NCBI GenBank assembly: GCA_032718475.1 | Contig: JAUCBJ010000306.1 | Coordinates: 59,994-123,993 of the forward strand | From: Nemertoderma westbladi | Lineage: Eukaryota; Animalia; Xenacoelomorpha | Direction: 5' to 3' | DNA: 64,000 nt | Part shown: positions 1 through 64,000 of the stretch, one piece after another | How positions within the stretch are numbered: the stretch's first letter is position 1 | Layout: each line of letters begins with the position of its first letter | The notes under the pieces: model-generated | Seen by the model: the letters and a program-made list of their open reading frames with translations, nothing else | Told to the model about the DNA's origin: nothing | Databases searched by the model: none | Made by a program: the position numbers and the translations under genes

Positions 1-654
1 TTGCATTAGCGGGCAATCAGCTAGATCGCACTATTCGGTACACACAACACGCTAGTAATTTGCTGGCCTAAAGCCAGCTGCAGGCAAGTTTAGACCCAGC
101 GCGGTACTATCCACGTAGAGACAAATACTGTACCATTTTGATATTTAAATATTCTCGCATTCACACATTACGTTAGGGAATCCCCAGTATTCGCGATTAG
201 AAAAGACGTAGGCAATAGCGTGCTTTAATAGTGATAGAATTAGGCGTAAGAATACTCTGAGTGCAAAGCCTCTCGCACTCGTCTTAAGTAAGCTTAGGGA
301 GCCGACTCGGGTTTATTGTTTTGGTTATTCCCGCGTGGCTCATAGATTCGAACAGTAGCTCTCTATTGAGCGATCGGTAGAGAAAGGAACAAGCGATTTT
401 GCAGGAGTTGTGTAAAATTAGTAAAATATATTAGCGGACGGCAGATTAGCGCCATCTAACGGTAAGTAGCGGTTTTGTATTTAGCAACCTTTACCATTTA
501 GCAATATCATGCTCCTGATCCCCTTTACTTAACAGTAGAGCAGTCTTTGTGTCTTATTGGTTAGACGAGAACTTATTAGGTTGGCAGAGAAGTATACGGG
601 TATTTGTCTGTTCAACAGTTCTACTGTTAGTATAGAGGTCGCGGTTGTTTATCA
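1..654 (+). repeat. 5' LTR (3' part only) of BEL element
   Basis: Aligns to 15420-16074 with about 7 substitutions and 1 indel and ends in TATCA. No canonical TGG primer-binding site follows. Confidence 0.9.
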
Positions 655-1030
655 GTGATACCTGTGTTATTGTCTGCTGTAGGCCTACCGCGTACAGTAG
701 GACATAGAGTATTCTTAGGCTGTTGATTTAGATCACTGATACTTCGTATCAGTGATACGTGCATTTGCTGTAGGCTGTAGCGTACAGTAAATAGAGTATT
801 CTTAGGCTGTTAGTTTAGATTACTGTATTCACTGGTCGCGTACAATAGTACAGTAGTACATTAGGCTGATTGCTGTTACTGCGTACGGTAGAAAGGACAT
901 TTGTTTTGCTGTACCACATACAGTATTCTTTAGGCTGTTAGGTTGGTGTACTGTTTTACTTACTGTACTGCATACAGTGGATGTACGGTAGTGCGTTCTG
1001 CTAATTGCGAATACAGCAGTTCCTTAGGCC
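650..1030 (+). repeat. Degenerate ~80-97-bp tandem repeats in BEL leader
   Basis: TATCAGTGATAC at 650 and 747, with recurring blocks CGTACAGTA and AGTATTCTTAGGCTGTT. Confidence 0.65.
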
Positions 1031-1834
1031 TTAGGGCAAATTGTAATTAGTAAGTTTTTTGAAAATTTTAGCTAGGTTTGCGAGAATTCAGTTTCGGTCA
1101 AAATTATTTTGTAAAATTCTAGAGTTTTGTACCGGTATGTTAGGTAACCGCTTAGTTATTTTATACCATCTGGAGATACATGGCAAGACGGGACTTCTGA
1201 GTTTGGGGTTCGTGTGGGTCTGCGGGTTCGGTTTGCAATCAGCGAAAAGCCTGAATCTTTGGACGCGGACGTGGAATCTCACAGCAAACAAGGTTAGTTG
1301 TTCTGTTGGCACCATTGTGTTTGTGGAAGCAGTAAAAAATTATCGGTTGTTTAACTGCGAAGCTGAACTCAATTTATTAGTTAGGATATTTAGGTTTAGC
1401 CGGCCATGGTTTTTTGAATCGCTCAAGTTAGAGAGAGAGTTAGAGAGAGTCGCAACCCGAAGATGTAGCCACGCGCTGGTGGATACATATAATATTTGAA
1501 ATTAAAATTACGTTGATTAGAGCTATATATAAAATTAGAAATATTCGGGTGGCAAGTATATTTTGAATATTTTGTATTAGATTCAAAGTTATTTTGTGCT
1601 ATACCGGTATTTAATACTATATAGTAGCTATATAATAATATTTTGTTTAAATATTGTGCTAGTATTTGCTATAACTATATACCCCATTAAATTCACAATA
1701 TTGCATTGCGAATTTATTTGACATTTGGACCAACTGATTATTAGACAAATAATTTGACCGTATTTTGGTTAAATTATAATTATATCTCGAACTTTGCGAG
1801 ATATTTTTGCCGGAAGGCAAACATTATTTAGACT

Positions 1835-4507
1835 ATGAGTGTCTCAGACAAAGAGGCACTAGAGGACAGCTATGAGACGGCGGCTGGACCGCCGACTGAC
1901 GATAGCGTAAATATTACTGTTGACGACAATGCCGACTATGACAACGCAGCGAGTGACGCTGACGTAAGTGAACAGGAGGACGAGACAGTGACTAGTGAGG
2001 AAGAACAACCACCAGAGATAATAGTATTAGGATCCCCTACCACTACTGTAAGGAAGGACCGCACAGCAGCCCGGACAGAGGTGAGTGATAGGGAGGGTAG
2101 TGTAGCAGAAGCGAGAGCCCGGAGCCCGGTTTCCAGACCTGTGGGTATGGTAAGTGCCGTGGTGCCGACGGCTGTAAGGAGTACCCGTAGTTCCCGAAAT
2201 AATCCTTCAAGTCCACCGAGTGTGAGTCAGGTAAGTGAGAGAGAACTAGACATTGCGATAAAGAAGAAACTTCGCGCGCATGCCGGACATATAACTCGGA
2301 TGACGGACAAGGTAAGGAAGATGTTAGCTGACTCAGCGAACATCGGAAGGGTAGAGTTAGTAGAGATTAGAAGAGGATATAACTCAGCGTTATTCAAGCA
2401 GACGGAGGAGCTTGCAGTCCTAGCGAAGAAGGCAGTAGAGTCTCAGTCGAGCGACGTGGCGACGAGGATTTACGACAGGGTTTTAGCAGCCTTGTTGGAG
2501 CACCGCGAGTTATCGGAGCGATTCCGACGAGTTAGGACGGAGAACTGGCTGCTATGGGCATCACAAACGCAGGCGACTCAGGTGAGTGACGCAGAGTTGA
2601 GAGACTTAGTGGAGCGAGAAGAGATCCAAGATAAAGAGGAGCGCCGTTATCAGAGGGAAGTTACTAGCTGGCTGATGCAGAATGGAGTGGTGGTACCGGG
2701 CCAGGTGCTACCGACGACGGAGAACATTCAACAGAGGACGTTGACTCCACCCGACGACGCATCCAGAGACAGTGGCGATTCCCAGGTTAGTCACGCGCGA
2801 GGGAAGGTTATATGTGCTAGATCCCTTGTTTCTCACAACTCGGCGGAGGAGAGAAGACGCCGACTGGACGAACAACAGCCGGAAGTTTTGCGTGCATCGG
2901 AAGCACGGAAGGAAGCCGAGCGGGAATGGGAGCGCACACGTAAGTTAGACGCAAAGTTGCGAGAGTTGGAAGAGAAAGGTAAGCGCGAGCAAGCGGAACG
3001 CGAACGCAAGGAACGCGAACTCCAGCTCGAACGCGAACGGAAGGAACGCGAACAAAAGGAATACGAACTTCAACTCGAACACGAGCGCAAAGAACGCGAA
3101 CTTGAGATCGAGAAGGAGCGACGGGCGTTGTATGAAGAGAAGGCGCGAGTTGAAGAAGAGAGCGCAGCGAGACGAGCGAGGGAAGAAGAAGAACGTAAAC
3201 TGGCGCAGTTGGAAAGTGCGAGATTAAGTTTAGAGAGCGAAGAACGGACTAGGAAGGCGAATGAAATCGCCGAGAAGGGGATGCAAATGATCGAAGAATG
3301 TGGGGCGAGTGTAGGGACAGAGTTGCGAGAACTGTTCGCACTGCAGAAGGCCGAACAGGAAGCGAGAACTCCGACCATACGCGAGTCGACGACGACTAGA
3401 ATTCCTATACCCGGTCCAGCTATTACGAGTACACGGATCGCTAAACCGTTCTCTACATATCGCACGCCAGTTGGTATTAGTGCTTCACCCATCGCCCAGG
3501 ATCTACGTCATCGGAACACCGCACCACTATACACCGAACGAGCGAACGGAGAATTTAGAGAAGAAACTCCGATGGGCCGAGTATTGGGCGAACCGAACCC
3601 GCGGGTTTGGAATACGCGGACGGAGCGCCGACCCAGTTCGACGGAGAACTTCCGGGTTAAACCGGAAGAGGGATCATATGAGAGACAGCGGATTACTCAG
3701 ATAGAGCCGACTATACAACAGAACAGGAGCCAGGAATTTATTACGAGGGATGAGTTAAGTGCTAGTTTAGCGCAAGCTATATCGCCGCACATCCAACCTA
3801 TAACGGACATGCTTAGCAACCTACGGTTAAAGGAAGCAGCCCAGGTAAGAAGTAATTCTAATCCTAGCAGGCCTGAGTTAGACAAAGTCCAGCCTAGTCA
3901 ACGAGTACGCATATCGGAGGAGACTATACCACATAGACCTCAGGTAAGGACGCCTGTCCCGAATATCCATAATCCCAATTTCGAAAATTCGGCTGAGAAA
4001 TTTATTCAGGATGCTTGGGTCAGGGCCTCAGCGCGCAAACCATCGCGAGCGCTAAGGACTGACACCGAGTCAAGCGATGAAGAGGAAGAAATGAGACGTC
4101 AGAAGTCCCGAAACTATAAGGAAAGAAGGACGGACGCGGAGCAGGTAAGTTGGAACCACCGGGAAAGGACCAGACTTAACAACCCTGCGGAACTAAACCA
4201 TTTGTTAACCCGGAACGACGCAACCCTTAGGGACATAGGTAAGTTTGCTGCTAGGCAAGGACTGCCGACGCAACAACCCCAGAAGTGTATGGGTAACCAT
4301 AAGCACTGGAGGACGTTTAAAACCTATGTCGACGAGCAGCTAACCAACAGCACCTTTACTCCCAACGAGAAGTTCAACTATTTGCTTCAGATGCTCCATC
4401 GAGAACCTAGAGCCATTGCTGATAACTTCGTCGGCAACGAAAGAGCATTCGTTGAATGCATTTCCTTAAAACCTATTTTTTATGCTCTATCTCGTGGTGT
4501 CGGTTAG
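1835..4507 (+). CDS. gag: BEL Gag, C-terminally truncated by an insertion at ~4465
   Basis: Acidic N-terminus, coiled coil, and DUF1759-like motif G.HKHWRTF...EKFNYLLQML. Homology stops abruptly and no Gag zinc knuckles are present. Confidence 0.85.
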   Translation: MSVSDKEALEDSYETAAGPPTDDSVNITVDDNADYDNAASDADVSEQEDETVTSEEEQPPEIIVLGSPTTTVRKDRTAARTEVSDREGSVAEARARSPVSRPVGMVSAVVPTAVRSTRSSRNNPSSPPSVSQVSERELDIAIKKKLRAHAGHITRMTDKVRKMLADSANIGRVELVEIRRGYNSALFKQTEELAVLAKKAVESQSSDVATRIYDRVLAALLEHRELSERFRRVRTENWLLWASQTQATQVSDAELRDLVEREEIQDKEERRYQREVTSWLMQNGVVVPGQVLPTTENIQQRTLTPPDDASRDSGDSQVSHARGKVICARSLVSHNSAEERRRRLDEQQPEVLRASEARKEAEREWERTRKLDAKLRELEEKGKREQAERERKERELQLERERKEREQKEYELQLEHERKERELEIEKERRALYEEKARVEEESAARRAREEEERKLAQLESARLSLESEERTRKANEIAEKGMQMIEECGASVGTELRELFALQKAEQEARTPTIRESTTTRIPIPGPAITSTRIAKPFSTYRTPVGISASPIAQDLRHRNTAPLYTERANGEFREETPMGRVLGEPNPRVWNTRTERRPSSTENFRVKPEEGSYERQRITQIEPTIQQNRSQEFITRDELSASLAQAISPHIQPITDMLSNLRLKEAAQVRSNSNPSRPELDKVQPSQRVRISEETIPHRPQVRTPVPNIHNPNFENSAEKFIQDAWVRASARKPSRALRTDTESSDEEEEMRRQKSRNYKERRTDAEQVSWNHRERTRLNNPAELNHLLTRNDATLRDIGKFAARQGLPTQQPQKCMGNHKHWRTFKTYVDEQLTNSTFTPNEKFNYLLQMLHREPRAIADNFVGNERAFVECISLKPIFYALSRGVG

Positions 4508-4985
4508 AACGCGCGAAAATGAAAATCGATGCCCATTTTTGAAAAAAATCGGAAGTTATTTGACAAAATTATGGCTAATTTTGGGAAGGGCTTTTGTGTT
4601 GGCAATCCAATTGAAATGAAAGGTGTTCTTCGGATAATTTGAATTAATAACGAGTGCCCTACATAACCGCGCAGTGCACTTAATAACGAGTGCACTACAT
4701 AACGGCGCAGTGCACTTAATAACGAGTGCACTTCATAACGGTGCAGTGCACTTTATAACGGCGCAGTGCACTTCATAATAAAGGTGTAGTGCACTTCATA
4801 AAGGTGGTAGTAGTGCACTTCATAACCATTGCGGTGCACTTAATGTTATATGCTGTATTTTATGTTATATGCTATAGTACATGCTATGCTATATGCTATA
4901 CGCTATATGCATTATGCTATTGCTATATGTCATATGCTATATGTTATATGTTATGCTATATGCCATGTTATGCTATATGCTATGG
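4465..4985. repeat. Foreign AT-rich filler: TE-like end, 36-bp AGTGCAC minisatellite and TATGC-type microsatellite
   Basis: Abrupt composition change, repeats TAATAACGAGTGCAC...CATAACGGCGCAGTGCACT and (TATGC/TATGT)n. It occupies the position of the gag-pol junction. Confidence 0.7.
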
Positions 4986-7900
4986 TTACCAACCAGGTTC
5001 GTTGGACGAGGATGGCGAGTCGAGCGCGAGAGAAGTGACCTGCCAAGGTTTCACCGCGGATAGTTCATCGACCAGCGCGCGGACGTATTTATCATCGGCC
5101 ACGTCGGAAATATTTAGCGTGATTCCGGTGAAACTCACTGGCGATAAGGGATCGAAGCGAATATATGTGATGTTGGACACTGCGTCCACATTATCTTATA
5201 TCGACGAGGAAGTGGCGAGAGCCGTTTCTAGCTTCCAGGACGCCGAGGAGATCCAAATAGAGTTGAAGTCTATGCACGGGGTAGGAGACCTCAAGGGACA
5301 CAGAATTTCGGTAGAACTAGATTCCCTACTTCCGAGAGACCAACACACTCGACAAGAACGGAAAGCTTTGCCATTGGACGGATTTAAGTGTCTAGCTATG
5401 AAGGGATTCGGCAGGCAGTTAGGTAAGGTGCCGCCGATGAGTCCCATGGCACAGGAGTATTTTGACAAGCTCAGGATACCCAGACATCAGGTAGGTTATA
5501 GGAATGTTTCTATGTTGATTGGTGCAGAACAGCTGATCGCACACCAGATATGGGAAATGAGACCAGCTGAGCCGCATGTCAATGGACCACATGCCCATAG
5601 GACTATACTAGGTTGGTATACACGAGTACCCATGTCTTATGAGTTTACAAGTGGCGACAAGCCAATAAACAGATACGATGAATTACAGCCTATAACTCAA
5701 CCACCGTTAGTAGAACCACCAGACATAGACGAGTTTAGGAGTACCTGTATTGACCACTATAGTGACTTTAGCGAGTCGGACGAGGAGTTGATTCCCGATA
5801 ATGTTAGGTTGTTGGAACCACTTCATAACGACCGGACAGATAGTGAACCCGAGGACTACTGTTATCAGACCCGTGGGCCTGGTTCAGCGGCCCACGCTAC
5901 CTATCTGAGTAACGTTTTGACTTATACTGACATAGTGGAGGGTCAAGTGGCTAAATATCGAGACCTCGACATTTTCCAATACAGTGAGGAGGAGCTACAG
6001 AAGGAATTGATACGCCAGGACCTCGAGACAGGAGCCAGAACCGTCGAATGGCTGGATAGGGACGCAATGGAACCCGGTGGATATGACCTAGCCATGTCTA
6101 CTGACGAGAAACGGTCGCTGGAGATGATGGAAGATACCATACGTCTGCTACCGACTGGACATTTTGAAGTTGGAATGTTGTGGCGTCGACAACCACCTAA
6201 GTTGGAGAACAACTACAACTTAGCCTTGAAAAGATTAAACGGAGTAAGGGCTCGGTTGTTGAAGAATCCAGACATTAGGGAGAAGTATTGCGCCCAGATC
6301 AACAACTATTTCGCCAAGGGATTTGCTGGGAAGGTAGAGGACCCTGACTTAGTGACAGACCAGACTTATTACCTTCCACACCACTATGTGACTCACCCTG
6401 ACAAGCCAGACAAAGTCCGAGTAGTCAACGACTGCGCAGCAGTCTATAGAGGTATGTCCCTGAATTCAGAGTTGATGGACGGACCCAACCTGAACAATTA
6501 TTTGATTGGAATACTGTTGCGTTTTAGACAGCGGCGATTCGCATTTACTTGTGACATCGAGGCGATGTTCCACCAGGTAAGAGCCTGTAAGGCAGACCAG
6601 GATAGCCTTCGATTTCTCTGGTTTGAGGATGAAGACTTATCCGGCCCAGTGGTTACATACCAGATGTACGTAAGGATATTTGGCGCCCGCGATAGTCCGA
6701 ATGGCACGCTGTTCGTTTTAAAGAAAACGGCAACAGCCCAGATTGGTAAGTATCCAGTAGAGGTAATTGAGTCTATATTGAGAAACTTCTACATGGACGA
6801 CGGATTGGTGTCCAAGGACACGGCGGAACAAGCCATAGAAGTGGCTCACGGCCTGCAGGAGTGCTTGGCTACAGGGGGTTTTCCTCTAACCAAGTTCACT
6901 ACAAACTCGGAGGCCCTATTAGAGTCGTTCCCGGTAAAAGATCGCGGGAGCGGAGACATTGAATTGGGGGTAGAACCAATCCCCATGGCGCGAGTACTGG
7001 GACTCGCTTGGAACCCGAACTCAGATAAGTTCCAGGTAAGAGTTAGATTTGAACCCAGTAGCCCAGACAAAGTTTTGACAAAGAGGATTTGCTTATCGAC
7101 ATTAAGTAGACTATTTGACCCGATGAACTTTATCAGTCCGGTTATATTACAGGCACGAGCGTGCATGAGGAAAATTTGGTTGTCCGACCTAGAGTGGGAC
7201 GAACCAATATCTCCTATACATGCAAAGCAGTGGAGGGAGTGGGAAGCCGAGTTACATCTATTGAAAAACATAGATGTACCCCGCTCCTACTTCCCGAATC
7301 AGCTGGTATTCCCAGCTGATTTAGAGCTGCACCTATTTAGTGACGCAAGTGACACCGGCTTTGGTATGGTAGCCTACCTTCGCCGAGAGGTAAGTCAGGA
7401 CAAATTTGAGACGGCCTTTGTGACTTCTAGATCAAAGACAATGCCGGTCAAATACATGACTGTCCCTCGTGCAGAGTTACAGGCGGCTGTAGTTTCAGTC
7501 GAGGTAAGTAAGCAAATAACTGAGGAGTTAGACACGACATTGACCTTATTCTATTGGACGGACGCATCCTTGGTGTTAGTATACATTGCGACCGACAATA
7601 TTGCACTAAAGACATTTGTGGCCAATAGACGCGCTCAGATCGTCGACTTTTCGACGAAGGAACAGTGGAGACATTGTCCGGGAGTGTTGAACCCGGCCGA
7701 CATAACTTCGAGAGGTGCAATGCCGGCGGAATTCTGTCAGGAAGAGTCGCAAGAGTTTTGGTTGCATGGACCTGATTTTCTAACAAGGACACAGGAACAT
7801 TGGCCAGAGCGACTAAAGATAGTGACCAATCCGATGCCTGAAGATGCAGAAGTTAAGGTGGAGAAAGTCTCTAAGTCGAAGTCTAAAGCCAAACTTAAGT

Positions 7901-8148
7901 CATTGGAGCGGCCTGAAGAGTCATTGGAGCAGCCTGAAGAGTCATTGGAGCGGCCTGGAGACCTGTCAGACCAACAGACTTACGTGACTACTAGGTCAGG
8001 AAGGGTAAGTTACGACATAAAACCACCCTTACAGACTAGACGACAGTCACAGTTAGTAAGTGACGGACAGAAAATGACCGACACAATGGAGCCTTTGGTT
8101 TCCAAACCTGCGGGTTTGGATTCAAAACTTCCATTGGTTTTCCATTAG
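4984..8148 (+). CDS. pol: BEL Pol: aspartic protease, reverse transcriptase, RNase H (N-terminus of the listed ORF is filler-derived)
   Basis: VMLDTAST (protease); CDIEAMFHQV and FYMDD (RT); LFSDAS, VPRAEL, WTDA, NPAD.TSRG (BEL RNase H). Confidence 0.93.
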   Translation, partial: GYQPGSLDEDGESSAREVTCQGFTADSSSTSARTYLSSATSEIFSVIPVKLTGDKGSKRIYVMLDTASTLSYIDEEVARAVSSFQDAEEIQIELKSMHGVGDLKGHRISVELDSLLPRDQHTRQERKALPLDGFKCLAMKGFGRQLGKVPPMSPMAQEYFDKLRIPRHQVGYRNVSMLIGAEQLIAHQIWEMRPAEPHVNGPHAHRTILGWYTRVPMSYEFTSGDKPINRYDELQPITQPPLVEPPDIDEFRSTCIDHYSDFSESDEELIPDNVRLLEPLHNDRTDSEPEDYCYQTRGPGSAAHATYLSNVLTYTDIVEGQVAKYRDLDIFQYSEEELQKELIRQDLETGARTVEWLDRDAMEPGGYDLAMSTDEKRSLEMMEDTIRLLPTGHFEVGMLWRRQPPKLENNYNLALKRLNGVRARLLKNPDIREKYCAQINNYFAKGFAGKVEDPDLVTDQTYYLPHHYVTHPDKPDKVRVVNDCAAVYRGMSLNSELMDGPNLNNYLIGILLRFRQRRFAFTCDIEAMFHQVRACKADQDSLRFLWFEDEDLSGPVVTYQMYVRIFGARDSPNGTLFVLKKTATAQIGKYPVEVIESILRNFYMDDGLVSKDTAEQAIEVAHGLQECLATGGFPLTKFTTNSEALLESFPVKDRGSGDIELGVEPIPMARVLGLAWNPNSDKFQVRVRFEPSSPDKVLTKRICLSTLSRLFDPMNFISPVILQARACMRKIWLSDLEWDEPISPIHAKQWREWEAELHLLKNIDVPRSYFPNQLVFPADLELHLFSDASDTGFGMVAYLRREVSQDKFETAFVTSRSKTMPVKYMTVPRAELQAAVVSVEVSKQITEELDTTLTLFYWTDASLVLVYIATDNIALKTFVANRRAQIVDFSTKEQWRHCPGVLNPADITSRGAMPAEFCQEESQEFWLHGPDFLTRTQEHWPERLKIVTNPMPEDAEVKVEKVSKSKSKAKLKSLERPEESLEQPEESLERPGDLSDQQTYVTTRSGRVSYDIKPPLQTRRQSQLVSDGQKMTDTMEPLVSKPAGLDSKLPLVFH

Positions 8149-8953
8149 ATTTATGGCCAGGAGAGGACTAGTAAAGGCGTTCTACTCCGATAAGGGTACA
8201 AACTTTGTCGGAGGGAATAGCGAGTTGAACGCGGCTCATAAAGCGGCACAGAATAAGGAAATTTCTGCAGCACTTTTGCCGCAAAGAGTAGAATGGAGAT
8301 TCAATACTCCAGAAAGTCCTTGGAGAGGAGGAAGTTGGGAGCGTTTGGTTCGCTCTGTAAAGCAGGCCATTGCTAAAACGTTGCCTGTGAACAAACAACT
8401 TACCGACGACGAATTGGTTACAGCTTTCATTGAAATCGAGCATACCCTAAACTCGAGGCCGATAGCTATGTTGCCAGACGGTGTTGCATTAACGCCGAAT
8501 CATTTGCTAATGCAGAGTCCAGCATTTCTTGTGCAGGCATCAGAACCCGTTAGTGCCGACCTATATAGTCGTAAGAGCTGGAAAGTGACTCAATTTGTGG
8601 CGTACACATTCTGGGAATATTGGCGGGAATACTATCTTCCCACCATATCCACCAGAACAAAGTGGTACAAAACGGTTCGGAGTCTCCAAAGGGGAGATTA
8701 CGTATTGATAACCGAACCGATTGTCAAGAGAAAGTATTGGGAGACGGGAGTGATCTTGCATATACACCCAGACGTGCAAAACATAGTGCGCACAGTCACT
8801 GTGAAAATTAGGTGCAAGTGTCCGCACCCAAAGAAGTGTAAAACTAATGGTTTACACACCTTGGACCGACCGGTCCAAGATATTGTGTTATTAGAGGAGA
8901 CATGTATCGAGACGGGAGATTATAGTTTGTCTCCTGCCTCAAAACAGAATTAG
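8147..8953 (+). pseudogene. BEL integrase C-terminal half (zinc finger and first catalytic Asp deleted)
   Basis: Starts at RFMARRG..YSDKGTNF; contains PWRGGSWERLVRSVK, LNSRP, LTPNHLL and FWEYWREYYLP. Out of frame with pol and lacks the N-terminal HHCC/DYFGP region. Confidence 0.88.
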
Positions 8954-9712
8954 TGTTGGACGCAACTCACTTCGTATGCATTCCTCGTATGCAAATACAA
9001 GGAAATGCATAGGAGCGGGGTTGTGGTGATTTGCGTTGAGTTTTGTCTAGTGGGTATCAAAACAAAAATTTATTTTCAAAAATTTTGGAAAATTTAAAAA
9101 TTTTAAAAAATTAGAAGTGAACCCAAGACAATTCCAGACGCTGTGTATAGACGCGTTTTAGAATTCGTCTATAGATAAACAGTAATTTGAAAAGTCGTGA
9201 AGCCTGGAAAATAGCATTTAGAAACCATGGTGACGGCTATATTACGTAGGAGTGTAAATTGAGTTTAGCAACTTCCACAGATTGGTGCCAACAGTGCAAC
9301 TAAGGTGCTAAAGGTTAGTAGCACCAGAGGCGTACATGGACCCCACTCAGTAGTTTGCAGGATGTGTGATGTTCGATTATCAAACCTGTGGGTTTGGTAT
9401 AGTCGAGTATTGTGGCTATGGTCCTTTCTAACTACTGTAGTTTAGTACGAGTAATGGGAGTAGTTTGGGCATCAAAAAGTGAGTTGGTCACGGCCAGTTT
9501 ATCTCCAAAGTTTTGCGCTATGCATGGGAATAGGTTAGAGGATAGTTAGTTAGGAAGAGACGGGATCTAGAGAGTCGAACCTGAACTGCTGGAAGGCAGG
9601 GGGGGTTCGGGAGGTCTGTCTTTCGGCGACATCTAACTGATTTACCCACAGTGTAATTGGTTACGTAACGGCACTTATTGGGATATATATATATGTATAT
9701 ACGCGAGGCATA

Positions 9713-12700
9713 ATGGAGAAGGATATTAGAGCGCAACCGCGCAGAGGATTTACTGCCAGAGAGGAGGCGGAGCTACCATTCGCGCGACCAGGATGTAAAG
9801 ACTCTAACGTTTACTACCATGGGTGGTCCGTGATGGAGCTAAATGGAAAATATAAACCGACTTATGATAAGGAATTACGGAGGGAAAGAATGAGAGCGTT
9901 GGGGGACCGGATGGAGGTTTTGCGGAAAGAATATCGCACGCGGTATCCTTACGACTTCGCTTTGGACGTATGTGACATTAGTGCAGACCCGGATGAGGAG
10001 ATCGCACGACTGTACCATATGAATATGTATTTACGACACGAAGAACCTCTACCTGCAATCCGAGATCAGTTCGACGGAATGCATCTGTACCGGAGGACTC
10101 GAGGCGAGGATCAGGAGACGCCGAAAGTCTTCAGCGTATACAAGCTCTTCTACAAGTGTGGTGAATGCATGAATAAGCAAGACGTAGCGATTCCCGATCG
10201 ACTAGACGAGCAACATCCAGAACCGATATTAACGCGATGTCCAGCTCACCAGTTCCTTAGATACAACGAGGGAGGTTACCCGATGAGCAACCCGATGATC
10301 AGTATCGACTTCAGCGGAAAGCGACCTCCGAGACCCATTACGCCGACCGTTACGACATTAGATCCGTATACGGAGATTAAACCCTGTTCAACATCCAGTT
10401 TGATAGAGACGGCAGCGGCCATTTCGCTGTATCGAGCCTATAAGGATCTAGAGGCGCGGCGCGAAGCGGCACGGGACTCGGGTACCAAACCCGCGGGTTT
10501 GGAGCTCTCGAGTCCCTGGACTGCGTTTACTTCACCTCACCGAGCGAGAAGCCTCACGCCTGAGCATCAGGACGACATAGACGCGTTGCGGCAGGAGGAA
10601 CGAGCGGCGAAGGCGAAAGAGTTATTTGAGAACAGGATAGCGGAGTATAATAAGACCGCGGATAGACATCAAGAGGAGACGAGGAGAGTGACCAGATTTG
10701 TTCCACAGGTCGTATCTCAACCCCGACCGGTGTATTATTCCGACGGCACCGAACCTGCGATATTAGTAGATCATCCGGAGTCGCGAGAAGCGATACGATT
10801 CTTGCCGATGGTAAGAATGGCGGATCATTGGAACGTTGACTGTCTACGGGAAGTTTTATGCGCGAAGTTCTTGCGTGATGTCCCAATGCAGATCACAGAT
10901 TACGATACATTGGATAAGATTGGAGCTCCGGGGAAGGAGAGCAAACTATTTGGATGGTTGGATAAGTACATCAAGGTATGGGTCGCGGTGGCTACATTCC
11001 CAGACGACGAGGAGGTAGACCAGACGTGGCTGAGGAGGAAGGGTTCTTATACCCGATATGATGACCACAAGGCTATCGAGCGCATGTGGACCCCATCAGA
11101 CGAGATTCAGCGTCAGTGGAGGAAAACGGAGGAATCACTGCAGGATTGGAGGGTGATGTTCTACGACAATGAAGGAGGGTCCCATCAGGAATGTTTGACT
11201 AGCAAGTGCATTCAAATTCGTGCAGCCGATGGTGTGACTCATGTGTTTATGCGTGTGAGGGCGGATCGAGAGAGACCGGAGCCCATCATAACGACACAAT
11301 ATCGGAAGGGGAAGGATCCTAGGGAGCAGATTTTGGAGTTATGCAGGCAAGGAGGTATGCACGGAGCGGAGCGTATCGACGCCAGGATGCTACCCAAGAA
11401 AGTTAGGGAGGCTATTCTCAACCAAGATTACGTCAAGGTGGGATCGGGAGTCCAGAGCGATTTGGAGAGCGACTTCAACGCCATGACTGATCTGGAAGAT
11501 AGATTGCCGAGACCGTTTGTCGACACCAAGCTATTGTTGCTATGGGCACAGGATATTGGAATTTATAGGGAGTATCCCAACTCTGCCAAGACTGGTATGG
11601 GCTTTATAGCACACTTGTTGTATAATTGGGACTTTAAGTTAAAGACGCAGAAGAAGTACGAGGAGGCGTATGGTGAATACAACACGCCACCGGGAGCGGA
11701 GTTCAAATCCCACTTCAAGCGGCAAGCGTTAGTGTATTGGAACATTTGCGCGCCACCCCGTGCGTCGCTACAATATTATTTGGTGCTTGAGTCGAACACG
11801 GTGACTTGTTTATTAGCGGATATCGTTGCGCGAGTTTTGAAGCGTCATCCATTGGTATTCGGAGGAGATCAATACGTTCGCTCGAAAGGGGGAATCCAAT
11901 CCGACGTGATGAAGCGTTTCTTAACCCCGTTCTTCAACCAGTCGTTAGAGAATACGTCGATGGTGAGGAGAGGATTAGCGATATTCCAAGGAGTATATCG
12001 ACAGAACATCGGAGATTTGGGAGACCGACCGTCGATGGAGTATCCGACGCCAGAAGCTTTGGAGAAGTGGTTCGGGAATCAAACCCGCGGGTTTGGTACT
12101 CCCTTCCACTCGGAGGCTGATAGACCTGTTAAGGAGGGCTGGCCGGAGACGTTAGTAGAGGTGTTCGGAGTAGATCTTCCGGTGGAGAAGACATATCCGA
12201 AACGAACGCGGGAGGAAATATTGGAGATAGAGGACAAGGGCGAGGATGTTTACTTTGTTCCGGATCGACAACCGTTGACCGGAGAGGACGACATCGTATT
12301 AGACATTGGGAAGGAAGGAAGTGCGAAACCGATTGGAGACCTCATATACGAGAGGGCCTGGTTTCCAGAAGCGCGTAGGTGCAAATTGTGCGGCAGCACA
12401 AGGCACAATCTAAAGTCGTGCGACGCGGTAGTAGAGGCGGCGCATAAGGTCTGTCGTTGGTGTAATGAGACTGACCATTCGTTTCACACGTGCACCGTCT
12501 TCATTTCTCAATGTGGATATTGTGGGGTAAAGGGACATCGTAGCGCGAGATGTCAGCTGCGAGATGATTCCTTTCAAAACCATAGCGCTAACCTACTTCG
12601 GGAGATGTTAGATAAGTGGGAGAGTGTGGCCGACTACCATATTCAAGCGCAGATGCGTTGGTTACCATTTAAGGCGGGATATGGATTTTGGGCAGTAGAC

Positions 12701-13420
12701 CCATCACATGTTGCGTACGAGCCATATCTACAATCGCTACCACAATATCAGGAACTCATCCTAACTGCTCAAGACCTTCCACAGAACACTGGAGTTATCG
12801 TAGTCCGAGAATACTTCAGACAGTTGAATATGGACAATAAGTACACCTGGAACTTCGTTGCTATTTGCGATCGCATCACGAAGGGTGTATTTACGGAGAC
12901 TAGAAAAGTGGTACGCGCGCGAGGTGATTGGAGGATGGTGGCTATACAATACCGCAACAAATTCTTGTTGACTCATGTGCCAGTGGGTTCATTGACCGCT
13001 GAGAGGATACGGGAACAGAGGATCGCAGCGACCACAGCGACGACCGCTGGAGCTCAAAGCTCGCGGAAGGAACCAGGAGGAGGGGTCCAAGACAAGCGTC
13101 AAGTCAAGGACGACCACCATCACTCTATTATAGAAGCACAGAGGTTGCAGCGCAAGGCGCAGGGAGCGTCGGAAAAGGCGCGAGTGCAACTGCATAAGGA
13201 AGAGTTGGCGGAAGCGACCACAGGAGCACGACAATTGGGACGAGGCCGAGGAAGAAGTACCAGCCGGGAATCTGTCGGGGCTCAGGGAACATCGTCGCCG
13301 GTTCCGGGGAGTGACGCCTCACGGACGCCGTCAACGGAGTCGACTGGAGGACGACTGGTGTATCTGGGAAGAGGGCGAAAGAGAGGAGCGAGCCCAAAGA
13401 ACCCAGGAGCGGGTCGATAA
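9713..13420 (+). CDS. Accessory ORF3: DEDDy 3'-5' exonuclease-like domain, 3 CCHC zinc knuckles, RG-rich tail
   Basis: Intact 1235 aa. ExoI MFYDNEG; LPKKVREAILNQDYVKVGSGVQSDL (ExoII); FVDT; GMGFIAHLL; W..PP...QYYLVLES (ExoIII-like). Knuckles CKLCGSTRHNLKSC, CRWCNETDHSFHTC, CGYCGVKGHRSARC; tail GRGRGR. Confidence 0.8.
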   Translation: MEKDIRAQPRRGFTAREEAELPFARPGCKDSNVYYHGWSVMELNGKYKPTYDKELRRERMRALGDRMEVLRKEYRTRYPYDFALDVCDISADPDEEIARLYHMNMYLRHEEPLPAIRDQFDGMHLYRRTRGEDQETPKVFSVYKLFYKCGECMNKQDVAIPDRLDEQHPEPILTRCPAHQFLRYNEGGYPMSNPMISIDFSGKRPPRPITPTVTTLDPYTEIKPCSTSSLIETAAAISLYRAYKDLEARREAARDSGTKPAGLELSSPWTAFTSPHRARSLTPEHQDDIDALRQEERAAKAKELFENRIAEYNKTADRHQEETRRVTRFVPQVVSQPRPVYYSDGTEPAILVDHPESREAIRFLPMVRMADHWNVDCLREVLCAKFLRDVPMQITDYDTLDKIGAPGKESKLFGWLDKYIKVWVAVATFPDDEEVDQTWLRRKGSYTRYDDHKAIERMWTPSDEIQRQWRKTEESLQDWRVMFYDNEGGSHQECLTSKCIQIRAADGVTHVFMRVRADRERPEPIITTQYRKGKDPREQILELCRQGGMHGAERIDARMLPKKVREAILNQDYVKVGSGVQSDLESDFNAMTDLEDRLPRPFVDTKLLLLWAQDIGIYREYPNSAKTGMGFIAHLLYNWDFKLKTQKKYEEAYGEYNTPPGAEFKSHFKRQALVYWNICAPPRASLQYYLVLESNTVTCLLADIVARVLKRHPLVFGGDQYVRSKGGIQSDVMKRFLTPFFNQSLENTSMVRRGLAIFQGVYRQNIGDLGDRPSMEYPTPEALEKWFGNQTRGFGTPFHSEADRPVKEGWPETLVEVFGVDLPVEKTYPKRTREEILEIEDKGEDVYFVPDRQPLTGEDDIVLDIGKEGSAKPIGDLIYERAWFPEARRCKLCGSTRHNLKSCDAVVEAAHKVCRWCNETDHSFHTCTVFISQCGYCGVKGHRSARCQLRDDSFQNHSANLLREMLDKWESVADYHIQAQMRWLPFKAGYGFWAVDPSHVAYEPYLQSLPQYQELILTAQDLPQNTGVIVVREYFRQLNMDNKYTWNFVAICDRITKGVFTETRKVVRARGDWRMVAIQYRNKFLLTHVPVGSLTAERIREQRIAATTATTAGAQSSRKEPGGGVQDKRQVKDDHHHSIIEAQRLQRKAQGASEKARVQLHKEELAEATTGARQLGRGRGRSTSRESVGAQGTSSPVPGSDASRTPSTESTGGRLVYLGRGRKRGASPKNPGAGR

Positions 13421-13895
13421 TACATTATAGCACAGGGCGACAGACTCTAGATATATACATCATCGTCGCTCTGATGTATATTGTAGCATTTAGAAATCTT
13501 CGACTAGACTCATATACACTAGTTGAGCTGTTTTTGAATTTATATTATGAGAGAGGCGAAGGAAGTGATTGGGGAGACAAACCTGTGGGTTTGGCTTACT
13601 CCTTTCACTTGCCCTAGCAAAATTTTTTATATATTTGATCTTGTATGTAGTAATCATTATGTAGTAAGAACGAGAAACAATATTTTGTAAATTTAATTTG
13701 AATGAGAGAGATAATATTTGTAAATTTAATTTGTATGCAATTCATTATGCAATATCTATAGCAATATTTTGTAAATAGTAGGATTTATAGTATCAAGTAT
13801 TTAGATTAGTTGGAAGAAATTTATTTTGTTTGTATACATCACCTTATACTCTTCTACAGTTGGAGGGAAACATTATATGATTTCCCTTGGAGCGG

Positions 13896-16074
13896 TGTTA
13901 CGGTATATGGCGCTGTATCCACATATATTAGTCCGTTATACTGTACGCAATATTAGTCCGTTATACTGTATGTAATATTAGTCCGTTGTGCAGCATAATA
14001 TTTTAGATAAGGCATAATAGCGCAATGATATTTAGATAGGGAAACCAAAACGCCTATATATTTGAATCCATCCATTTTGTATAATATGTAGCCCTACCTA
14101 CGTAATTTTGTATTAGGATATATGTAGATAGTTCCAGGGTAGCAAGTTTATTCGTACCCTGGATTTCGTGCTTGCTGATATTAGCTTCAATAGGGCTAGC
14201 ATATAGGGACGCTGTCCTGGCCATTCAGCAGCCAGGGACATGATCCATTACCATATATGGTAATAATTTGAGGTTTGGGCAGCAATAGGGCTACAATCCG
14301 GCCTCCTTATTGGACTAACTGCTTCCAGCTTGGTCTAATGCTAGCGCGGACTGGAGAGCCAATAGGAGAGCGATTGAGTCACCCTATTGCATCACCCCAT
14401 CCGGATCACCTATAAAATTGGCGTTTTGCCGGTAGAGCTGTATCTTCTGTACCTGCACTGCTGTTGTACTTGCTGAGCTGTCCCTATTCATTTTTTGACG
14501 GATATTTTAGCGTATTTCTGCAATTTGCTATTTTCGATTAATTTCTCAAAATGCTTTGCTAGTGCGATTATCCTTGATTGTGTTTCTCAATTAATTCCAT
14601 CGATTACTGCTAATTACAACTGGAACTATGATTTCTACCTTTTGTTAATGGTTCTATGTGATTCCTTTCTACGCAATAATCCTAAGGGATTTCTGAGACT
14701 GTCAGACTTTGTGATTTGCATGCGCTGCTACGGTAGCTATTAGCATAATGGAGGGCTAAGGTGCCAGTGGGCGGTGGGCACATCGGGGGGTTGAGCGACT
14801 AAGGGAGAGCGGAGGATTCAAAAGCGAGCAACGCTGGCGGGGGGTCACCGTTGCGGTCGGGTAGTTCACGCTGTGGTATGCAGACCAATCGCCGGTACGG
14901 TAATTAGGGGGCTGATGATCCAGGTTTCGTCTCTATTTAGTATTAGGGGGGCAGGAATCAGGTTAGTTAGGAGTCCTATATGTACCCGGGAGAGGCCTGC
15001 ACGTATCATAACGTGGAGTGTGAAGTACGAATAGTGAGTCGCATAACTGTGGGCTATACAGTAGTTAACTGCATAATTGCGAACTGTGATTGCTGACGCT
15101 GATTGGTGTGTTATTGAAGTGTGCCTACGATTGTGAATGTTTAGGTAGGCCCCCCTTTTCTTTGATTGATTTCTATTTCTTAGTTGCAACAATTAGTTAC
15201 TGATTAGGTCAAAGTAATACGGCAATTTAGGCTATTACTAGCGAAACCTGTTGCGTAATAAATTAGAATTACGTATTCTGGAACTCTTAGTAATTAGTAC
15301 GCTGTTACATATTTGTGACTGTAATTGATTAGTAAAAATTAAGAATTAGTACGCAGCATAGCGGAGAGTAGCTAAGGTAATAATTAGAGTACTGTAAACT
15401 ATTCACGCTGAGCGGTTATTTGCATTAGCGGGCAATCAGCTAGATCGCACTATTCGGTACACACAACACGCTAGTAATTTGCTGGCCTAAAGCCAGCTGC
15501 AGGCAAGTTTAGACCCAGCGCGGTACTATCCACGTAGAGACAAATACTGTACCATTTTGATATTTAAATATTCTCGCATTCACACATTACGTTAGGGAAT
15601 CCCCAGTATTCGCGATTAGAAAAGACGTAGGCAATAGCGTGCTTTAATAGTGATAGAATTAGGCGTAAGAATACTCTGAGTGCAAAGCCTCTCGCACTCG
15701 TCTTAAGTAAGCTTAGGGAGCCGACTCGGGTTTATTGTTTTGGTTATTCCCGCGTGGCTCATAGATTCGAACAGTTAGCTCTCTATTGAGCGATCGGTAG
15801 AGAATGGAACAAGCGATTTTGCAGGAGTTGTGTAAAATTAGTAAAATATATTAGCGGACGGCAGATTAGCGCCATCTAACGGTAAGTAGCGGTTTTGTAT
15901 TTAGCAACCCTTACAATTTAGTAATAGCACGCTCCTGATCCCCTTTACTTAACAGTAGAGCAGTCTTTGTGTCTTATTGGTTAGACGAGAACTTATTAGG
16001 TTGGCAGAGGAGTATACGGGTATTTGTCTGTTCAACAGTTCTACTGTTAGTATAGAGGTCGCGGTTGTTTATCA
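13896..16074 (+). repeat. 3' LTR of BEL element (~2.2 kb; start inferred)
   Basis: Short purine run GGAGCGG then TGTTA at 13896; ends TATCA at 16074. The last 655 bp match the 5' LTR. The start cannot be verified within the window. Confidence 0.65.
14355..14420 (+). promoter_or_regulatory. Putative LTR promoter (CCAAT and TATAAAA)
   Basis: GCCAAT near 14358 and TATAAAA at 14411 inside the inferred LTR; AATAAA near 15257. Confidence 0.4.
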
Positions 16075-19000
16075 GTCCGTCCAGTCCTATATTTACTTAC
16101 ATTCATCGAATGGGGTCCGTCCAGTCCTAATTTACTTACATTCATCGAATGGGGTCCGTCCAGTCCTATATTTACTGACATTCATCGAATGGGGTCCGTC
16201 CAGTCCTAATTTACTTACATCCATCGAATGGGGTCCGTCCAGTCCTAATTTACTTACATTCATCGAATGGGGTCCGTCCAGTCCTAATTTACTTACATTC
16301 ATCGAATGGGGTCCGTCCAGTCCTAATTTACTTACATTCATCGAATGGGGTCCGTCCAGTCCTAATTTACTTACATTCATCGAATGGGGTCCGTCCAGTC
16401 CTATATTTACTGACATTCATCGAATGGGGTCCGTCCAGTCCTAATTTACTTACATTCATCTAATGGGGTCCGTCCAGTCCTAATTTACTTACATTCATCG
16501 AATGGGGTCCGCCCAGTCCTTCATTTACTTACATTCATCGAATGGGGTCCGTCCAGTCCTAATTTACTGACATTCATCGAATGGGGTCCGTCCAGTCCTA
16601 TATTTACTTACATTCGTCGAATGGGGTCCGTCCAGTCCTAATTTACTGACATTCATCGAATGGGGTCCGTCCAGTCCTAATTTACTTACATTCATCGAAT
16701 GGGGTCCGTCCAGTCCTATATTTACTGACATTCATCGAATGGGGTCCGTCCAGTCCTAATTTACTGACATTCATCGAATGGGGTCCGTCCAGTCCTATAT
16801 TTACTTACATTCATCGAATGGGGTCCGTCCAGTCCTTCATTTACTTACATTCATCGAATGGGGTCCGTCCAGTCCTAATTTACTTACATTCATCGAATGG
16901 GGTCCGTCCAGTCCTAATTTACTGACATTCATCGAATGGGGTCCGTCCAGTCCTAATTTACTTACATTCATCAAATGGGGTCCGTCCAGTCCTAATTTAC
17001 TTACATTCATCGAATGGGGTCCGTCCAGTCATATATTTACTGACATTCATCGAATGGGGTTCGTCCAGTCCTAATTTACTTACATTCATCGAATGGGGTC
17101 CGCCCAGTCCTAATTTACTTACATTCATCGAATGGGGTCCGTCCAGTCCTAATTTACTTACATTCATCGAATGGGGTCCGTCCAGTCCTAATTTACTTAC
17201 ATTCATCGAATGGGGTCCGTCCAGTCCTAATTTACTTACATTCATCGAATGGGGTCCGTCCAGTCCTAATTTACTTACATTCATCGAATGGGGTCCGTCC
17301 AGTCCTAATTTACTTACATTCATCGAATGGGGTCCGTCCAGTCCTATATTTACTGACATTCATCGAATGGGGTCCGTCCAGTCCTAATTTACTTACATTC
17401 ATCGAATGGGGTCCGTCCAGTCCTATATTTACTGACATTCATCGAATGGGGTCCGTCCAGTCCTAATTTACTTACATTCATCGAATGGGGTCCGTCCAGT
17501 CCTATATTTACTGACATTCATCGAATGGGGTCCGTCCAGTCCTAATTTACTTACATTCATCGAATGGGGTCCATCCAGTCCTAATTTACTTACATTCATC
17601 GAATGGGGTCCGTCCAGTTCTAATTTACTTACATTCATCGAATGGTGTCCGTCCAGTCCTAATTTACTTACATTCATCGAATGGGGTCCGTCCAGTCCTA
17701 ATTTACTTACATTCATCGAATGGGGTCCGTCCAGTCCTATATTTACTGACATTCATCGAATGGGGTCCGTCCAGTCCTAATTTACTTACATTCATCGAAT
17801 GGGGTCCGCCCAGTCCTATATTTACTGACATTCATCGAATGGGGTCCGTCCAGTCCTAATTTACTTACATTCATCGAATGGGGTCCGTCCAGTCCTAATT
17901 TACTTACATTCATCGAATGGGGTCCGTCCAGTCCTAATTTACTTACATTCATCGAATGGGGTCCGTCCAGTCAGTCCTATATTTACTTACATTCATCGAA
18001 TGGGGTCCGTCCAGTCCTTCATTTACTTACATTCATCGAATGGGTTCCGTCCAGTCCTTCATTTACTTACATTCATCGAATGGGGTCCGTCCAGTCCTTC
18101 ATTTACTTACATTCATCGAATGGGGTCCGTCCAGTCCTTCATTTACTTACATTCATCGAATGGGGTCCGTCCAGTCCTTCATTTACTTACATTCATCGAA
18201 TGGGGTCCGTCCAGTCCTTCATTTACTTACATTCATCGAATGGGGTCCGTCCAGTCCTTCATTTACTTACATTCATCGAATGGGGTCCGTCCAGTCCTAA
18301 TTTACTTACATTCATCGAATGGGGTCCGTCCAGTCCTATATTTACTGACATTCATCGAATGGGGTCCGTCCAGTCCTATATTTACTTACATTCATCGAAT
18401 GGGGTCCGTCCAGTCCTTCATTTACTTACATTCATCGAATGGGTTCCGTCCAGTCCTTCATTTACTTACATTCATCGAATGGGGTCCGTCCAGTCCTTCA
18501 TTTACTTACATTCATCGAATGGGGTCCGTCCAGTCCTTCATTTACTTACATTCATCGAATGGGGTCCGTCCAGTCCTTCATTTACTTACATTCATCGAAT
18601 GGGGTCCGTCCAGTCCTTCATTTACTTACATTCATCGAATGGGGTCCGTCCAGTCCTTCATTTACTTACATTCATCGAATGGGGTCCGTCCAGTCCTATA
18701 TTTACTGACATTCATCGAATGGGGTCCGTCCAGTCCTAATTTACTTACATTCATCGAATGGGGTCCGTCCAGTCCTATATTTACTTACATTCATCGAATG
18801 GGGTCCGTCCAGTCCTAATTTACTTACATTCATCGAATGGGGTCCGTCCAGTCCTAATTTACTTACATTCATCGAATGGGGTCCGTCCAGTCCTAATTTA
18901 CTTACATTCATCGAATGGGGTCCGTCCAGTCCTATATTTACTGACATTCATCGAATGGGGTCCGTCCAGTCCTATATTTACTTACATTCATCGAATGGGG

Positions 19001-19392
19001 TCCGTCCAGTCCTATATTTACTTACATTCATCGAATGGGGTCCGTCCAGTCCTAATTTACTTACATTCATCGAATGGGGTCCGTCCAGTCCTAATTTACT
19101 TACATTCATCGAATGGGGTCCGTCCAGTCCTAATTTACTTACATTCATCGAATGGGGTCCGTCCAGTCCTTCATTTACTTACATTCATCGAATGGGGTCC
19201 GTCCAGTCCTATATTTACTTACATTCATCGAATGGGGTCCGTCCAGTCCTAATTTACTTACATTCGTCGAATGGGGTCCGTCCAGTCCTAATTTACTTAC
19301 ATTCATCGAATGGGGTCCGTCCAGTCCTATATTTACTTACATTCATCGAATGGGGTCCGTCCAGTCCTTCATTTACTTACATTCATCGAATG
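16075..19392. repeat. 39/40-bp tandem array (~84 copies) made of an exon 3' end plus GTAAGT donor
   Basis: Minus-strand unit AGGACTGGACGGACCCCATTCGATGAAT|GTAAGTAAAT matches the end of exon 19381-19493. Confidence 0.95.
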
Positions 19393-22300
19393 AGGCCCTG
19401 GGTCCAGTCCTTTTTTTAGAATCCGGTGGCTTTTTCTTCTGTAAATTTTCGTACAGCATCATTGCCTTTTTCCTCTTTTCGGCTTTTCGAAGCCTGAAAG
19501 CCAAAAATGAAGGAGTTTAGTATAAAGTAAATAAATTACAATATTATAAATAGAGTTGTAATATCACCTATCACCTCTCACTTTAAATCTCCTCATTGGT
19601 TACTTACCTTTCCAACTCGTCATTGGATACCGGCGGTTTCTCAAGTTTCTCTTCAACAACAACAGGAGGCGGCTCCGGTGATGGGGGAACTTCCGGTAAT
19701 GGTTCCGGAAGCGGAATCTCTACTTCTATTTCCGGTTCCGGTATAGGAGGCGGCGATATAGGAGGTGTTAGTATTGCTGCGATAGAGAAATACAGTAATT
19801 TCGGATAAATATATTAGATTCGGTATTTAAGTTCGTTAATTAATACATTATTACGCTATGGGCAAATACTTGTTGGGTGAGCTGTTTAATATTATTTAAC
19901 TTACAAGGTGGTTCAGCTGTTTAATATTATTTAACTTACAAGGTTGTTCAGCTGTTTAATATTATTTAACTTACGAGGTGGTTCAGTTGTTTAATATAAT
20001 TTAACTTATGAGGTGGTTCACCTGTTTAATATTATTTAACTTATGACGTGGTTCAGCTGTTTAATATTATATAACTTACGAGGTGGTTCAGTTGTTTAAT
20101 ATAATTTAACTTATGAGGTGGTTCACCTGTTTAATATTATTTAACTTATGACGTGGTTCAGCTGTTTAATATTATATAACTTATGAGGTGGTTCAGCTGT
20201 TTAATATTATTTAACTTACGAGGTGGTTCAGCTGTTTAATATTATATAACTTATGAGGTGGTTCAGCTGTTTAATATTATTTAAGTTATGAGATGGTTCA
20301 GCTGTTTAATATTATTTAACTTATGAGGTGGTTCAGCTGTTTAATATAATTTAACTTATGAGGTGGTTCACCTGTTTAATATTATATAACTTATGAGGAG
20401 GTTCAGCTGTTTAATATTCTATAACTTATGAGGTGGTTCAGCTGTTTAATATTATTTAACTTACGAGGTGATTCAGCTGTTTAATATTGTATAACTTATG
20501 AGGTGGTTCAGCTGTTTAATATTATATAACTTATGAGGTGGTTCAGCTGTTTAATATTATATAACTTATGAGGTGGTTCAGCTGTTTAATATTCTATAAC
20601 TTATGAGGTGGTTCAGCTGTTTAATATTATTTAACTTACGAGGTGATTCAGCTGTTTAATATTGTATAACTTATGAGGTGGTTCAGCTGTTTAATATTAT
20701 ATAACTTATGAGGTGGTTCAGCTGTTTAATATTCTATAACTTATGAGGTGGTTCAGCTGTTTAATATTATTTAAGTTATGAGGTGGTTCAGCTGTTTAAT
20801 ATTATATAACTTATGAGGTGGTTCAGCTGTTTAATATTATATAACTTATGAGGTGGTTCAGCTGTTTAATATTATATAACTTATGAGGAGGTTCAGCTGT
20901 TTAATATTCTATAACTTATGAGGTGGTTCAGCTGTTTAATATTATTTAACTTACGAGGTGATTCAGCTGTTTAATATTGTATAACTTATGAGGTGGTTCA
21001 GCTGTTTAATATTATATAACTTATGAGGTGGTTCAGCTGTTTAATATTATATAACTTATGAGGTGGTTCAGCTGTTTAATATTCTATAACTTATGAGGTG
21101 GTTCAGCTGTTTAATATTATTTAAGTTATGAGGTGGTTCAGCTGTTTAATATTATATAACTTATGAGGTGGTTCAGCTGTTTAATATTATTTAACTTACA
21201 AGGTGGTTCAGCTGTTTAATATTCTATAACTTATGAGGTTGTTCAGCTGTTTAATATTATTTAAGTTATGAGGTGGTTCAGCTGTTTAATATTATTTAAG
21301 TTGAGGTGGTTCAGCTGTTTAATATTATATAACTTATGAGGTGGTTCAGCTGTTTAATATTATTTAAGTTATGAGGTGGTTCAGCTGTTTAATATTATTT
21401 AACTTACGAGGTGGTTCAGCTGTTAATTATTATATAACTTACAAGGTGGTTCAGCAGTTTAATATTATTTAACTTACAAGGTTGTTCAGCTGTTTAATAT
21501 TATTTAACTTATGAGGTGGTTCAGCTGTTTAATATTATTTAACTTACGAGGTGGTTCAGCAGTTTAATATTATTTAACTTATGAGGTGATTCAGCTGTTT
21601 AATATTATTTAACTTATGAGGTGGGTCAGTTTAATATTATTTAACTTACGAGGTGATTCAGCTGTTTAATATTATTTAACTTACGAGGTGATTCAGCTGT
21701 TTAATATTATTTAACTTACGAGGTGGTTCAGCAGTTTAATATTATTTAACTTATGAGGTGGTTCAGCTGTTTAATATTATTTAACTTACGAGGTGATTCA
21801 GCTGTTTAATATTGTATAACTTATGAGGTGGTTCAGCAGTTTAATATTATTTAACTTATGAGGTTGGTCAGCTGTTTAATATTCTATAACTTGAGGTGGT
21901 TCAGCTGTTGAATATTATTTAACTTACGAGGTGATTCAGCTGTTTAATATTGTATAACTTATGAGGTGGTTCAGCAGTTTAATATTATTTAACTTATGAG
22001 GTGGGTCAGCTGTTTAATATTCTATAACTTATGAGGTGGTTCAGCTGTTGAATATTATTTAACTTACGAGGTGATTCAGCTGTTTAATATTGTATAACTT
22101 ATTTTATGAGGTGGTTCAGCTGTTTAATATTATTTAACTTACGAGGTGGTTCAGCAGTTTAATATTATTTAACTTATGAGGTGGGTCAGCTGTTTAATAT
22201 TCTATAACTTATGAGGTGGTTCAGCTGTTGAATATTATTTAACTTACGAGGTGATTAAGCTGTTTAATATTGTATAACTTATGAGGTGGTTCAGCTGTTT

Positions 22301-25300
22301 AATATTATTTAAGTTATGAGGTGGGTCAGCTGTTTAATATTATTTAACTTATGAGGTGGTTCAGCAGTTTAATATTATTTAACTTATGAGGTGGGTCAGC
22401 TGTTTAATATTCTATAACTTACGAGGTGGTTCAGCTGTTTAATATTATTTAACTTATGAGGTGGTTCAGCAGTTTAATATTATTTAACTTATGAGGTGGT
22501 TCAGCAGTTTAATATTATTTAACTTATGAGGTGGGTCAGTTGTTTAATATTCTATAACTTACGAGGTGGTTCAGCTGTTTAATATTATTTAACTTATGAG
22601 GTGGTTCAGCTGTTTAATATTATTTAACTTATGAGGTGGTTCAGCAGTTTAATATTATTTAACTTATGAGGTTGTTCAGCTGTTTAATATTATTTAACTT
22701 ATGAGGTGGTTCAGCTGTTTAATATTATTTAACTTACGAGGTGGTTCAGCAGTTTAATATTATTTAACTTATGAGGTGATTCAGCTGTTTAATATTATTT
22801 AACTTATGAGGTGGGTCAGTTTAATATTATTTAACTTACGAGGTGATTCAGCTGTTTAATATTATTTAACTTACGAGGTGATTCAGCTGTTTAATATTAT
22901 TTAACTTACGAGGTGGTTCAGCAGTTTAATATTATTTAACTTATGAGGTGGTTCAGCTGTTTAATATTATTTAACTTACGAGGTGATTCAGCTGTTTAAT
23001 ATTGTATAACTTATGAGGTGGTTCAGCAGTTTAATATTATTTAACTTATGAGGTTGGTCAGCTGTTTAATATTCTATAACTTGAGGTGGTTCAGCTGTTG
23101 AATATTATTTAACTTACGAGGTGATTCAGCTGTTTAATATTGTATAACTTATGAGGTGGTTCAGCAGTTTAATATTATTTAACTTATGAGGTGGGTCAGC
23201 TGTTTAATATTCTATAACTTATGAGGTGGTTCAGCTGTTGAATATTATTTAACTTACGAGGTGATTCAGCTGTTTAATATTGTATAACTTATTTTATGAG
23301 GTGGTTCAGCTGTTTAATATTATTTAACTTACGAGGTGGTTCAGCAGTTTAATATTATTTAACTTATGAGGTGGGTCAGCTGTTTAATATTCTATAACTT
23401 ATGAGGTGGTTCAGCTGTTGAATATTATTTAACTTACGAGGTGATTAAGCTGTTTAATATTGTATAACTTATGAGGTGGTTCAGCTGTTTAATATTATTT
23501 AAGTTATGAGGTGGGTCAGCTGTTTAATATTATTTAACTTATGAGGTGGTTCAGCAGTTTAATATTATTTAACTTATGAGGTGGGTCAGCTGTTTAATAT
23601 TCTATAACTTACGAGGTGGTTCAGCTGTTTAATATTATTTAACTTATGAGGTGGTTCAGCAGTTTAATATTATTTAACTTATGAGGTGGTTCAGCAGTTT
23701 AATATTATTTAACTTATGAGGTGGGTCAGTTGTTTAATATTCTATAACTTACGAGGTGGTTCAGCTGTTTAATATTATTTAACTTATGAGGTGGTTCAGC
23801 TGTTTAATATTATTTAACTTATGAGGTGGTTCAGCAGTTTAATATTATTTAACTTATGAGGTTGTTCAGCTGTTTAATATTATTTAACTTATGAGGTGGT
23901 TCAGCTGTTTAATATTATTTAACTTACGAGGTGGTTCAGCAGTTTAATATTATTTAACTTATGAGGTGATTCAGCTGTTTAATATTATTTAACTTATGAG
24001 GTGGGTCATTTTAATATTATTTAACTTACGAGGTGATTCAGCTGTTTAATATTATTTAACTTACGAGGTGATTCAGCTGTTTAATATTATTTAACTTATG
24101 AGGTGGTTCAGCAGTTTAATATTATTTAACTTATGAGGTGGGTCAGCTGTTTAATATTCTATAACTTACGAGGTGGTTCAGCTGTTGAATATTATTTAAC
24201 TCACGAGGTGATTCAGCTGTTTAATATTGTATAACTTATGAGGTGGTTCAGCTGTTTAATATTGTATAACTTATGAGGTGGTTCAGCTGTTTAATATTAT
24301 GTAACTTATGAGGTGGTTCAGCTGTAACTTACAAGGTTGTTCAGCTGTTTAATATTATTTAACTTATGAGGTGGTTCAGCTGTTTAATATTATTTAACTT
24401 ACGAGGTGATTCAGCTGTTTAATATTGTATAACTTATGAGGTGGTTCAGCTGTTTAATATTATATAACTTATGAGGTGGTTCAGCTGTTGAATATTATTT
24501 AACTTACGAGGTGGTTCAGCTGTAACTTACAAGGTTGTTCAGCTGTTTAATATTATTTAACTTATGAGGTGGTTCAGCTGTTTAATATTATTTAACTTAC
24601 GAGGTGATTCAGCTGTTTAATATTGTATAACTTATGAGGTGGTTCAGCTGTTTAATATTATATAACTTATGAGGTGGTTCAGCTGTTGAATATTATTTAA
24701 CTTACGAGGTGGTTCAGCTGTAACTTACAAGGTGGTTCAGCAGTTTAATATTATATAACTTACAAGGTTGTTCAGCTGTTTAATATTATATAACTTACAA
24801 GGTGGTTCAGGTGTTGGCTCTTTTGACGACGGGGGCGGAGGCTTTTCCTTCTTTTTTTTCTTTTTCTTCTTCTTTATTACCTGAGTTAAATAAATTATTT
24901 TTTTAAGATTTTAAAGGTAAAATAATAATTAATTATTATAAATATAATCCCCCCCCCCCCCAAAAAAAAAAAACGCCATACTGCACAGTATATTGGTTGA
25001 TTGACCGGGGGGCTGCATGCCGGTTAGATCCTGCAGCTCTCTGCCTAGTCTAGTCTCTGCCAACGAATCAGCGTGTTTCGCACTGCATGCTGCTACCCCG
25101 GTTGCCGGTAGGTGGTTTTGGAGAATCAGCCTGCGGCTGCTGCCTTGTCTGGCCGGCATCGCCCGCATGGAGGCGGGTGACTGGTCGATAGTGTGGGGAG
25201 CCGGTCCTACAGTATAGACCCTTTGTGTAGTCGGTTCTTCTACATTGGTGATCTTCATCGGTACCTATTTATAAAAAATTAAATCTCTTACCGCTAGACC

Positions 25301-28300
25301 TTCTTTACAAACACCAAATTGGTATTCTAATACCCAATTTCAACGGTTGTCACCACTGTCTACTTGACTATAATGTTTGATGTTCATAATAATATGATTC
25401 CACCTGAATCAGTTGTAGGAAGTATGTTCGAAAAAGTTTCATCGTGCCACACTTATCCTACTAGGGCGTCGGCTCACAGAAACTTCGCTATCCCTATCGA
25501 CTGACATCAACCCAATCAACTGCGAGTTTTCGGGGTCCGGTTTTTTGGAATGACATTCCTGTCGACATTAAACAAAAAAAAGAAAAAAAAAAGCCGGCCT
25601 TCTTGACTCACCTTAAAAAATTGCAATCGTTATAGCTATTAATATCTCAATCTGGTTCTTTTCGAACGGCAAAACCGAAACCTCCATTGAAAAATAACTT
25701 ATAAATAAATCTTAACGTTACATGGCTGTTTTTGTTCGGGTCAGATTCATACATTACCTAATTGTGTATATCGTATAGGTATGCAGTCTGAAATTTAACC
25801 GGAGGAAGAGAGAGGGTGCGTGAAGGTGTAAATAGTAGGCTTACCATGTTAGGATCACTACTACATACCGGTACCGGTACTACTACATACCGGTACCGGT
25901 ACTACTACATACCGGTACCGGTACTACTACATACCGGTACCGGTACTACTACATACCGGTACCAGTACTACTACATACCGGTACCGGTACTACTACATAC
26001 CGGTACCGGTACTACTACATACCGGTACCGGTACTACTACATACCGGTACATTCCCATGTTAGGATCACTACTACATACCGGTACCGGTACTACTACATA
26101 CCGGTACCGGTACTACTACATACCGGTACCGGTACTACTACATACCGGTACCGGTACTACTACATACCGGTACCGGTACTACTACATACCGGTACCGGTA
26201 CTACTACATACCGGTACCAGTACTACTACATACCGGTACCGGTACTACTACATACCGGTACCGGTACTACTACATACCGGTACCGGTACTACTACATACC
26301 GGTACCGGTACTACTACATACCGGTACATTCCCATGTTAGGATCACTACTACATACCGGTACCGGTACTACTACATACCGGTACCGGTACTACTACATAC
26401 CGGTACCGGTACTACTACATACCGGTACCGGTACTACTACATACCGGTACCGGTACTACTACATACCGGTACCGGTACTACTACATACCGGTACCGGTAC
26501 CGGTACTACTACATACCGGTACCGGTACTACTACATACCGGTACATTCCCATGTTAGGATCACTACTACATACCGGTACCGGTACTACTACATACCGGTA
26601 CTGGTACTACTACATACCGGTACCGGTACTACTACATACCGGTACCGGTACTACTACATACCGGTACCGGTACTACTACATACCGGTACCGGTACTACTA
26701 CATACCGGTACTACTACATACCGGTACCGGTACTACTACATACCGGTACATTCCCATGTTAGGATCACTACTACATACCGGTACCGGTACTACTACATAC
26801 CGGTACCGGTACTACTACATACCGGTACTACTACATACCGGTACCGGTACTACTACATACCGGTACCGGACTACTACATACCGGTACCGGTACTACTACA
26901 TACCGGTACTACTACATACCGGTACCGGTACTACTACATACCGGTACATTCCCATGTTAGGATCACTACTACATACCGGTACCGGTACTACTACATACCG
27001 GTACTACTACATACCGGTACCGGTACTACTACATACCGGTACATTCCCATGTTAGGATCACTACTACATACCGGTACCGGTACTACTACATAGCGGTACC
27101 GGTACTACTACATACCGGTACTACTACATACCGGTACCGGTACTACTACATACCGGTACCGGTACTACTACATACCGGTACCGGACTACTACATACCGGT
27201 ACCGGTACTACTACATACCGGTACCGGTACTACTACATACCGGTACTACTACATACCGGTACCGGTACTACTACATACCGGTACATTCCCATGTTAGGAT
27301 CACTACTACATACCGGTACCGGTACTACTACATACCGGTACATTCCCATGTTAGGATCACTACTACATACCGGTACCGGTACTACTACATACCGGTACCG
27401 GTACTACTACATACCGGTACTACTACATACCGGTACCGGTACTACTACATACCGGTACATTCCCATGTTAGGATCACTACTACATACCGGTACCGGTACT
27501 ACTACATACCGGTACCGCTACTACTACATACCGGTACTACTACATACCGGTACCGGTACTACTACATACCGGTACCGGTACTACTACATACCGGTACCGG
27601 TACTACTACATACCGGTACCGGACTACTACATACCGGTACCGGTACTACTACATACCGGTACTACTACATACCGGTACCGGTACTACTACATACCGGTAC
27701 ATTCCCATGTGAGGATCACTACTACATACCGGTACCGGTACTACTACATACCGGTACATTCCCATGTTAGGATCACTACTACATACCGGTACCGGTACTA
27801 CTACATACCGGTACATTCCCATGTTAGGATCACTACTACATACCGGTACCTGTACTACTACATACCGGTACCGGTACTACTACATACCGGTACATTCCCG
27901 AATAGCTGTTGTTGGACCTATTTTTAAATATTCTGTTGTTCTCGTTTGAATTATTTTATTGATTGATAATTTTGCCACTGAAGACGCGCGGAAAGCGCGA
28001 AATGCCTGGACTAATTCATATATTTTATATTTTTATTACGCGGTAAAGACCCTTTGTCATACAACAACAATTAACTGAATAACATGTACACGTCGCTCTT
28101 TTCATCTACTTAACTATATGAACAGGAGTGGGTGGCCGTGGCACCGACACTGGGTTTGTGTGAATCAGGGATATTACACGCTTGCGGTATAATTCAATGC
28201 TGTCATCGCTTGGCGGGTCTGCTCTGCATTGGTGTTTAGACCCACATGAGGCGGAAATCGGCAGATGTAAACCCTACACTGGAAATTGTGGTGCTGTAGA

Positions 28301-31300
28301 CTCGGAAGAGGGGAGGGGCACTCTGAAGGTGGGATGCAGAATTGCAGAATCTCTCTTTCTCGAGGGCAATCCAGCCCTTATAAATATATACCGGGAACTA
28401 ACCGGTGGAGGTTCGTGTACTTTCATATGATCTGTTAACTCCTCAGCAGTATAAAAGATTTCGTCGCATTTATTACACCTGTGTTGGGGTCCGTGTACCG
28501 AATTCCAATGAGTGTCTAATTCATCTTTGGTAGCGAATCTCTGGTCGCATTTATCGCAGGGGAATGGAACTAAAAATTTAAACAATTAATAATTTTATTT
28601 AAAAGTTTTAACTCATCTTGTAGTAACAAGAAGTGATATTTTGTAACGTTTCGATAAATCAACTATAATTTATACAGGTAGCCGTACTACAATACCATTA
28701 TTAATACCAGTACTATAATACCATAATCTGCACCAGTACTACAAGTACTGGTATAAAGTATAGTATTATATATATTGTATATTGTATTATACTTACTGTA
28801 ATAGCAAACTTTATACTTACTGTAATAGCAAACTTTATATTTACTGTAATAGTAAACTTTATACTTACTGTAATAGCAAACTTTATACTTACTGTAATAG
28901 CAAACTTTATACTTACTGTAATAGCAAACTTTATACTTACTGTAATAGCAAACTTTATACTTACTATAATAGCAAACTTTATACTTACTGTAATAGCAAA
29001 CTTTAGACTTACTGTAATAGCAAACTTTATACTTACTGTAATAGCAAACTTTATACTTACTGTAATAGCAAACTTTATACTTACTGTAATAGCAAACCTT
29101 ATACTTACTGTAATAGCAAACTTTATACTTACTATAATAGCAAACCTTATACTTACTGTAATAGCAAACTTTATACTTACCTTAATAGCAAACTTTATAC
29201 TTACTGCAATAGCAAACTTTATACTTACTGTAATAGCAAACTTTATACTTACAGTAATAGCAAACCTTATACTTACTGTAATAGCAAACTTTATACTTAC
29301 TGCAATAGCAAACTTTATACTTACTGTAATAGCAAACTTTATACTTACTGTATTAGCAAATTTTATACTTACTGTAATAGCAAACTTTATACTTACTGTA
29401 ATAGCAAACTTTATACTTACTGTAATAGCAAACTTTATACTTACTGCAATAGCAAACCTTATACTTACTGCAATAGCAAACTTTATACTTACTGTAATAG
29501 CAAACTTTACACTTACTGTAATAGCAAACTTTATACTTACAGTAATAGCAAATTTTATACTTACTGTAATAGCAAACTTTATACTTACTGTAATAGCAAA
29601 CTTTATACTTACTGTAATAGCAAACTTTATACTTACTGTAATAGCAAACTTTATACTTACTGTATTAGCAAATTTTATACTTACTGTAATAGCAAACTTT
29701 ATACTTACTGTAATAGCAAACTTTATACTTACTGTAATGGCAAACTTTATACTTACTGTAATAGCAAATTTTATACTTACTGTAATAGCAAACTTTATAC
29801 TTACTGTAATAGTAAACTTTATACTTACTGTAATAGTAAACTTTATACTTACTGTAATAGCAAACTTTATACTTACTGTAATAGCAAACTTTATACTTAC
29901 TGTAATAGCAAACTTTATACTTACTGTAATAGCAAACTTTATACTTACTGTAATAGCAAACTTTATACTTACTGTATTAGCAAATTTTATACTTACTGTA
30001 ATAGCAAACTTTATACTTACTGTAATAGCAAACTTTATACTTACTGTAATGGCAAACTTTATACTTACTGTAATAGCAAATTTTATACTTACTGTAATAG
30101 CAAACTTTATACTTACTGTAATAGTAAACTTTATACTTACTGTAATAGTAAACTTTATACTTACTGTAATAGCAAACTTTATACTTACTGTAATAGCAAA
30201 CTTTATACTTACTGTAATAGCAAACTTTATACTTACTGTAATAGCAAACTTTATACTTACTGTAATAGCAAACTTTATACTTACTGTAATAGCAAACTTT
30301 ATACTTACAGTAATAGCAAACCTTATACTTACTGTAATAGCAAACTTTATACTTACTGCAATAGCAAACTTTATACTTACTGTAATAGCAAACTTTATAC
30401 TTACTGTAATAGCAAACTTTATACTTACTGTAATAGCAAACTTTATACTTACTGCAATAGCAAACCTTATACTTACTGCAATAGCAAACTTTATACTTAC
30501 TGTAATAGCAAACTTTACACTTACTGTAATAGCAAACTTTATACTTACAGTAATAGCAAATTTTATACTTACTGTAATAGCAAACTTTATACTTACTGTA
30601 ATAGCAAACTTTATACTTACTGTAATAGCAAACTTTATACTTACTGTAATAGCAAACTTTATACTTACTGTAATAGCAAACTTTATACTTACAGTAATAG
30701 CAAACCTTATACTTACTGTAATAGCAAACTTTATACTTACTGCAATAGCAAACTTTATACTTACTGTAATAGCAAACTTTATACTTACTGTAATAGCAAA
30801 CTTTATACTTACTGTAATAGCAAACTTTATACTTACTGCAATAGCAAACCTTATACTTACTGCAATAGCAAACTTTATACTTACTGTAATAGCAAACTTT
30901 ACACTTACTGTAATAGCAAACTTTATACTTACAGTAATAGCAAATTTTATACTTACTGTAATAGCAAACTTTATACTTACTGTAATAGCAAACTTTATAC
31001 TTACTGTAATAGCAAACTTTATACTTACTGTAATAGCAAACTTTATACTTACTGTATTAGCAAATTTTATACTTACTGTAATAGCAAACTTTATACTTAC
31101 TGTAATAGCAAACTTTATACTTACTGTAATGGCAAACTTTATACTTACTGTAATAGCAAATTTTATACTTACTGTAATAGCAAACTTTATACTTACTGTA
31201 ATAGTAAACTTTATACTTACTGTAATAGTAAACTTTATACTTACTGTAATAGCAAACTTTATACTTACTGTAATAGCAAACTTTATACTTACTGTAATAG

Positions 31301-34300
31301 CAAACTTTATACTTACTGTAATAGCAAACTTTATACTTACTGTAATAGCAAACTTTATACTTACTGTATTAGCAAATTTTATACTTACTGTAATAGCAAA
31401 CTTTATACTTACTGTAATAGCAAACTTTATACTTACTGTAATGGCAAACTTTATACTTACTGTAATAGCAAATTTTATACTTACTGTAATAGCAAACTTT
31501 ATACTTACTGTAATAGTAAACTTTATACTTACTGTAATAGTAAACTTTATACTTACTGTAATAGCAAACTTTATACTTACTGTAATAGCAAACTTTATAC
31601 TTACTGTAATAGCAAACTTTATACTTACTGTAATAGCAAACTTTATACTTACTGTAATAGCAAACTTTATACTTACTGTAATAGCAAACTTTATACTTAC
31701 AGTAATAGCAAACCTTATACTTACTGTAATAGCAAACTTTATACTTACTGCAATAGCAAACTTTATACTTACTGTAATAGCAAACTTTATACTTACTGTA
31801 ATAGCAAACTTTATACTTACTGTATTAGCAAATTTTATACTTACTGTAATAGCAAACTTTATACTTACTGTAATAGCAAACTTTATACTTACTATAATAG
31901 CAAACCTTATACTTACTGTAATAGCAAACTTTATACTTACTGTAATAGCAAACTTTAGACTTACTGTAATAGCAAACTTTATACTTACTGTAATAGCAAA
32001 CTTTATACTTACTGTAATAGCAAACTTTATACTTACAGTAATAGCAAACTTTATACTTACTGTAATAGCAAACTTTATACTTACAGTAATAGCAAACTTT
32101 ATACTTACAGTAATAGCAAACTTTAGACTTACTGTAATAGCAAACTTTATACTTACAGTAATAGCAAACTTTATACTTACTATAATAGCAAATTTTATAC
32201 TTACTGTAATAGCAAACTTTATACTTACTGTAATAGCAAACTTTATACTTACTGTAATAGCAAACTTTAGACTTACTGTAATAGCAAACTTTATACTTAC
32301 TGTAATAGAAAACTTTATACTTACTGTAATAGCAAACTTTATACTTACAGTAATAGCAAACTTTATACTTACTGTAATAGCAAACTTTATACTTACAGTA
32401 ATAGCAAACTTTATACTTACAGTAATAGCAAACTTTAGACTTACTGTAATAGCAAACTTTATACTTACAGTAATAGCAAACTTTATACTTACTGTAATAG
32501 CAAATTTTATACTTACTGTAATAGCAAACTTTATACTTACTGTAATAGTAAACTTTATACTTACTGTAATAGTAAACTTTATACTTACTGTAATAGCAAA
32601 CTTTATACTTACTGTAATAGCAAACTTTATACTTACTGTAATAGCAAACCTTATACTTACTGTAATAGCAAACTTTATACTTACTGTAATAGCAAACTTT
32701 ATACTTACTGTAATAGCAAACTTTATACTTACTGTAATAGCAAACTTTATACTTACTGTAATAGCAAACTTTATACTTACTGTAATAGCAAACTTTATAC
32801 TTACTGTAATAGCAAACTTTATACTTACTGTATTAGCAAATTTTATACTTACTGTAATAGCAAACTTTATACTTACTGTAATAGCAAACTTTATACTTAC
32901 TGTATTAGCAAATTTTATACTTACTGTAATAGCAAACTTTATACTTACTGTAATAGCAAACTTTATACTTACTGTAATAGCAAACTTTATACTTACTGTA
33001 ATAGCAAATTTTATACTTACTGTAATAGCAAACTTTATACTTACTGTAATAGTAAACTTTATACTTACTGTAATAGTAAACTTTATACTTACTGTAATAG
33101 CAAACTTTATACTTACTGTAATAGCAAACTTTATACTTACTGTAATAGCAAACCATATACTTACTGTAATAGCAAACTTTATACTTACTGTAATAGCAAA
33201 CTTTATACTTACTGTAATAGCAAACTTTATACTTACTGTAATAGCAAACTTTATACTTACTGTAATAGCAAACTTTATACTTACTGTAATAGCAAACTTT
33301 ATACTTACAGTAATAGCAAACTTTATACTTACTGTAATAGCAAACTTTATACTTACTGTAATAGCAAACTTTATACTTACTGTAATAGCAAACTTTATAC
33401 TTACTGTAATAGTAAACTTTATACTTACTGTAATAGTAAACTTTATACTTACTGTAATAGCAAACTTTATACTTACTGTAATAGCAAACTTTATACTTAC
33501 TGTAATAGCAAACTTTAGACTTACTGTAATAGCAAACTTTATACTTACTGTAATAGCAAACTTTATACTTACTGTAATAGCAAACTTTATACTTACAGTA
33601 ATAGCAAACTTTATACTTACTGTAATAGCAAACTTTATACTTACAGTAATAGCAAACTTTATACTTACAGTAATAGCAAACTTTAGACTTACTGTAATAG
33701 CAAACTTTATACTTACAGTAATAGCAAACTTTATACTTACTGTAATAGCAAATTTTATACTTACTGTAATAGCAAACTTTATACTTACTGTAATAGCAAA
33801 TTTTATACTTACTGTAATAGCAAACTTTATACTTACTGTAATAGCAAACTTTATACTTACAGTAATAGCAAACTTTATACTTACAGTAATAGCAAACTTT
33901 ATACTTACTGTAATAGCAAACTTTATACTTACAGTAATAGCAAACTTTATACTTACTGTAATAGCAAACTTTATACTTACTGTAATAGTAAACTTTATAC
34001 TTACTGTAATAGTAAACTTTATACTTACTGTAATAGCAAACTTTATACTTACTGTAATAGCAAACTTTATACTTACTGTAATAGCAAACTTTAGACTTAC
34101 TGTAATAGCAAACTTTATACTTACTGTAATAGCAAACTTTATACTTACTGTAATAGCAAACTTTATACTTACAGTAATAGCAAACTTTATACTTACTGTA
34201 ATAGCAAACTTTATACTTACAGTAATAGCAAACTTTATACTTACAGTAATAGCAAACTTTAGACTTACTGTAATAGCAAACTTTATACTTACAGTAATAG

Positions 34301-37300
34301 CAAACTTTATACTTACTATAATAGCAAATTTTATACTTACTGTAATAGCAAACTTTATACTTACAGTAATAGCAAACTTTATACTTACAGTAATAGCAAA
34401 CTTTAGACTTACTGTAATAGCAAACTTTATACTTACTGTAATAGCAAACTTTATACTTACAGTAATAGCAAACCTTATACTTACTGTAATAGCAAACTTT
34501 ATACTTACTGCAATAGCAAACTTTATACTTACTGTAATAGCAAACTTTATACTTACTGTATTAGCAAATTTTATACTTACTGTAATAGCAAACTTTATAC
34601 TTACTGTATTAGCAAATTTTATACTTACTGTAATAGCAAACTTTATACTTACTATAATAGCAAACCTTATACTTACTGTAATAGCAAACTTTATACTTAC
34701 TGTAATAGCAAACTTTAGACTTACTGTAATAGCAAACTTTATACTTACTGTAATAGCAAACTTTATACTTACTGTAATAGCAAACTTTATACTTACAGTA
34801 ATAGCAAACTTTATACTTACTGTAATAGCAAACTTTATACTTACAGTAATAGCAAACTTTATACTTACAGTAATAGCAAACTTTAGACTTACTGTAATAG
34901 CAAACTTTATACTTACAGTAATAGCAAACTTTATACTTACTATAATAGCAAATTTTATACTTACTGTAATAGCAAACTTTATACTTACTGTAATAGCAAA
35001 CTTTATACTTACTGTAATAGCAAACTTTAGACTTACTGTAATAGCAAACTTTATACTTACTGTAATAGCAAACTTTATACTTACTGTAATAGCAAACTTT
35101 ATACTTACAGTAATAGCAAACTTTATACTTACTGTAATAGCAAACTTTATACTTACAGTAATAGCAAACTTTATACTTACAGTAATAGTAAACTTTATAC
35201 TTACTGTAATAGTAAACTTTATACTTACTGTAATAGCAAACTTTATACTTACTGTAATAGCAAACTTTATACTTACTGTAATAGCAAACCATATACTTAC
35301 TGTAATAGCAAACTTTATACTTACTGTAATAGCAAACTTTATACTTACTGTAATAGCAAACTTTATACTTACTGTAATAGCAAACTTTATACTTACTGTA
35401 ATAGCAAACTTTATACTTACTGTAATAGCAAACTTTATACTTACAGTAATAGCAAACTTTATACTTACTGTAATAGCAAACTTTATACTTACTGTAATAG
35501 CAAACTTTATACTTACTGTAATAGCAAACTTTATACTTACTGTAATAGTAAACTTTATACTTACTGTAATAGTAAACTTTATACTTACTGTAATAGCAAA
35601 CTTTATACTTACTGTAATAGCAAACTTTATACTTACTGTAATAGCAAACTTTAGACTTACTGTAATAGCAAACTTTATACTTACTGTAATAGCAAACTTT
35701 ATACTTACTGTAATAGCAAACTTTATACTTACAGTAATAGCAAACTTTATACTTACTGTAATAGCAAACTTTATACTTACAGTAATAGCAAACTTTATAC
35801 TTACAGTAACAGCAAACTTTAGACTTACTGTAATAGCAAACTTTATACTTACAGTAATAGCAAACTTTATACTTACTGTAATAGCAAACTTTATACTTAC
35901 TGTAATAGTAAACTTTATACTTACTGTAATAGCAAACTTTATACTTACTGTAATAGCAAACTTTATACTTACTGTAATAGCAAACCTTATACTTACTGTA
36001 ATAGCAAACTTTATACTTACTGTAATAGCAAACTTTATACTTACTGTAATAGCAAACTTTATACTTACTGTAATAGCAAACTTTATACTTACTGTAATAG
36101 CAAACTTTATACTTACTGTAATAGCAAACTTTATACTTACAGTAATAGCAAACTTTATACTTACTGTAATAGCAAACTTTATACTTACTGTAATAGCAAA
36201 CTTTATACTTACTGTAATAGCAAACTTTATACTTACTGTAATAGTAAACTTTATACTTACTGTAATAGTAAACTTTATACTTACTGTAATAGCAAACTTT
36301 ATACTTACTGTAATAGCAAACTTTATACTTACTGTAATAGCAAACTTTAGACTTACTGTAATAGCAAACTTTATACTTACTGTAATAGCAAACTTTATAC
36401 TTACTGTAATAGCAAACTTTATACTTACAGTAATAGCAAACTTTATACTTACTGTAATAGCAAACTTTATACTTACAGTAATAGCAAACTTTATACTTAC
36501 AGTAATAGCAAACTTTAGACTTACTGTAATAGCAAACTTTATACTTACAGTAATAGCAAACTTTATACTTACTATAATAGCAAATTTTATACTTACTGTA
36601 ATAGCAAACTTTATACTTACAGTAATAGCAAACTTTATACTTACAGTAATAGCAAACTTTAGACTTACTGTAATAGCAAACTTTATACTTACAGTAATAG
36701 CAAACTTTATACTTACAGTAATAGCAAACTTTAGACTTACTATAATAGCAAACTTTAGACTTACTGTAATAGCAAACTTTATACTTACTGTAATAGCAAA
36801 CTTTATACTTACAGTAATAGCAAACTTTATACTTACAGTAATAGCAAACTTTAGACTTACTGTAATAGCAAACTTTATACTTACAGTAATAGCAAACTTT
36901 ATACTTACTGTAATAGCAAATTTTATACTTACTGTAATAGCAAACTTTATACTTACTGTAATAGTAAACTTTATACTTACTGTAATAGTAAACTTTATAC
37001 TTACTGTAATAGCAAACTTTATACTTACTGTAATAGCAAACTTTATACTTACTGTAATAGCAAACCTTATACTTACTGTAATAGCAAACTTTATACTTAC
37101 TGTAATAGCAAACTTTATACTTACTGTAATAGCAAACTTTATACTTACTGTAATAGCAAACTTTATACTTACTGTAATAGCAAACTTTATACTTACTGTA
37201 ATAGCAAACTTTATACTTACTGTAATAGCAAACTTTATACTTACTGTATTAGCAAATTTTATACTTACTGTAATAGCAAACTTTATACTTACTGTAATAG

Positions 37301-40300
37301 CAAACTTTATACTTACTGTATTAGCAAATTTTATACTTACTGTAATAGCAAACTTTATACTTACTGTAATAGCAAACTTTAGACTTACTGTAATAGCAAA
37401 CTTTATACTTACAGTAATAGCAAACTTTATACTTACTGTAATAGCAAACTTTATACTTACTGTAATAGCAAACTTTATACTTACTGTAATAGCAAACTTT
37501 ATACTTACTGTAATAGCAAACTTTATACTTACTGTAATAGCAAACTTTATACTTACTGTAATAGCAAACTTTATACTTACTGTAATAGCAAACTTTATAC
37601 TTACTGTATTAGCAAATTTTATACTTACTGTAATAGCAAACTTTATACTTACTGTAATAGCAAACTTTATACTTACAGTAATAGCAAACTTTATACTTAC
37701 TGTAATAGCAAACTTTATACTTACTGTAATAGCAAACTTTATACTTACTGTAATAGCAAACTTTATACTTACTGTAATAGCAAACTTTATACTTACTGTA
37801 ATAGCAAACTTTAGACTTACTGTAATAGCAAACTTTATACTTACAGTAATAGCAAACTTTATACTTACTGTAATAGCAAACTTTATACTTACTGTAATAG
37901 CAAACTTTATACTTACTGTAATAGCAAATTTTATACTTACTGTAATAGCAAACTTTATACTTACTGTAATAGTAAACTTTATACTTACTGTAATAGTAAA
38001 CTTTATACTTACTGTAATAGCAAACTTTATACTTACTGTAATAGCAAACTTTATACTTACTGTAATAGCAAACTTTATACTTACTGTAATAGCAAACTTT
38101 ATACTTACTGTAATAGCAAACTTTATACTTACTGTAATAGCAAACTTTATACTTACTGTAATAGCAAACTTTAGACTTACTGTAATAGCAAACTTTATAC
38201 TTACAGTAATAGCAAACTTTATACTTACTGTAATAGCAAACTTTATACTTACTGTAATAGCAAACTTTATACTTACTGTAATAGCAAATTTTATACTTAC
38301 TGTAATAGCAAACTTTATACTTACTGTAATAGTAAACTTTATACTTACTGTAATAGTAAACTTTATACTTACTGTAATAGCAAACTTTATACTTACTGTA
38401 ATAGCAAACTTTATACTTACTGTAATAGCAAACCATATACTTACTGTAATAGCAAACTTTATACTTACTGTAATAGCAAACTTTATACTTACTGTAATAG
38501 CAAACTTTATACTTACTGTAATAGCAAACTTTATACTTACTGTAATAGCAAACTTTATACTTACTGTAATAGCAAACTTTATACTTACAGTAATAGCAAA
38601 CTTTATACTTACTGTAATAGCAAACTTTATACTTACTGTAATAGCAAACTTTATACTTACTGTAATAGCAAACTTTATACTTACTGTAATAGTAAACTTT
38701 ATACTTACTGTAATAGTAAACTTTATACTTACTGTAATAGCAAACTTTATACTTACTGTAATAGCAAACTTTATACTTACTGTAATAGCAAACTTTAGAC
38801 TTACTGTAATAGCAAACTTTATACTTACTGTAATAGCAAACTTTAGACTTACTGTAATAGCAAACTTTATACTTACAGTAATAGCAAACTTTATACTTAC
38901 TGTAATAGCAAACTTTATACTTACAGTAATAGCAAACTTTATACTTACTGTAACAGCAAACTTTAGACTTACTGTAATAGCAAATTTTATACTTACTGTA
39001 ATAGCAAACTTTATACTTACTGTAATAGTAAACTTTATACTTACTGTAATAGTAAACTTTATACTTACTGTAATAGCAAACTTTATACTTACTGTAATAG
39101 CAAACTTTATACTTACTGTAATAGCAAACCTTATACTTACTGTAATAGCAAACTTTATACTTACTGTAATAGCAAACCTTATACTTACTGTAATAGCAAA
39201 CTTTATACTTACTGTAATAGCAAACTTTATACTTACTGTAATAGCAAACTTTATACTTACTGTAATAGCAAACTTTATACTTACTGTAATAGCAAACTTT
39301 ATACTTACTGTAATAGCAAACTTTATACTTACAGTAATAGCAAACTTTATACTTACTGTAATAGCAAACTTTATACTTACTGTAATAGCAAACTTTATAC
39401 TTACTGTAATAGCAAACTTTATACTTACTGTAATAGTAAACTTTATACTTACTGTAATAGTAAACTTTATACTTACTGTAATAGCAAACTTTATACTTAC
39501 TGTAATAGCAAACTTTATACTTACTGTAATAGCAAACTTTAGACTTACTGTAATAGCAAACTTTATACTTACTGTAATAGCAAACTTTATACTTACTGTA
39601 ATAGCAAACTTTATACTTACAGTAATAGCAAACTTTATACTTACTGTAATAGCAAACTTTATACTTACAGTAATAGCAAACTTTATACTTACAGTAATAG
39701 CAAACTTTAGACTTACTGTAATAGCAAACTTTATACTTACAGTAATAGCAAACTTTATACTTACTATAATAGCAAATTTTATACTTACTGTAATAGCAAA
39801 CTTTATACTTACAGTAATAGCAAACTTTATACTTACAGTAATAGCAAACTTTAGACTTACTGTAATAGCAAACTTTATACTTACAGTAATAGCAAACTTT
39901 ATACTTACAGTAATAGCAAACTTTAGACTTACTATAATAGCAAACTTTAGACTTACTGTAATTGCAAACTTTATACTTACAGTAATAGCAAACTTTATAC
40001 TTACAGTAATAGCAAACTTTATACTTACTATAATAGCAAATTTTATACTTACTGTAATAGCAAACTTTATACTTACAGTAATAGCAAACATTATACTTAC
40101 AGTAATAGCAAACTTTATACTTACTATAATAGCAAACTTTATACTTACAGAAATAGCAAACTTTATACTTACTGTATTAGCAAACTTTATACTTACTGTA
40201 ATAGCAAACTTTATACTTACTGTAATAGCAAACTTTATACTTACTGTAATAGCAAACTTTATACTTACTGTAATAGCAAACTTTATACTTACAGTAATAG

Positions 40301-43300
40301 CAAACTTTATACTTACTGTAATAGCAAACTTTATACTTACTGTAATAGCAAACTTTATACTTACTGTAATAGCAAACTTTATACTTACTGTAATAGCAAA
40401 CTTTATACTTACTGTAATAGTAAACTTTATACTTACTGTAATAGTAAACTTTATACTTACTGTAATAGCAAACTTTATACTTACTGTAATAGCAAACTTT
40501 ATACTTACTGTAATAGCAAACCTTATACTTACTGTAATAGCAAACTTTATACTTACTGTAATAGCAAACTTTATACTTACTGTAATAGCAAACTTTATAC
40601 TTACTGTAATAGCAAACTTTAGACTTACTGTAATAGCAAACTTTATACTTACTGTAATAGCAAACTTTATACTTACTGTAATAGCAAACTTTATACTTAC
40701 TGTATTAGCAAACTTTATACTTACTGTAATAGCAAACTTTATACTTACTGTAATAGCAAACTTTATACTTACTGTATTAGCAAACTTTATACTTACTGTA
40801 ATAGCAAACTTTATACTTACTGTAATAGCAAACTTTATACTTACTGTAATAGCAAACTTTATACTTACTGTAATAGCAAATTTTATACTTACTGTAATAG
40901 CAAACTTTATACTTACTGTAATAGTAAACTTTATACTTACTGTAATAGTAAACTTTATACTTACTGTAATAGCAAACTTTATACTTACTGTAATAGCAAA
41001 CTTTATACTTACTGTAATAGCAAACCATATACTTACTGTAATAGCAAACTTTATACTTACTGTAATAGCAAACTTTATACTTACTGTAATAGCAAACTTT
41101 ATACTTACTGTAATAGCAAACTTTATACTTACTGTAATAGCAAACTTTATACTTACTGTAATAGCAAACTTTATACTTACAGTAATAGCAAACTTTATAC
41201 TTACTGTAATAGCAAACTTTATACTTACTGTAATAGCAAACTTTATACTTACTGTAATAGCAAACTTTATACTTACTGTAATAGTAAACTTTATACTTAC
41301 TGTAATAGTAAACTTTATACTTACTGTAATAGCAAACTTTATACTTACTGTAATAGCAAACTTTATACTTACTGTAATAGCAAACTTTAGACTTACTGTA
41401 ATAGCAAACTTTATACTTACTGTAATAGCAAACTTTATACTTACTGTAATAGCAAACTTTATACTTACAGTAATAGCAAACTTTATACTTACTGTAATAG
41501 CAAACTTTATACTTACAGTAATAGCAAACTTTATACTTACAGTAACAGCAAACTTTAGACTTACTGTAATAGCAAACTTTATACTTACAGTAATAGCAAA
41601 CTTTATACTTACTGTAATAGCAAATTTTATACTTACTGTAATAGCAAACTTTATACTTACTGTAATAGTAAACTTTATACTTACTGTAATAGTAAACTTT
41701 ATACTTACTGTAATAGCAAACTTTATACTTACTGTAATAGCAAACTTTATACTTACTGTAATAGCAAACCTTATACTTACTGTAATAGCAAACTTTATAC
41801 TTACTGTAATAGCAAACTTTATACTTACTGTAATAGCAAACTTTATACTTACTGTAATAGCAAACTTTATACTTACTGTAATAGCAAACTTTATACTTAC
41901 TGTAATAGCAAACTTTATACTTACAGTAATAGCAAACTTTATACTTACTGTAATAGCAAACTTTATACTTACTGTAATAGCAAACTTTATACTTACTGTA
42001 ATAGCAAACTTTATACTTACTGTAATAGTAAACTTTATACTTACTGTAATAGTAAACTTTATACTTACTGTAATAGCAAACTTTATACTTACTGTAATAG
42101 CAAACTTTATACTTACTGTAATAGCAAACTTTAGACTTACTGTAATAGCAAACTTTATACTTACTGTAATAGCAAACTTTATACTTACTGTAATAGCAAA
42201 CTTTATACTTACAGTAATAGCAAACTTTATACTTACTGTAATAGCAAACTTTATACTTACAGTAATAGCAAACTTTATACTTACAGTAATAGCAAACTTT
42301 AGACTTACTGTAATAGCAAACTTTATACTTACAGTAATAGCAAACTTTATACTTACTATAATAGCAAATTTTATACTTACTGTAATAGCAAACTTTATAC
42401 TTACAGTAATAGCAAACTTTATACTTACAGTAATAGCAAACTTTAGACTTACTGTAATAGCAAACTTTATACTTACAGTAATAGCAAACTTTATACTTAC
42501 AGTAATAGCAAACTTTAGACTTACTATAATAGCAAACTTTAGACTTACTGTAATAGCAAACTTTATACTTACTGTAATAGCAAACTTTATACTTACAGTA
42601 ATAGCAAACTTTATACTTACAGTAATAGCAAACTTTAGACTTACTGTAATAGCAAACTTTATACTTACAGTAATAGCAAACTTTATACTTACTGTAATAG
42701 CAAATTTTATACTTACTGTAATAGCAAACTTTATACTTACTGTAATAGTAAACTTTATACTTACTGTAATAGTAAACTTTATACTTACTGTAATAGCAAA
42801 CTTTATACTTACTGTAATAGCAAACTTTATACTTACTGTAATAGCAAACCTTATACTTACTGTAATAGCAAACTTTATACTTACTGTAATAGCAAACTTT
42901 ATACTTACTGTAATAGCAAACTTTATACTTACTGTAATAGCAAACTTTATACTTACTGTAATAGCAAACTTTATACTTACTGTAATAGCAAACTTTATAC
43001 TTACTGTAATAGCAAACTTTATACTTACTGTATTAGCAAATTTTATACTTACTGTAATAGCAAACTTTATACTTACTGTAATAGCAAACTTTATACTTAC
43101 TGTAATAGCAAACTTTATACTTACTGTAATAGCAAACTTTATACTTACTGTAATAGCAAACTTTAGACTTACTGTAATAGCAAACTTTATACTTACAGTA
43201 ATAGCAAACTTTATACTTACTGTAATAGCAAACTTTATACTTACTGTAATAGCAAACTTTATACTTACTGTAATAGCAAACTTTATACTTACTGTAATAG

Positions 43301-46300
43301 CAAACTTTATACTTACTGTAATAGCAAACTTTATACTTACTGTAATAGCAAACTTTATACTTACTGTAATAGCAAACTTTATACTTACTGTATTAGCAAA
43401 TTTTATACTTACTGTAATAGCAAACTTTATACTTACTGTAATAGCAAACTTTATACTTACAGTAATAGCAAACTTTATACTTACTGTAATAGCAAACTTT
43501 ATACTTACTGTAATAGCAAACTTTATACTTACTGTAATAGCAAACTTTATACTTACTGTAATAGCAAACTTTATACTTACTGTAATAGCAAACTTTAGAC
43601 TTACTGTAATAGCAAACTTTATACTTACAGTAATAGCAAACTTTATACTTACTGTAATGGCAAACTTTATACTTACTGTAATAGCAAACTTTATACTTAC
43701 TGTAATAGCAAATTTTATACTTACTGTAATAGCAAACTTTATACTTACTGTAATAGTAAACTTTATACTTACTGTAATAGTAAACTTTATACTTACTGTA
43801 ATAGCAAACTTTATACTTACTGTAATAGCAAACTTTATACTTACTGTAATAGCAAACTTTATACTTACTGTAATAGCAAACTTTATACTTACTGTAATAG
43901 CAAACTTTATACTTACTGTAATAGCAAACTTTATACTTACTGTAATAGCAAACTTTAGACTTACTGTAATAGCAAACTTTATACTTACAGTAATAGCAAA
44001 CTTTATACTTACTGTAATAGCAAACTTTATACTTACTGTAATAGCAAACTTTATACTTACTGTAATAGCAAATTTTATACTTACTGTAATAGCAAACTTT
44101 ATACTTACTGTAATAGTAAACTTTATACTTACTGTAATAGTAAACTTTATACTTACTGTAATAGCAAACTTTATACTTACTGTAATAGCAAACTTTATAC
44201 TTACTGTAATAGCAAACCATATACTTACTGTAATAGCAAACTTTATACTTACTGTAATAGCAAACTTTATACTTACTGTAATAGCAAACTTTATACTTAC
44301 TGTAATAGCAAACTTTATACTTACTGTAATAGCAAACTTTATACTTACTGTAATAGCAAACTTTATACTTACAGTAATAGCAAACTTTATACTTACTGTA
44401 ATAGCAAACTTTATACTTACTGTAATAGCAAACTTTATACTTACTGTAATAGCAAACTTTATACTTACTGTAATAGTAAACTTTATACTTACTGTAATAG
44501 TAAACTTTATACTTACTGTAATAGCAAACTTTATACTTACTGTAATAGCAAACTTTATTCTTACTGTAATAGCAAACTTTAGACTTACTGTAATAGCAAA
44601 CTTTATACTTACTGTAATAGCAAACTTTAGACTTACTGTAATAGCAAACTTTATACTTACAGTAATAGCAAACTTTATACTTACTGTAATAGCAAACTTT
44701 ATACTTACAGTAATAGCAAACTTTATACTTACTGTAACAGCAAACTTTAGACTTACTGTAATAGCAAATTTTATACTTACTGTAATAGCAAACTTTATAC
44801 TTACTGTAATAGTAAACTTTATACTTACTGTAATAGTAAACTTTATACTTACTGTAATAGCAAACTTTATACTTACTGTAATAGCAAACTTTATACTTAC
44901 TGTAATAGCAAACCTTATACTTACTGTAATAGCAAACTTTATACTTACTGTAATAGCAAACCTTATACTTACTGTAATAGCAAACTTTATACTTACTGTA
45001 ATAGCAAACTTTATACTTACTGTAATAGCAAACTTTATACTTACTGTAATAGCAAACTTTATACTTACTGTAATAGCAAACTTTATACTTACTGTAATAG
45101 CAAACTTTATACTTACAGTAATAGCAAACTTTATACTTACTGTAATAGCAAACTTTATACTTACTGTAATAGCAAACTTTATACTTACTGTAATAGCAAA
45201 CTTTATACTTACTGTAATAGTAAACTTTATACTTACTGTAATAGTAAACTTTATACTTACTGTAATAGCAAACTTTATACTTACTGTAATAGCAAACTTC
45301 ATACTTACTGTAATAGCAAACTTTAGACTTACTGTAATAGCAAACTTTATACTTACTGTAATAGCAAACTTTATACTTACTGTAATAGCAAACTTTATAC
45401 TTACAGTAATAGCAAACTTTATACTTACTGTAATAGCAAACTTTATACTTACAGTAATAGCAAACTTTATACTTACAGTAATAGCAAACTTTAGACTTAC
45501 TGTAATAGCAAACTTTATACTTACAGTAATAGCAAACTTTATACTTACTATAATAGCAAATTTTATACTTACTGTAATAGCAAACTTTATACTTACAGTA
45601 ATAGCAAACTTTATACTTACAGTAATAGCAAACTTTAGACTTACTGTAATAGCAAACTTTATACTTACAGTAATAGCAAACGTTATACTTACAGTAATAG
45701 CAAACTTTAGACTTACTATAATAGCAAACTTTAGACTTACTGTAATTGCAAACTTTATACTTACAGTAATAGCAAACTTTATACTTACAGTAATAGCAAA
45801 CTTTATACTTACTATAATAGCAAATTTTATACTTACTGTAATAGCAAACTTTATACTTACAGTAATAGCAAACATTATACTTACAGTAATAGCAAACTTT
45901 ATACTTACTATAATAGCAAACTTTATACTTACAGAAATAGCAAACTTTATACTTACTGTATTAGCAAACTTTATACTTACTGTAATAGCAAACTTTATAC
46001 TTACTGTAATAGCAAACTTTATACTTACTGTAATAGCAAACTTTATACTTACTGTAATAGCAAACTTTATACTTACAGTAATAGCAAACTTTATACTTAC
46101 TGTAATAGCAAACTTTATACTTACTGTAATAGCAAACTTTATACTTACTGTAATAGCAAATTTTATACTTACTGTAATAGCAAACTTTATACTTACTGGA
46201 ATAGCAAACTTTATACTTACTGTAATAGCAAACTTTATACTTACAGTAATAGCAAACTTTATACTTACTGTAATAGAAAACTTTATACTTACTGTAATAG

Positions 46301-49300
46301 CAAACTTTATACTTACTGTAATAGCAAACTTTATACTTACTGTAATAGCAAACTTTATACTTACTGTAATAGCAAACTTTATACTTACTGTAATAGCAAA
46401 CTTTATACTTACTGTAATAGCAAACTTTATACTTACTGTAATAGCAAACTTTATACTTACTGTATTAGCAAACTTTATACTTACTGTAATAGCAAACTTT
46501 ATACTTACTGTATTAGCAAACTTTATACTTACTGTAATAGCAAACTTTATACTTACTGTAATAGCAAACTTTATACTTACTGTAATAGCAAACTTTATAC
46601 TTACTGTAATAGCAAACTTTATACTTACTGTAATAGCAAACTTTATACTTACTGTAATAGCAAACTTTATACTTACTGTAATAGCAAACTTTATACTTAC
46701 TGTAATAGCAAACTTTATACTTACTGTAATAGCAAACTTTATACTTACTGTAATAGCAAACTTTATACTTACTGTAATAGCAAACTTTATACTTACTGTA
46801 ATAGCAAACTTTATACTTACTGTAATAGCAAACTTTAGACTTACTGTAATAGCAAACTTTATACTTACTGTAATAGCAAACTTTATACTTACTGTAATAG
46901 CAAACTTTATACTTACTGTAATAGCAAACTTTATACTTACAGTAATAGCAAACTTTATACTTACTATAATAGCAAACTTTAGACTTACTGTAATAGCAAA
47001 CTTTATACTTACTGTAATAGCAAATTTTATACTTACTGTAATAGCAAACTTTATACTTACTGTAATAGCAAACTTTATACTTACTGTATTAGCAAACTTT
47101 ATACTTACTGTAATAGCAAACTTTATACTTACTGTAATAGCAAACTTTATACTTACTGTAATAGCAAACTTTATACTTACTGTAATAGCAAATTTTATAC
47201 TTACTGTAATAGCAAACTTTATACTTACTGTAATAGTAAACTTTATACTTACTGTAATAGTAAACTTTATACTTACTGTAATAGCAAACTTTATACTTAC
47301 TGTAATAGCAAACTTTATACTTACTGTAATAGCAAACCATATACTTACTGTAATAGCAAACTTTATACTTACTGTAATAGCAAACTTTATACTTACTGTA
47401 ATAGCAAACTTTATACTTACTGTAATAGCAAACTTTATACTTACTGTAATAGCAAACTTTATACTTACTGTAATAGCAAACTTTATACTTACAGTAATAG
47501 CAAACTTTATACTTACTGTAATAGCAAACTTTATACTTACTGTAATAGCAAACTTTATACTTACTGTAATAGCAAACTTTATACTTACTGTAATAGTAAA
47601 CTTTATACTTACTGTAATAGTAAACTTTATACTTACTGTAATAGCAAACTTTATACTTACTGTAATAGCAAACTTTATACTTACTGTAATAGCAAACTTT
47701 AGACTTACTGTAATAGCAAACTTTATACTTACTGTAATAGCAAACTTTATACTTACTGTAATAGCAAACTTTATACTTACAGTAATAGCAAACTTTATAC
47801 TTACTGTAATAGCAAACTTTATACTTACAGTAATAGCAAACTTTATACTTACAGTAACAGCAAACTTTAGACTTACTGTAATAGCAAACTTTATACTTAC
47901 AGTAATAGCAAACTTTATACTTACTGTAATAGCAAATTTTATACTTACTGTAATAGCAAACTTTATACTTACTGTAATAGCAAACTTTATACTTACTGTA
48001 ATAGTAAACTTTATACTTACTGTAATAGCAAACTTTATACTTACTGTAATAGCAAACTTTATACTTACTGTAATAGCAAACCTTATACTTACTGTAATAG
48101 CAAACTTTATACTTACTGTAATAGCAAACTTTATACTTACTGTAATAGCAAACTTTATACTTACTGTAATAGCAAACTTTATACTTACTGTAATAGCAAA
48201 CTTTATACTTACTGTAATAGCAAACTTTATACTTACAGTAATAGCAAACTTTATACTTACTGTAATAGCAAACTTTATACTTACTGTAATAGCAAACTTT
48301 ATACTTACTGTAATAGCAAACTTTATACTTACTGTAATAGTAAACTTTATACTTACTGTAATAGTAAACTTTATACTTACTGTAATAGCAAACTTTATAC
48401 TTACTGTAATAGCAAACTTTATACTTACTGTAATAGCAAACTTTAGACTTACTGTAATAGCAAACTTTATACTTACTGTAATAGCAAACTTTATACTTAC
48501 TGTAATAGCAAACTTTATACTTACAGTAATAGCAAACTTTATACTTACTGTAATAGCAAACTTTATACTTACAGTAATAGCAAACTTTATACTTACAGTA
48601 ATAGCAAACTTTAGACTTACTGTAATAGCAAACTTTATACTTACAGTAATAGCAAACTTTATACTTACTATAATAGCAAATTTTATACTTACTGTAATAG
48701 CAAACTTTATACTTACAGTAATAGCAAACTTTATACTTACAGTAATAGCAAACTTTAGACTTACTGTAATAGCAAACTTTATACTTACAGTAATAGCAAA
48801 CTTTATACTTACAGTAATAGCAAACTTTAGACTTACTATAATAGCAAACTTTAGACTTACTGTAATAGCAAACTTTATACTTACAGTAATAGCAAACTTT
48901 ATACTTACAGTAATAGCAAACTTTATACTTACTATAATAGCAAATTTTATACTTACTGTAATAGCAAACTTTATACTTACAGTAATAGCAAACATTATAC
49001 TTACAGTAATAGCAAACTTTATACTTACTATAATAGCAAACTTTATACTTACAGAAATAGCAAACTTTATACTTACTGTATTAGCAAACTTTATACTTAC
49101 TGTAATAGCAAACTTTATACTTACTGTAATAGCAAACTTTATACTTACTGTAATAGCAAACTTTATACTTACTGTAATAGCAAACTTTATACTTACAGTA
49201 ATAGCAAACTTTATACTTACTGTAATAGCAAACTTTATACTTACTGTAATAGCAAACTTTATACTTACTGTAATAGCAAATTTTATACTTACTGTAATAG

Positions 49301-52300
49301 CAAACTTTATACTTACTGGAATAGCAAACTTTATACTTACTGTAATAGCAAACTTTATACTTACAGTAATAGCAAACTTTATACTTACTGTAATAGAAAA
49401 CTTTATACTTACTGTAATAGCAAACTTTATACTTACTGTAATAGCAAACTTTATACTTACTGTAATAGCAAACTTTATACTTACTGTAATAGCAAACTTT
49501 ATACTTACTGTAATAGCAAACTTTATACTTACTGTAATAGCAAACTTTATACTTACTGTAATAGCAAACTTTATACTTACTGTATTAGCAAACTTTATAC
49601 TTACTGTAATAGCAAACTTTATACTTACTGTAATAGCAAACTTTATACTTACTGTAATAGCAAACTTTATACTTACTGTAATAGCAAACTTTATACTTAC
49701 TGTAATAGCAAACTTTATACTTACTGTAATAGCAAACTTTATACTTACTGTAATAGCAAACTTTATACTTACTGTAATAGCAAACTTTATACTTACTGTA
49801 ATAGCAAACTTTATACTTACTGTAATAGCAAACTTTATACTTACTGTAATAGCAAACTTTATACTTACAGTAATAGCAAACTTTATACTTACTGTAATAG
49901 CAAACTTTAGACTTACTGTAATAGCAAACTTTATACTTACTGTAATAGCAAACTTTATACTTACTGTAATAGCAAACTTTATACTTACTGTAATAGCAAA
50001 CTTTATACTTACAGTAATAGCAAACTTTATACTTACTATAATAGCAAACTTTACACTTACTGTAATAGCAAACTTTATACTTACAGTAATAGCAAACTTT
50101 ATACTTACTATAATAGCAAATTTTATACTTACTATAATAGCAAACTTTAGACTTACTGTAATAGCAAACTTTATACTTACTATAATAGCAAATTTTATAC
50201 TTACTGTAATAGCAAACTTTATACTTACTATAATAGCAAATTTTATACTTACTGTAATAGCAAACTTTATACTTACTATAATAGCAAACTTTAGACTTAC
50301 TGTAATAGCAAACTTTATACTTACAGTAATAGCAAACTTTATACTTACTATAATAGCAATTTTATACTTACTGTAATAGCAAACTTTATACTTACTGTAA
50401 TAGCAAACTTTATACTTACTGTAATAGCAAACTTTATACTTACTGTAATAGCAAACTTTATACTTACTGTAATAGCAAACTTTATACTTACTGTAATAGT
50501 AAACTTTATACTTACTGTAATAGCAAACTTTATACTTACTGAAATAGCAAACTTTATACTTACTGTAATAGCAAACTTTAGACTTACTGTAATAGCAAAC
50601 TTTATACTTACTGTAATAGCAAACTTTATACTTACTGTAATAGCAAACTTTATACTTACAGTAATAGCAAACTTTATACTTACAGTAATAGCAAACTTTA
50701 GACTTACTGTAATAGCAAACTTTATACTTACAGTAATAGCAAACTTTATACTTACTGTAATAGCAAACTTTATACTTACTGTAATAGCAAACTTTAGACT
50801 TACTGTAATAGCAAACTTTATACTTACTGTAATAGCAAACTTTAGACTTACTGTAATAGCAAACTTTATACTTACTGTAATAGCAAACTTTATACTTACT
50901 GTAATAGCAAATTTTATACTTACAGTAATAGCAAACTTTATACTTACAGTAATAGCAAACTTTAGACTTACTGTAATAGCAAACTTTATACTTACAGTAA
51001 TAGCAAACTTTATACTTACAGTAATAGCAAACTTTAGACTTACTGTAATAGCAAACTTTATACTTACAGTAATAGCAAACTTTATACTTACTATAATAGC
51101 AAACTTTAGACTTACTGTAATAGCAAATTTTATACTTACTGTAATAGCAAACTTTATACTTACAGTAATAGCAAACTTTATACTTACTGTAATAGCAAAC
51201 TTTATACTTACTGTAATAGCAAACTTTATACTTACTGTAATAGCAAACTTTATACTTACTGTAATAGCAAACTTTATACTTACTGTAATAGCAAACTTTA
51301 TACTTACTGTAATAGCAAACTTTATACTTACTGTAATAGCAAACTTTATACTTACTGTAATAGCAAACTTTATACTTACTGTAATAGCAAACTTTATACT
51401 TACTGTAATAGCAAACTTTATACTTACAGTAATAGCAAACCTTATACTTACTGTAATAGCAAACTTTATACTTACTATAATAGCAAACTTTATACTTACT
51501 GTAATAGCAAACTTTAGACTTACTGTAATAGCAAACTTTATACTTACTGTAATAGCAAACTTTATACTTACTATAATAGCAAACTTTATACTTACTGTAA
51601 TAGCAAACTTTAGACTTACTGTAATAGCAAACTTTATACTTACTGTAATAGCAAACTTTATACTTACAGTAATAGCAAACTTTAGACTTACTATAATAGC
51701 AAACTTTAGACTTACTGTAATAGCAAACTTTATACTTACTGTAATAGTAAACTTTATACTTACTGTAATAGCAAACTTTACACTTACTGTAATAGCAAAC
51801 TTTATACTTACAGTAATAGCAAATTTTATACTTACTGTAATAGCAAACTTTAGACTTACTGTAATAGCAAACTTTATACTTACTGTAATAGCAAACTTTA
51901 TACTTACTGCAATAGCAAACTTTAGACTTACTGTAATAGCAAACTTTATACTTACTGTAATAGCAAACTTTATACTTACTGTAATAGCAAACTTTAGACT
52001 TACTGTAATAGCAAACTTTATACTTACTGTAATAGCAAACTTTATACTTACTGTAATAGCAAACTTTAGACTTACTGTAATAGCAAACTTTATACTTACT
52101 GTAATAGCAAACTTTATACTTACTGTAATAGCAAACTTTATACTTACTGTAATAGCAAACTTTATACTTACTGTAATAGCAAACTTTATACGTACTGTAA
52201 TAGCAAACTTTATACTTACTGTAATAGCAAACTTTATACTTACTGTAATAGCAAACTTTATACTTACTGTAATAGCAAACTTTATACTTACTGTAATAGC

Positions 52301-52900
52301 AAACTTTATACTTACTGTAATAGCAAACTTTATACTTACTGTAATAGCAAACTTTATACTTACTGTAATAGCAAACTTTATACGTACTGTAATAGCAAAC
52401 TTTATACTTACTGTAATAGCAAACTTTATACTTACTGTAATAGCAAACTTTATACGTACTGTAATAGCAAACTTTATACTTACTGTATTAGCAAATTTTA
52501 TACTTACTGTAATAGCAAACTTTATACTTACAGTAATAGCAAACTTTATACTTACTGTAATAGCAAACTTTATACTTACTGTAATAGCAAATTTTATACT
52601 TACTGTAATAGCAAACTTTATACTTACTGTAATAGCAAACGTTATACTTACAATGAATAAGTTTATGTTCTTCCATAGCTGAATTCGATTCAAATACTTC
52701 ATCGCACAAAGGACAGGGAAACTTTGGAGCTGAAAAATTGCAATAAAGTAGAAAATTAATATATTACGAAGCAATAAACCTATTAATCAATCTAAATTAT
52801 AATTGCTACTTGTTGAACTCACCATGTATTTTCTTGTGTACTTCCACTTCAGGTTTAGTGTGAAATCTTTCATCGCACTTAGGACATTTAAACTTTGGCG
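19381..52900 (-). CDS. Multi-exon C2H2 zinc-finger gene (partial). Exons 52900-52823, 52729-52652, 28569-28403, 27917-27888, (25757-25722?), 24880-24799, 19776-19608, 19493-19381
   Basis: All exons have AG/GT boundaries and matching phases. The joined frame is open: PKFKCPKCDERFHTKPEVEVHKKIH-APKFPCPLCDEVFESNSAMEEHKLIH-FPFPCDKCDQRF..HWNSVH..CNKCDEIF..HMKVHEPPP-VQQQLFGNVP-VIKKKKKKKKEKPPPPSSKEPTPEPP-SILTPPISPPP..ELE-RLRKAEKRKK..SFDE. Confidence 0.85.
19879..24810. repeat. 35-bp tandem array (~140 copies) made of exon end plus donor
   Basis: Minus-strand unit CTGAACCACCT(T/C)|(G/A)TAAGTTA(A/T)ATAATATTAAACAG is continuous with exon 24799-24880. Confidence 0.95.
25330..25630 (+). mobile_element. 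Decayed CR1/L2-type LINE 3' end
   Basis: Translates to ..SFRGPVFWNDIPVDIK..F..HLKK, a typical ORF2 C-terminus. Confidence 0.55.
25845..27899. repeat. Compound 22-bp/16-bp/35-bp tandem array with palindromic ACCGGTACCGGT core
   Basis: Units CCGGTACCGGTACTACTACATA interspersed with CATTCCCATGTTAGGATCACTACTACATACCGGTA. The minus strand repeats GTACCG|GTATGT. Confidence 0.95.
28787..52651. repeat. 24-bp satellite, ~990 copies, filling one zinc-finger gene intron
   Basis: Unit ATACTTACTGTAATAGCAAACTTT (minus strand GTAAGTATAAAGTTTGCTATTACA). It starts at the donor G at 52651; a single 1-nt register shift occurs near 50359. Confidence 0.98.
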
Positions 52901-53108
52901 CTGAAATATAATAAATTTAGGTTTTGATTAAGATAATTACAGTACTATGTAATACTATTAGAAAAATGCAGGGGGGGGGGGGGGGGTGGGTTGGTTTGGG
53001 GGTGGGACTGGACGCAAATCCCCTCTCGGCGAATTAATACTTTGCAACAATTTTTGATGATAAATTCAGGAAAAGGAACAGGTTACGGGCACGTTATATT
53101 AACCAAAA

Positions 53109-56100
53109 TGTGGGCGAATCTACTATTGCTGCGAGGCAGCAGATGAATAAAACCTTTATCTATAGCAGATACTGTCAGATAGATATGTATAATAGGGTCC
53201 TCCGGGGACCGGTCACGGCATGTAACAAGTAGCCTAGATAAAAGAATATGTACTGCAGTGCTCTGACTAACACCGACATACTGACTGTCCAACACCGGTA
53301 GGTCTCTCCCCCCTCGTCCCAGGGTGTCCGTGGGGCGAGCCATATATTATCACCACACCCCCTTACGAGCTCGGATTAGCCGCCTAAGGCTGTGCCGAGC
53401 TATCAACCGTTCTGTCCTACAGTCTGTCGGGTTGCTGACGCGTCCGTTTTGGATACCTCGAAACTGAAAGTTTATCGAAGGTCTGAGTTTCCACTAGGGG
53501 TTCACGCCAACGCAGTTTCTTGGTGGGTGTGGGTCCCGTTGGGGCCGCATCCGGTGGCGGAGGGCCCATTGGTGTCGCCTGGTGGGCGGTGTCCGGGATT
53601 AGTAAGCGTCGGTTCCGGACAAGGGTGCGTCCGGACGGCATCCGGACTGTATACTTCCGGTGGGAACCAGTCTCTACGACGGTTCCAGCGCGATCCCATC
53701 GCTTGGTGGTCGGGTGTTGAACCCTTACCCGGGTGCCTATCGTGAGAGGTTCCAAATCTTTGGCGCCGCGGTTGTACTGGGTGGTCCGGGCCGATTTGAT
53801 GGCTGGCGCCACCCGGTCTAGCTCCGTCCGGGTCTCTTGTATAGTCCGGGCGAAGGCGGTGTGGTGAGCTGGGACACGCGTGCGCATTGGGTGTCCGAAG
53901 ACAATGTCCGCTGGGGAAGAGCCGCTCTCCCTGGGGCTGTTGCGGAGTTCCAGGAGCCCCTCCAGGAACACTTCGGACGTAGTTGAGCCCCCGGTCTTTA
54001 CCAGAAGGCTCTTCAGGGCCTTTACCGCCGACTCGGCGTGCCCGTTACTCTGGGGGTATTCCGGTGACGACGTGACCGGTGTGACCCCCCATTCCTTCAG
54101 GAATTTCGTCGTCGCTGCCGCGGTGAATGGGGTCCCGCCATCCGAGCGAAAGCGGGTCGGCACCCCGTACCGGATGAACCAGTCTCGCAGGGCTGTGATT
54201 GTCCGGTCGGCAGTGGGTGGGGCGGAAAACGAGTACACTTCCGGCCATCCGGAATATCGATCGGCGGCGGCCAGGAAGTGCTTCGCCCCAAGGGAGAAGA
54301 AGTCTCCCGAAATGTCCTCGAAGGGTCGAGTGGGTGGAGGTTCCGACTGGAACGACTCCTTTGTCTGGCTCGATCGGCCGGTCAGACATTCGCTGCAAGC
54401 GCCCACGGTCGTCCGGACATCGTTAGTTATGCCCGGCCAGTAGACACACTGCCGGGCACGTCGTAGCGTCTTCTCCACCCCCTGGTGCGAGGCGTGGAGG
54501 CGCGTAAGGGTAGATTTCCGCGACGCTGTGGGGACCACAATGCGATGGCCCAGCAGGGCCAGGTCCCCGTCCGTGGTTAACTGGTCCCGGACAGACCAGA
54601 AGATGTTCACCGCTGGGTTCGTCCGGGTGGATTCCGGAAACCCAGCCTCGATAGCCGCGAGTAGGGCTTTGTAGTCCGGATCGTCCCGAGCCAGTCGGGC
54701 GAGTTCATCGAGGACTGGATCCGCAAGGTGGGCGGAATCGGAGCCGGTTATGTCGGCGGCGGTCTGGCGGGTGACGGCCCGGATGTACGTCGCCATTTCG
54801 CCGTCGTCCACGATGTCATCCGGTGTCGGGTCGTTGACGGGGGCGCGGGACAACGCGTCGGCTATGGCGTGGTCCTTCCCCTTTGTCCACGTGGTGGTAA
54901 ACTGGTAGGGAGCCAGTTTCGTTTTGAGCCGCTGGAGGCGCGTGTTGTCGGTCGCGTCCACCGTGTACTTGTCGATGATCGTCACCAACGGCTGGTGGTC
55001 AACGATTAGGTTGAAGTGTGGGAGGCCGAGAAGGTACATACGGCACTTCTGCACTGCCCATACGACGGCGAGCAGCTCGAGTTCTACCATGGCATACCGG
55101 GACTCGGTCTCGGTGGTGAACCTCGAGCCGCACTCGACCAGCTTCCAGTCCTCCCCGTGAAGTTGGAGGAGGGCGTAGCCGAGGCCCTTCAGCCGGGACG
55201 CGTCTGTCACTAGGCGGGTCTCCCGGGTCGTGTCGAACGGGACGAGGGCCGGCGGTGACGTCAGAGCCAGCTTGGTGGCCTCGAAGGCCCGTTCGTGGTC
55301 CACCGTCCAGATGAAGGTCGCCTTCGTGCTTAGGAGGGGACGTAGCGGGGACATCGCGGCAGCGATGTCTGCTGAGAACGGAGCGAGTTGCTCCACCAGT
55401 CCGAGGAAGCTCCGGAGATCGGTGATGTTCCCAGGGCGGGGGAAGGCGGCAATCGCCTTCAGTTTCTCGGGGTCGGCCTTTATCCCGGAGGCGCCGACGA
55501 GGTACCCAGCGAACCGAACCTCGGTCTGGGCAAACTGAACCTTCCCCGGGTGTAACGTGATCCCGTAGGTCCGGCACCGCTCCATAAACCTCGCGATGTT
55601 CTCCATGTGTTCCTCCATTGTATCGTTGTAGAGGAGTACATCGTCTACAACCTTGATGAGGTTAGGAAGTCCCTGGATGGCGTCGTCGCCTCGACGGTTA
55701 AACTCGTCGCCGGACGAGATCAGCCCCATCACACTACGAGTGTGACAGTACCGGCCCCAGGGAGTCGCGAAGGTGGTGAGGAGTTGGGAGTCCTCGTCGA
55801 GGGGAACCTGCCAGTAGCCACTGGCTGCGTCGAACACGGAGAAAATCTTTGCAGTCGTGGAGACTCCGGCGACTGCGGTCCGTGGATTCGGCGTCGGGTA
55901 ATAGGGGCGTTGGACCTGCGAGTTTAGGTGGCGAAGGTCCACGCAGAGTCGCAGTCCTCCGTTGGGTTTAGGCGCCACCGTCATCGGATGGGCCCATTCC
56001 GTAGGTTCCTCGACCCGGGTGATGACTTCCCGTCGCTCTAGCTTGTCGAGGAGTTCTTTCACCTCGTCCCGCATCGCGAACGGGACAGGTCGCGCGCCGT

Positions 56101-58143
56101 TGACGTGGAACGGCTTGGCCCCATCCTTCAGCTGTATACGCATGGGCGGGCCATGCATCGTTGGAAGAGGCGCGGAGTCGTTGTCGAACACGTCGCTGAA
56201 CTCGCGGAGGAGATTGTCCCGGGAGCGGATCGCCGGGGACGGAGCAACAGAAGCGACGGTTCCGCGGCTGTGTAGGGGAGCCGGGAAGGTGCGCGGGAGG
56301 ATATCCAGGTCCTGGATGGTCTTCTTCGAGAGGATCAGTCCGTCGGACTCGGGAGAGATGACCAGCTCGGTGGTCGCCGTCGTCCCGCAGTAGTTGATCT
56401 CCACTGGGTACCGCCCCACAGCCGCCATGGGGAGTCGGTTGGCCGCCTCGAACTTGTCGTCATCTCGAAGTGGGAGGAGGTCGTCGAGTCGCCCTCCGAA
56501 CCGGAGAAACAGTCCCTGGTTGAAGATGTTAGCGGCCGCACCGCTGTCCGGGAGGGAGTGACGAACCGTCCCCTTGAGGTTCCCGATCCCGGAGTCCGTC
56601 AGGCCCACCGCGATATAAGAGAGTTTGCAGGCTGTTTCCTGATGGTTGGCAACGCTGCTAATACTCTGGCAGTGGTACACTGTGGACACCCTCTTCTTGG
56701 TGGCGGATCGGGACCGGCACATCCGCTTGATATGCCCCGTCCTGCCACAGCCGTGGCACTTGACCCCCTTGGCGGGGCATTCCGAGCCCGCCTCATGGGG
56801 TTCCCGGCCGCAGTTGCCGCAACTGCGGCCGCTAGGGTTCCGCCACGCGGGGTCGGGTGATGAGTTCCGGGTGCTCATTGGGGAGCGGGAGATAGCGGGG
56901 TTGCGGGAGGCCGAGCGTTCGCGTTTGTACGCGGAGAGTTTGTTTACTGGTTTCCCGCTCGCGAGGATCGAGTCGTTCCGTTCGCTGGCTTCCACGCTCT
57001 GCGCGATCCTCACGCAGTCCTCGAGGGTCGGTTGAGGAAGAACCTTGAGGAGTTCCGTCCGGGTCTCTGAACATCGAAGACCCACTAGGATCTGGGTAAC
57101 GATCTGCCGGTCGCGGCAGTTCCCGCAGAGCTCCGCAGTGTCTGCGAGATCCTCCAGGGCCACCCGGAAGGAATCGAATCCCTCGGTCGCGCCTTGCCGG
57201 CGCTCGTGGAACTTGATCGCGTCGATCGCGATACTCCTCTTGGTGCGGAGGTGGCCCTGGAGTGCATCGAGGACCGTCTCTGTGGTTGTATCGTCCGCGT
57301 CGATGTCCACGTGCAGGGTGACGCGGATGGTCTCCTGTAGGCCGCTACCGAGGGCAGCAACGAGAGCGTAAACCTGCTCGGCTCGCGGGAACGTAGCGAC
57401 CTGTTGTCGGTGGGCGTGGACCCGCCACGCCTGTCTCCACCGGCGGAACATGGAGAACTCGACGTCCACGTCGATCTTCTCCATCGTCGAGATGTCGATT
57501 ACCCGGCGTCGGGGAACCGGGTTCGTGACGGCCCCCGCGTACGTGGGTTGGGTCGTCGGTAATTCCGGTGTGGCGGCCGCCGCCACGCCGGGTTGTAAAG
57601 CTGCGAGGAGTTTAGCGATGCGGTCGTCCGCGGCCGCCTGTTGTTGAAGTAGGCGGTCATCCGCAGCCTCCTGGCGACGGTTGGCGTCATCCTGCTGTTG
57701 CGCCAGCAGCTGAGCCATAGCAGTCTGCTGTTGGGCGAGGATTCGCGCGAGGTCGTCCATTCGGATAGGGGCGCGACTGCCGCCTCGGGCTTCTAGAGTT
57801 TCGTCGCCGTCGCTGCTGTCCGCCGTGGGCGGGGACGTGATCTTCCCTTTGGATTTAGGCGGCATGGGCCCAAATTATCCTACACACTGCGCCATGTGGG
57901 CGTATCTACTATTGCTGCGAGGCAGCAGATGAATAAAACCTTTATCTATAGCAGATACTGTCAGATAGATATGTATAATAGGGTCCTCCGGGGACCGGTC
58001 ACGGCATGTAACAAGTAGCCTAGATAAAAGAATATGTACTGCAGTGCTCTGACTAACACCGACATACTGACTGTCCAACACCGGTAGGTCTCTCCCCCCT
58101 CGTCCCAGGGTGTCCGTGGGGCGAGCCATATATTATCACCACA
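53109..58143 (-). mobile_element. Intact Gypsy (Mag-like) LTR retrotransposon
   Basis: 249-bp TG..CA LTRs at 53109-53357 and 57895-58143 (1 mismatch seen). PBS TGGCGCAGTGTGTAGGAT abuts the 5' LTR; PPT AAGGGGG precedes the 3' LTR. Confidence 0.97.
53417..57865 (-). CDS. gag-pol: Gypsy Gag-Pol polyprotein
   Basis: Zinc knuckles, LPDSGA protease, FDAASGYWQ and VVDD RT, TDAS..GLG RNase H, HASHQG..C..C and SDGG/SNGHAES integrase; uninterrupted 1482 aa. Confidence 0.96.
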   Translation of the reverse strand: MPPKSKGKITSPPTADSSDGDETLEARGGSRAPIRMDDLARILAQQQTAMAQLLAQQQDDANRRQEAADDRLLQQQAAADDRIAKLLAALQPGVAAAATPELPTTQPTYAGAVTNPVPRRRVIDISTMEKIDVDVEFSMFRRWRQAWRVHAHRQQVATFPRAEQVYALVAALGSGLQETIRVTLHVDIDADDTTTETVLDALQGHLRTKRSIAIDAIKFHERRQGATEGFDSFRVALEDLADTAELCGNCRDRQIVTQILVGLRCSETRTELLKVLPQPTLEDCVRIAQSVEASERNDSILASGKPVNKLSAYKRERSASRNPAISRSPMSTRNSSPDPAWRNPSGRSCGNCGREPHEAGSECPAKGVKCHGCGRTGHIKRMCRSRSATKKRVSTVYHCQSISSVANHQETACKLSYIAVGLTDSGIGNLKGTVRHSLPDSGAAANIFNQGLFLRFGGRLDDLLPLRDDDKFEAANRLPMAAVGRYPVEINYCGTTATTELVISPESDGLILSKKTIQDLDILPRTFPAPLHSRGTVASVAPSPAIRSRDNLLREFSDVFDNDSAPLPTMHGPPMRIQLKDGAKPFHVNGARPVPFAMRDEVKELLDKLERREVITRVEEPTEWAHPMTVAPKPNGGLRLCVDLRHLNSQVQRPYYPTPNPRTAVAGVSTTAKIFSVFDAASGYWQVPLDEDSQLLTTFATPWGRYCHTRSVMGLISSGDEFNRRGDDAIQGLPNLIKVVDDVLLYNDTMEEHMENIARFMERCRTYGITLHPGKVQFAQTEVRFAGYLVGASGIKADPEKLKAIAAFPRPGNITDLRSFLGLVEQLAPFSADIAAAMSPLRPLLSTKATFIWTVDHERAFEATKLALTSPPALVPFDTTRETRLVTDASRLKGLGYALLQLHGEDWKLVECGSRFTTETESRYAMVELELLAVVWAVQKCRMYLLGLPHFNLIVDHQPLVTIIDKYTVDATDNTRLQRLKTKLAPYQFTTTWTKGKDHAIADALSRAPVNDPTPDDIVDDGEMATYIRAVTRQTAADITGSDSAHLADPVLDELARLARDDPDYKALLAAIEAGFPESTRTNPAVNIFWSVRDQLTTDGDLALLGHRIVVPTASRKSTLTRLHASHQGVEKTLRRARQCVYWPGITNDVRTTVGACSECLTGRSSQTKESFQSEPPPTRPFEDISGDFFSLGAKHFLAAADRYSGWPEVYSFSAPPTADRTITALRDWFIRYGVPTRFRSDGGTPFTAAATTKFLKEWGVTPVTSSPEYPQSNGHAESAVKALKSLLVKTGGSTTSEVFLEGLLELRNSPRESGSSPADIVFGHPMRTRVPAHHTAFARTIQETRTELDRVAPAIKSARTTQYNRGAKDLEPLTIGTRVRVQHPTTKRWDRAGTVVETGSHRKYTVRMPSGRTLVRNRRLLIPDTAHQATPMGPPPPDAAPTGPTPTKKLRWREPLVETQTFDKLSVSRYPKRTRQQPDRL

Positions 58144-58929
58144 CCCTCTGAGGTTACTTATAAGAGAGAAGATCTTAAGATAGACAGACAAATTAAAAAC
58201 TGAAAAACCAACAAACAGCAACAAGGTTGAGAAAGCTAAGGAAGATCTTAAAGTGGCCTACAACATAGCCAGGAGAAGTACATACAGTTAAAAATTAACA
58301 AAATTACAACTGCTCACATCCAGCAACAATCATGACTTACCTGGCAAACTGTAAATGAAACTGGGCGAAAACTGGGCATTGTTGTAGATTAGAGAGTCCT
58401 TCGATGTAGTAGTAACGCAAGTTGCCGAAGGTTTTTAATGTGAGCGATAACTGAGTTTATTTAATATTTTGATACTTGAGAGTGAGGAAAATGTGGTGAG
58501 CAGCCCCTTAAATACCTTCTCAGGAAGCGATCTGATTGGGTAGCTAAGGAGACTGCTTAGTGGCCAGCTAGTTACTTTTTGATCCAAAAGGTGAGTATAG
58601 ATAAACTGTTAGGAGTAATCTGTTGAAGTAACTGGTAATTTTGCCGACAAACTTGCGATTATTTACTCTCATCTTCTATTTTGATCGGTCAAAATAGGAC
58701 AATAAATAATTGACAGAAAATAATTATATAAAAAAAAAATCAAATAGTAGGATAACTTTAAATTAATTCATGCAGACACTCAAATAATTAAGTAAATAAT
58801 ATACAATAAGATAGTTGGTGCAAAGAAAGCCAAGTTAATTAATAATTAATATGAAATATTATAAGTAATATAAGCGATGAAATTCGCAACATTAATTATT
58901 TAATTAATGCAAATCAAATTAACACAGAA

Positions 58930-59940
58930 AGTAGTTCTTAGAGTTCAGGTCAGTGGGCTCAGGTGAGTCTATTTCGTTGGCTGGGAACTAGTCCAGCAAG
59001 GGGGCGCGAGGATACGAGGAGATTGACCTGGATGTCCACGGTGCGATCTCCAGGGTGGACCCGAACAACATTCCACAGGGGCCAGCTGGAACGCAGCTGT
59101 CCTAACCTAACCTTTGGTATAGGAAGCAGCTTATTACGGCAAGATTGAAGTGTGGGCAGTTACGCTGAGGTCCAGTATCTCCAGATTGCTTCAGTAGCTG
59201 CCACAGAATGGCGCCAGCCACTCCTCAACTTCTTAGCAGAGCGATGGGATGAGAACGACAGAGATTTGGGGTAGTCTTTAGGAGAAGAGATTTGGGGTAG
59301 TCTTTAGGAGAGAGGAGGGCCAATTGCGCGAGAGCTGGTGGAAAGCCACAACAGAAAGTGCGTGGGAGTTAAGGGTTCACTGTGGTCATCAGGGAATTGT
59401 ATGAGGGGCCGATGATTTGCTGATTCTTCAACCTCGGCCAGCACAATTTGCAGCTTGTCGTCGGTGAGTGCAGCAAGCCACAGACTATTGCAGAGGCCTT
59501 GTTTTACAACCCCGACCATTCTTTCCAAGAACCCACCATGCCATTGGCGTGTACAGGCATGAAGCGCCTTTCAGTTCCAGCCAGTACCTTAGTAAGCAGT
59601 TTGAAGGTGACAGTGTTGTCCAAGAAGAACACCTCAGGTATACCCCATCTAGCCATGAAATGAGGCATTGCTTTATGGGTGTTTTCGGCGTCCATCCGGG
59701 AGGTCAGTTCGGGGTGTAGGGTGTGGGTAGACTCACAGATAAGGAGAATAATGTAGTGCTTCTCCAACATCATTCATAAGTCCGCATGAATAGTCCAACC
59801 CTGTGGACTGAAAGGGCACAACCCCCGGCCTTACTCTGAAGTCAGGAAGTGCCCCCTCTGGGGTGCAGAAGTGGCAGGCATTGTAGCGGTGGCGATGGGC
59901 ACATTTGTGCATTGTCTCCTTGCAGATCGAATGCAGCAGA
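58930..59940 (-). pseudogene. Decayed BEL/Pao integrase fragment
   Basis: Frameshifted remnants HFMARWGIP..FLDN..TF, ERMVGVVKQGL, AEVEESANHRPL and PLTPTHFL. Confidence 0.8.
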
Positions 59941-60350
59941 TAGGATTCACTGGGAAGAGATATTCATCTGGTGGGGTAATACATTATACAAACTTACAGT
60001 TGATGTTTGATTACTGTCTGGGTTAGAGTGAGATAGAAATAAATTTGCTTGGCAAGTAATATACTTCTCTGCAGTTTGGGCCTATCCATTCAATAAATAG
60101 TAGTAGCTTACTAGGCCACATGAGTACCAGCAGCTGGTGTTTCTATCATTGAGTTGATGGCAATTTTTGTGTTTTCATTTTCACGCACTCAGGGCAATGG
60201 TTTGAGGGGCAGGTTCGTTTAAAGCCAGCTTGCTGGCTTTCTAGTTAATAATTATAATTCATAAAAATATAATACAGTAGCTAACGGTATTAATAATCTG
60301 GAAAACGTTATACTGAATATCGAACACAACAAATCGGAGAGGTAAAAGTT

Positions 60351-61004
60351 ATGTATATCGAATATGTGAAAATGCTACTTTTAGCTGTTTATATAGTTAC
60401 AGAGATAGTTATGGATGTGTCGGCTGTATCATGTATGCACCAACACACTATGGTTACTTATAAGACAGCTCTGCCGGAAGTGTTCCCGGATAGCGGTGGG
60501 TGGCTAGAAGAAAATCCAGGTTACAATGAAGCAGATTGCTCAACATGCTATCTGCATTATAATCAAATGCCAGGTATGGTCTCTATGAATAACGAAGTTT
60601 TCAAAGTTTTGATGTATACAAGGTCAGAACTCTGCATGCGTGATGGCTGCAAGGATACCGATGAAGATGAATGCAGAAAGAAGGTTGGAGACGGGTTCGA
60701 GACAGTTAATTCAGAGTACAACATCGAGATAACACATCCGAGTTGCATGGTAATCTGCTGCAACGGAACAGAAGTCTGCAACAAAGTAGTAGACCCTGTG
60801 TGGGAACACGACTATCTGTTCCCCAATGGAACCGTGGATTGGAATGATCCCTTGTTTGATCCGGTAATAACCGAACCAGAAACAACAGAGATAGAACCAT
60901 CGACAACCACTGAAATATTCACGACAGCTAGTTTGGCGAATCACCTCACTGGAGCTGTTGCTTATATTCTGTTGGCAGTAACAATTACTATTGACTTCTA
61001 CTGA
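60351..61004 (+). CDS. Ly6/uPAR three-finger (Quiver/Sleepless-like) secreted, probably GPI-anchored protein
   Basis: Hydrophobic N-terminus (Met at 60372 is a plausible start), 10 Cys ending CCNGTEVCN, Thr/Glu-rich stalk, hydrophobic C-terminus; single-exon ORF. Confidence 0.75.
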   Translation: MYIEYVKMLLLAVYIVTEIVMDVSAVSCMHQHTMVTYKTALPEVFPDSGGWLEENPGYNEADCSTCYLHYNQMPGMVSMNNEVFKVLMYTRSELCMRDGCKDTDEDECRKKVGDGFETVNSEYNIEITHPSCMVICCNGTEVCNKVVDPVWEHDYLFPNGTVDWNDPLFDPVITEPETTEIEPSTTTEIFTTASLANHLTGAVAYILLAVTITIDFY

Positions 61005-62359
61005 TATCCAATAACTTTAGTAGTGTGGCTCGCCTTTTAAAAGTGAACATCTTTAAATTCACACAGTTCGAACATGTATTGTTATTCCCTCTGTTAATCT
61101 GAACAATCACTGAAACTATTCTGCGTTGTCCTTACCACATGAAAACTATGATATATATACGACCGCACTATAGAATAACTCAGTATGCCTGTTTCCTTAA
61201 AAGTGCAAACCTAAGAGCCATGACCAATCGTTATAACACTGTGTGTGTGTATGTGTGTATAAATAGTTATCAATATTATTCAAGAAATATAATCTCGTGT
61301 TCATTCATTCTATAACTATTGGTGATATTTGTAGTTATTAGTTACTACTACTGTGTTATCGTTTTTGTTACAGTTATTTAAGTTTAAAGTTATGATTTAA
61401 ATCTATTCAGAATCAATGTGTTTTATAATCGCTGGGAAATCAAACTACTCATTATACAAACAATATAAATTGATGATTTAATTAACATGTATGACAGCAT
61501 CATGTAATTCCGATATAAAGATGTTAAAGCGCGGACGTTTACTTCATAAATATGATACCAATTGCCCCACATTGGGGAGTAAGGAAAAAAAATTAGGTAA
61601 CATTTAACACTAGAAGGGCCAGATTTGACTACCCCTAGAAAGGTCTAGTGTTTCAATTTTGACACACGCTAATATTCAGTTTAAATTTACCACAATTGTC
61701 TGTCTATTCGATCCATATTATTCACAAAATGGCTCCCATACCTCAGCAGCTCAGTTGAGTCTAATATGATTATAACAACACCTTTGCAGTATAGCATGAT
61801 CGTTAATGCTATATATAGCCCAATGTAGCATGTTGGCTATACATACTAGTCTATCATCACGAAACCTATATAATTGCTGTTGTTGGTGGATCGAGAATGG
61901 GACAATGCGGTGAGGGTAGTGGTTACCTGGCGCCTGATGATGGGGGCTCACCATCGGTGTCAGATGCGGAGATGCATCGTTGATAATGGCGGTGGGCATG
62001 GCATGACGTGGAATAAGGAAACAGTCAGACTGAAGGACGCGATAGGCATGACACTGGAGCTGGTTACCCACCAATTTCCTGATGGAATACCAGGTACCGT
62101 GTTCAGTAGCGCTGACGATATAACGGTGGTGTCTCGCCGAAGCCGGGAGAGTCGGAATATAAGTAGGCTAAAGTCGCCGACATTGAGGGAAGTGGGATGG
62201 TAGGACGGTGTGCCTTGGACTGAGCGACATTGTCACTTTATTTCAATATGACAACAAACATTGACATCAATCAAGGGAAATCAAGTCAAGGCTAGTGACT
62301 GACAACGTATTGAGGACTGATGAAGAGGATTTAGTAATTAGTATAGTTTAATGAGAATG

Positions 62360-62800
62360 AGTACTGGTTAGATTGAATTAAGGTAGTGAAGCCTCAATGC
62401 CTTTGAGAAAGCTTGCTTAGATTTTCTATTTTTTACCAAGCTTGTTGGAGTATTGTTCCAAATGGAGGGGCCCAGAAAGCTCATGGATCGTTGTGAGGAA
62501 GTCAGTCGTACTAGCGGTAGATTGTATTTTCCTTGCGTAGCAGAGCGAGTCATTTCTAATTGAGTAGAGAAGATCTTTTTTGAAAAAAGAGAGCTAGTGA
62601 GTGTGGTAGGTTGTTGTTGTGGGCATCTTACATGAATGAAGCGACTTGTTGGTTAAATGATAGATCTAGTGGAAGGATTCCTAAAGATTTGTATAGAGGT
62701 TTGTTTAGATGAGACCTGTGAGTGGCTAAAAGTTATACAGCGTATGAATTTATAAATTTTTATTCTTAGTGGTTTTAGGGTAGTTATATGTGTCCCGCAC
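62360..62800 (-). mobile_element. Decayed CR1/L2-type LINE 3' end
   Basis: TRS..YNLP....SQRSMSFLGPSIWNNTP....FSKALR..L resembles an ORF2 C-terminus. Confidence 0.65.
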
Positions 62801-63429
62801 TATAAAAGTTGTCTGTAGTGTAAGTAGAGCTGTCGATTCTCAGGGGAACTATATGACGTAACTTATAGAATAGTCCAGTAGTTCGAGAAATTTTTTTTAA
62901 ACCTGTATTTATATCGGGTTACTGTGCCGGATGGCCGCTAACTAGAATGACCGCTGGCTATAAATAAATACAACAGTCCGATAGTCGGCTTGGTCCGACT
63001 ATCCTGAGGCCCAATAACTGGGAACGATATTCCAACAGTCAGACGCGGGGTCTGCAGTCTAATAGTCAGCCCCTGAGTCTGAATGTCCTATCGGCGGATT
63101 GGTAAAGGATGGCAATTGCTAAGGGTGAAGTATGGATAAAGACGCGCTAGCTACGGGGACTGTCAGGCTGAGGCTACTGACTCCATCTAATATGAAAAAG
63201 CTCCTGTAAACTATTGTGGTCTCGGGTCGTATAATATAATGACAGACAAGGCACGAATACAGAAATAGAAATATACCATATGGTATATTCCACCCACATG
63301 CGAACTCACAGATAAAGTTCGTGTCTGAAAAAATGTCAGACACACACAGCCTGACAGCACATCCAACCACTGCTGCACTAGGCAAACAGAAGCCAGTCAG
63401 TTGGACCTACGGGTAAATAGGCCCTTAGC

Positions 63430-64000
63430 TTAACCCTATTAGTACCGGGCTATAAAATGCTGTACAAATACTGGGGGGGGGGGGGGGTCATATTGACCCC
63501 TCCCTCTAAAATCTACAAATATTAACGAAAACGTCTGATTTTTTGTTTGTACGTAGGTATCACTAGTCTGGATCCGACCGAAAAAAAAAATTTTCGAAAA
63601 AATGTACTGGGGAGGTAATATTGCAGCACCAAAATTACAAGTAGTGCACAATTTTCACAAAATTTGAAAGTTACATTTTTCGGCTAATTGTTTTTCAATA
63701 CAGGTTTTCTGGAGCGCAAAATACATTGGAAAATATTTAAAAATGATAAGATTACCATAAATGGCTGTTTAGTCCTCTATGCGTAGGAAAAAAATGAAAA
63801 AAACAAGTAACCAGCACTTTTCAGTTAGAACACAAAATTTTCAATTCACTTATACGATGCTATAAATGCACATTTTCAGGTTTTCTTGGGCGCTGATTCT
63901 AATGGAATACATTTCAAATATGCCAGATCATTGCTACTTGTATTTTTCGGCGTAATTTGGCAAATTTTGGTGCTAGCACTAAATTTCGTACCCATAACCA
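63430..64000. mobile_element. Possible piggyBac-type MITE left end
   Basis: TTAA followed by CCCT, with internal palindrome GGGGTCATATTGACCCC. The other end is not in the window. Confidence 0.35.

Follow-up and report, generated by a model that had tools for sequence, protein, structure and literature searches.

Textbooks picture retroelement packaging as depending on one 5′ psi, and little is known of RNA self-selection by LTR retrotransposons other than Ty1/Ty3. In RSV, the N-terminal knuckle of NC is described as stacking on the G's of the UGCG tetraloop of stem-loop SL-C (PMC5035970). Dispersed packaging sites are a known strategy of RNA viruses: in MS2, TNV and HBV, many related stem-loops run through the coding RNA, and cooperative action has been proposed for them (PMC8472981). 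The signals read by Egalitarian-BicD, including the I-factor ILS, are described as stem-loops with bulges, located within the coding region of a retrotransposon; more than one of them is used, and an exonuclease-like domain participates in the binding (PMC13186709).

Related protein architectures have been described separately. Juno and Vesta of bdelloid rotifers carry a post-pol third ORF for a DEDDy, RNase D-like exonuclease that is expressed from spliced RNA and whose function is given as unknown (PMC5408684; by term search, 'CCHC', 'hairpin' and 'stem-loop' are absent from the main text of that paper). TbRND, the RNase D of Trypanosoma brucei, is reported to hold RNA with tandem CCHC knuckles placed after a 3′-5′ Exo domain (PMC7797062), and the VANC proteins of Arabidopsis VANDAL elements are described as transposon-encoded accessory proteins with repeated target motifs inside the element (PMC5735166).

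Here, we analyzed a 64,000-nt window of DNA from Nemertoderma westbladi, which contains a copy of a highly repeated BEL/Pao LTR retrotransposon family (Belpaoviridae). Its + strand carries eight hairpins of the type CARACC-YGYG-GGTYTG, five of them exact (Table 1). They share with SL-C a tetraloop of the YGYG type, containing two G's, and a place in a reverse-transcribing element that encodes CCHC knuckles; SL-C, however, is single and lies in a compact 5′ psi, whereas here eight copies with a fixed stem extend over 11.4 kb, three ORFs and two spacers. The G-containing tetraloop of a retroviral psi is thus present (in the predicted fold, strong at 5/8 sites), whereas confinement to a compact 5′ leader and absence from spliced RNA are not seen, as three of the eight lie downstream of the predicted splice acceptor. 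With its series of kindred stem-loops on the genomic strand, the element matches the structural side of dispersed packaging, a strategy that also involves binding by the capsid or NC protein and an effect on assembly. The MS2, TNV and HBV sites are degenerate and belong to small icosahedral viruses, in contrast to the near-invariant 17-nt tip and covarying lower helix found here in an LTR retrotransposon. Juno and Vesta belong to rotifer-specific lineages and not to BEL/Pao, whereas the present ORF3 has three knuckles. TbRND is a cellular mitochondrial U-tail enzyme, and its sequence match to the ORF3 family is confined to the knuckles. VANDALs are DNA transposons in which DNA targets, often tandem repeats, serve demethylation, whereas here an RNA structure is indicated.

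Table 1. Features of the element and its hairpins (positions in the window).
Feature	Position	Strand	Remarks
5′ LTR, part	1..656	+	window begins inside LTR; 649/656 aligned bases identical to 15420-16076; end not fixed
gag, N-terminal part	1835..4468	+	broken near 4470 by simple repeats
Hairpin 1	2127..2158 (core 2134-2150)	+	gag, phase 2; loop TGTG; one stem mismatch; 34.5 bits
Hairpin 2	3587..3618 (core 3594-3610)	+	gag, phase 1; loop CGCG; G-U in stem; context-dependent fold; 32.7 bits
pol: protease, RT, RNase H (Pfam Peptidase_A17) and linker	5074..8146	+	
Hairpin 3	5859..5890 (core 5866-5882)	+	pol protease-RT linker, phase 0; loop CGTG; 31.5 bits
Hairpin 4	8085..8135 (core 8103-8119)	+	pol, linker between RNase H and integrase, phase 2; loop TGCG; long lower stem; z -4.1
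Integrase C-terminal half (DUF5641)	8147..8953	+	~280 aa of N-terminal half missing here, not in most copies
Hairpin 5	9374..9405 (core 9381-9397)	+	pol-ORF3 spacer, upstream of predicted ORF3 splice acceptor; loop TGTG
Branch-point and 3′ splice-acceptor-like sequence	9633..9651	+	just upstream of ORF3 ATG; predicted
ORF3, 1235 aa	9713..13420	+	exonuclease-family domain and three knuckles
Hairpin 6	10473..10516 (core 10486-10502)	+	ORF3, phase 2; loop CGCG; lower stem 10 bp
Hairpin 7	12066..12110 (core 12080-12096)	+	ORF3, interval between exonuclease-like domain and knuckles, phase 0; loop CGCG
Hairpin 8	13571..13602 (core 13578-13594)	+	ORF3-LTR spacer; loop TGTG
3′ LTR	13896..16075	+	start placed by eye at TG following purine-rich tract; cut at 16075 by 39-bp satellite

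Matches to Peptidase_A17 (E 2.5e-39) and DUF5641 (E 4.7e-18) place the element in BEL/Pao. Its pol has at least 120 related PF05380 polyproteins, with 36-43% identity among the matches listed, and the order protease-RT-RNase H-integrase between the LTRs is collinear with relatives by tblastn. The present copy is broken in gag and integrase. Simple repeats stand in place of the C-terminal half of gag, including the NC knuckles, whereas BEL relatives carry Gag knuckles. We rejected a family-wide absence of integrase, as read depth is ~3,000 at 8136-8146 versus 30,000-130,000 on both sides. Donor-like AGGTRAG sites number 14 in gag-pol, against about 3 expected, and 0 in ORF3. No tRNA genes were found, and the covariance model described below did not find the hairpin motif in the 3′ LTR.

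All eight hairpin copies listed in an earlier sequence-only reading were recovered with the coordinates and sequences it gave. On the + strand of positions 1-15420, the motif had 5, 6, 7 and 8 matches at up to 0, 1, 2 and 3 mismatches, respectively, and minus-strand matches are the same near-palindromic sites read in reverse. Markov-chain nulls of orders 1-5 (100 runs each) gave mean counts of 0-0.32 and a maximum of 2. A motif-agnostic test, which takes the most hairpins with a common 6-bp stem and 4-nt loop, yielded 5; in 300 shuffles preserving synonymous codons and dinucleotides, this number never exceeded 2, a value reached in a single shuffle, and was 1 in 294 shuffles and 0 in the remaining 5, bearing out the claim that the constraint acts on nucleotides. 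With the peptide fixed, the chance per in-frame copy is 0.0005-0.03. A covariance model returned exactly the eight sites, all on the + strand, the weakest scoring 31.5 bits and the best unrelated site 11.1 bits. The model found no copy upstream of 2127, and the weak copy suggested near 1216 was not retrieved either by it or at up to 4 mismatches. When 1-16100 was searched with the Rfam covariance models, nothing matched at E<=5. The exact 17-mer also occurs in 32 IMG/VR stretches, which we treated as chance; it is always single there, and the flanks examined hold no second model match.

The distribution of the copies is likewise as first described: they occur in gag, pol, ORF3 and both spacers, in different reading frames. 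They are confined to the internal region, and all three reading phases are used (Table 1). Spacing, put at about 1.1-2.3 kb, was measured as 1105-2272 nt and is unusually even (CV 0.28, P 0.0012). In coding parts, the hairpins sit in poorly conserved linkers.

In the predicted common structure, the tetraloop caps a stem of 8 bp, below which come a 1x3 internal loop, with extra unpaired bases on the 3′ side, and a lower helix of 4 bp that covaries; the loop and G-C-rich upper stem are the most fixed part of this structure. The RNA fold envisaged for the sites is strongly predicted at five of eight. Core pairing probability is >=0.99 at 8103, 9381, 10486 and 12080, and 0.99 at 13578, where it falls to 0.18 with ±200 nt. 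The fold is weak or context-dependent at 2134 (0.6-0.76), at 3594 (0-0.88, varying with context) and at 5866 (0 in the sequence of the present copy). The longer stems proposed at 10473-10516 and 12066-12110 are both present. Covariation is seen in the lower helix, whose register is constant: 11 cells show double-sided changes, and the covariation score was matched by 0/500 shuffles, the structure for this test having been taken from the same eight sequences. Covariation in the tip alone is not significant (57/500 shuffles). Individually, three of the eight lower stems beat shuffled flanks.

Among the 16 loop dinucleotides, 8 are CG, 8 TG and 0 CA. We rejected CpG decay as the origin of the C/T loops, given the lack of CA loops and a CpG o/e of 1.06 in the element, which indicates no depletion. 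The + strand fold is the more stable at 7/8 sites, with 24 G-U pairs versus 11, and this strand is also G-skewed, a skew that alone favors G-U pairs on it. The strand-specific signal, the restriction of loop changes to C/T, the G-U pairing and the covarying lower helix favor the + strand RNA structure that had been proposed, and the conclusion that the nucleotide constraint fits such a structure is supported at the level of sequence.

Reads from the family bear on two hairpins. In two runs (30 and 19 contigs), the base at 5878 is the pairing one in almost the whole read depth; the single stem mismatch of hairpin 3 (5869/5878) is peculiar to the present copy, and that hairpin is therefore left with a clean replacement of A-U by G-C. 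Around 8103, the stretch 8092-8135 has 0 variants at >=3% share, versus 11 variable positions over the preceding 132 nt. This gap is weak, as the following 114 nt hold only 2 variable positions, and several of those upstream are neighbors that are probably linked. Contigs of 15-20% divergence also cover 10486. Family-wide constraint is seen at these two places only, among the variants listed (40 of 1,152).

In ORF3, a domain of the EXD2/RNase D-like exonuclease family lies at about 11150-11800, and a knuckle domain at 12380-12553 has three CX2CX4HX4C knuckles (12380, 12452 and 12512), confirming the three canonical CCHC motifs read there earlier. An exhaustive HMMER search yielded 8 unnamed proteins that are homologous to ORF3 over the two domains (hhalign E 2e-22); word-based search and metagenome contigs gave no homologues, ORF3 has no direct Pfam match, and viral contigs searched with pol yielded nothing. 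A family profile built without ORF3 matches EXD2 (E 1.4e-6) as well as Lin28 and NC knuckles. The ExoII D is aligned, the ExoIII position has E instead of D, and a DxE candidate for ExoI at 11153 was placed by eye outside the family alignment; on these residues, exonuclease activity is uncertain. AlphaFold models are of low confidence (pLDDT 33 and 48), and Foldseek with them gave no match at E<=0.001. An Atlas search with ORF3 returned one sub-threshold lead of Exo+CCHC type (0.81), and one with residues 1-480 found nothing. The three knuckles and membership in an exonuclease-plus-knuckle family make ORF3 a credible candidate for the hairpin reader.

Four loci, L033-L036 (8.4 kb in all), were obtained from a metagenome scan with a 3-protein alignment. 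None contains the motif, including L033 (2.4 kb), the sole plausible ORF3-family locus and the only one to match beyond a knuckle; the other three are weak knuckle-only matches, and the loci are too short to assess co-occurrence. Motif-derived peptides occur in 0 of 139 distant proteins (130 BEL relatives and 9 ORF3-family proteins), suggesting that ordinary BEL elements manage without the motif. The two-part system of ORF3 plus hairpins suggested in the earlier reading gains no co-occurrence support from these loci and proteins, among which the ORF3-family proteins P0131-P0138 are represented by protein sequence.

We tentatively favor, at somewhat less than an even chance, the hypothesis that the eight hairpins are a selected, repeated tag of the genomic RNA, putatively bound by the element's CCHC knuckles for packaging. 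Each hairpin would display its YGYG loop at the end of a fixed stem, above a lower helix predicted to be free in sequence with its pairing kept. By analogy with the reading of UGCG by RSV NC, the two invariant loop guanines may be read by knuckles, most likely those of Gag, which would select and organize the long RNA for packaging. The fixed stem could confer family specificity, and the many copies could provide avidity and nucleation points on an RNA of >15 kb, as in MS2-type viruses. Enrichment over codon-preserving nulls, even spacing, the covarying lower helix and + strand bias favor this packaging tag, as do the pairing base at 5878, the variant gap at 8092-8135 and the Gag knuckles of BEL relatives. 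Against it stand the weak folds of three copies, the success of only 3/8 lower stems, the non-significant tip covariation, the G-skew of the + strand, the weakness of the gap at 8103 and the 139 relatives without motif peptides. If ORF3 were spliced from 9651, its subgenomic mRNA would also retain 3/8 hairpins, a departure from the classical psi, and a change of UGCG in RSV is reported not to reduce specific binding by whole Gag (PMC5035970).

A fixed, evenly repeated hairpin would offer a short, concrete ligand for Gag NC or the ORF3 knuckles, and the array suggests virus-style dispersed signals in very long retroelement RNAs. The exonuclease-type ORF3 class, to which no role was assigned in rotifer elements, extends to BEL/Pao with a knuckle array, and the hairpins would be its first testable partner. 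In the literature, with thin coverage of subscription papers and Repbase records, we found no report of the repeated hairpin or of a BEL/Pao exonuclease-knuckle ORF3.

It is less likely that ORF3 itself is the reader, its knuckles binding the YGYG hairpins to mark the RNA as self. This could serve Rev/Rex-like nuclear export of unspliced RNA, or it could shield element RNA from small-RNA silencing or decay, and the exonuclease-like domain would act as RNA clamp or trimmer. The three canonical knuckles and the family homology to EXD2, Lin28 and NC knuckles are consistent with such a role; the many donor-like gag-pol sites before a clear acceptor imply that unspliced RNA would need help, and hairpins are on both predicted transcripts. 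An Exo+CCHC layout binds RNA in TbRND, but its knuckles are described as binding single-stranded poly-U, not hairpins (PMC7797062). The absence of the motif from the 8.4 kb of L033-L036, the ORF3-family proteins without motif peptides, and the uncertain activity that follows from ExoI placed by eye and E for D at ExoIII also weigh against ORF3. VANC provides a DNA-level precedent for a TE protein with its own target motifs (PMC5735166), of which ORF3 self-recognition would be the RNA-level counterpart. The more elaborate version, in which the exonuclease and triple knuckle read a family-specific hairpin code every 1.6 kb and export or shield tagged RNA, untagged RNA being left to, or trimmed by, nuclease, we consider doubtful.

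That the hairpins are localization signals, taking the RNA to the germ line through an adaptor of the host, either Egalitarian/BicD-like or a different RNA-binding protein, is improbable. The stem-loops do have additional unpaired 3′-side bases, and Egl is reported to recognize kinked stem-loops with 3′ bulges, to need two per RNA and to read the I-factor signal (PMC13186709). However, Egl signals are described there as having variable loops, no conserved stem sequence, G-containing pairs disfavored at read positions and a host-encoded reader, whereas here the loop and G-C-rich upper stem are most fixed, and eight even copies exceed the two needed. Signals of the Egl type are further characterized by U-A pairs at two positions separated by 8 bp.

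Multiple dimer-linkage points, with YGYG loops pairing mutually (C-G or U-G) and zipping two genomes, are very unlikely. Every loop of the YGYG pattern can pair with every other, and self-duplexes are predicted to be favored over two separate hairpins by 7-18 kcal/mol, but such calculations favor duplexes for most hairpins. Three of the eight loops (UGUG) would pair by wobbles only (weakest -7.4), and same-site pairing needs neither a common stem sequence nor a covarying lower helix.

We give very little credence to the motif as a by-product of segments copied by template switching or gene conversion and tolerated in linkers. Flank identity of some copies is above background (up to 19/40 versus a mean of 10.2 and a 99th percentile of 17), and the linkers are poorly conserved; against it, the copies are evenly spaced and stand in frame in three phases, their loop changes are biased by strand, the lower helix covaries, and 5878 is paired across the family. 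Least credible is that a dimeric protein, whether a transcription factor, an insulator or an anti-silencing factor, binds the motif as a palindromic dsDNA site. CAAACC-N4-GGTTTG is a perfect inverted repeat in 5/8 copies and VANC targets offer a precedent, but CA is missing from the loops, G-U-type substitutions pair only on the + strand, and covarying lower stems of unrelated sequence would make no sense in duplex DNA.

The sequence-only reading had placed eight hairpins of the type CARACC-YGYG-GGTYTG along a BEL/Pao LTR retrotransposon (the element), and all eight are present (see table), with 5, 6, 7, and 8 matches at 0, 1, 2, and 3 mismatches, respectively, compared to means of 0-0.32 under Markov nulls. 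As the motif was chosen post hoc, we utilized a statistic that presupposes no motif: the highest count of tetraloop hairpins having one 6-bp stem in common. This number was 5 in the element and at most 2 in 300 shuffles that preserve the proteins and codon usage, consistent with the earlier claim that the constraint is on nucleotides. At ≤3 mismatches, the same shuffles averaged 1.3 matches and never exceeded 4, versus 8 observed; this null is raised because the fixed peptides already favor the motif, and the chance of the motif per site, given the peptide, is 0.0005-0.03. The six coding hairpins lie in codon phases 2 and 1 (gag), 0 and 2 (pol), and 2 and 0 (ORF3). Both pol hairpins fall in stretches without alignment to relatives, and hairpin 12080 lies between ORF3 domains. 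In a scan of the 64 kb, a covariance model derived from these hairpins scored all eight, by construction, at 31.5-40.5 bits and otherwise matched only their own reverse strands (rest ≤11.1 bits). A weak ninth copy proposed at 1216 gave no match to this model, and Rfam returned no match.

Features of the element and the surrounding window
Position	Feature	Observation
2134, 3594, 5866, 8103, 9381, 10486, 12080, 13578	Hairpins (core start)	
1-16075	Element	Most of one LTR retrotransposon; remainder of window mainly satellite DNA
13896-16075 and 1-1200	LTR	Very long, at least 2.18 kb
near 4470-5070	Lesion 1	Simple repeats in place of gag C-terminal half, including nucleocapsid (NC) knuckles
4470-4990	gag insertion	Two short tandem-repeat blocks; read joints indicate variable versions in host
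before 8147	Lesion 2	~280 aa of integrase absent
9633-9651	Branch point and splice acceptor	Predicted
9693-9713	Upstream ORF	6 codons, directly after predicted acceptor; stop overlaps ORF3 start (TAATG)
9858-10188	Skip inside ORF3	Recurrent 329-nt skip in contigs of sequencing runs X1, X3, X5; a deleted subfamily
16075-52651	Satellites adjoining element	Units 39/79, 35, 22, 24 bp; 24-bp array ~994 copies, 96% match

The motif is non-random, on the + strand, and evenly spaced. Loop variation is C/T only, as first noted: the 16 loop dinucleotides comprise 8 CG, 8 TG, and 0 CA. Because CA is absent and the element is not CpG-depleted (CpG o/e 1.06), it is on the + strand that both loop G's are maintained. 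Folding of the + strand is favored, again as proposed, being more stable at 7/8 sites, with 24 G-U pairs versus 11, although the + strand is G-skewed in any case. Gaps between hairpins are 1105-2272 nt (CV 0.28), as even in 0.12% of 200,000 random placements (0.4% for the five exact hairpins alone). Further hairpins may have been lost through the two lesions, and these figures describe this copy, not intact elements.

From an ungapped 56-nt alignment, RNAalifold predicts an 8-bp stem capped by a YGYG tetraloop and separated from a 4-bp lower helix by a 1x3 internal loop. Double-sided changes occur in 4/4 lower-helix pairs, and the covariation score, for a structure derived from the same eight sequences, was reached by 0/500 shuffles, slid registers scoring lower. 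The tip alone is too invariant, its covariation being matched by 57/500 shuffles (not significant). The suggestion that hairpins cap lower stems of unrelated sequence held jointly against shuffled flanks (Fisher p = 4e-4) but singly for only 3/8. Core pairing is predicted at ≥0.99 in four hairpins at every context size and in hairpin 13578 up to ±100 nt; in hairpins 2134, 3594, and 5866 it is weak or context-dependent. The mismatch in hairpin 5866 is peculiar to this copy: among the 40 variant rows listed of 1,152, position 5878 has a base able to pair in almost the whole read depth of X1 (30 contigs) and X3 (19 contigs). Without the mismatch, the hairpin shows a clean G-C for A-U swap. Of the 13 positions around hairpin 8103 with variants at ≥3% share, 11 lie within the 132 nt upstream (two being ends of the lower stem) and 2 within the 114 nt downstream, leaving 8092-8135 free of them; this gap is no more than suggestive of constraint.

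A Pfam search assigned pol to Peptidase_A17 and the integrase frame to DUF5641. The best 120 relatives listed are BEL/Pao polyproteins at 36-43% identity, those with names coming from marine animals. The LTRs are identical at 649/656 bases over the parts that can be aligned; a 39-bp satellite truncates the 3′ LTR at 16075, so no position is assigned to the LTR end or the primer-binding site. The family has many, varied copies in the host, with 28,531 and 11,328 contigs from two DNA runs mapping to the element. Read depth collapses at 8136-8146 and is high on either side, so the integrase lesion is either private to this copy or shared by a small minority at most.

For ORF3, Pfam was blank. Searching exhaustively with HMMER, with residues 1-1096 as the query, we retrieved 8 unnamed proteins that align with it over two domains (E = 2e-22). 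Their profile, excluding ORF3, matched the exonuclease domain of EXD2 (E = 1.4e-6) as well as the knuckles of Lin28, NC, and TbRND. The unnamed family to which ORF3 belongs (P0131-P0138, 514-727 aa) combines an EXD2-like exonuclease domain with triple CCHC knuckles and shares a conserved FExxADxG...GF motif. The zinc knuckles first read in ORF3 are there, as three CX2CX4HX4C. ExoII aligned, E takes the place of D in ExoIII, and ExoI was located by eye, so catalysis by ORF3 is at most putative. In the literature searched, we found no report of exonuclease or extra ORFs in BEL/Pao; exonuclease ORF3s have been described in rotifer LTR elements, where no function was shown for them (PMC5408684). 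AGGTRAG donor-like sites number 9 in gag and 5 in pol (1.8 and 1.3 expected from synonymous shuffles), with 0 in ORF3, the integrase half, or the minus strand, and GGTAAG is the most enriched 6-mer in gag and pol (1832-8145). With the predicted acceptor, these sites are consistent with ORF3 being a spliced last exon; they possibly also provide U1-type protection of unspliced RNA against premature polyadenylation.

The hairpin set is real and its signal function putative; in the literature searched, we found no report of dispersed hairpin packaging signals in retrotransposons. We infer that some protein reads the fixed tip. Tentatively, and at a little under even confidence, we favor packaging: a CCHC knuckle of an element-encoded protein, most likely Gag, would bind the YGYG loop, and the copies along the element RNA would act as dispersed packaging sites. 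In Rous sarcoma virus psi, a CCHC knuckle binds a YGYG loop, and whole-Gag specificity was found to be independent of that loop (PMC5035970). MS2-type viruses use dispersed packaging sites like those proposed here (PMC8472981). Unlike classical psi, the element has no hairpin in its leader, and three would sit on the predicted ORF3 mRNA. Both features fit a role in export or protection for ORF3 as the protein reading the hairpins, which we consider unlikely: co-occurrence is unsupported, with four short metagenome loci lacking the motif. Of 139 related proteins (130 BEL, 9 ORF3-family), 0 encode the motif peptides (1.3 expected in shuffles), which makes the motif specific to this family. Less probable still is a host signal of the Egl type, which would account for the bulged stem of the hairpins but not for their fixed loop and G-C stem (PMC13186709). 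Dimer linkage via the hairpins, by-product copying of the motif, and a duplex-DNA site fit more poorly and are, in that order, increasingly improbable.

Run X4, labeled as a second organism and possibly RNA, contains 25% of the element's words in contigs 95-99% alike, which may reflect contamination, mislabeling, or a close relative. At 60297-61004, an intronless 235-aa cysteine-rich frame, which has a hydrophobic tail and probably a signal peptide, had no exact-sequence match in the protein collection and by eye looks like a Ly6/three-finger (quiver-like) host gene.

What the first reader, a model, noticed from the sequence alone, without database searches (positions are those of the whole stretch)
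9713..13420. BEL retrotransposon carries an intact DEDDy exonuclease / zinc-knuckle / RG-tail accessory gene where env would sit
Seen: a 1235-aa intact ORF between integrase and the 3' LTR. It has DxE (YDNE, ~11165), KVGSGVQSD (~11435-11460), FVDT, an ExoIII-like QYYLVLE (Glu at the last acidic position), three CX2CX4HX4C knuckles (12380-12555) and GRGRGR motifs. It shows no signal peptide or transmembrane segment, so it is not an Env. Known: this motif series defines WRN/EXD2/EXD1/Mut-7(Nibbler) DEDDy domains; Mut-7/Nibbler and EXD1 act in small-RNA and piRNA pathways, and RG repeats are Tudor-binding methylation sites. Inference: a captured RNA-binding nuclease acting as an anti-silencing factor or in RNA/cDNA processing. 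It is intact while gag and integrase of this copy are broken.
Basis: partly seen in the sequence, partly recalled or inferred. Interest (0 to 1): 0.9.

Follow-up and report, generated by a model that had tools for sequence, protein, structure and literature searches.

The report
Retrotransposon nuclease gene with repeated hairpins
A BEL/Pao jumping gene carries, where an envelope gene would sit, a gene conserved across its copies for a likely RNA-trimming enzyme joined to three zinc knuckles, and the element repeats one hairpin-forming motif eight times, which this protein may bind to manage the element's own RNA.

Summary
The ORF is real: 1235 aa, intact, between a BEL/Pao integrase remnant and the 3' LTR, with the named motifs and no membrane segment. 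It is a family gene, not a nested insert. Public runs cover it along with gag/pol, and changes segregating among copies are 30 synonymous to 1 non-synonymous. One remote homologue shares the exonuclease motifs, the final Glu and three knuckles. A DEDDy fold is supported by profile scores but not shown structurally: both folds failed. Activity, expression and the Tudor/RG idea are untested. New here: eight copies of an 18-nt stem-loop motif with a YGYG loop, spaced 1.1-2.3 kb along the element, in three reading frames, with self-pairing flanks. Gag-pol is also rich in splice-donor words, and a candidate acceptor precedes ORF3. Best guess (0.4): a spliced accessory protein that recognises the element's own RNA; Gag is the rival binder. 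DEDDy ORF3s are published for rotifer gypsy-like elements, and this scan noted exonuclease cargo in Gypsy elements of other genomes. My searches found none for BEL/Pao or with such hairpins. New variant of a known kind.

The parts
1..656 (+). Part of the 5' LTR (begins before the window; its 3' end was not located)
   Evidence: 98.8% identical to 15420-16076
1835..4507 (+). gag, truncated at the start of the capsid-type DUF1759 domain; no Cys-His box left; rich in splice-donor consensus words
   Evidence: (PF03564 E 0.0035, below cut-off)
4637..4983 (.). Short tandem repeats between gag and pol in this copy
   Evidence: (D2, D4, D8)
4984..8148 (+). pol: protease (DTAS), RT (YMDD), RNase H (FSDAS); ends before the integrase zinc finger
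8078..8953 (+). C-terminal part of integrase plus DUF5641, in a different frame from pol
9633..9651 (+). Candidate branch point and 3' splice site about 60 nt before the ORF3 ATG (inferred; no RNA data)
   Evidence: one of 2 such sites in 8954-9712
9713..13420 (+). ORF3, 1235 aa, intact accessory gene in the env position
10157..10249 (+). CxxC...CxxH motif (aa 149-179) in the unassigned N-terminal third of ORF3; possible zinc site (inferred)
   Evidence: no Pfam match for aa 1-446
11120..11830 (+). Likely DEDDy-type 3'-5' exonuclease domain; putative site D485, E487, D583, Y689, E693 (last acid Glu instead of Asp)
12380..12553 (+). Three CCHC zinc knuckles
   Evidence: shared with P0001
13052..13417 (+). 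Basic low-complexity tail with 4 RG dipeptides
2133..2150 (+). Hairpin motif 1 (in gag)
3593..3610 (+). Hairpin motif 2 (in gag)
5865..5882 (+). Hairpin motif 3 (in pol; most divergent)
8102..8119 (+). Hairpin motif 4 (end of pol frame)
9380..9397 (+). Hairpin motif 5 (between integrase and ORF3)
10485..10502 (+). Hairpin motif 6 (in ORF3)
12079..12096 (+). Hairpin motif 7 (in ORF3)
13577..13594 (+). Hairpin motif 8 (3' of the ORF3 stop)
15420..16076 (+). Part of the 3' LTR, cut off at 16076 by a tandem array; its start lies upstream and was not located (TATA-like word at 14411)

Best explanation
ORF3 is a conserved accessory gene of a BEL/Pao retrotransposon family that likely encodes a DEDDy-type exonuclease domain joined to three zinc knuckles, and that protein would recognise the element's own RNA through the eight repeated stem-loops. 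Shown: the gene, its position, its presence in other copies, purifying selection, the knuckles, the eight motifs. Inferred: the DEDDy fold (about 0.85), an active site (about 0.5; the last acid is Glu), expression from a spliced RNA like env, and folding of the motifs in the sense RNA (about 0.7). Guessed: the knuckles bind the G-N-G loop and the exonuclease domain grips or trims the RNA, so that full-length RNA escapes splicing, decay or small-RNA processing in a family-specific way (about 0.4).
For: Selection: 30 synonymous to 1 non-synonymous among 31 segregating places, against a neutral synonymous share of 0.34 (P 1.5e-13); none of the 40 listed places changes a putative site residue or knuckle ligand. 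Family gene: runs X1, X3, X6 cover ORF3 and gag/pol, with pieces crossing into the ORF3 start and out of its end. Fold: 24 of the 30 nearest Atlas clusters carry PF01612. Against a pooled profile of 40 bacterial PF01612 proteins, P0001 scores 13.0 bits and ORF3 3.9 bits, each above all 500 shuffles; HHalign gives 82% for P0001 and 66% for the pair. P0001 has the same order DxE, KVG-x5-D, DT, Y-x3-E and three knuckles. Hairpins: 7 places found where 0.07 matches are expected, 8 with the divergent one and no others in 64 kb. They lie in three reading frames, and their flanks pair with their own partner (85 of 40320 permutations). All 16 loop Gs are invariant while 8 of 16 pyrimidines are T, and there are 4 G-U type pairs on the sense strand. 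RNA loops with GNG are high-affinity sites for tandem CCHC knuckles (PMC3089453, passages). A DEDDy domain can bind 40-65 nt stem-loops without needing catalysis (Egalitarian; 10.1101/2025.08.03.668247, passages).
Against: No Pfam or PDB match for the ORF3 exonuclease region (one unrelated NCBIfam row at E 0.17). Both structure predictions had pLDDT 32-33. The Atlas hit shares 156 features, under the 170 typical of true family members. Automatic aligners did not place YDNE on ExoI, so D485/E487 rest on the motif alone. ORF3 scored at chance against 2 of the 4 single-group profiles. Covariation among the eight apices is not significant (54-86 of 500 shuffles reach it). Three of 8 flanks do not prefer their own partner, and the antisense strand pairs nearly as well. 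Nothing links ORF3 rather than Gag or a host protein to the hairpins. Three hairpins would also lie on a spliced ORF3 RNA.
Confidence: 0.4

Rival explanations
1. The hairpins are dispersed packaging or assembly signals for the Gag nucleocapsid, and ORF3 is a separate enzyme that trims RNA or cDNA ends inside the particle.
For: BEL/Pao Gag carries a triple Cys-His box (PMC554778, passages), and GNG loops are nucleocapsid sites. 3'-end processing is the role proposed for rotifer DEDDy ORF3s (PMC5408684).
Against: The motifs are spread evenly, including over the part that a spliced RNA would keep, so they would not single out genomic RNA. ORF3 brings its own three knuckles, conserved in P0001.
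Confidence: 0.3
2. ORF3 is a general suppressor or mimic in the small-RNA pathway (Mut-7/Nibbler/EXD1-like), trimming or sequestering piRNAs and using its RG tail to meet Tudor proteins; the hairpins are unrelated to it.
For: DEDDy proteins act in piRNA pathways (PMC5408684 discussion); the tail has GRGRGR.
Against: Only 4 RG dipeptides lie in the tail, and P0001 has no C-terminal RG tail. Known TE anti-silencing factors are narrow or family-specific (PMC6719617, passages). No kinship to those host proteins was tested.
Confidence: 0.13
3. The repeated motif is a double-stranded DNA palindrome bound by a dimeric protein (ORF3 or a host factor), as VANC proteins use short motifs in VANDAL transposons.
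For: The apex is a near-perfect palindrome and matches on both strands at 4 places. Covariation is not significant. The VANC precedent exists.
Against: Variation in the centre is one-sided (C/T only on the sense strand), stem variants mostly keep G-U pairing on the sense strand, and unrelated flanks pair with each other. None of this is needed for a duplex DNA site.
Confidence: 0.12
4. ORF3 is a neutral passenger or a separate nested insertion.
For: No homologue could be shown next to BEL pol in another species. Summed contig depth over ORF3 is about half that over gag/pol (the tool warns against ranking by depth).
Against: Strong purifying selection; no indels among common variants; pieces only about 82-86% alike still cover ORF3, most without gaps; the same hairpin motif in gag, pol and ORF3; no terminal repeats around ORF3 among the repeats listed.
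Confidence: 0.03

Closest known systems
DEDDy-exonuclease ORF3 of bdelloid rotifer Juno and Vesta LTR retrotransposons (PMC5408684; parts 1-3 of 5 read)
   Same: Non-env ORF3 downstream of pol with RNase D/WRN/mut-7-like motifs, no TM segment, one Asp-to-Glu change in the tetrad, function untested
   Different: Those are gypsy-like elements with a DEED tetrad; here a BEL/Pao element with D-E-D-E(y), 1235 aa, three CCHC knuckles and dispersed hairpins. The parts read report no knuckles in ORF3 and no such hairpins. No sequence comparison was possible.
Egalitarian (Drosophila DEDDy-domain RNA adaptor; bioRxiv 10.1101/2025.08.03.668247, passages)
   Same: A DEDDy domain that recognises 40-65 nt stem-loops, among them the I-factor retrotransposon signal, independently of catalysis
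   Different: A host gene linked to dynein; no knuckles named in the passages read; homology to ORF3 not tested. An analogy of mechanism only.
VANC/VANDAL sequence-specific anti-silencing (PMC6719617, passages)
   Same: Transposon-encoded accessory protein plus a short motif repeated within the cognate element
   Different: Plant DNA transposon, tandem DNA motif, DNA demethylation; here a retroelement with dispersed, probably RNA-level stem-loops, and the pairing of protein and motif is a guess.
Belpaoviridae / BEL-Pao elements with env-like ORFs (PMC8742986, whole text; PMC9094657, passages)
   Same: Pol order PR-RT-RH-IN, LTRs, a third gene after integrase
   Different: Third gene is not a glycoprotein; the element exceeds 16 kb against the 4-10 kb given for the family.
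Dada DNA transposons with a DEDDy domain (PMC3706591, passages)
   Same: DEDDy exonuclease captured by a transposon
   Different: Inserted within a DDE transposase, all four DEDD residues kept

Membership tests
BEL/Pao (Belpaoviridae) LTR retrotransposon | Pao-type pol with order PR-RT-RH-IN | tested here: met
   PF05380 E 2.7e-39, DUF5641 E 4.7e-18, DTAS/YMDD/FSDAS in order
BEL/Pao (Belpaoviridae) LTR retrotransposon | Flanking LTRs | tested here: met
   657-nt direct repeat at 98.8%; ends, PBS, PPT and target-site duplication not located
BEL/Pao (Belpaoviridae) LTR retrotransposon | Triple Cys-His box in Gag | tested here: inconclusive
   Gag of this copy is cut before that region
BEL/Pao (Belpaoviridae) LTR retrotransposon | RT phylogeny within Semotivirus | not tested
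   No related RT sequences were obtained
DEDDy 3'-5' exonucleases (PF01612 group) | Sequence homology to the family | tested here: met
   Weak and partly transitive, centred on ExoII; below Pfam's cut-off
DEDDy 3'-5' exonucleases (PF01612 group) | DnaQ/RNase H-like fold | tested here: inconclusive
   Models at pLDDT 32-33; Foldseek best E 2.5
DEDDy 3'-5' exonucleases (PF01612 group) | Four acids D-E-D-D plus Tyr in ExoIII | tested here: inconclusive
   D485, E487, D583, Y689 present; fourth acid is E693, also Glu in P0001; ExoI register rests on the motif
DEDDy 3'-5' exonucleases (PF01612 group) | Metal-dependent 3'-5' exonuclease activity | not testable with these tools
   Needs an assay
Mut-7/Nibbler/EXD1 piRNA-pathway proteins | Orthology or closest kinship to these host genes | not tested
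   No eukaryotic family sequences were available for a tree
Env-like ORF3 | Signal peptide and transmembrane anchor | tested here: not met
   Hydropathy scan
Known structured RNA families | Match to an Rfam model | tested here: not met
   0 matches at E up to 1 in 1-16100

The most novel reading that the evidence does not exclude
A retrotransposon-encoded self-recognition system at the RNA level: a spliced accessory protein with knuckles and a DEDDy domain binds eight G-N-G stem-loops written through gag, pol and its own gene, and so licenses the full-length, donor-rich genomic RNA to escape splicing or small-RNA silencing. This would be a Rev-like or VANC-like circuit in an animal BEL/Pao element.
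Probability: 0.3. Interest if true: 0.88.

Novelty: new variant of a known kind. Interest (0 to 1): 0.66.

Why it matters
Exonuclease cargo in the env slot has been described in rotifer elements with no known function or target. Here the gene shows strong purifying selection and comes with a concrete candidate target: a short hairpin repeated eight times through coding sequence in three frames. That makes an open question testable with a small protein domain and short RNAs: do animal retrotransposons encode sequence-specific factors that protect their own RNA? It also extends such cargo to the BEL/Pao superfamily, as far as my searches reach.

Tried and rejected
Homologue searches: none for ORF3 among 7993 and 1193 scored candidates; only P0001 among 7989 with alignment A1; 1 hit in 1.84 billion representatives. 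P0001 is a singleton cluster on one 9449-nt contig, and its context was not seen. Related-locus scans found no confirmed relative in viral contigs or metagenomes. The hairpin pattern gave 117 metagenome loci (scan stopped at 20 of 64 parts) and 32 viral loci; 0 of 149 matched the element's proteins or DNA. Structure prediction failed alone and with two sequences (alignment A3 also misplaces ExoI), so the fold search is uninformative. A phage tblastn hit to P0001 (E 6) spans unrelated frames and was dropped; the plasmid search gave one hit at E 6. A3 against 201 bacterial genomes gave 7 matches, none better than E 0.11. Weak PDB rows (rotavirus VP4, E 0.06-1.1) were treated as chance. No RNA holder was listed; X4 is only guessed to be RNA. 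An Atlas search with P0001 was not obtained. No tRNA genes lie in the window, and PBS/PPT were not identified. No whole genome is held, so full-length copies could not be compared. Group names inside one search were mislabelled (the group called 'wrnlike' is mostly short RNase D-like; the KVG-type proteins are L122-L126); one search regrouped them.
Full report
Observation. It has no hydrophobic segment (best 19-residue mean 1.34). It lies after a BEL/Pao pol (PF05380 E 2.7e-39; DUF5641 E 4.7e-18) and before a repeat of the window's first 656 bases at 15420-16076 (98.8%), which a tandem array cuts off. The element is thus over 16 kb, longer than the 4-10 kb given for the family (PMC8742986, whole text). 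LTR ends, PBS and PPT were not located. Gag stops just inside DUF1759 and has no Cys-His box; pol stops before the integrase zinc finger, and the rest of integrase is in another frame. The LTR parts differ at 8 of 657 places, so the copy is young.

Is ORF3 part of the family? No genome is held, so I laid public runs on the element. Three runs guessed to be DNA, of organism A and from 3 studies, have depth in 30, 30 and 28 of 30 bins, ORF3 included. Single pieces cross from integrase into the spacer, from the spacer into the ORF3 start, and from the ORF3 end into the 3' region (table 8). Pieces only about 82-86% alike also cover ORF3, most without gaps. No piece spans pol to ORF3 in one contig.

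Selection. On 10440-12580, runs X1 and X3 show 45 places differing in at least 20% of depth; 40 were printed, and no indels. I split the 40 at 97% of summed depth, a threshold I chose after seeing the table. Of 31 places segregating among copies, 30 are synonymous and 1 is not, against a neutral share of 0.34 for transitions (P 1.5e-13). Of 9 places private to this copy, 4 are synonymous and 5 are not (Fisher p 0.001). None alters a putative site residue or knuckle ligand. These are unphased contigs, so this is a count of sites and not a formal dN/dS. The gene is maintained in the active lineage, while this copy drifts.

What is the protein? ORF3 alone matches nothing significant in Pfam, NCBIfam, PHROGs or PDB sequences. 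One homologue exists among 1.84 billion representatives: P0001, 648 aa, 27% over ORF3 559-722, E 6e-6. It repeats the whole order: DxE, KVG-x5-D, DT, Y-x3-E, then three knuckles and an aromatic stretch. Its genomic context is unknown. For ORF3 400-760, 24 of the 30 nearest Atlas clusters carry PF01612, at score 0.91 and 156 shared features, which the tool rates as distant or chance.

Own profile test. I took 40 of the 88 PF01612 matches found in 41 bacterial genomes. Against the pooled profile, P0001 scores 13.0 bits and ORF3 3.9 bits, each above all 500 shuffles, at ExoII and the DT motif. HHalign gives probability 82% for P0001, 66% for the pair (score 37.7, shuffled maximum 18.3 of 60) and 8% for ORF3 alone (25.2 against 22.2). 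Against single groups the results were mixed. P0001 beat all shuffles in 3 of 4 groups. ORF3 was reached by 3 and 15 of 500 shuffles in two groups and was at chance in the other two. Aligners put P0001's DxE on ExoI but not ORF3's YDNE, so that register is inferred from the motif. Structure prediction failed twice, and Foldseek was uninformative. I put a DEDDy fold at about 0.85. The tetrad would be D-E-D-E with Tyr; Glu in both proteins suggests a kept variant, active or not. The knuckles' best PDB matches are retroviral nucleocapsids (E 0.0015). Residues 1-446 and 950-1113 remain unassigned. The RG tail is thin (4 RG) and not shared by P0001.

The unreported feature. The repeat finder flagged a dispersed motif. 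An 18-nt near-palindrome, a 7-bp stem around a YGYG loop, occurs at 2133, 3593, 5865, 8102, 9380, 10485, 12079 and 13577, spaced 1105-2272 nt. A 16-nt pattern drawn from it gives 11 matches at 7 places where shuffles give 0.07 (the pattern is post hoc). A model built from the eight finds no other place in 64 kb better than E 0.48. The six copies in coding sequence sit in all three codon phases, and synonymous shuffles never reach the observed count (0 of 300 per ORF), so the constraint is on nucleic acid.

Evidence that the motif folds. The 22-nt flanks, which share little sequence, pair with their own partner better than with others (85 of 40320 permutations; own partner first in 5 of 8). Six of 8 sense-strand 58-mers fold with the YGYG loop, against 5 of 8 on the antisense strand. 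All 16 loop Gs are invariant while 8 of 16 pyrimidines are T, and 4 stem variants are G-U type on the sense strand. At the place where hairpin 3 is mispaired in this copy (5878), other copies read a letter that pairs. Against this: covariation is not significant and the antisense flanks pair almost as well. Rfam has no match.

Splicing signals. Gag has 5 AG|GTRAGT words against 0.76 expected (0 of 300 synonymous shuffles) and none on the antisense strand. Pol has 4 GGTRAGT against 0.96 (1 of 300). ORF3 has none, nor has the gypsy element at 53417-57874 (3 patterns were tried on 5 ORFs). A branch-point-plus-CAG site ends at 9651, about 60 nt before the ATG. This fits env-like expression from a spliced RNA, but no RNA run was available to test it.

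Mechanism. RNA loops with GNG are high-affinity sites for tandem CCHC knuckles (PMC3089453, passages), and a DEDDy domain can bind 40-65 nt stem-loops without catalysis (Egalitarian preprint, passages). I therefore favour (0.4) an accessory protein that recognises the element's own RNA through the hairpins and protects, exports or trims it. The main rival (0.3) is that Gag binds the hairpins and ORF3 is an end-trimming enzyme. A general piRNA suppressor (0.13), a DNA-level site (0.12) and a neutral passenger (0.03) follow. No step linking protein to hairpin is shown.

What is known. DEDDy ORF3s are described in rotifer gypsy-like Juno and Vesta elements, with a DEED tetrad and no function shown (PMC5408684, parts 1-3 of 5 read; echoed in passages of PMC6338049, PMC6431247 and PMC5718144). 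The BEL/Pao survey PMC3118150 has no occurrence of 'exonuclease' in its main text (passages). Paper searches (listings) and passages of PMC9094657 and PMC11662393 showed no BEL/Pao exonuclease gene and no dispersed hairpins of this kind. I have an uncertain recollection of an extra domain beside env in nematode Cer elements in papers of 1999-2001; I saw none of these papers, and neither Repbase nor any supplement was read. Earlier notes of this scan report exonuclease cargo in Gypsy elements of other genomes (unchecked), none for BEL/Pao words or this sequence, and no matching hairpin case.

Verdict. A real, selected accessory gene of a known kind in a new host superfamily and with a new architecture, accompanied by an unexplained, well-supported repeated hairpin motif. 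Interest 0.66.

Noticed in passing
window 9859-10187: Three runs hold a variant that lacks 329 nt here with 2 other letters in place, a net in-frame loss of 109 codons (aa 49-159) that removes half of the CxxC...CxxH motif.
   Followed up: partly
window 1294-1320 and 9277-9303: 27-nt inverted repeat (85% complementary) linking the leader with the spacer before ORF3; possible long-range pairing.
   Followed up: no
window 9667-13425 versus 1612-9666: Summed contig depth over ORF3 is about half that over gag/pol in X1 and X3; it may mean ORF3-less or more divergent copies, but the tool warns that depth cannot rank genes.
   Followed up: no
window 1832-8953: Excess of consensus 5' splice-site words on the sense strand of gag and pol, none in ORF3; one abuts hairpin 1 at 2150.
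   Followed up: partly
window 16077-52500: Several large tandem arrays: an imperfect unit at about 16077-19400, a 35-nt unit from about 19750, a short palindrome-rich unit near 26000-27600, and an AT-rich array giving a 7924-codon stop-free frame at 28713-52487 (-), most likely a repeat artefact.
   Followed up: no
window 53417-57874 (-): Intact-looking single gag-pol ORF (1485 aa) of a gypsy-type element, GC about 62%; used only as a control for splice words.
   Followed up: no
window 60297-61004 (+): Cys-rich 235-codon frame with hydrophobic N- and C-terminal stretches, perhaps a host surface protein (judged by eye).
   Followed up: no
window 650-960: Degenerate 87-128 nt repeats in the LTR/leader, with length variants among copies.
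   Followed up: no
L183:217-335: Unrelated metagenome contig with four tandem copies of the hairpin pattern at 34-nt spacing; no similarity to the element.
   Followed up: no

Follow-up and report, generated by a model that had tools for sequence, protein, structure and literature searches.

A zinc-finger gene with splice-donor minisatellites in four introns, probably an exceptionally large case of a repeat class described in lancelets and humans

Tandem repeats made of exon-intron boundary copies are already known and named 'mirages', recognized here by head-to-tail units of about 10-160 bp, a boundary-spanning position, a splice signal present in many copies and usage of the authentic site. 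Lancelet mirages are found in Adh3 (units of 10-72 bp), the globins BflGb6 and BflGb9, troponin C and PGBD5 (available text of PMC3087553 and PMC3902484), and PMC3087553 calls their origin unclear. In human, the IVS7 VNTR of F7 has 5-9 copies of a 37 bp unit and the first donor was experimentally shown to win, while pseudo-sites number 25 in IFI6/6-16, 15-20 in CBS IVS13, 10-15 in LMNB2 and 16-18 in PDGF intron 4 (available text of PMC1557585). A VNTR is also on record for FAM20C (PMC5941971, available text). The class being known, the gene presented here is extreme by scale, with about 1,200 decoy GT donors over four introns, 994 of them in a single array.

The window, i.e., the whole stretch of 64,000 nt analysed from Nemertoderma westbladi, harbors a C2H2 zinc-finger gene on its minus strand. 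The gene model is supported and comprises the following exons, in transcript order:

52823..52900, minus strand: exon A, 78 nt, one C2H2 finger; predicted; array-free donor, then a 93-nt intron
52652..52729, minus strand: exon B, 78 nt, one C2H2 finger; predicted; its donor opens array 1
28403..28569, minus strand: exon C, 167 nt, two C2H2-type fingers; prediction based on frame and motif; array-free donor
27888..27917, minus strand: exon D, 30 nt; predicted only
24799..24880, minus strand: exon E, 82 nt, Lys/Pro-rich; from frame and, for the last 30 nt, a spliced contig
19608..19776, minus strand: exon F, 169 nt, Pro/Glu-rich; from the spliced contig; array-free donor, then a 114-nt intron
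19381..19493, minus strand: exon G, 113 nt; from the spliced contig

Exons A and B are equal in length and phase and match zf-C2H2 with E-values of 3.9e-5 (24.3 bits, slightly below the 25.2 cut-off) and 2.5e-5 (24.9 bits), respectively. Predicted exon D has a weak, purine-rich acceptor, and the reading frame stays open whether or not this exon is included. The next exon, joined to exon G at 19381, is located beyond the window. No homologue of exon C was found among proteins of 98-2000 aa, exon G returned 0 hits in a HMMER search against 1.84 billion representatives, and the 592 pattern hits of exon F in metagenome contigs left 0 confirmed. On the plus strand, the ORF at 60348-61001 gave 47 candidates, 0 of them at E 0.001, and no Pfam hit.

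Array-bearing introns measure 24.1, 3.0 and 5.0 kb, and the one after exon G exceeds 19 kb and ends beyond the window. Unexpanded introns had been put at about 90-115 nt by the initial annotation, which is right for those of 93 and 114 nt, but the third array-free intron has 485 nt. The arrays are:

28787..52651, minus strand: array 1, 994 units of 24 nt, starting at +1 of intron B-C, 2.2% from consensus
25845..27893, minus strand: array 2, units of 16, 22 and 35 nt (n = 88), adjoining predicted exon D
19880..24810, minus strand: array 3, 139 units, mostly of 35 nt, from exon -12 to intron +23; spliced out in the contig
16075..19392, minus strand: array 4, 84 units of 39/40 nt, interrupted at 16074 by an LTR

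Together they amount to 34,133 of the 36,826 bp between exon A and 16075 (93%), array 1 accounting for 70% of the repeat DNA with 23.9 kb as assembled. In all four, head-to-tail units (16-40 nt) adjoin an exon. The initial annotation had each of these arrays beginning at a donor contained in its unit, and none at an acceptor. Our analysis recovers the four arrays at the coordinates then given, their transcript-side ends lying 0, 6, 12 and 12 nt away from the donors at 52651, 27887, 24798 and 19380, with the donor hexamer inside the unit in 4/4 cases; out of 13 merged TRF arrays, 0 touch an acceptor, the nearest ends being 103 nt off. The far boundary of array 4 had to be revised: instead of ending at 16075, the array is cut there by the LTR of a BEL/Pao element. 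The description of some 34 kb as amplified donors stands for the length but not for the donor content of array 3, where GT is lost in 91/139 units; it is kept in 994/994 units of array 1, 87/88 of array 2, 48/139 of array 3 and 84/84 of array 4. Likewise, duplications spanning the donor are observed for arrays 2-4 (array 2 via predicted exon D), but not for array 1, which has no recognisable exon share.

Two retrotransposons lie in and near the gene:

1..16074, plus strand: BEL/Pao LTR retrotransposon, inserted in array 4, within the intron after exon G
53108..58149, minus strand: Ty3/gypsy-type LTR retrotransposon, 200 nt upstream of exon A

LTRs of the former are 98.8% alike across the visible 655 nt, and its domains include Peptidase_A17 (E 2.7e-39) and DUF5641 (E 4.7e-18). 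Together with the intron style, this element points to an animal genome. The Ty3/gypsy-type element, with LTRs 99.2% alike, is probably intronic, and retrotransposons also lengthen two introns, by at least 21 kb.

A 2,306-nt contig from run X3 joins exons E, F, G and the next one: exon F is continuous with the end of exon E, the 114-nt intron is removed, array 3 is skipped entirely and splicing proceeds from the first donor at both array 3 and array 4. This run is listed as 'DNA?' and we treated it as RNA-derived solely since its contig is spliced. The RNA-backed joins are E-F, F-G and G-next, and A-B, B-C, C-D and D-E are predicted; thus the exons described as spliced together are so for E-F-G-next in one X3 contig, while exon D is predicted only. 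First-donor usage is seen at arrays 3 and 4 in that one contig, and minor decoy usage would be invisible in contigs.

The decoy donors could, in principle, have a regulatory role, the zinc-finger protein being tuned through alternative isoforms or through unproductive splicing. The 24-nt unit of array 1 keeps the frame open from exon B across six units, with the first stop in unit 7, and in human IFI6 and CBS two pseudo-sites are used besides the real one (available text of PMC1557585). Against this, read-through would end after 9 codons in array 2, 21 in array 3 and 2 in array 4, the single X3 contig uses first donors, and 84-994 copies are far beyond what a choice near the exon could use. 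Nor are recursive-type AG|GTAAG sites found in arrays 3 and 4, with only one unit having one in array 1, so that we regard a regulatory role as very unlikely.

Recursive splicing works through juxtaposed acceptor-donor sites (YAG|GT) along an intron. It was considered separately and rejected, such AG|GT sites being essentially absent along the arrays: none in array 4, three non-donor AGGT in array 3, one in array 2 and a single AAG|GTAAGT unit out of 994 in array 1.

Array 3 and array 4 units are present at high summed depth in both X1 and X2, runs that come from two samples and two studies, contig depth not being taken as copy number. The X2 sequence departs from that of the window at 3 sites, and a second individual has both arrays. 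These data bear on the possibility that arrays or their lengths derive from read or assembly errors, to which we give very little credit. The length of array 1 does rest on the assembly and the array contains a 5.8-kb near-duplicate block; however, this duplication of 241 units has 57 mismatches in 5,880 nt, and a 1% divergence along with structured unit variants is unlike a collapsed or doubled read, while arrays 3 and 4 stand at high depth in both samples.

Our preferred reading, with a probability of about 0.58, is that these arrays are splice-donor minisatellites of the 'mirage' kind, seeded by microhomology, tolerated via the first donor and grown without function. The seed, an exon end plus an intron start, can be seen in arrays 2-4. 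The 35-mer of array 2 runs from exon -12 to intron +23, made of 12 nt of exon and 25 nt of intron with a 2 nt microhomology overlap, and its 16-mer from -6 to +10 (6 nt of exon, 12 nt of intron, again a 2 nt overlap); array 2 counts as a donor array because predicted exon D ends there. Array 3 also has 2 nt of microhomology at the join, and seeding would likely occur by microhomology-mediated duplication. The array 4 unit is made of about 31 nt of edited exon end and 10-11 nt of intron. For arrays 3 and 4, the match between unit and exon end exceeds chance (p 0.0005-0.0015) in 9/9 unit types tested.

For array 1, an exon origin was rejected, all five unit types aligning to the end of exon B with p 0.84-0.98. 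Starting exactly at +1, array 1 is donor-initiated and appears to behave like a mirage, though it is no strict member of the class, and its lack of exon share fits the boundary-spanning step only loosely.

Under the preferred reading, seeds would be commoner at exon edges than in intron interiors. With four duplications placed uniformly, the probability that all of them cover a donor is 1e-4 to 2e-4 (0.03-0.37 per array), in a null that assumes 100 nt for the array 4 intron and refers to a single gene in a window picked post hoc. A null based on hexamer content gives a product of 7.5e-7, to which we attach no weight, since its array 2 unit was sliced out of phase and a degree of circularity affects exon D. 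Donors are hit in 4/7 cases and acceptors in 0/7 (p = 35/1001 = 0.035, one-sided, hand arithmetic), a weak indication of donor-over-acceptor bias coming from one gene.

These figures must be weighed against the absence of any seeding bias, i.e., duplications arising anywhere, selection purging those on the exonic and acceptor sides, and the four donor hits being the tail of a large scan. The window was indeed selected for looking striking, short introns make junctions a large share of the target, and, with exon D predicted and array 1 lacking exon sequence, RNA backing and a boundary-spanning unit come together in only two arrays. Even so, the joint placement probability barely shifts when acceptor-spanning events are removed (1e-4 to 2e-4), TRF returned zero large arrays in the intron interiors of the gene, and the layout recurs in four lancelet loci and five human genes (available text of PMC3087553, PMC3902484 and PMC1557585), which makes this explanation unlikely, if the most serious of the rivals.

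The third step of the preferred reading concerns tolerance. The protein would remain unchanged because the most upstream donor is used, as one contig shows at arrays 3 and 4 and as experiments show in human F7. An acceptor-side copy would instead place a decoy first and might be filtered more often. Such a first-donor filter, already proposed in the initial annotation, fits the F7 experiments (available text of PMC1557585) and the X3 contig, but explains only the donor-over-acceptor pattern; it is insufficient by itself for junction over interior because removing acceptor-spanning events hardly affects the placement probability. The mutational processes proposed alongside it, U1/Pol II pausing or R-loops, are not specifically pointed to by anything in this analysis. 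In lancelet, mirages are found at both boundaries (available text of PMC3087553), so an acceptor filter would not be strict.

Expansion may then have proceeded through duplication of multi-unit blocks, likely by unequal exchange, with inner copies homogenised and edge copies left behind, a mechanism suggested by the pattern. Inner copies are homogenised and edge copies distinct: the first unit of array 1 is unique and the terminal copy of array 4 is more exon-like by eye. In X1 and X2, loose contig ends examined by eye show this terminal copy followed by unique sequence, and in X2 it resembles exon G more than the inner consensus does, with a pyrimidine tract and CAG at its end (by eye). Decoys of array 3 would decay through CpG-type change, the -1/+1 pair being TG in 10, CG in 38, CA in 89 and AA in 2 of 139 units.

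Instead of growing without function, the arrays could have been selected while expanding: in a gene with short introns, tens of kb would be within reach only of units that carry a donor, since U1 along the array would shield the intron from premature cleavage and polyadenylation (telescripting), a process reportedly described in human, mouse and fly. In array 1, besides the intact GT, the donor hexamer is intact in 989/994 units and varies less than any other of the 24 six-base windows (p 0.006-0.03), in one of several tests tried and with variants that are non-independent under homogenisation. Three of the four units carry poly(A)-signal-like hexamers on the sense strand, TATAAA in 873 copies, ATTAAA in 129 and AGTAAA in 84, all in the list of such signals. 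These hexamers were rejected as evidence on their own, as 10-34% of shuffled units have them by chance; moreover, array 3 retains ATTAAA despite its loss of GT, and the gene also harbors a 16-kb retrotransposon, the hexamer count covering the arrays. We therefore consider this selection improbable. Equally improbable, to our judgment, is the broader proposal that donors are both seed and licence for satellite growth, U1 along the array protecting the intron in a general road from 100-nt to giant introns; if true, array 1, where every unit has GT next to a poly(A)-signal-like hexamer, would represent donor-licensed growth caught at 24 kb. The low variability of its donor hexamer is unexpected under neutrality.

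The gene puts first-come donor choice to a natural stress test, and it raises two questions: whether minisatellites are seeded at exon edges, and whether donor content limits the growth of intronic arrays. The seeding question is beyond the reach of one gene and needs a genome-wide scale comparing donors, acceptors and interiors.

Other described systems share part of this layout. Plants and green algae show a genome-wide excess of tandem repeats near junctions, but at both intron ends and mostly as short motifs rather than junction copies (available text of PMC3887541). Internal tandem repeats of human segmental duplications have units of about 30 bp at exon-intron boundaries and lengthen introns, as here; however, they average ~4 copies and are tied to new introns or alternative transcripts, and no new intron is shown here (available text of PMC2812944). 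In Drosophila Y genes, satellites also make up most of the gene length, but introns there extend from hundreds of kb to Mb, against 3-24 kb here, below the size meant by the intron gigantism to which the initial annotation suggested a systematic route, and the available text of PMC11207136 does not tie those satellites to splice donors. A literature search covering few subscription papers and no supplements returned neither a junction-copy array of comparable size nor a study comparing donors with acceptors genome-wide for such arrays, and its part on origin and R-loops yielded 0 papers.

Overall, the gene probably represents an exceptionally large case of a repeat class described in lancelets and humans. 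As in human donor VNTRs, the donor is overlapped by the first unit and followed by identical pseudo-donors, and at arrays 3 and 4 the most upstream one is used, although the human genes have one short array each rather than four, and first-donor usage here comes from one contig and not from mutagenesis (available text of PMC1557585). As in lancelet mirages, exon-intron boundary copies stand in tandem, the splice signal is repeated, splicing is normal at arrays 3 and 4 in the one contig and edge copies are unhomogenised; the lancelet globin cases have 3-6 units at both boundaries, whereas here there are 84-994 units, up to 23.9 kb, on the donor side in 4/4 arrays (available text of PMC3087553 and PMC3902484). 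Copy number is where the difference is greatest, 3-25 in the published mirage and VNTR cases, as far as their available text goes, against 994 in array 1.

Seven candidate exons, A to G in transcript order, are read on the minus strand as a C2H2 zinc-finger gene, with GT-AG introns throughout (93, 24,082, 485, 3,007, 5,022 and 114 nt from A to G) and a single open frame, whether the 30-nt exon D is included or left out. Exons A and B match zf-C2H2 in Pfam (E 3.9e-5 and 2.5e-5, both slightly below the curated cut-off), exon C carries two further finger-like motifs, and exons E to G are rich in Lys/Pro/Glu, F and G returning no match in the Pfam search. The predicted exon B is well supported because it is like exon A in length, phase and finger; the predicted exon D is a weak call since its acceptor is purine-rich and the frame does not need it. 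Tandem Repeats Finder (TRF) gives 13 arrays in the window after merging, and four of them start at donors of this gene:

28787-52651, minus (gene) strand: array 1, at exon B, period 24
25857-27893, minus (gene) strand: array 2, at exon D, period 22 and longer
19880-24810, minus (gene) strand: array 3, at exon E, period 35
16075-19392, minus (gene) strand: array 4, at exon G, period 39

Measured from the respective donor, their transcript-side ends lie at 0 nt (exon B), 6 nt (D), 12 nt (E) and 12 nt (G); the remaining nine arrays are at least 400 nt from every donor, and none of the 13 touches an acceptor. The initial annotation, which placed four arrays, together about 34 kb, at minus-strand donors and none at an acceptor, is borne out in these respects (34,133 bp in sum). 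It also held the four satellites to be unrelated and, by inspection alone, the units do look so apart from the donor hexamer.

A donor inside each unit was likewise proposed, and arrays 2 to 4 span the junction (array 2 via the predicted exon D); array 1 starts at +1 with no recognisable exon share, 10 nt of its unit being common with intron sequence beyond the array and the remaining 14 nt finding no match in exon B (alignment p 0.84-0.98). Array 2 is made of three nested duplications at a single junction: its 35-mer joins the 12 nt that end exon D to the intron start with 2 nt microhomology, its 16-mer joins the last 6 nt to the intron start, also with a 2-nt overlap, and its common 22-mer holds the same 6 nt of exon end twice. 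The 35-mer of array 3 covers exon -12 to intron +23 and has its overlap at CT, and the array 4 unit takes about 31 nt from the end of exon G, with a short internal edit (alignment p 0.0005). The unrelated 35-nt units of array 3 (24799-24810 with 24776-24798) and array 2 (27888-27899 with 27865-27887) thus share an identical register (exon -12 to intron +23, uncertain by 2 nt owing to the microhomology). This agreement may be coincidental or may reflect a preferred footprint of duplication. At the end of array 2 a second donor-like site (25844, ATG/GTAAGC), part of the original intron start, is a candidate alternative donor if exon D is bounded differently. In the stretch from array 1 to the exon C acceptor TRF reports weak degenerate 14-26 nt repeats (28684-28804), possibly older slippage products.

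Confirmation of the exons by RNA junctions had been suggested, and run X3 (carrying, like all listed runs, no RNA record) yielded one 2,306-nt contig that is itself spliced. It holds exons F and G with the 114-nt intron removed, joins F upstream to the final 30 nt of exon E and passes from exon G at 19381 into sequence not in the window; in this one contig, therefore, splicing takes the first donor at both array 3 and array 4 and excises array 3 whole. More 5′ exons exist, because the contig has 1,130 nt upstream of F against 435 nt in A to E. A strong donor at 58340 (CAG/GTAAGT) may end one of them.

Two DNA runs, X1 (possibly from the source sample) and X2 (another sample and study, with three differences from the window), both contain units of arrays 3 and 4 at high summed depth, a measure of presence and not of copy number, and that the arrays are an artefact is scarcely credible. 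Read by eye, the terminal array 4 copy in X2 is closer to exon G sequence than the inner consensus and leads into a pyrimidine tract, CAG and the first letter of the next exon; X1 has an identical terminal copy, also by eye. We infer that this CAG is the next acceptor. If the terminal copy reaches it, the array-free intron would measure about 50 nt, almost half of it exon-derived.

With duplications placed uniformly over each array-removed intron and its edges (the array 4 intron assumed to be 100 nt), the post hoc probability that all four cover a donor is 1e-4, or 2e-4 with acceptor-spanning events excluded. Arrays occur at 4/7 donors versus 0/7 acceptors (one-sided p 0.035, by hand; weaker if exon D drops out). 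A selective filter tolerating donor-spanning copies, one of the two origins first put forward, agrees with first-donor use in the X3 contig but is insufficient alone for junction over interior, because the probability stays at 2e-4 without acceptor-spanning events; chance, filter and ascertainment together are an unlikely explanation. As to the other origin, a donor-tied process via U1/Pol II pausing or R-loops, no result points specifically to Pol II pausing or to R-loops.

GT is retained in 994/994, 87/88, 48/139 and 84/84 units of arrays 1 to 4, giving about 1,200 decoy donors in total. The -1/+1 pair in array 3 (TG 10, CG 38, CA 89, AA 2) would follow the path expected from CpG decay and then homogenisation. 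In array 1 the hexamer +1 to +6 varies least among the 24 circular windows, with 3/18 possible alleles versus 26/54 elsewhere (Fisher p 0.026, permutation p 0.006-0.03, for one array, one among several tests and non-independent copies). This conservation speaks, with that qualification, against strict neutrality, but array 3 points the opposite way; that long arrays are selected for units bound by U1 is improbable, and it is equally doubtful that donor content permits array growth via U1 protection. Read-through meets a stop within 9, 21 and 2 codons in arrays 2, 3 and 4, the frame into array 1 stays open until unit 7, and recursive-type AG/GT sites are essentially absent from the four arrays. 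Regulated use of the decoys is very improbable. Assembled contigs such as that of X3 lose rare forms and would hide any minor use of decoys. Growth of array 1 was in blocks: units 200-445 are repeated 241 units further, and the two stretches differ at 57 of 5,880 nt.

Other features flank the arrays:

1-16074, plus strand: BEL/Pao element, at least 16 kb, LTRs over 650 nt and 98.8% alike, gag-like and pol ORFs
53108-58149: Ty3/gypsy-type element lying 200 nt upstream of exon A, with a 1,485-aa single open frame and LTRs 99.2% alike
60297-61004, plus strand: single-frame ORF, 235 aa, Cys-rich, hydrophobic near both ends, with a Thr/Glu-rich stalk

A BEL/Pao LTR cuts array 4 at 16074 and the element, which occupies the remainder of the window, contains small tandem repeats (4644-4984) and an extra plus-strand ORF (9641-13420, 1,259 aa) with no Pfam match. 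The Ty3/gypsy-type element, downstream of the donor at 58340, is probably a recent intronic insertion. Donor arrays as a systematic route to intron gigantism, the general reading first put forward, are a hypothesis. Both retrotransposons are recent and contribute at least 21 kb, and the locus therefore gathers several repeat kinds. The 235-aa ORF, without a match in homologue and Pfam searches, gives the impression of a surface-anchored protein from its sequence; its strand is the opposite of that of the zinc-finger gene, within which it may be nested if 5′ exons sit further right.

The most likely account (probability roughly 0.58) combines three steps. Seeds would arise by microhomology-mediated duplication, visible in the unit anatomy, with a presumed bias to exon edges; an array would survive since the first donor wins, as one contig indicates for two arrays; and expansion in blocks, the pattern found in array 1, would proceed without function.

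First-donor choice was demonstrated by mutagenesis in human F7, where it runs 5′-to-3′, and donor-spanning VNTRs with 5-25 copies occur in five human genes (PMC1557585). The lancelet 'mirages', as described in PMC3087553 and PMC3902484, are tandem exon-intron boundary copies with normal splicing and unstable length, affecting both boundaries and of an origin called unclear; PMC2812944, PMC3887541 and PMC11207136 present related cases. In the literature searched, mostly open access and main texts, we found neither a published array of comparable size nor a genome-wide donor/acceptor test. Arrays 3 and 4 are members of this class, as is array 2 if exon D is real, whereas array 1 behaves like one but does not, by alignment to exon B, span the boundary. 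The arrays are real, mostly as first described, and form a very large new case of an already known kind.
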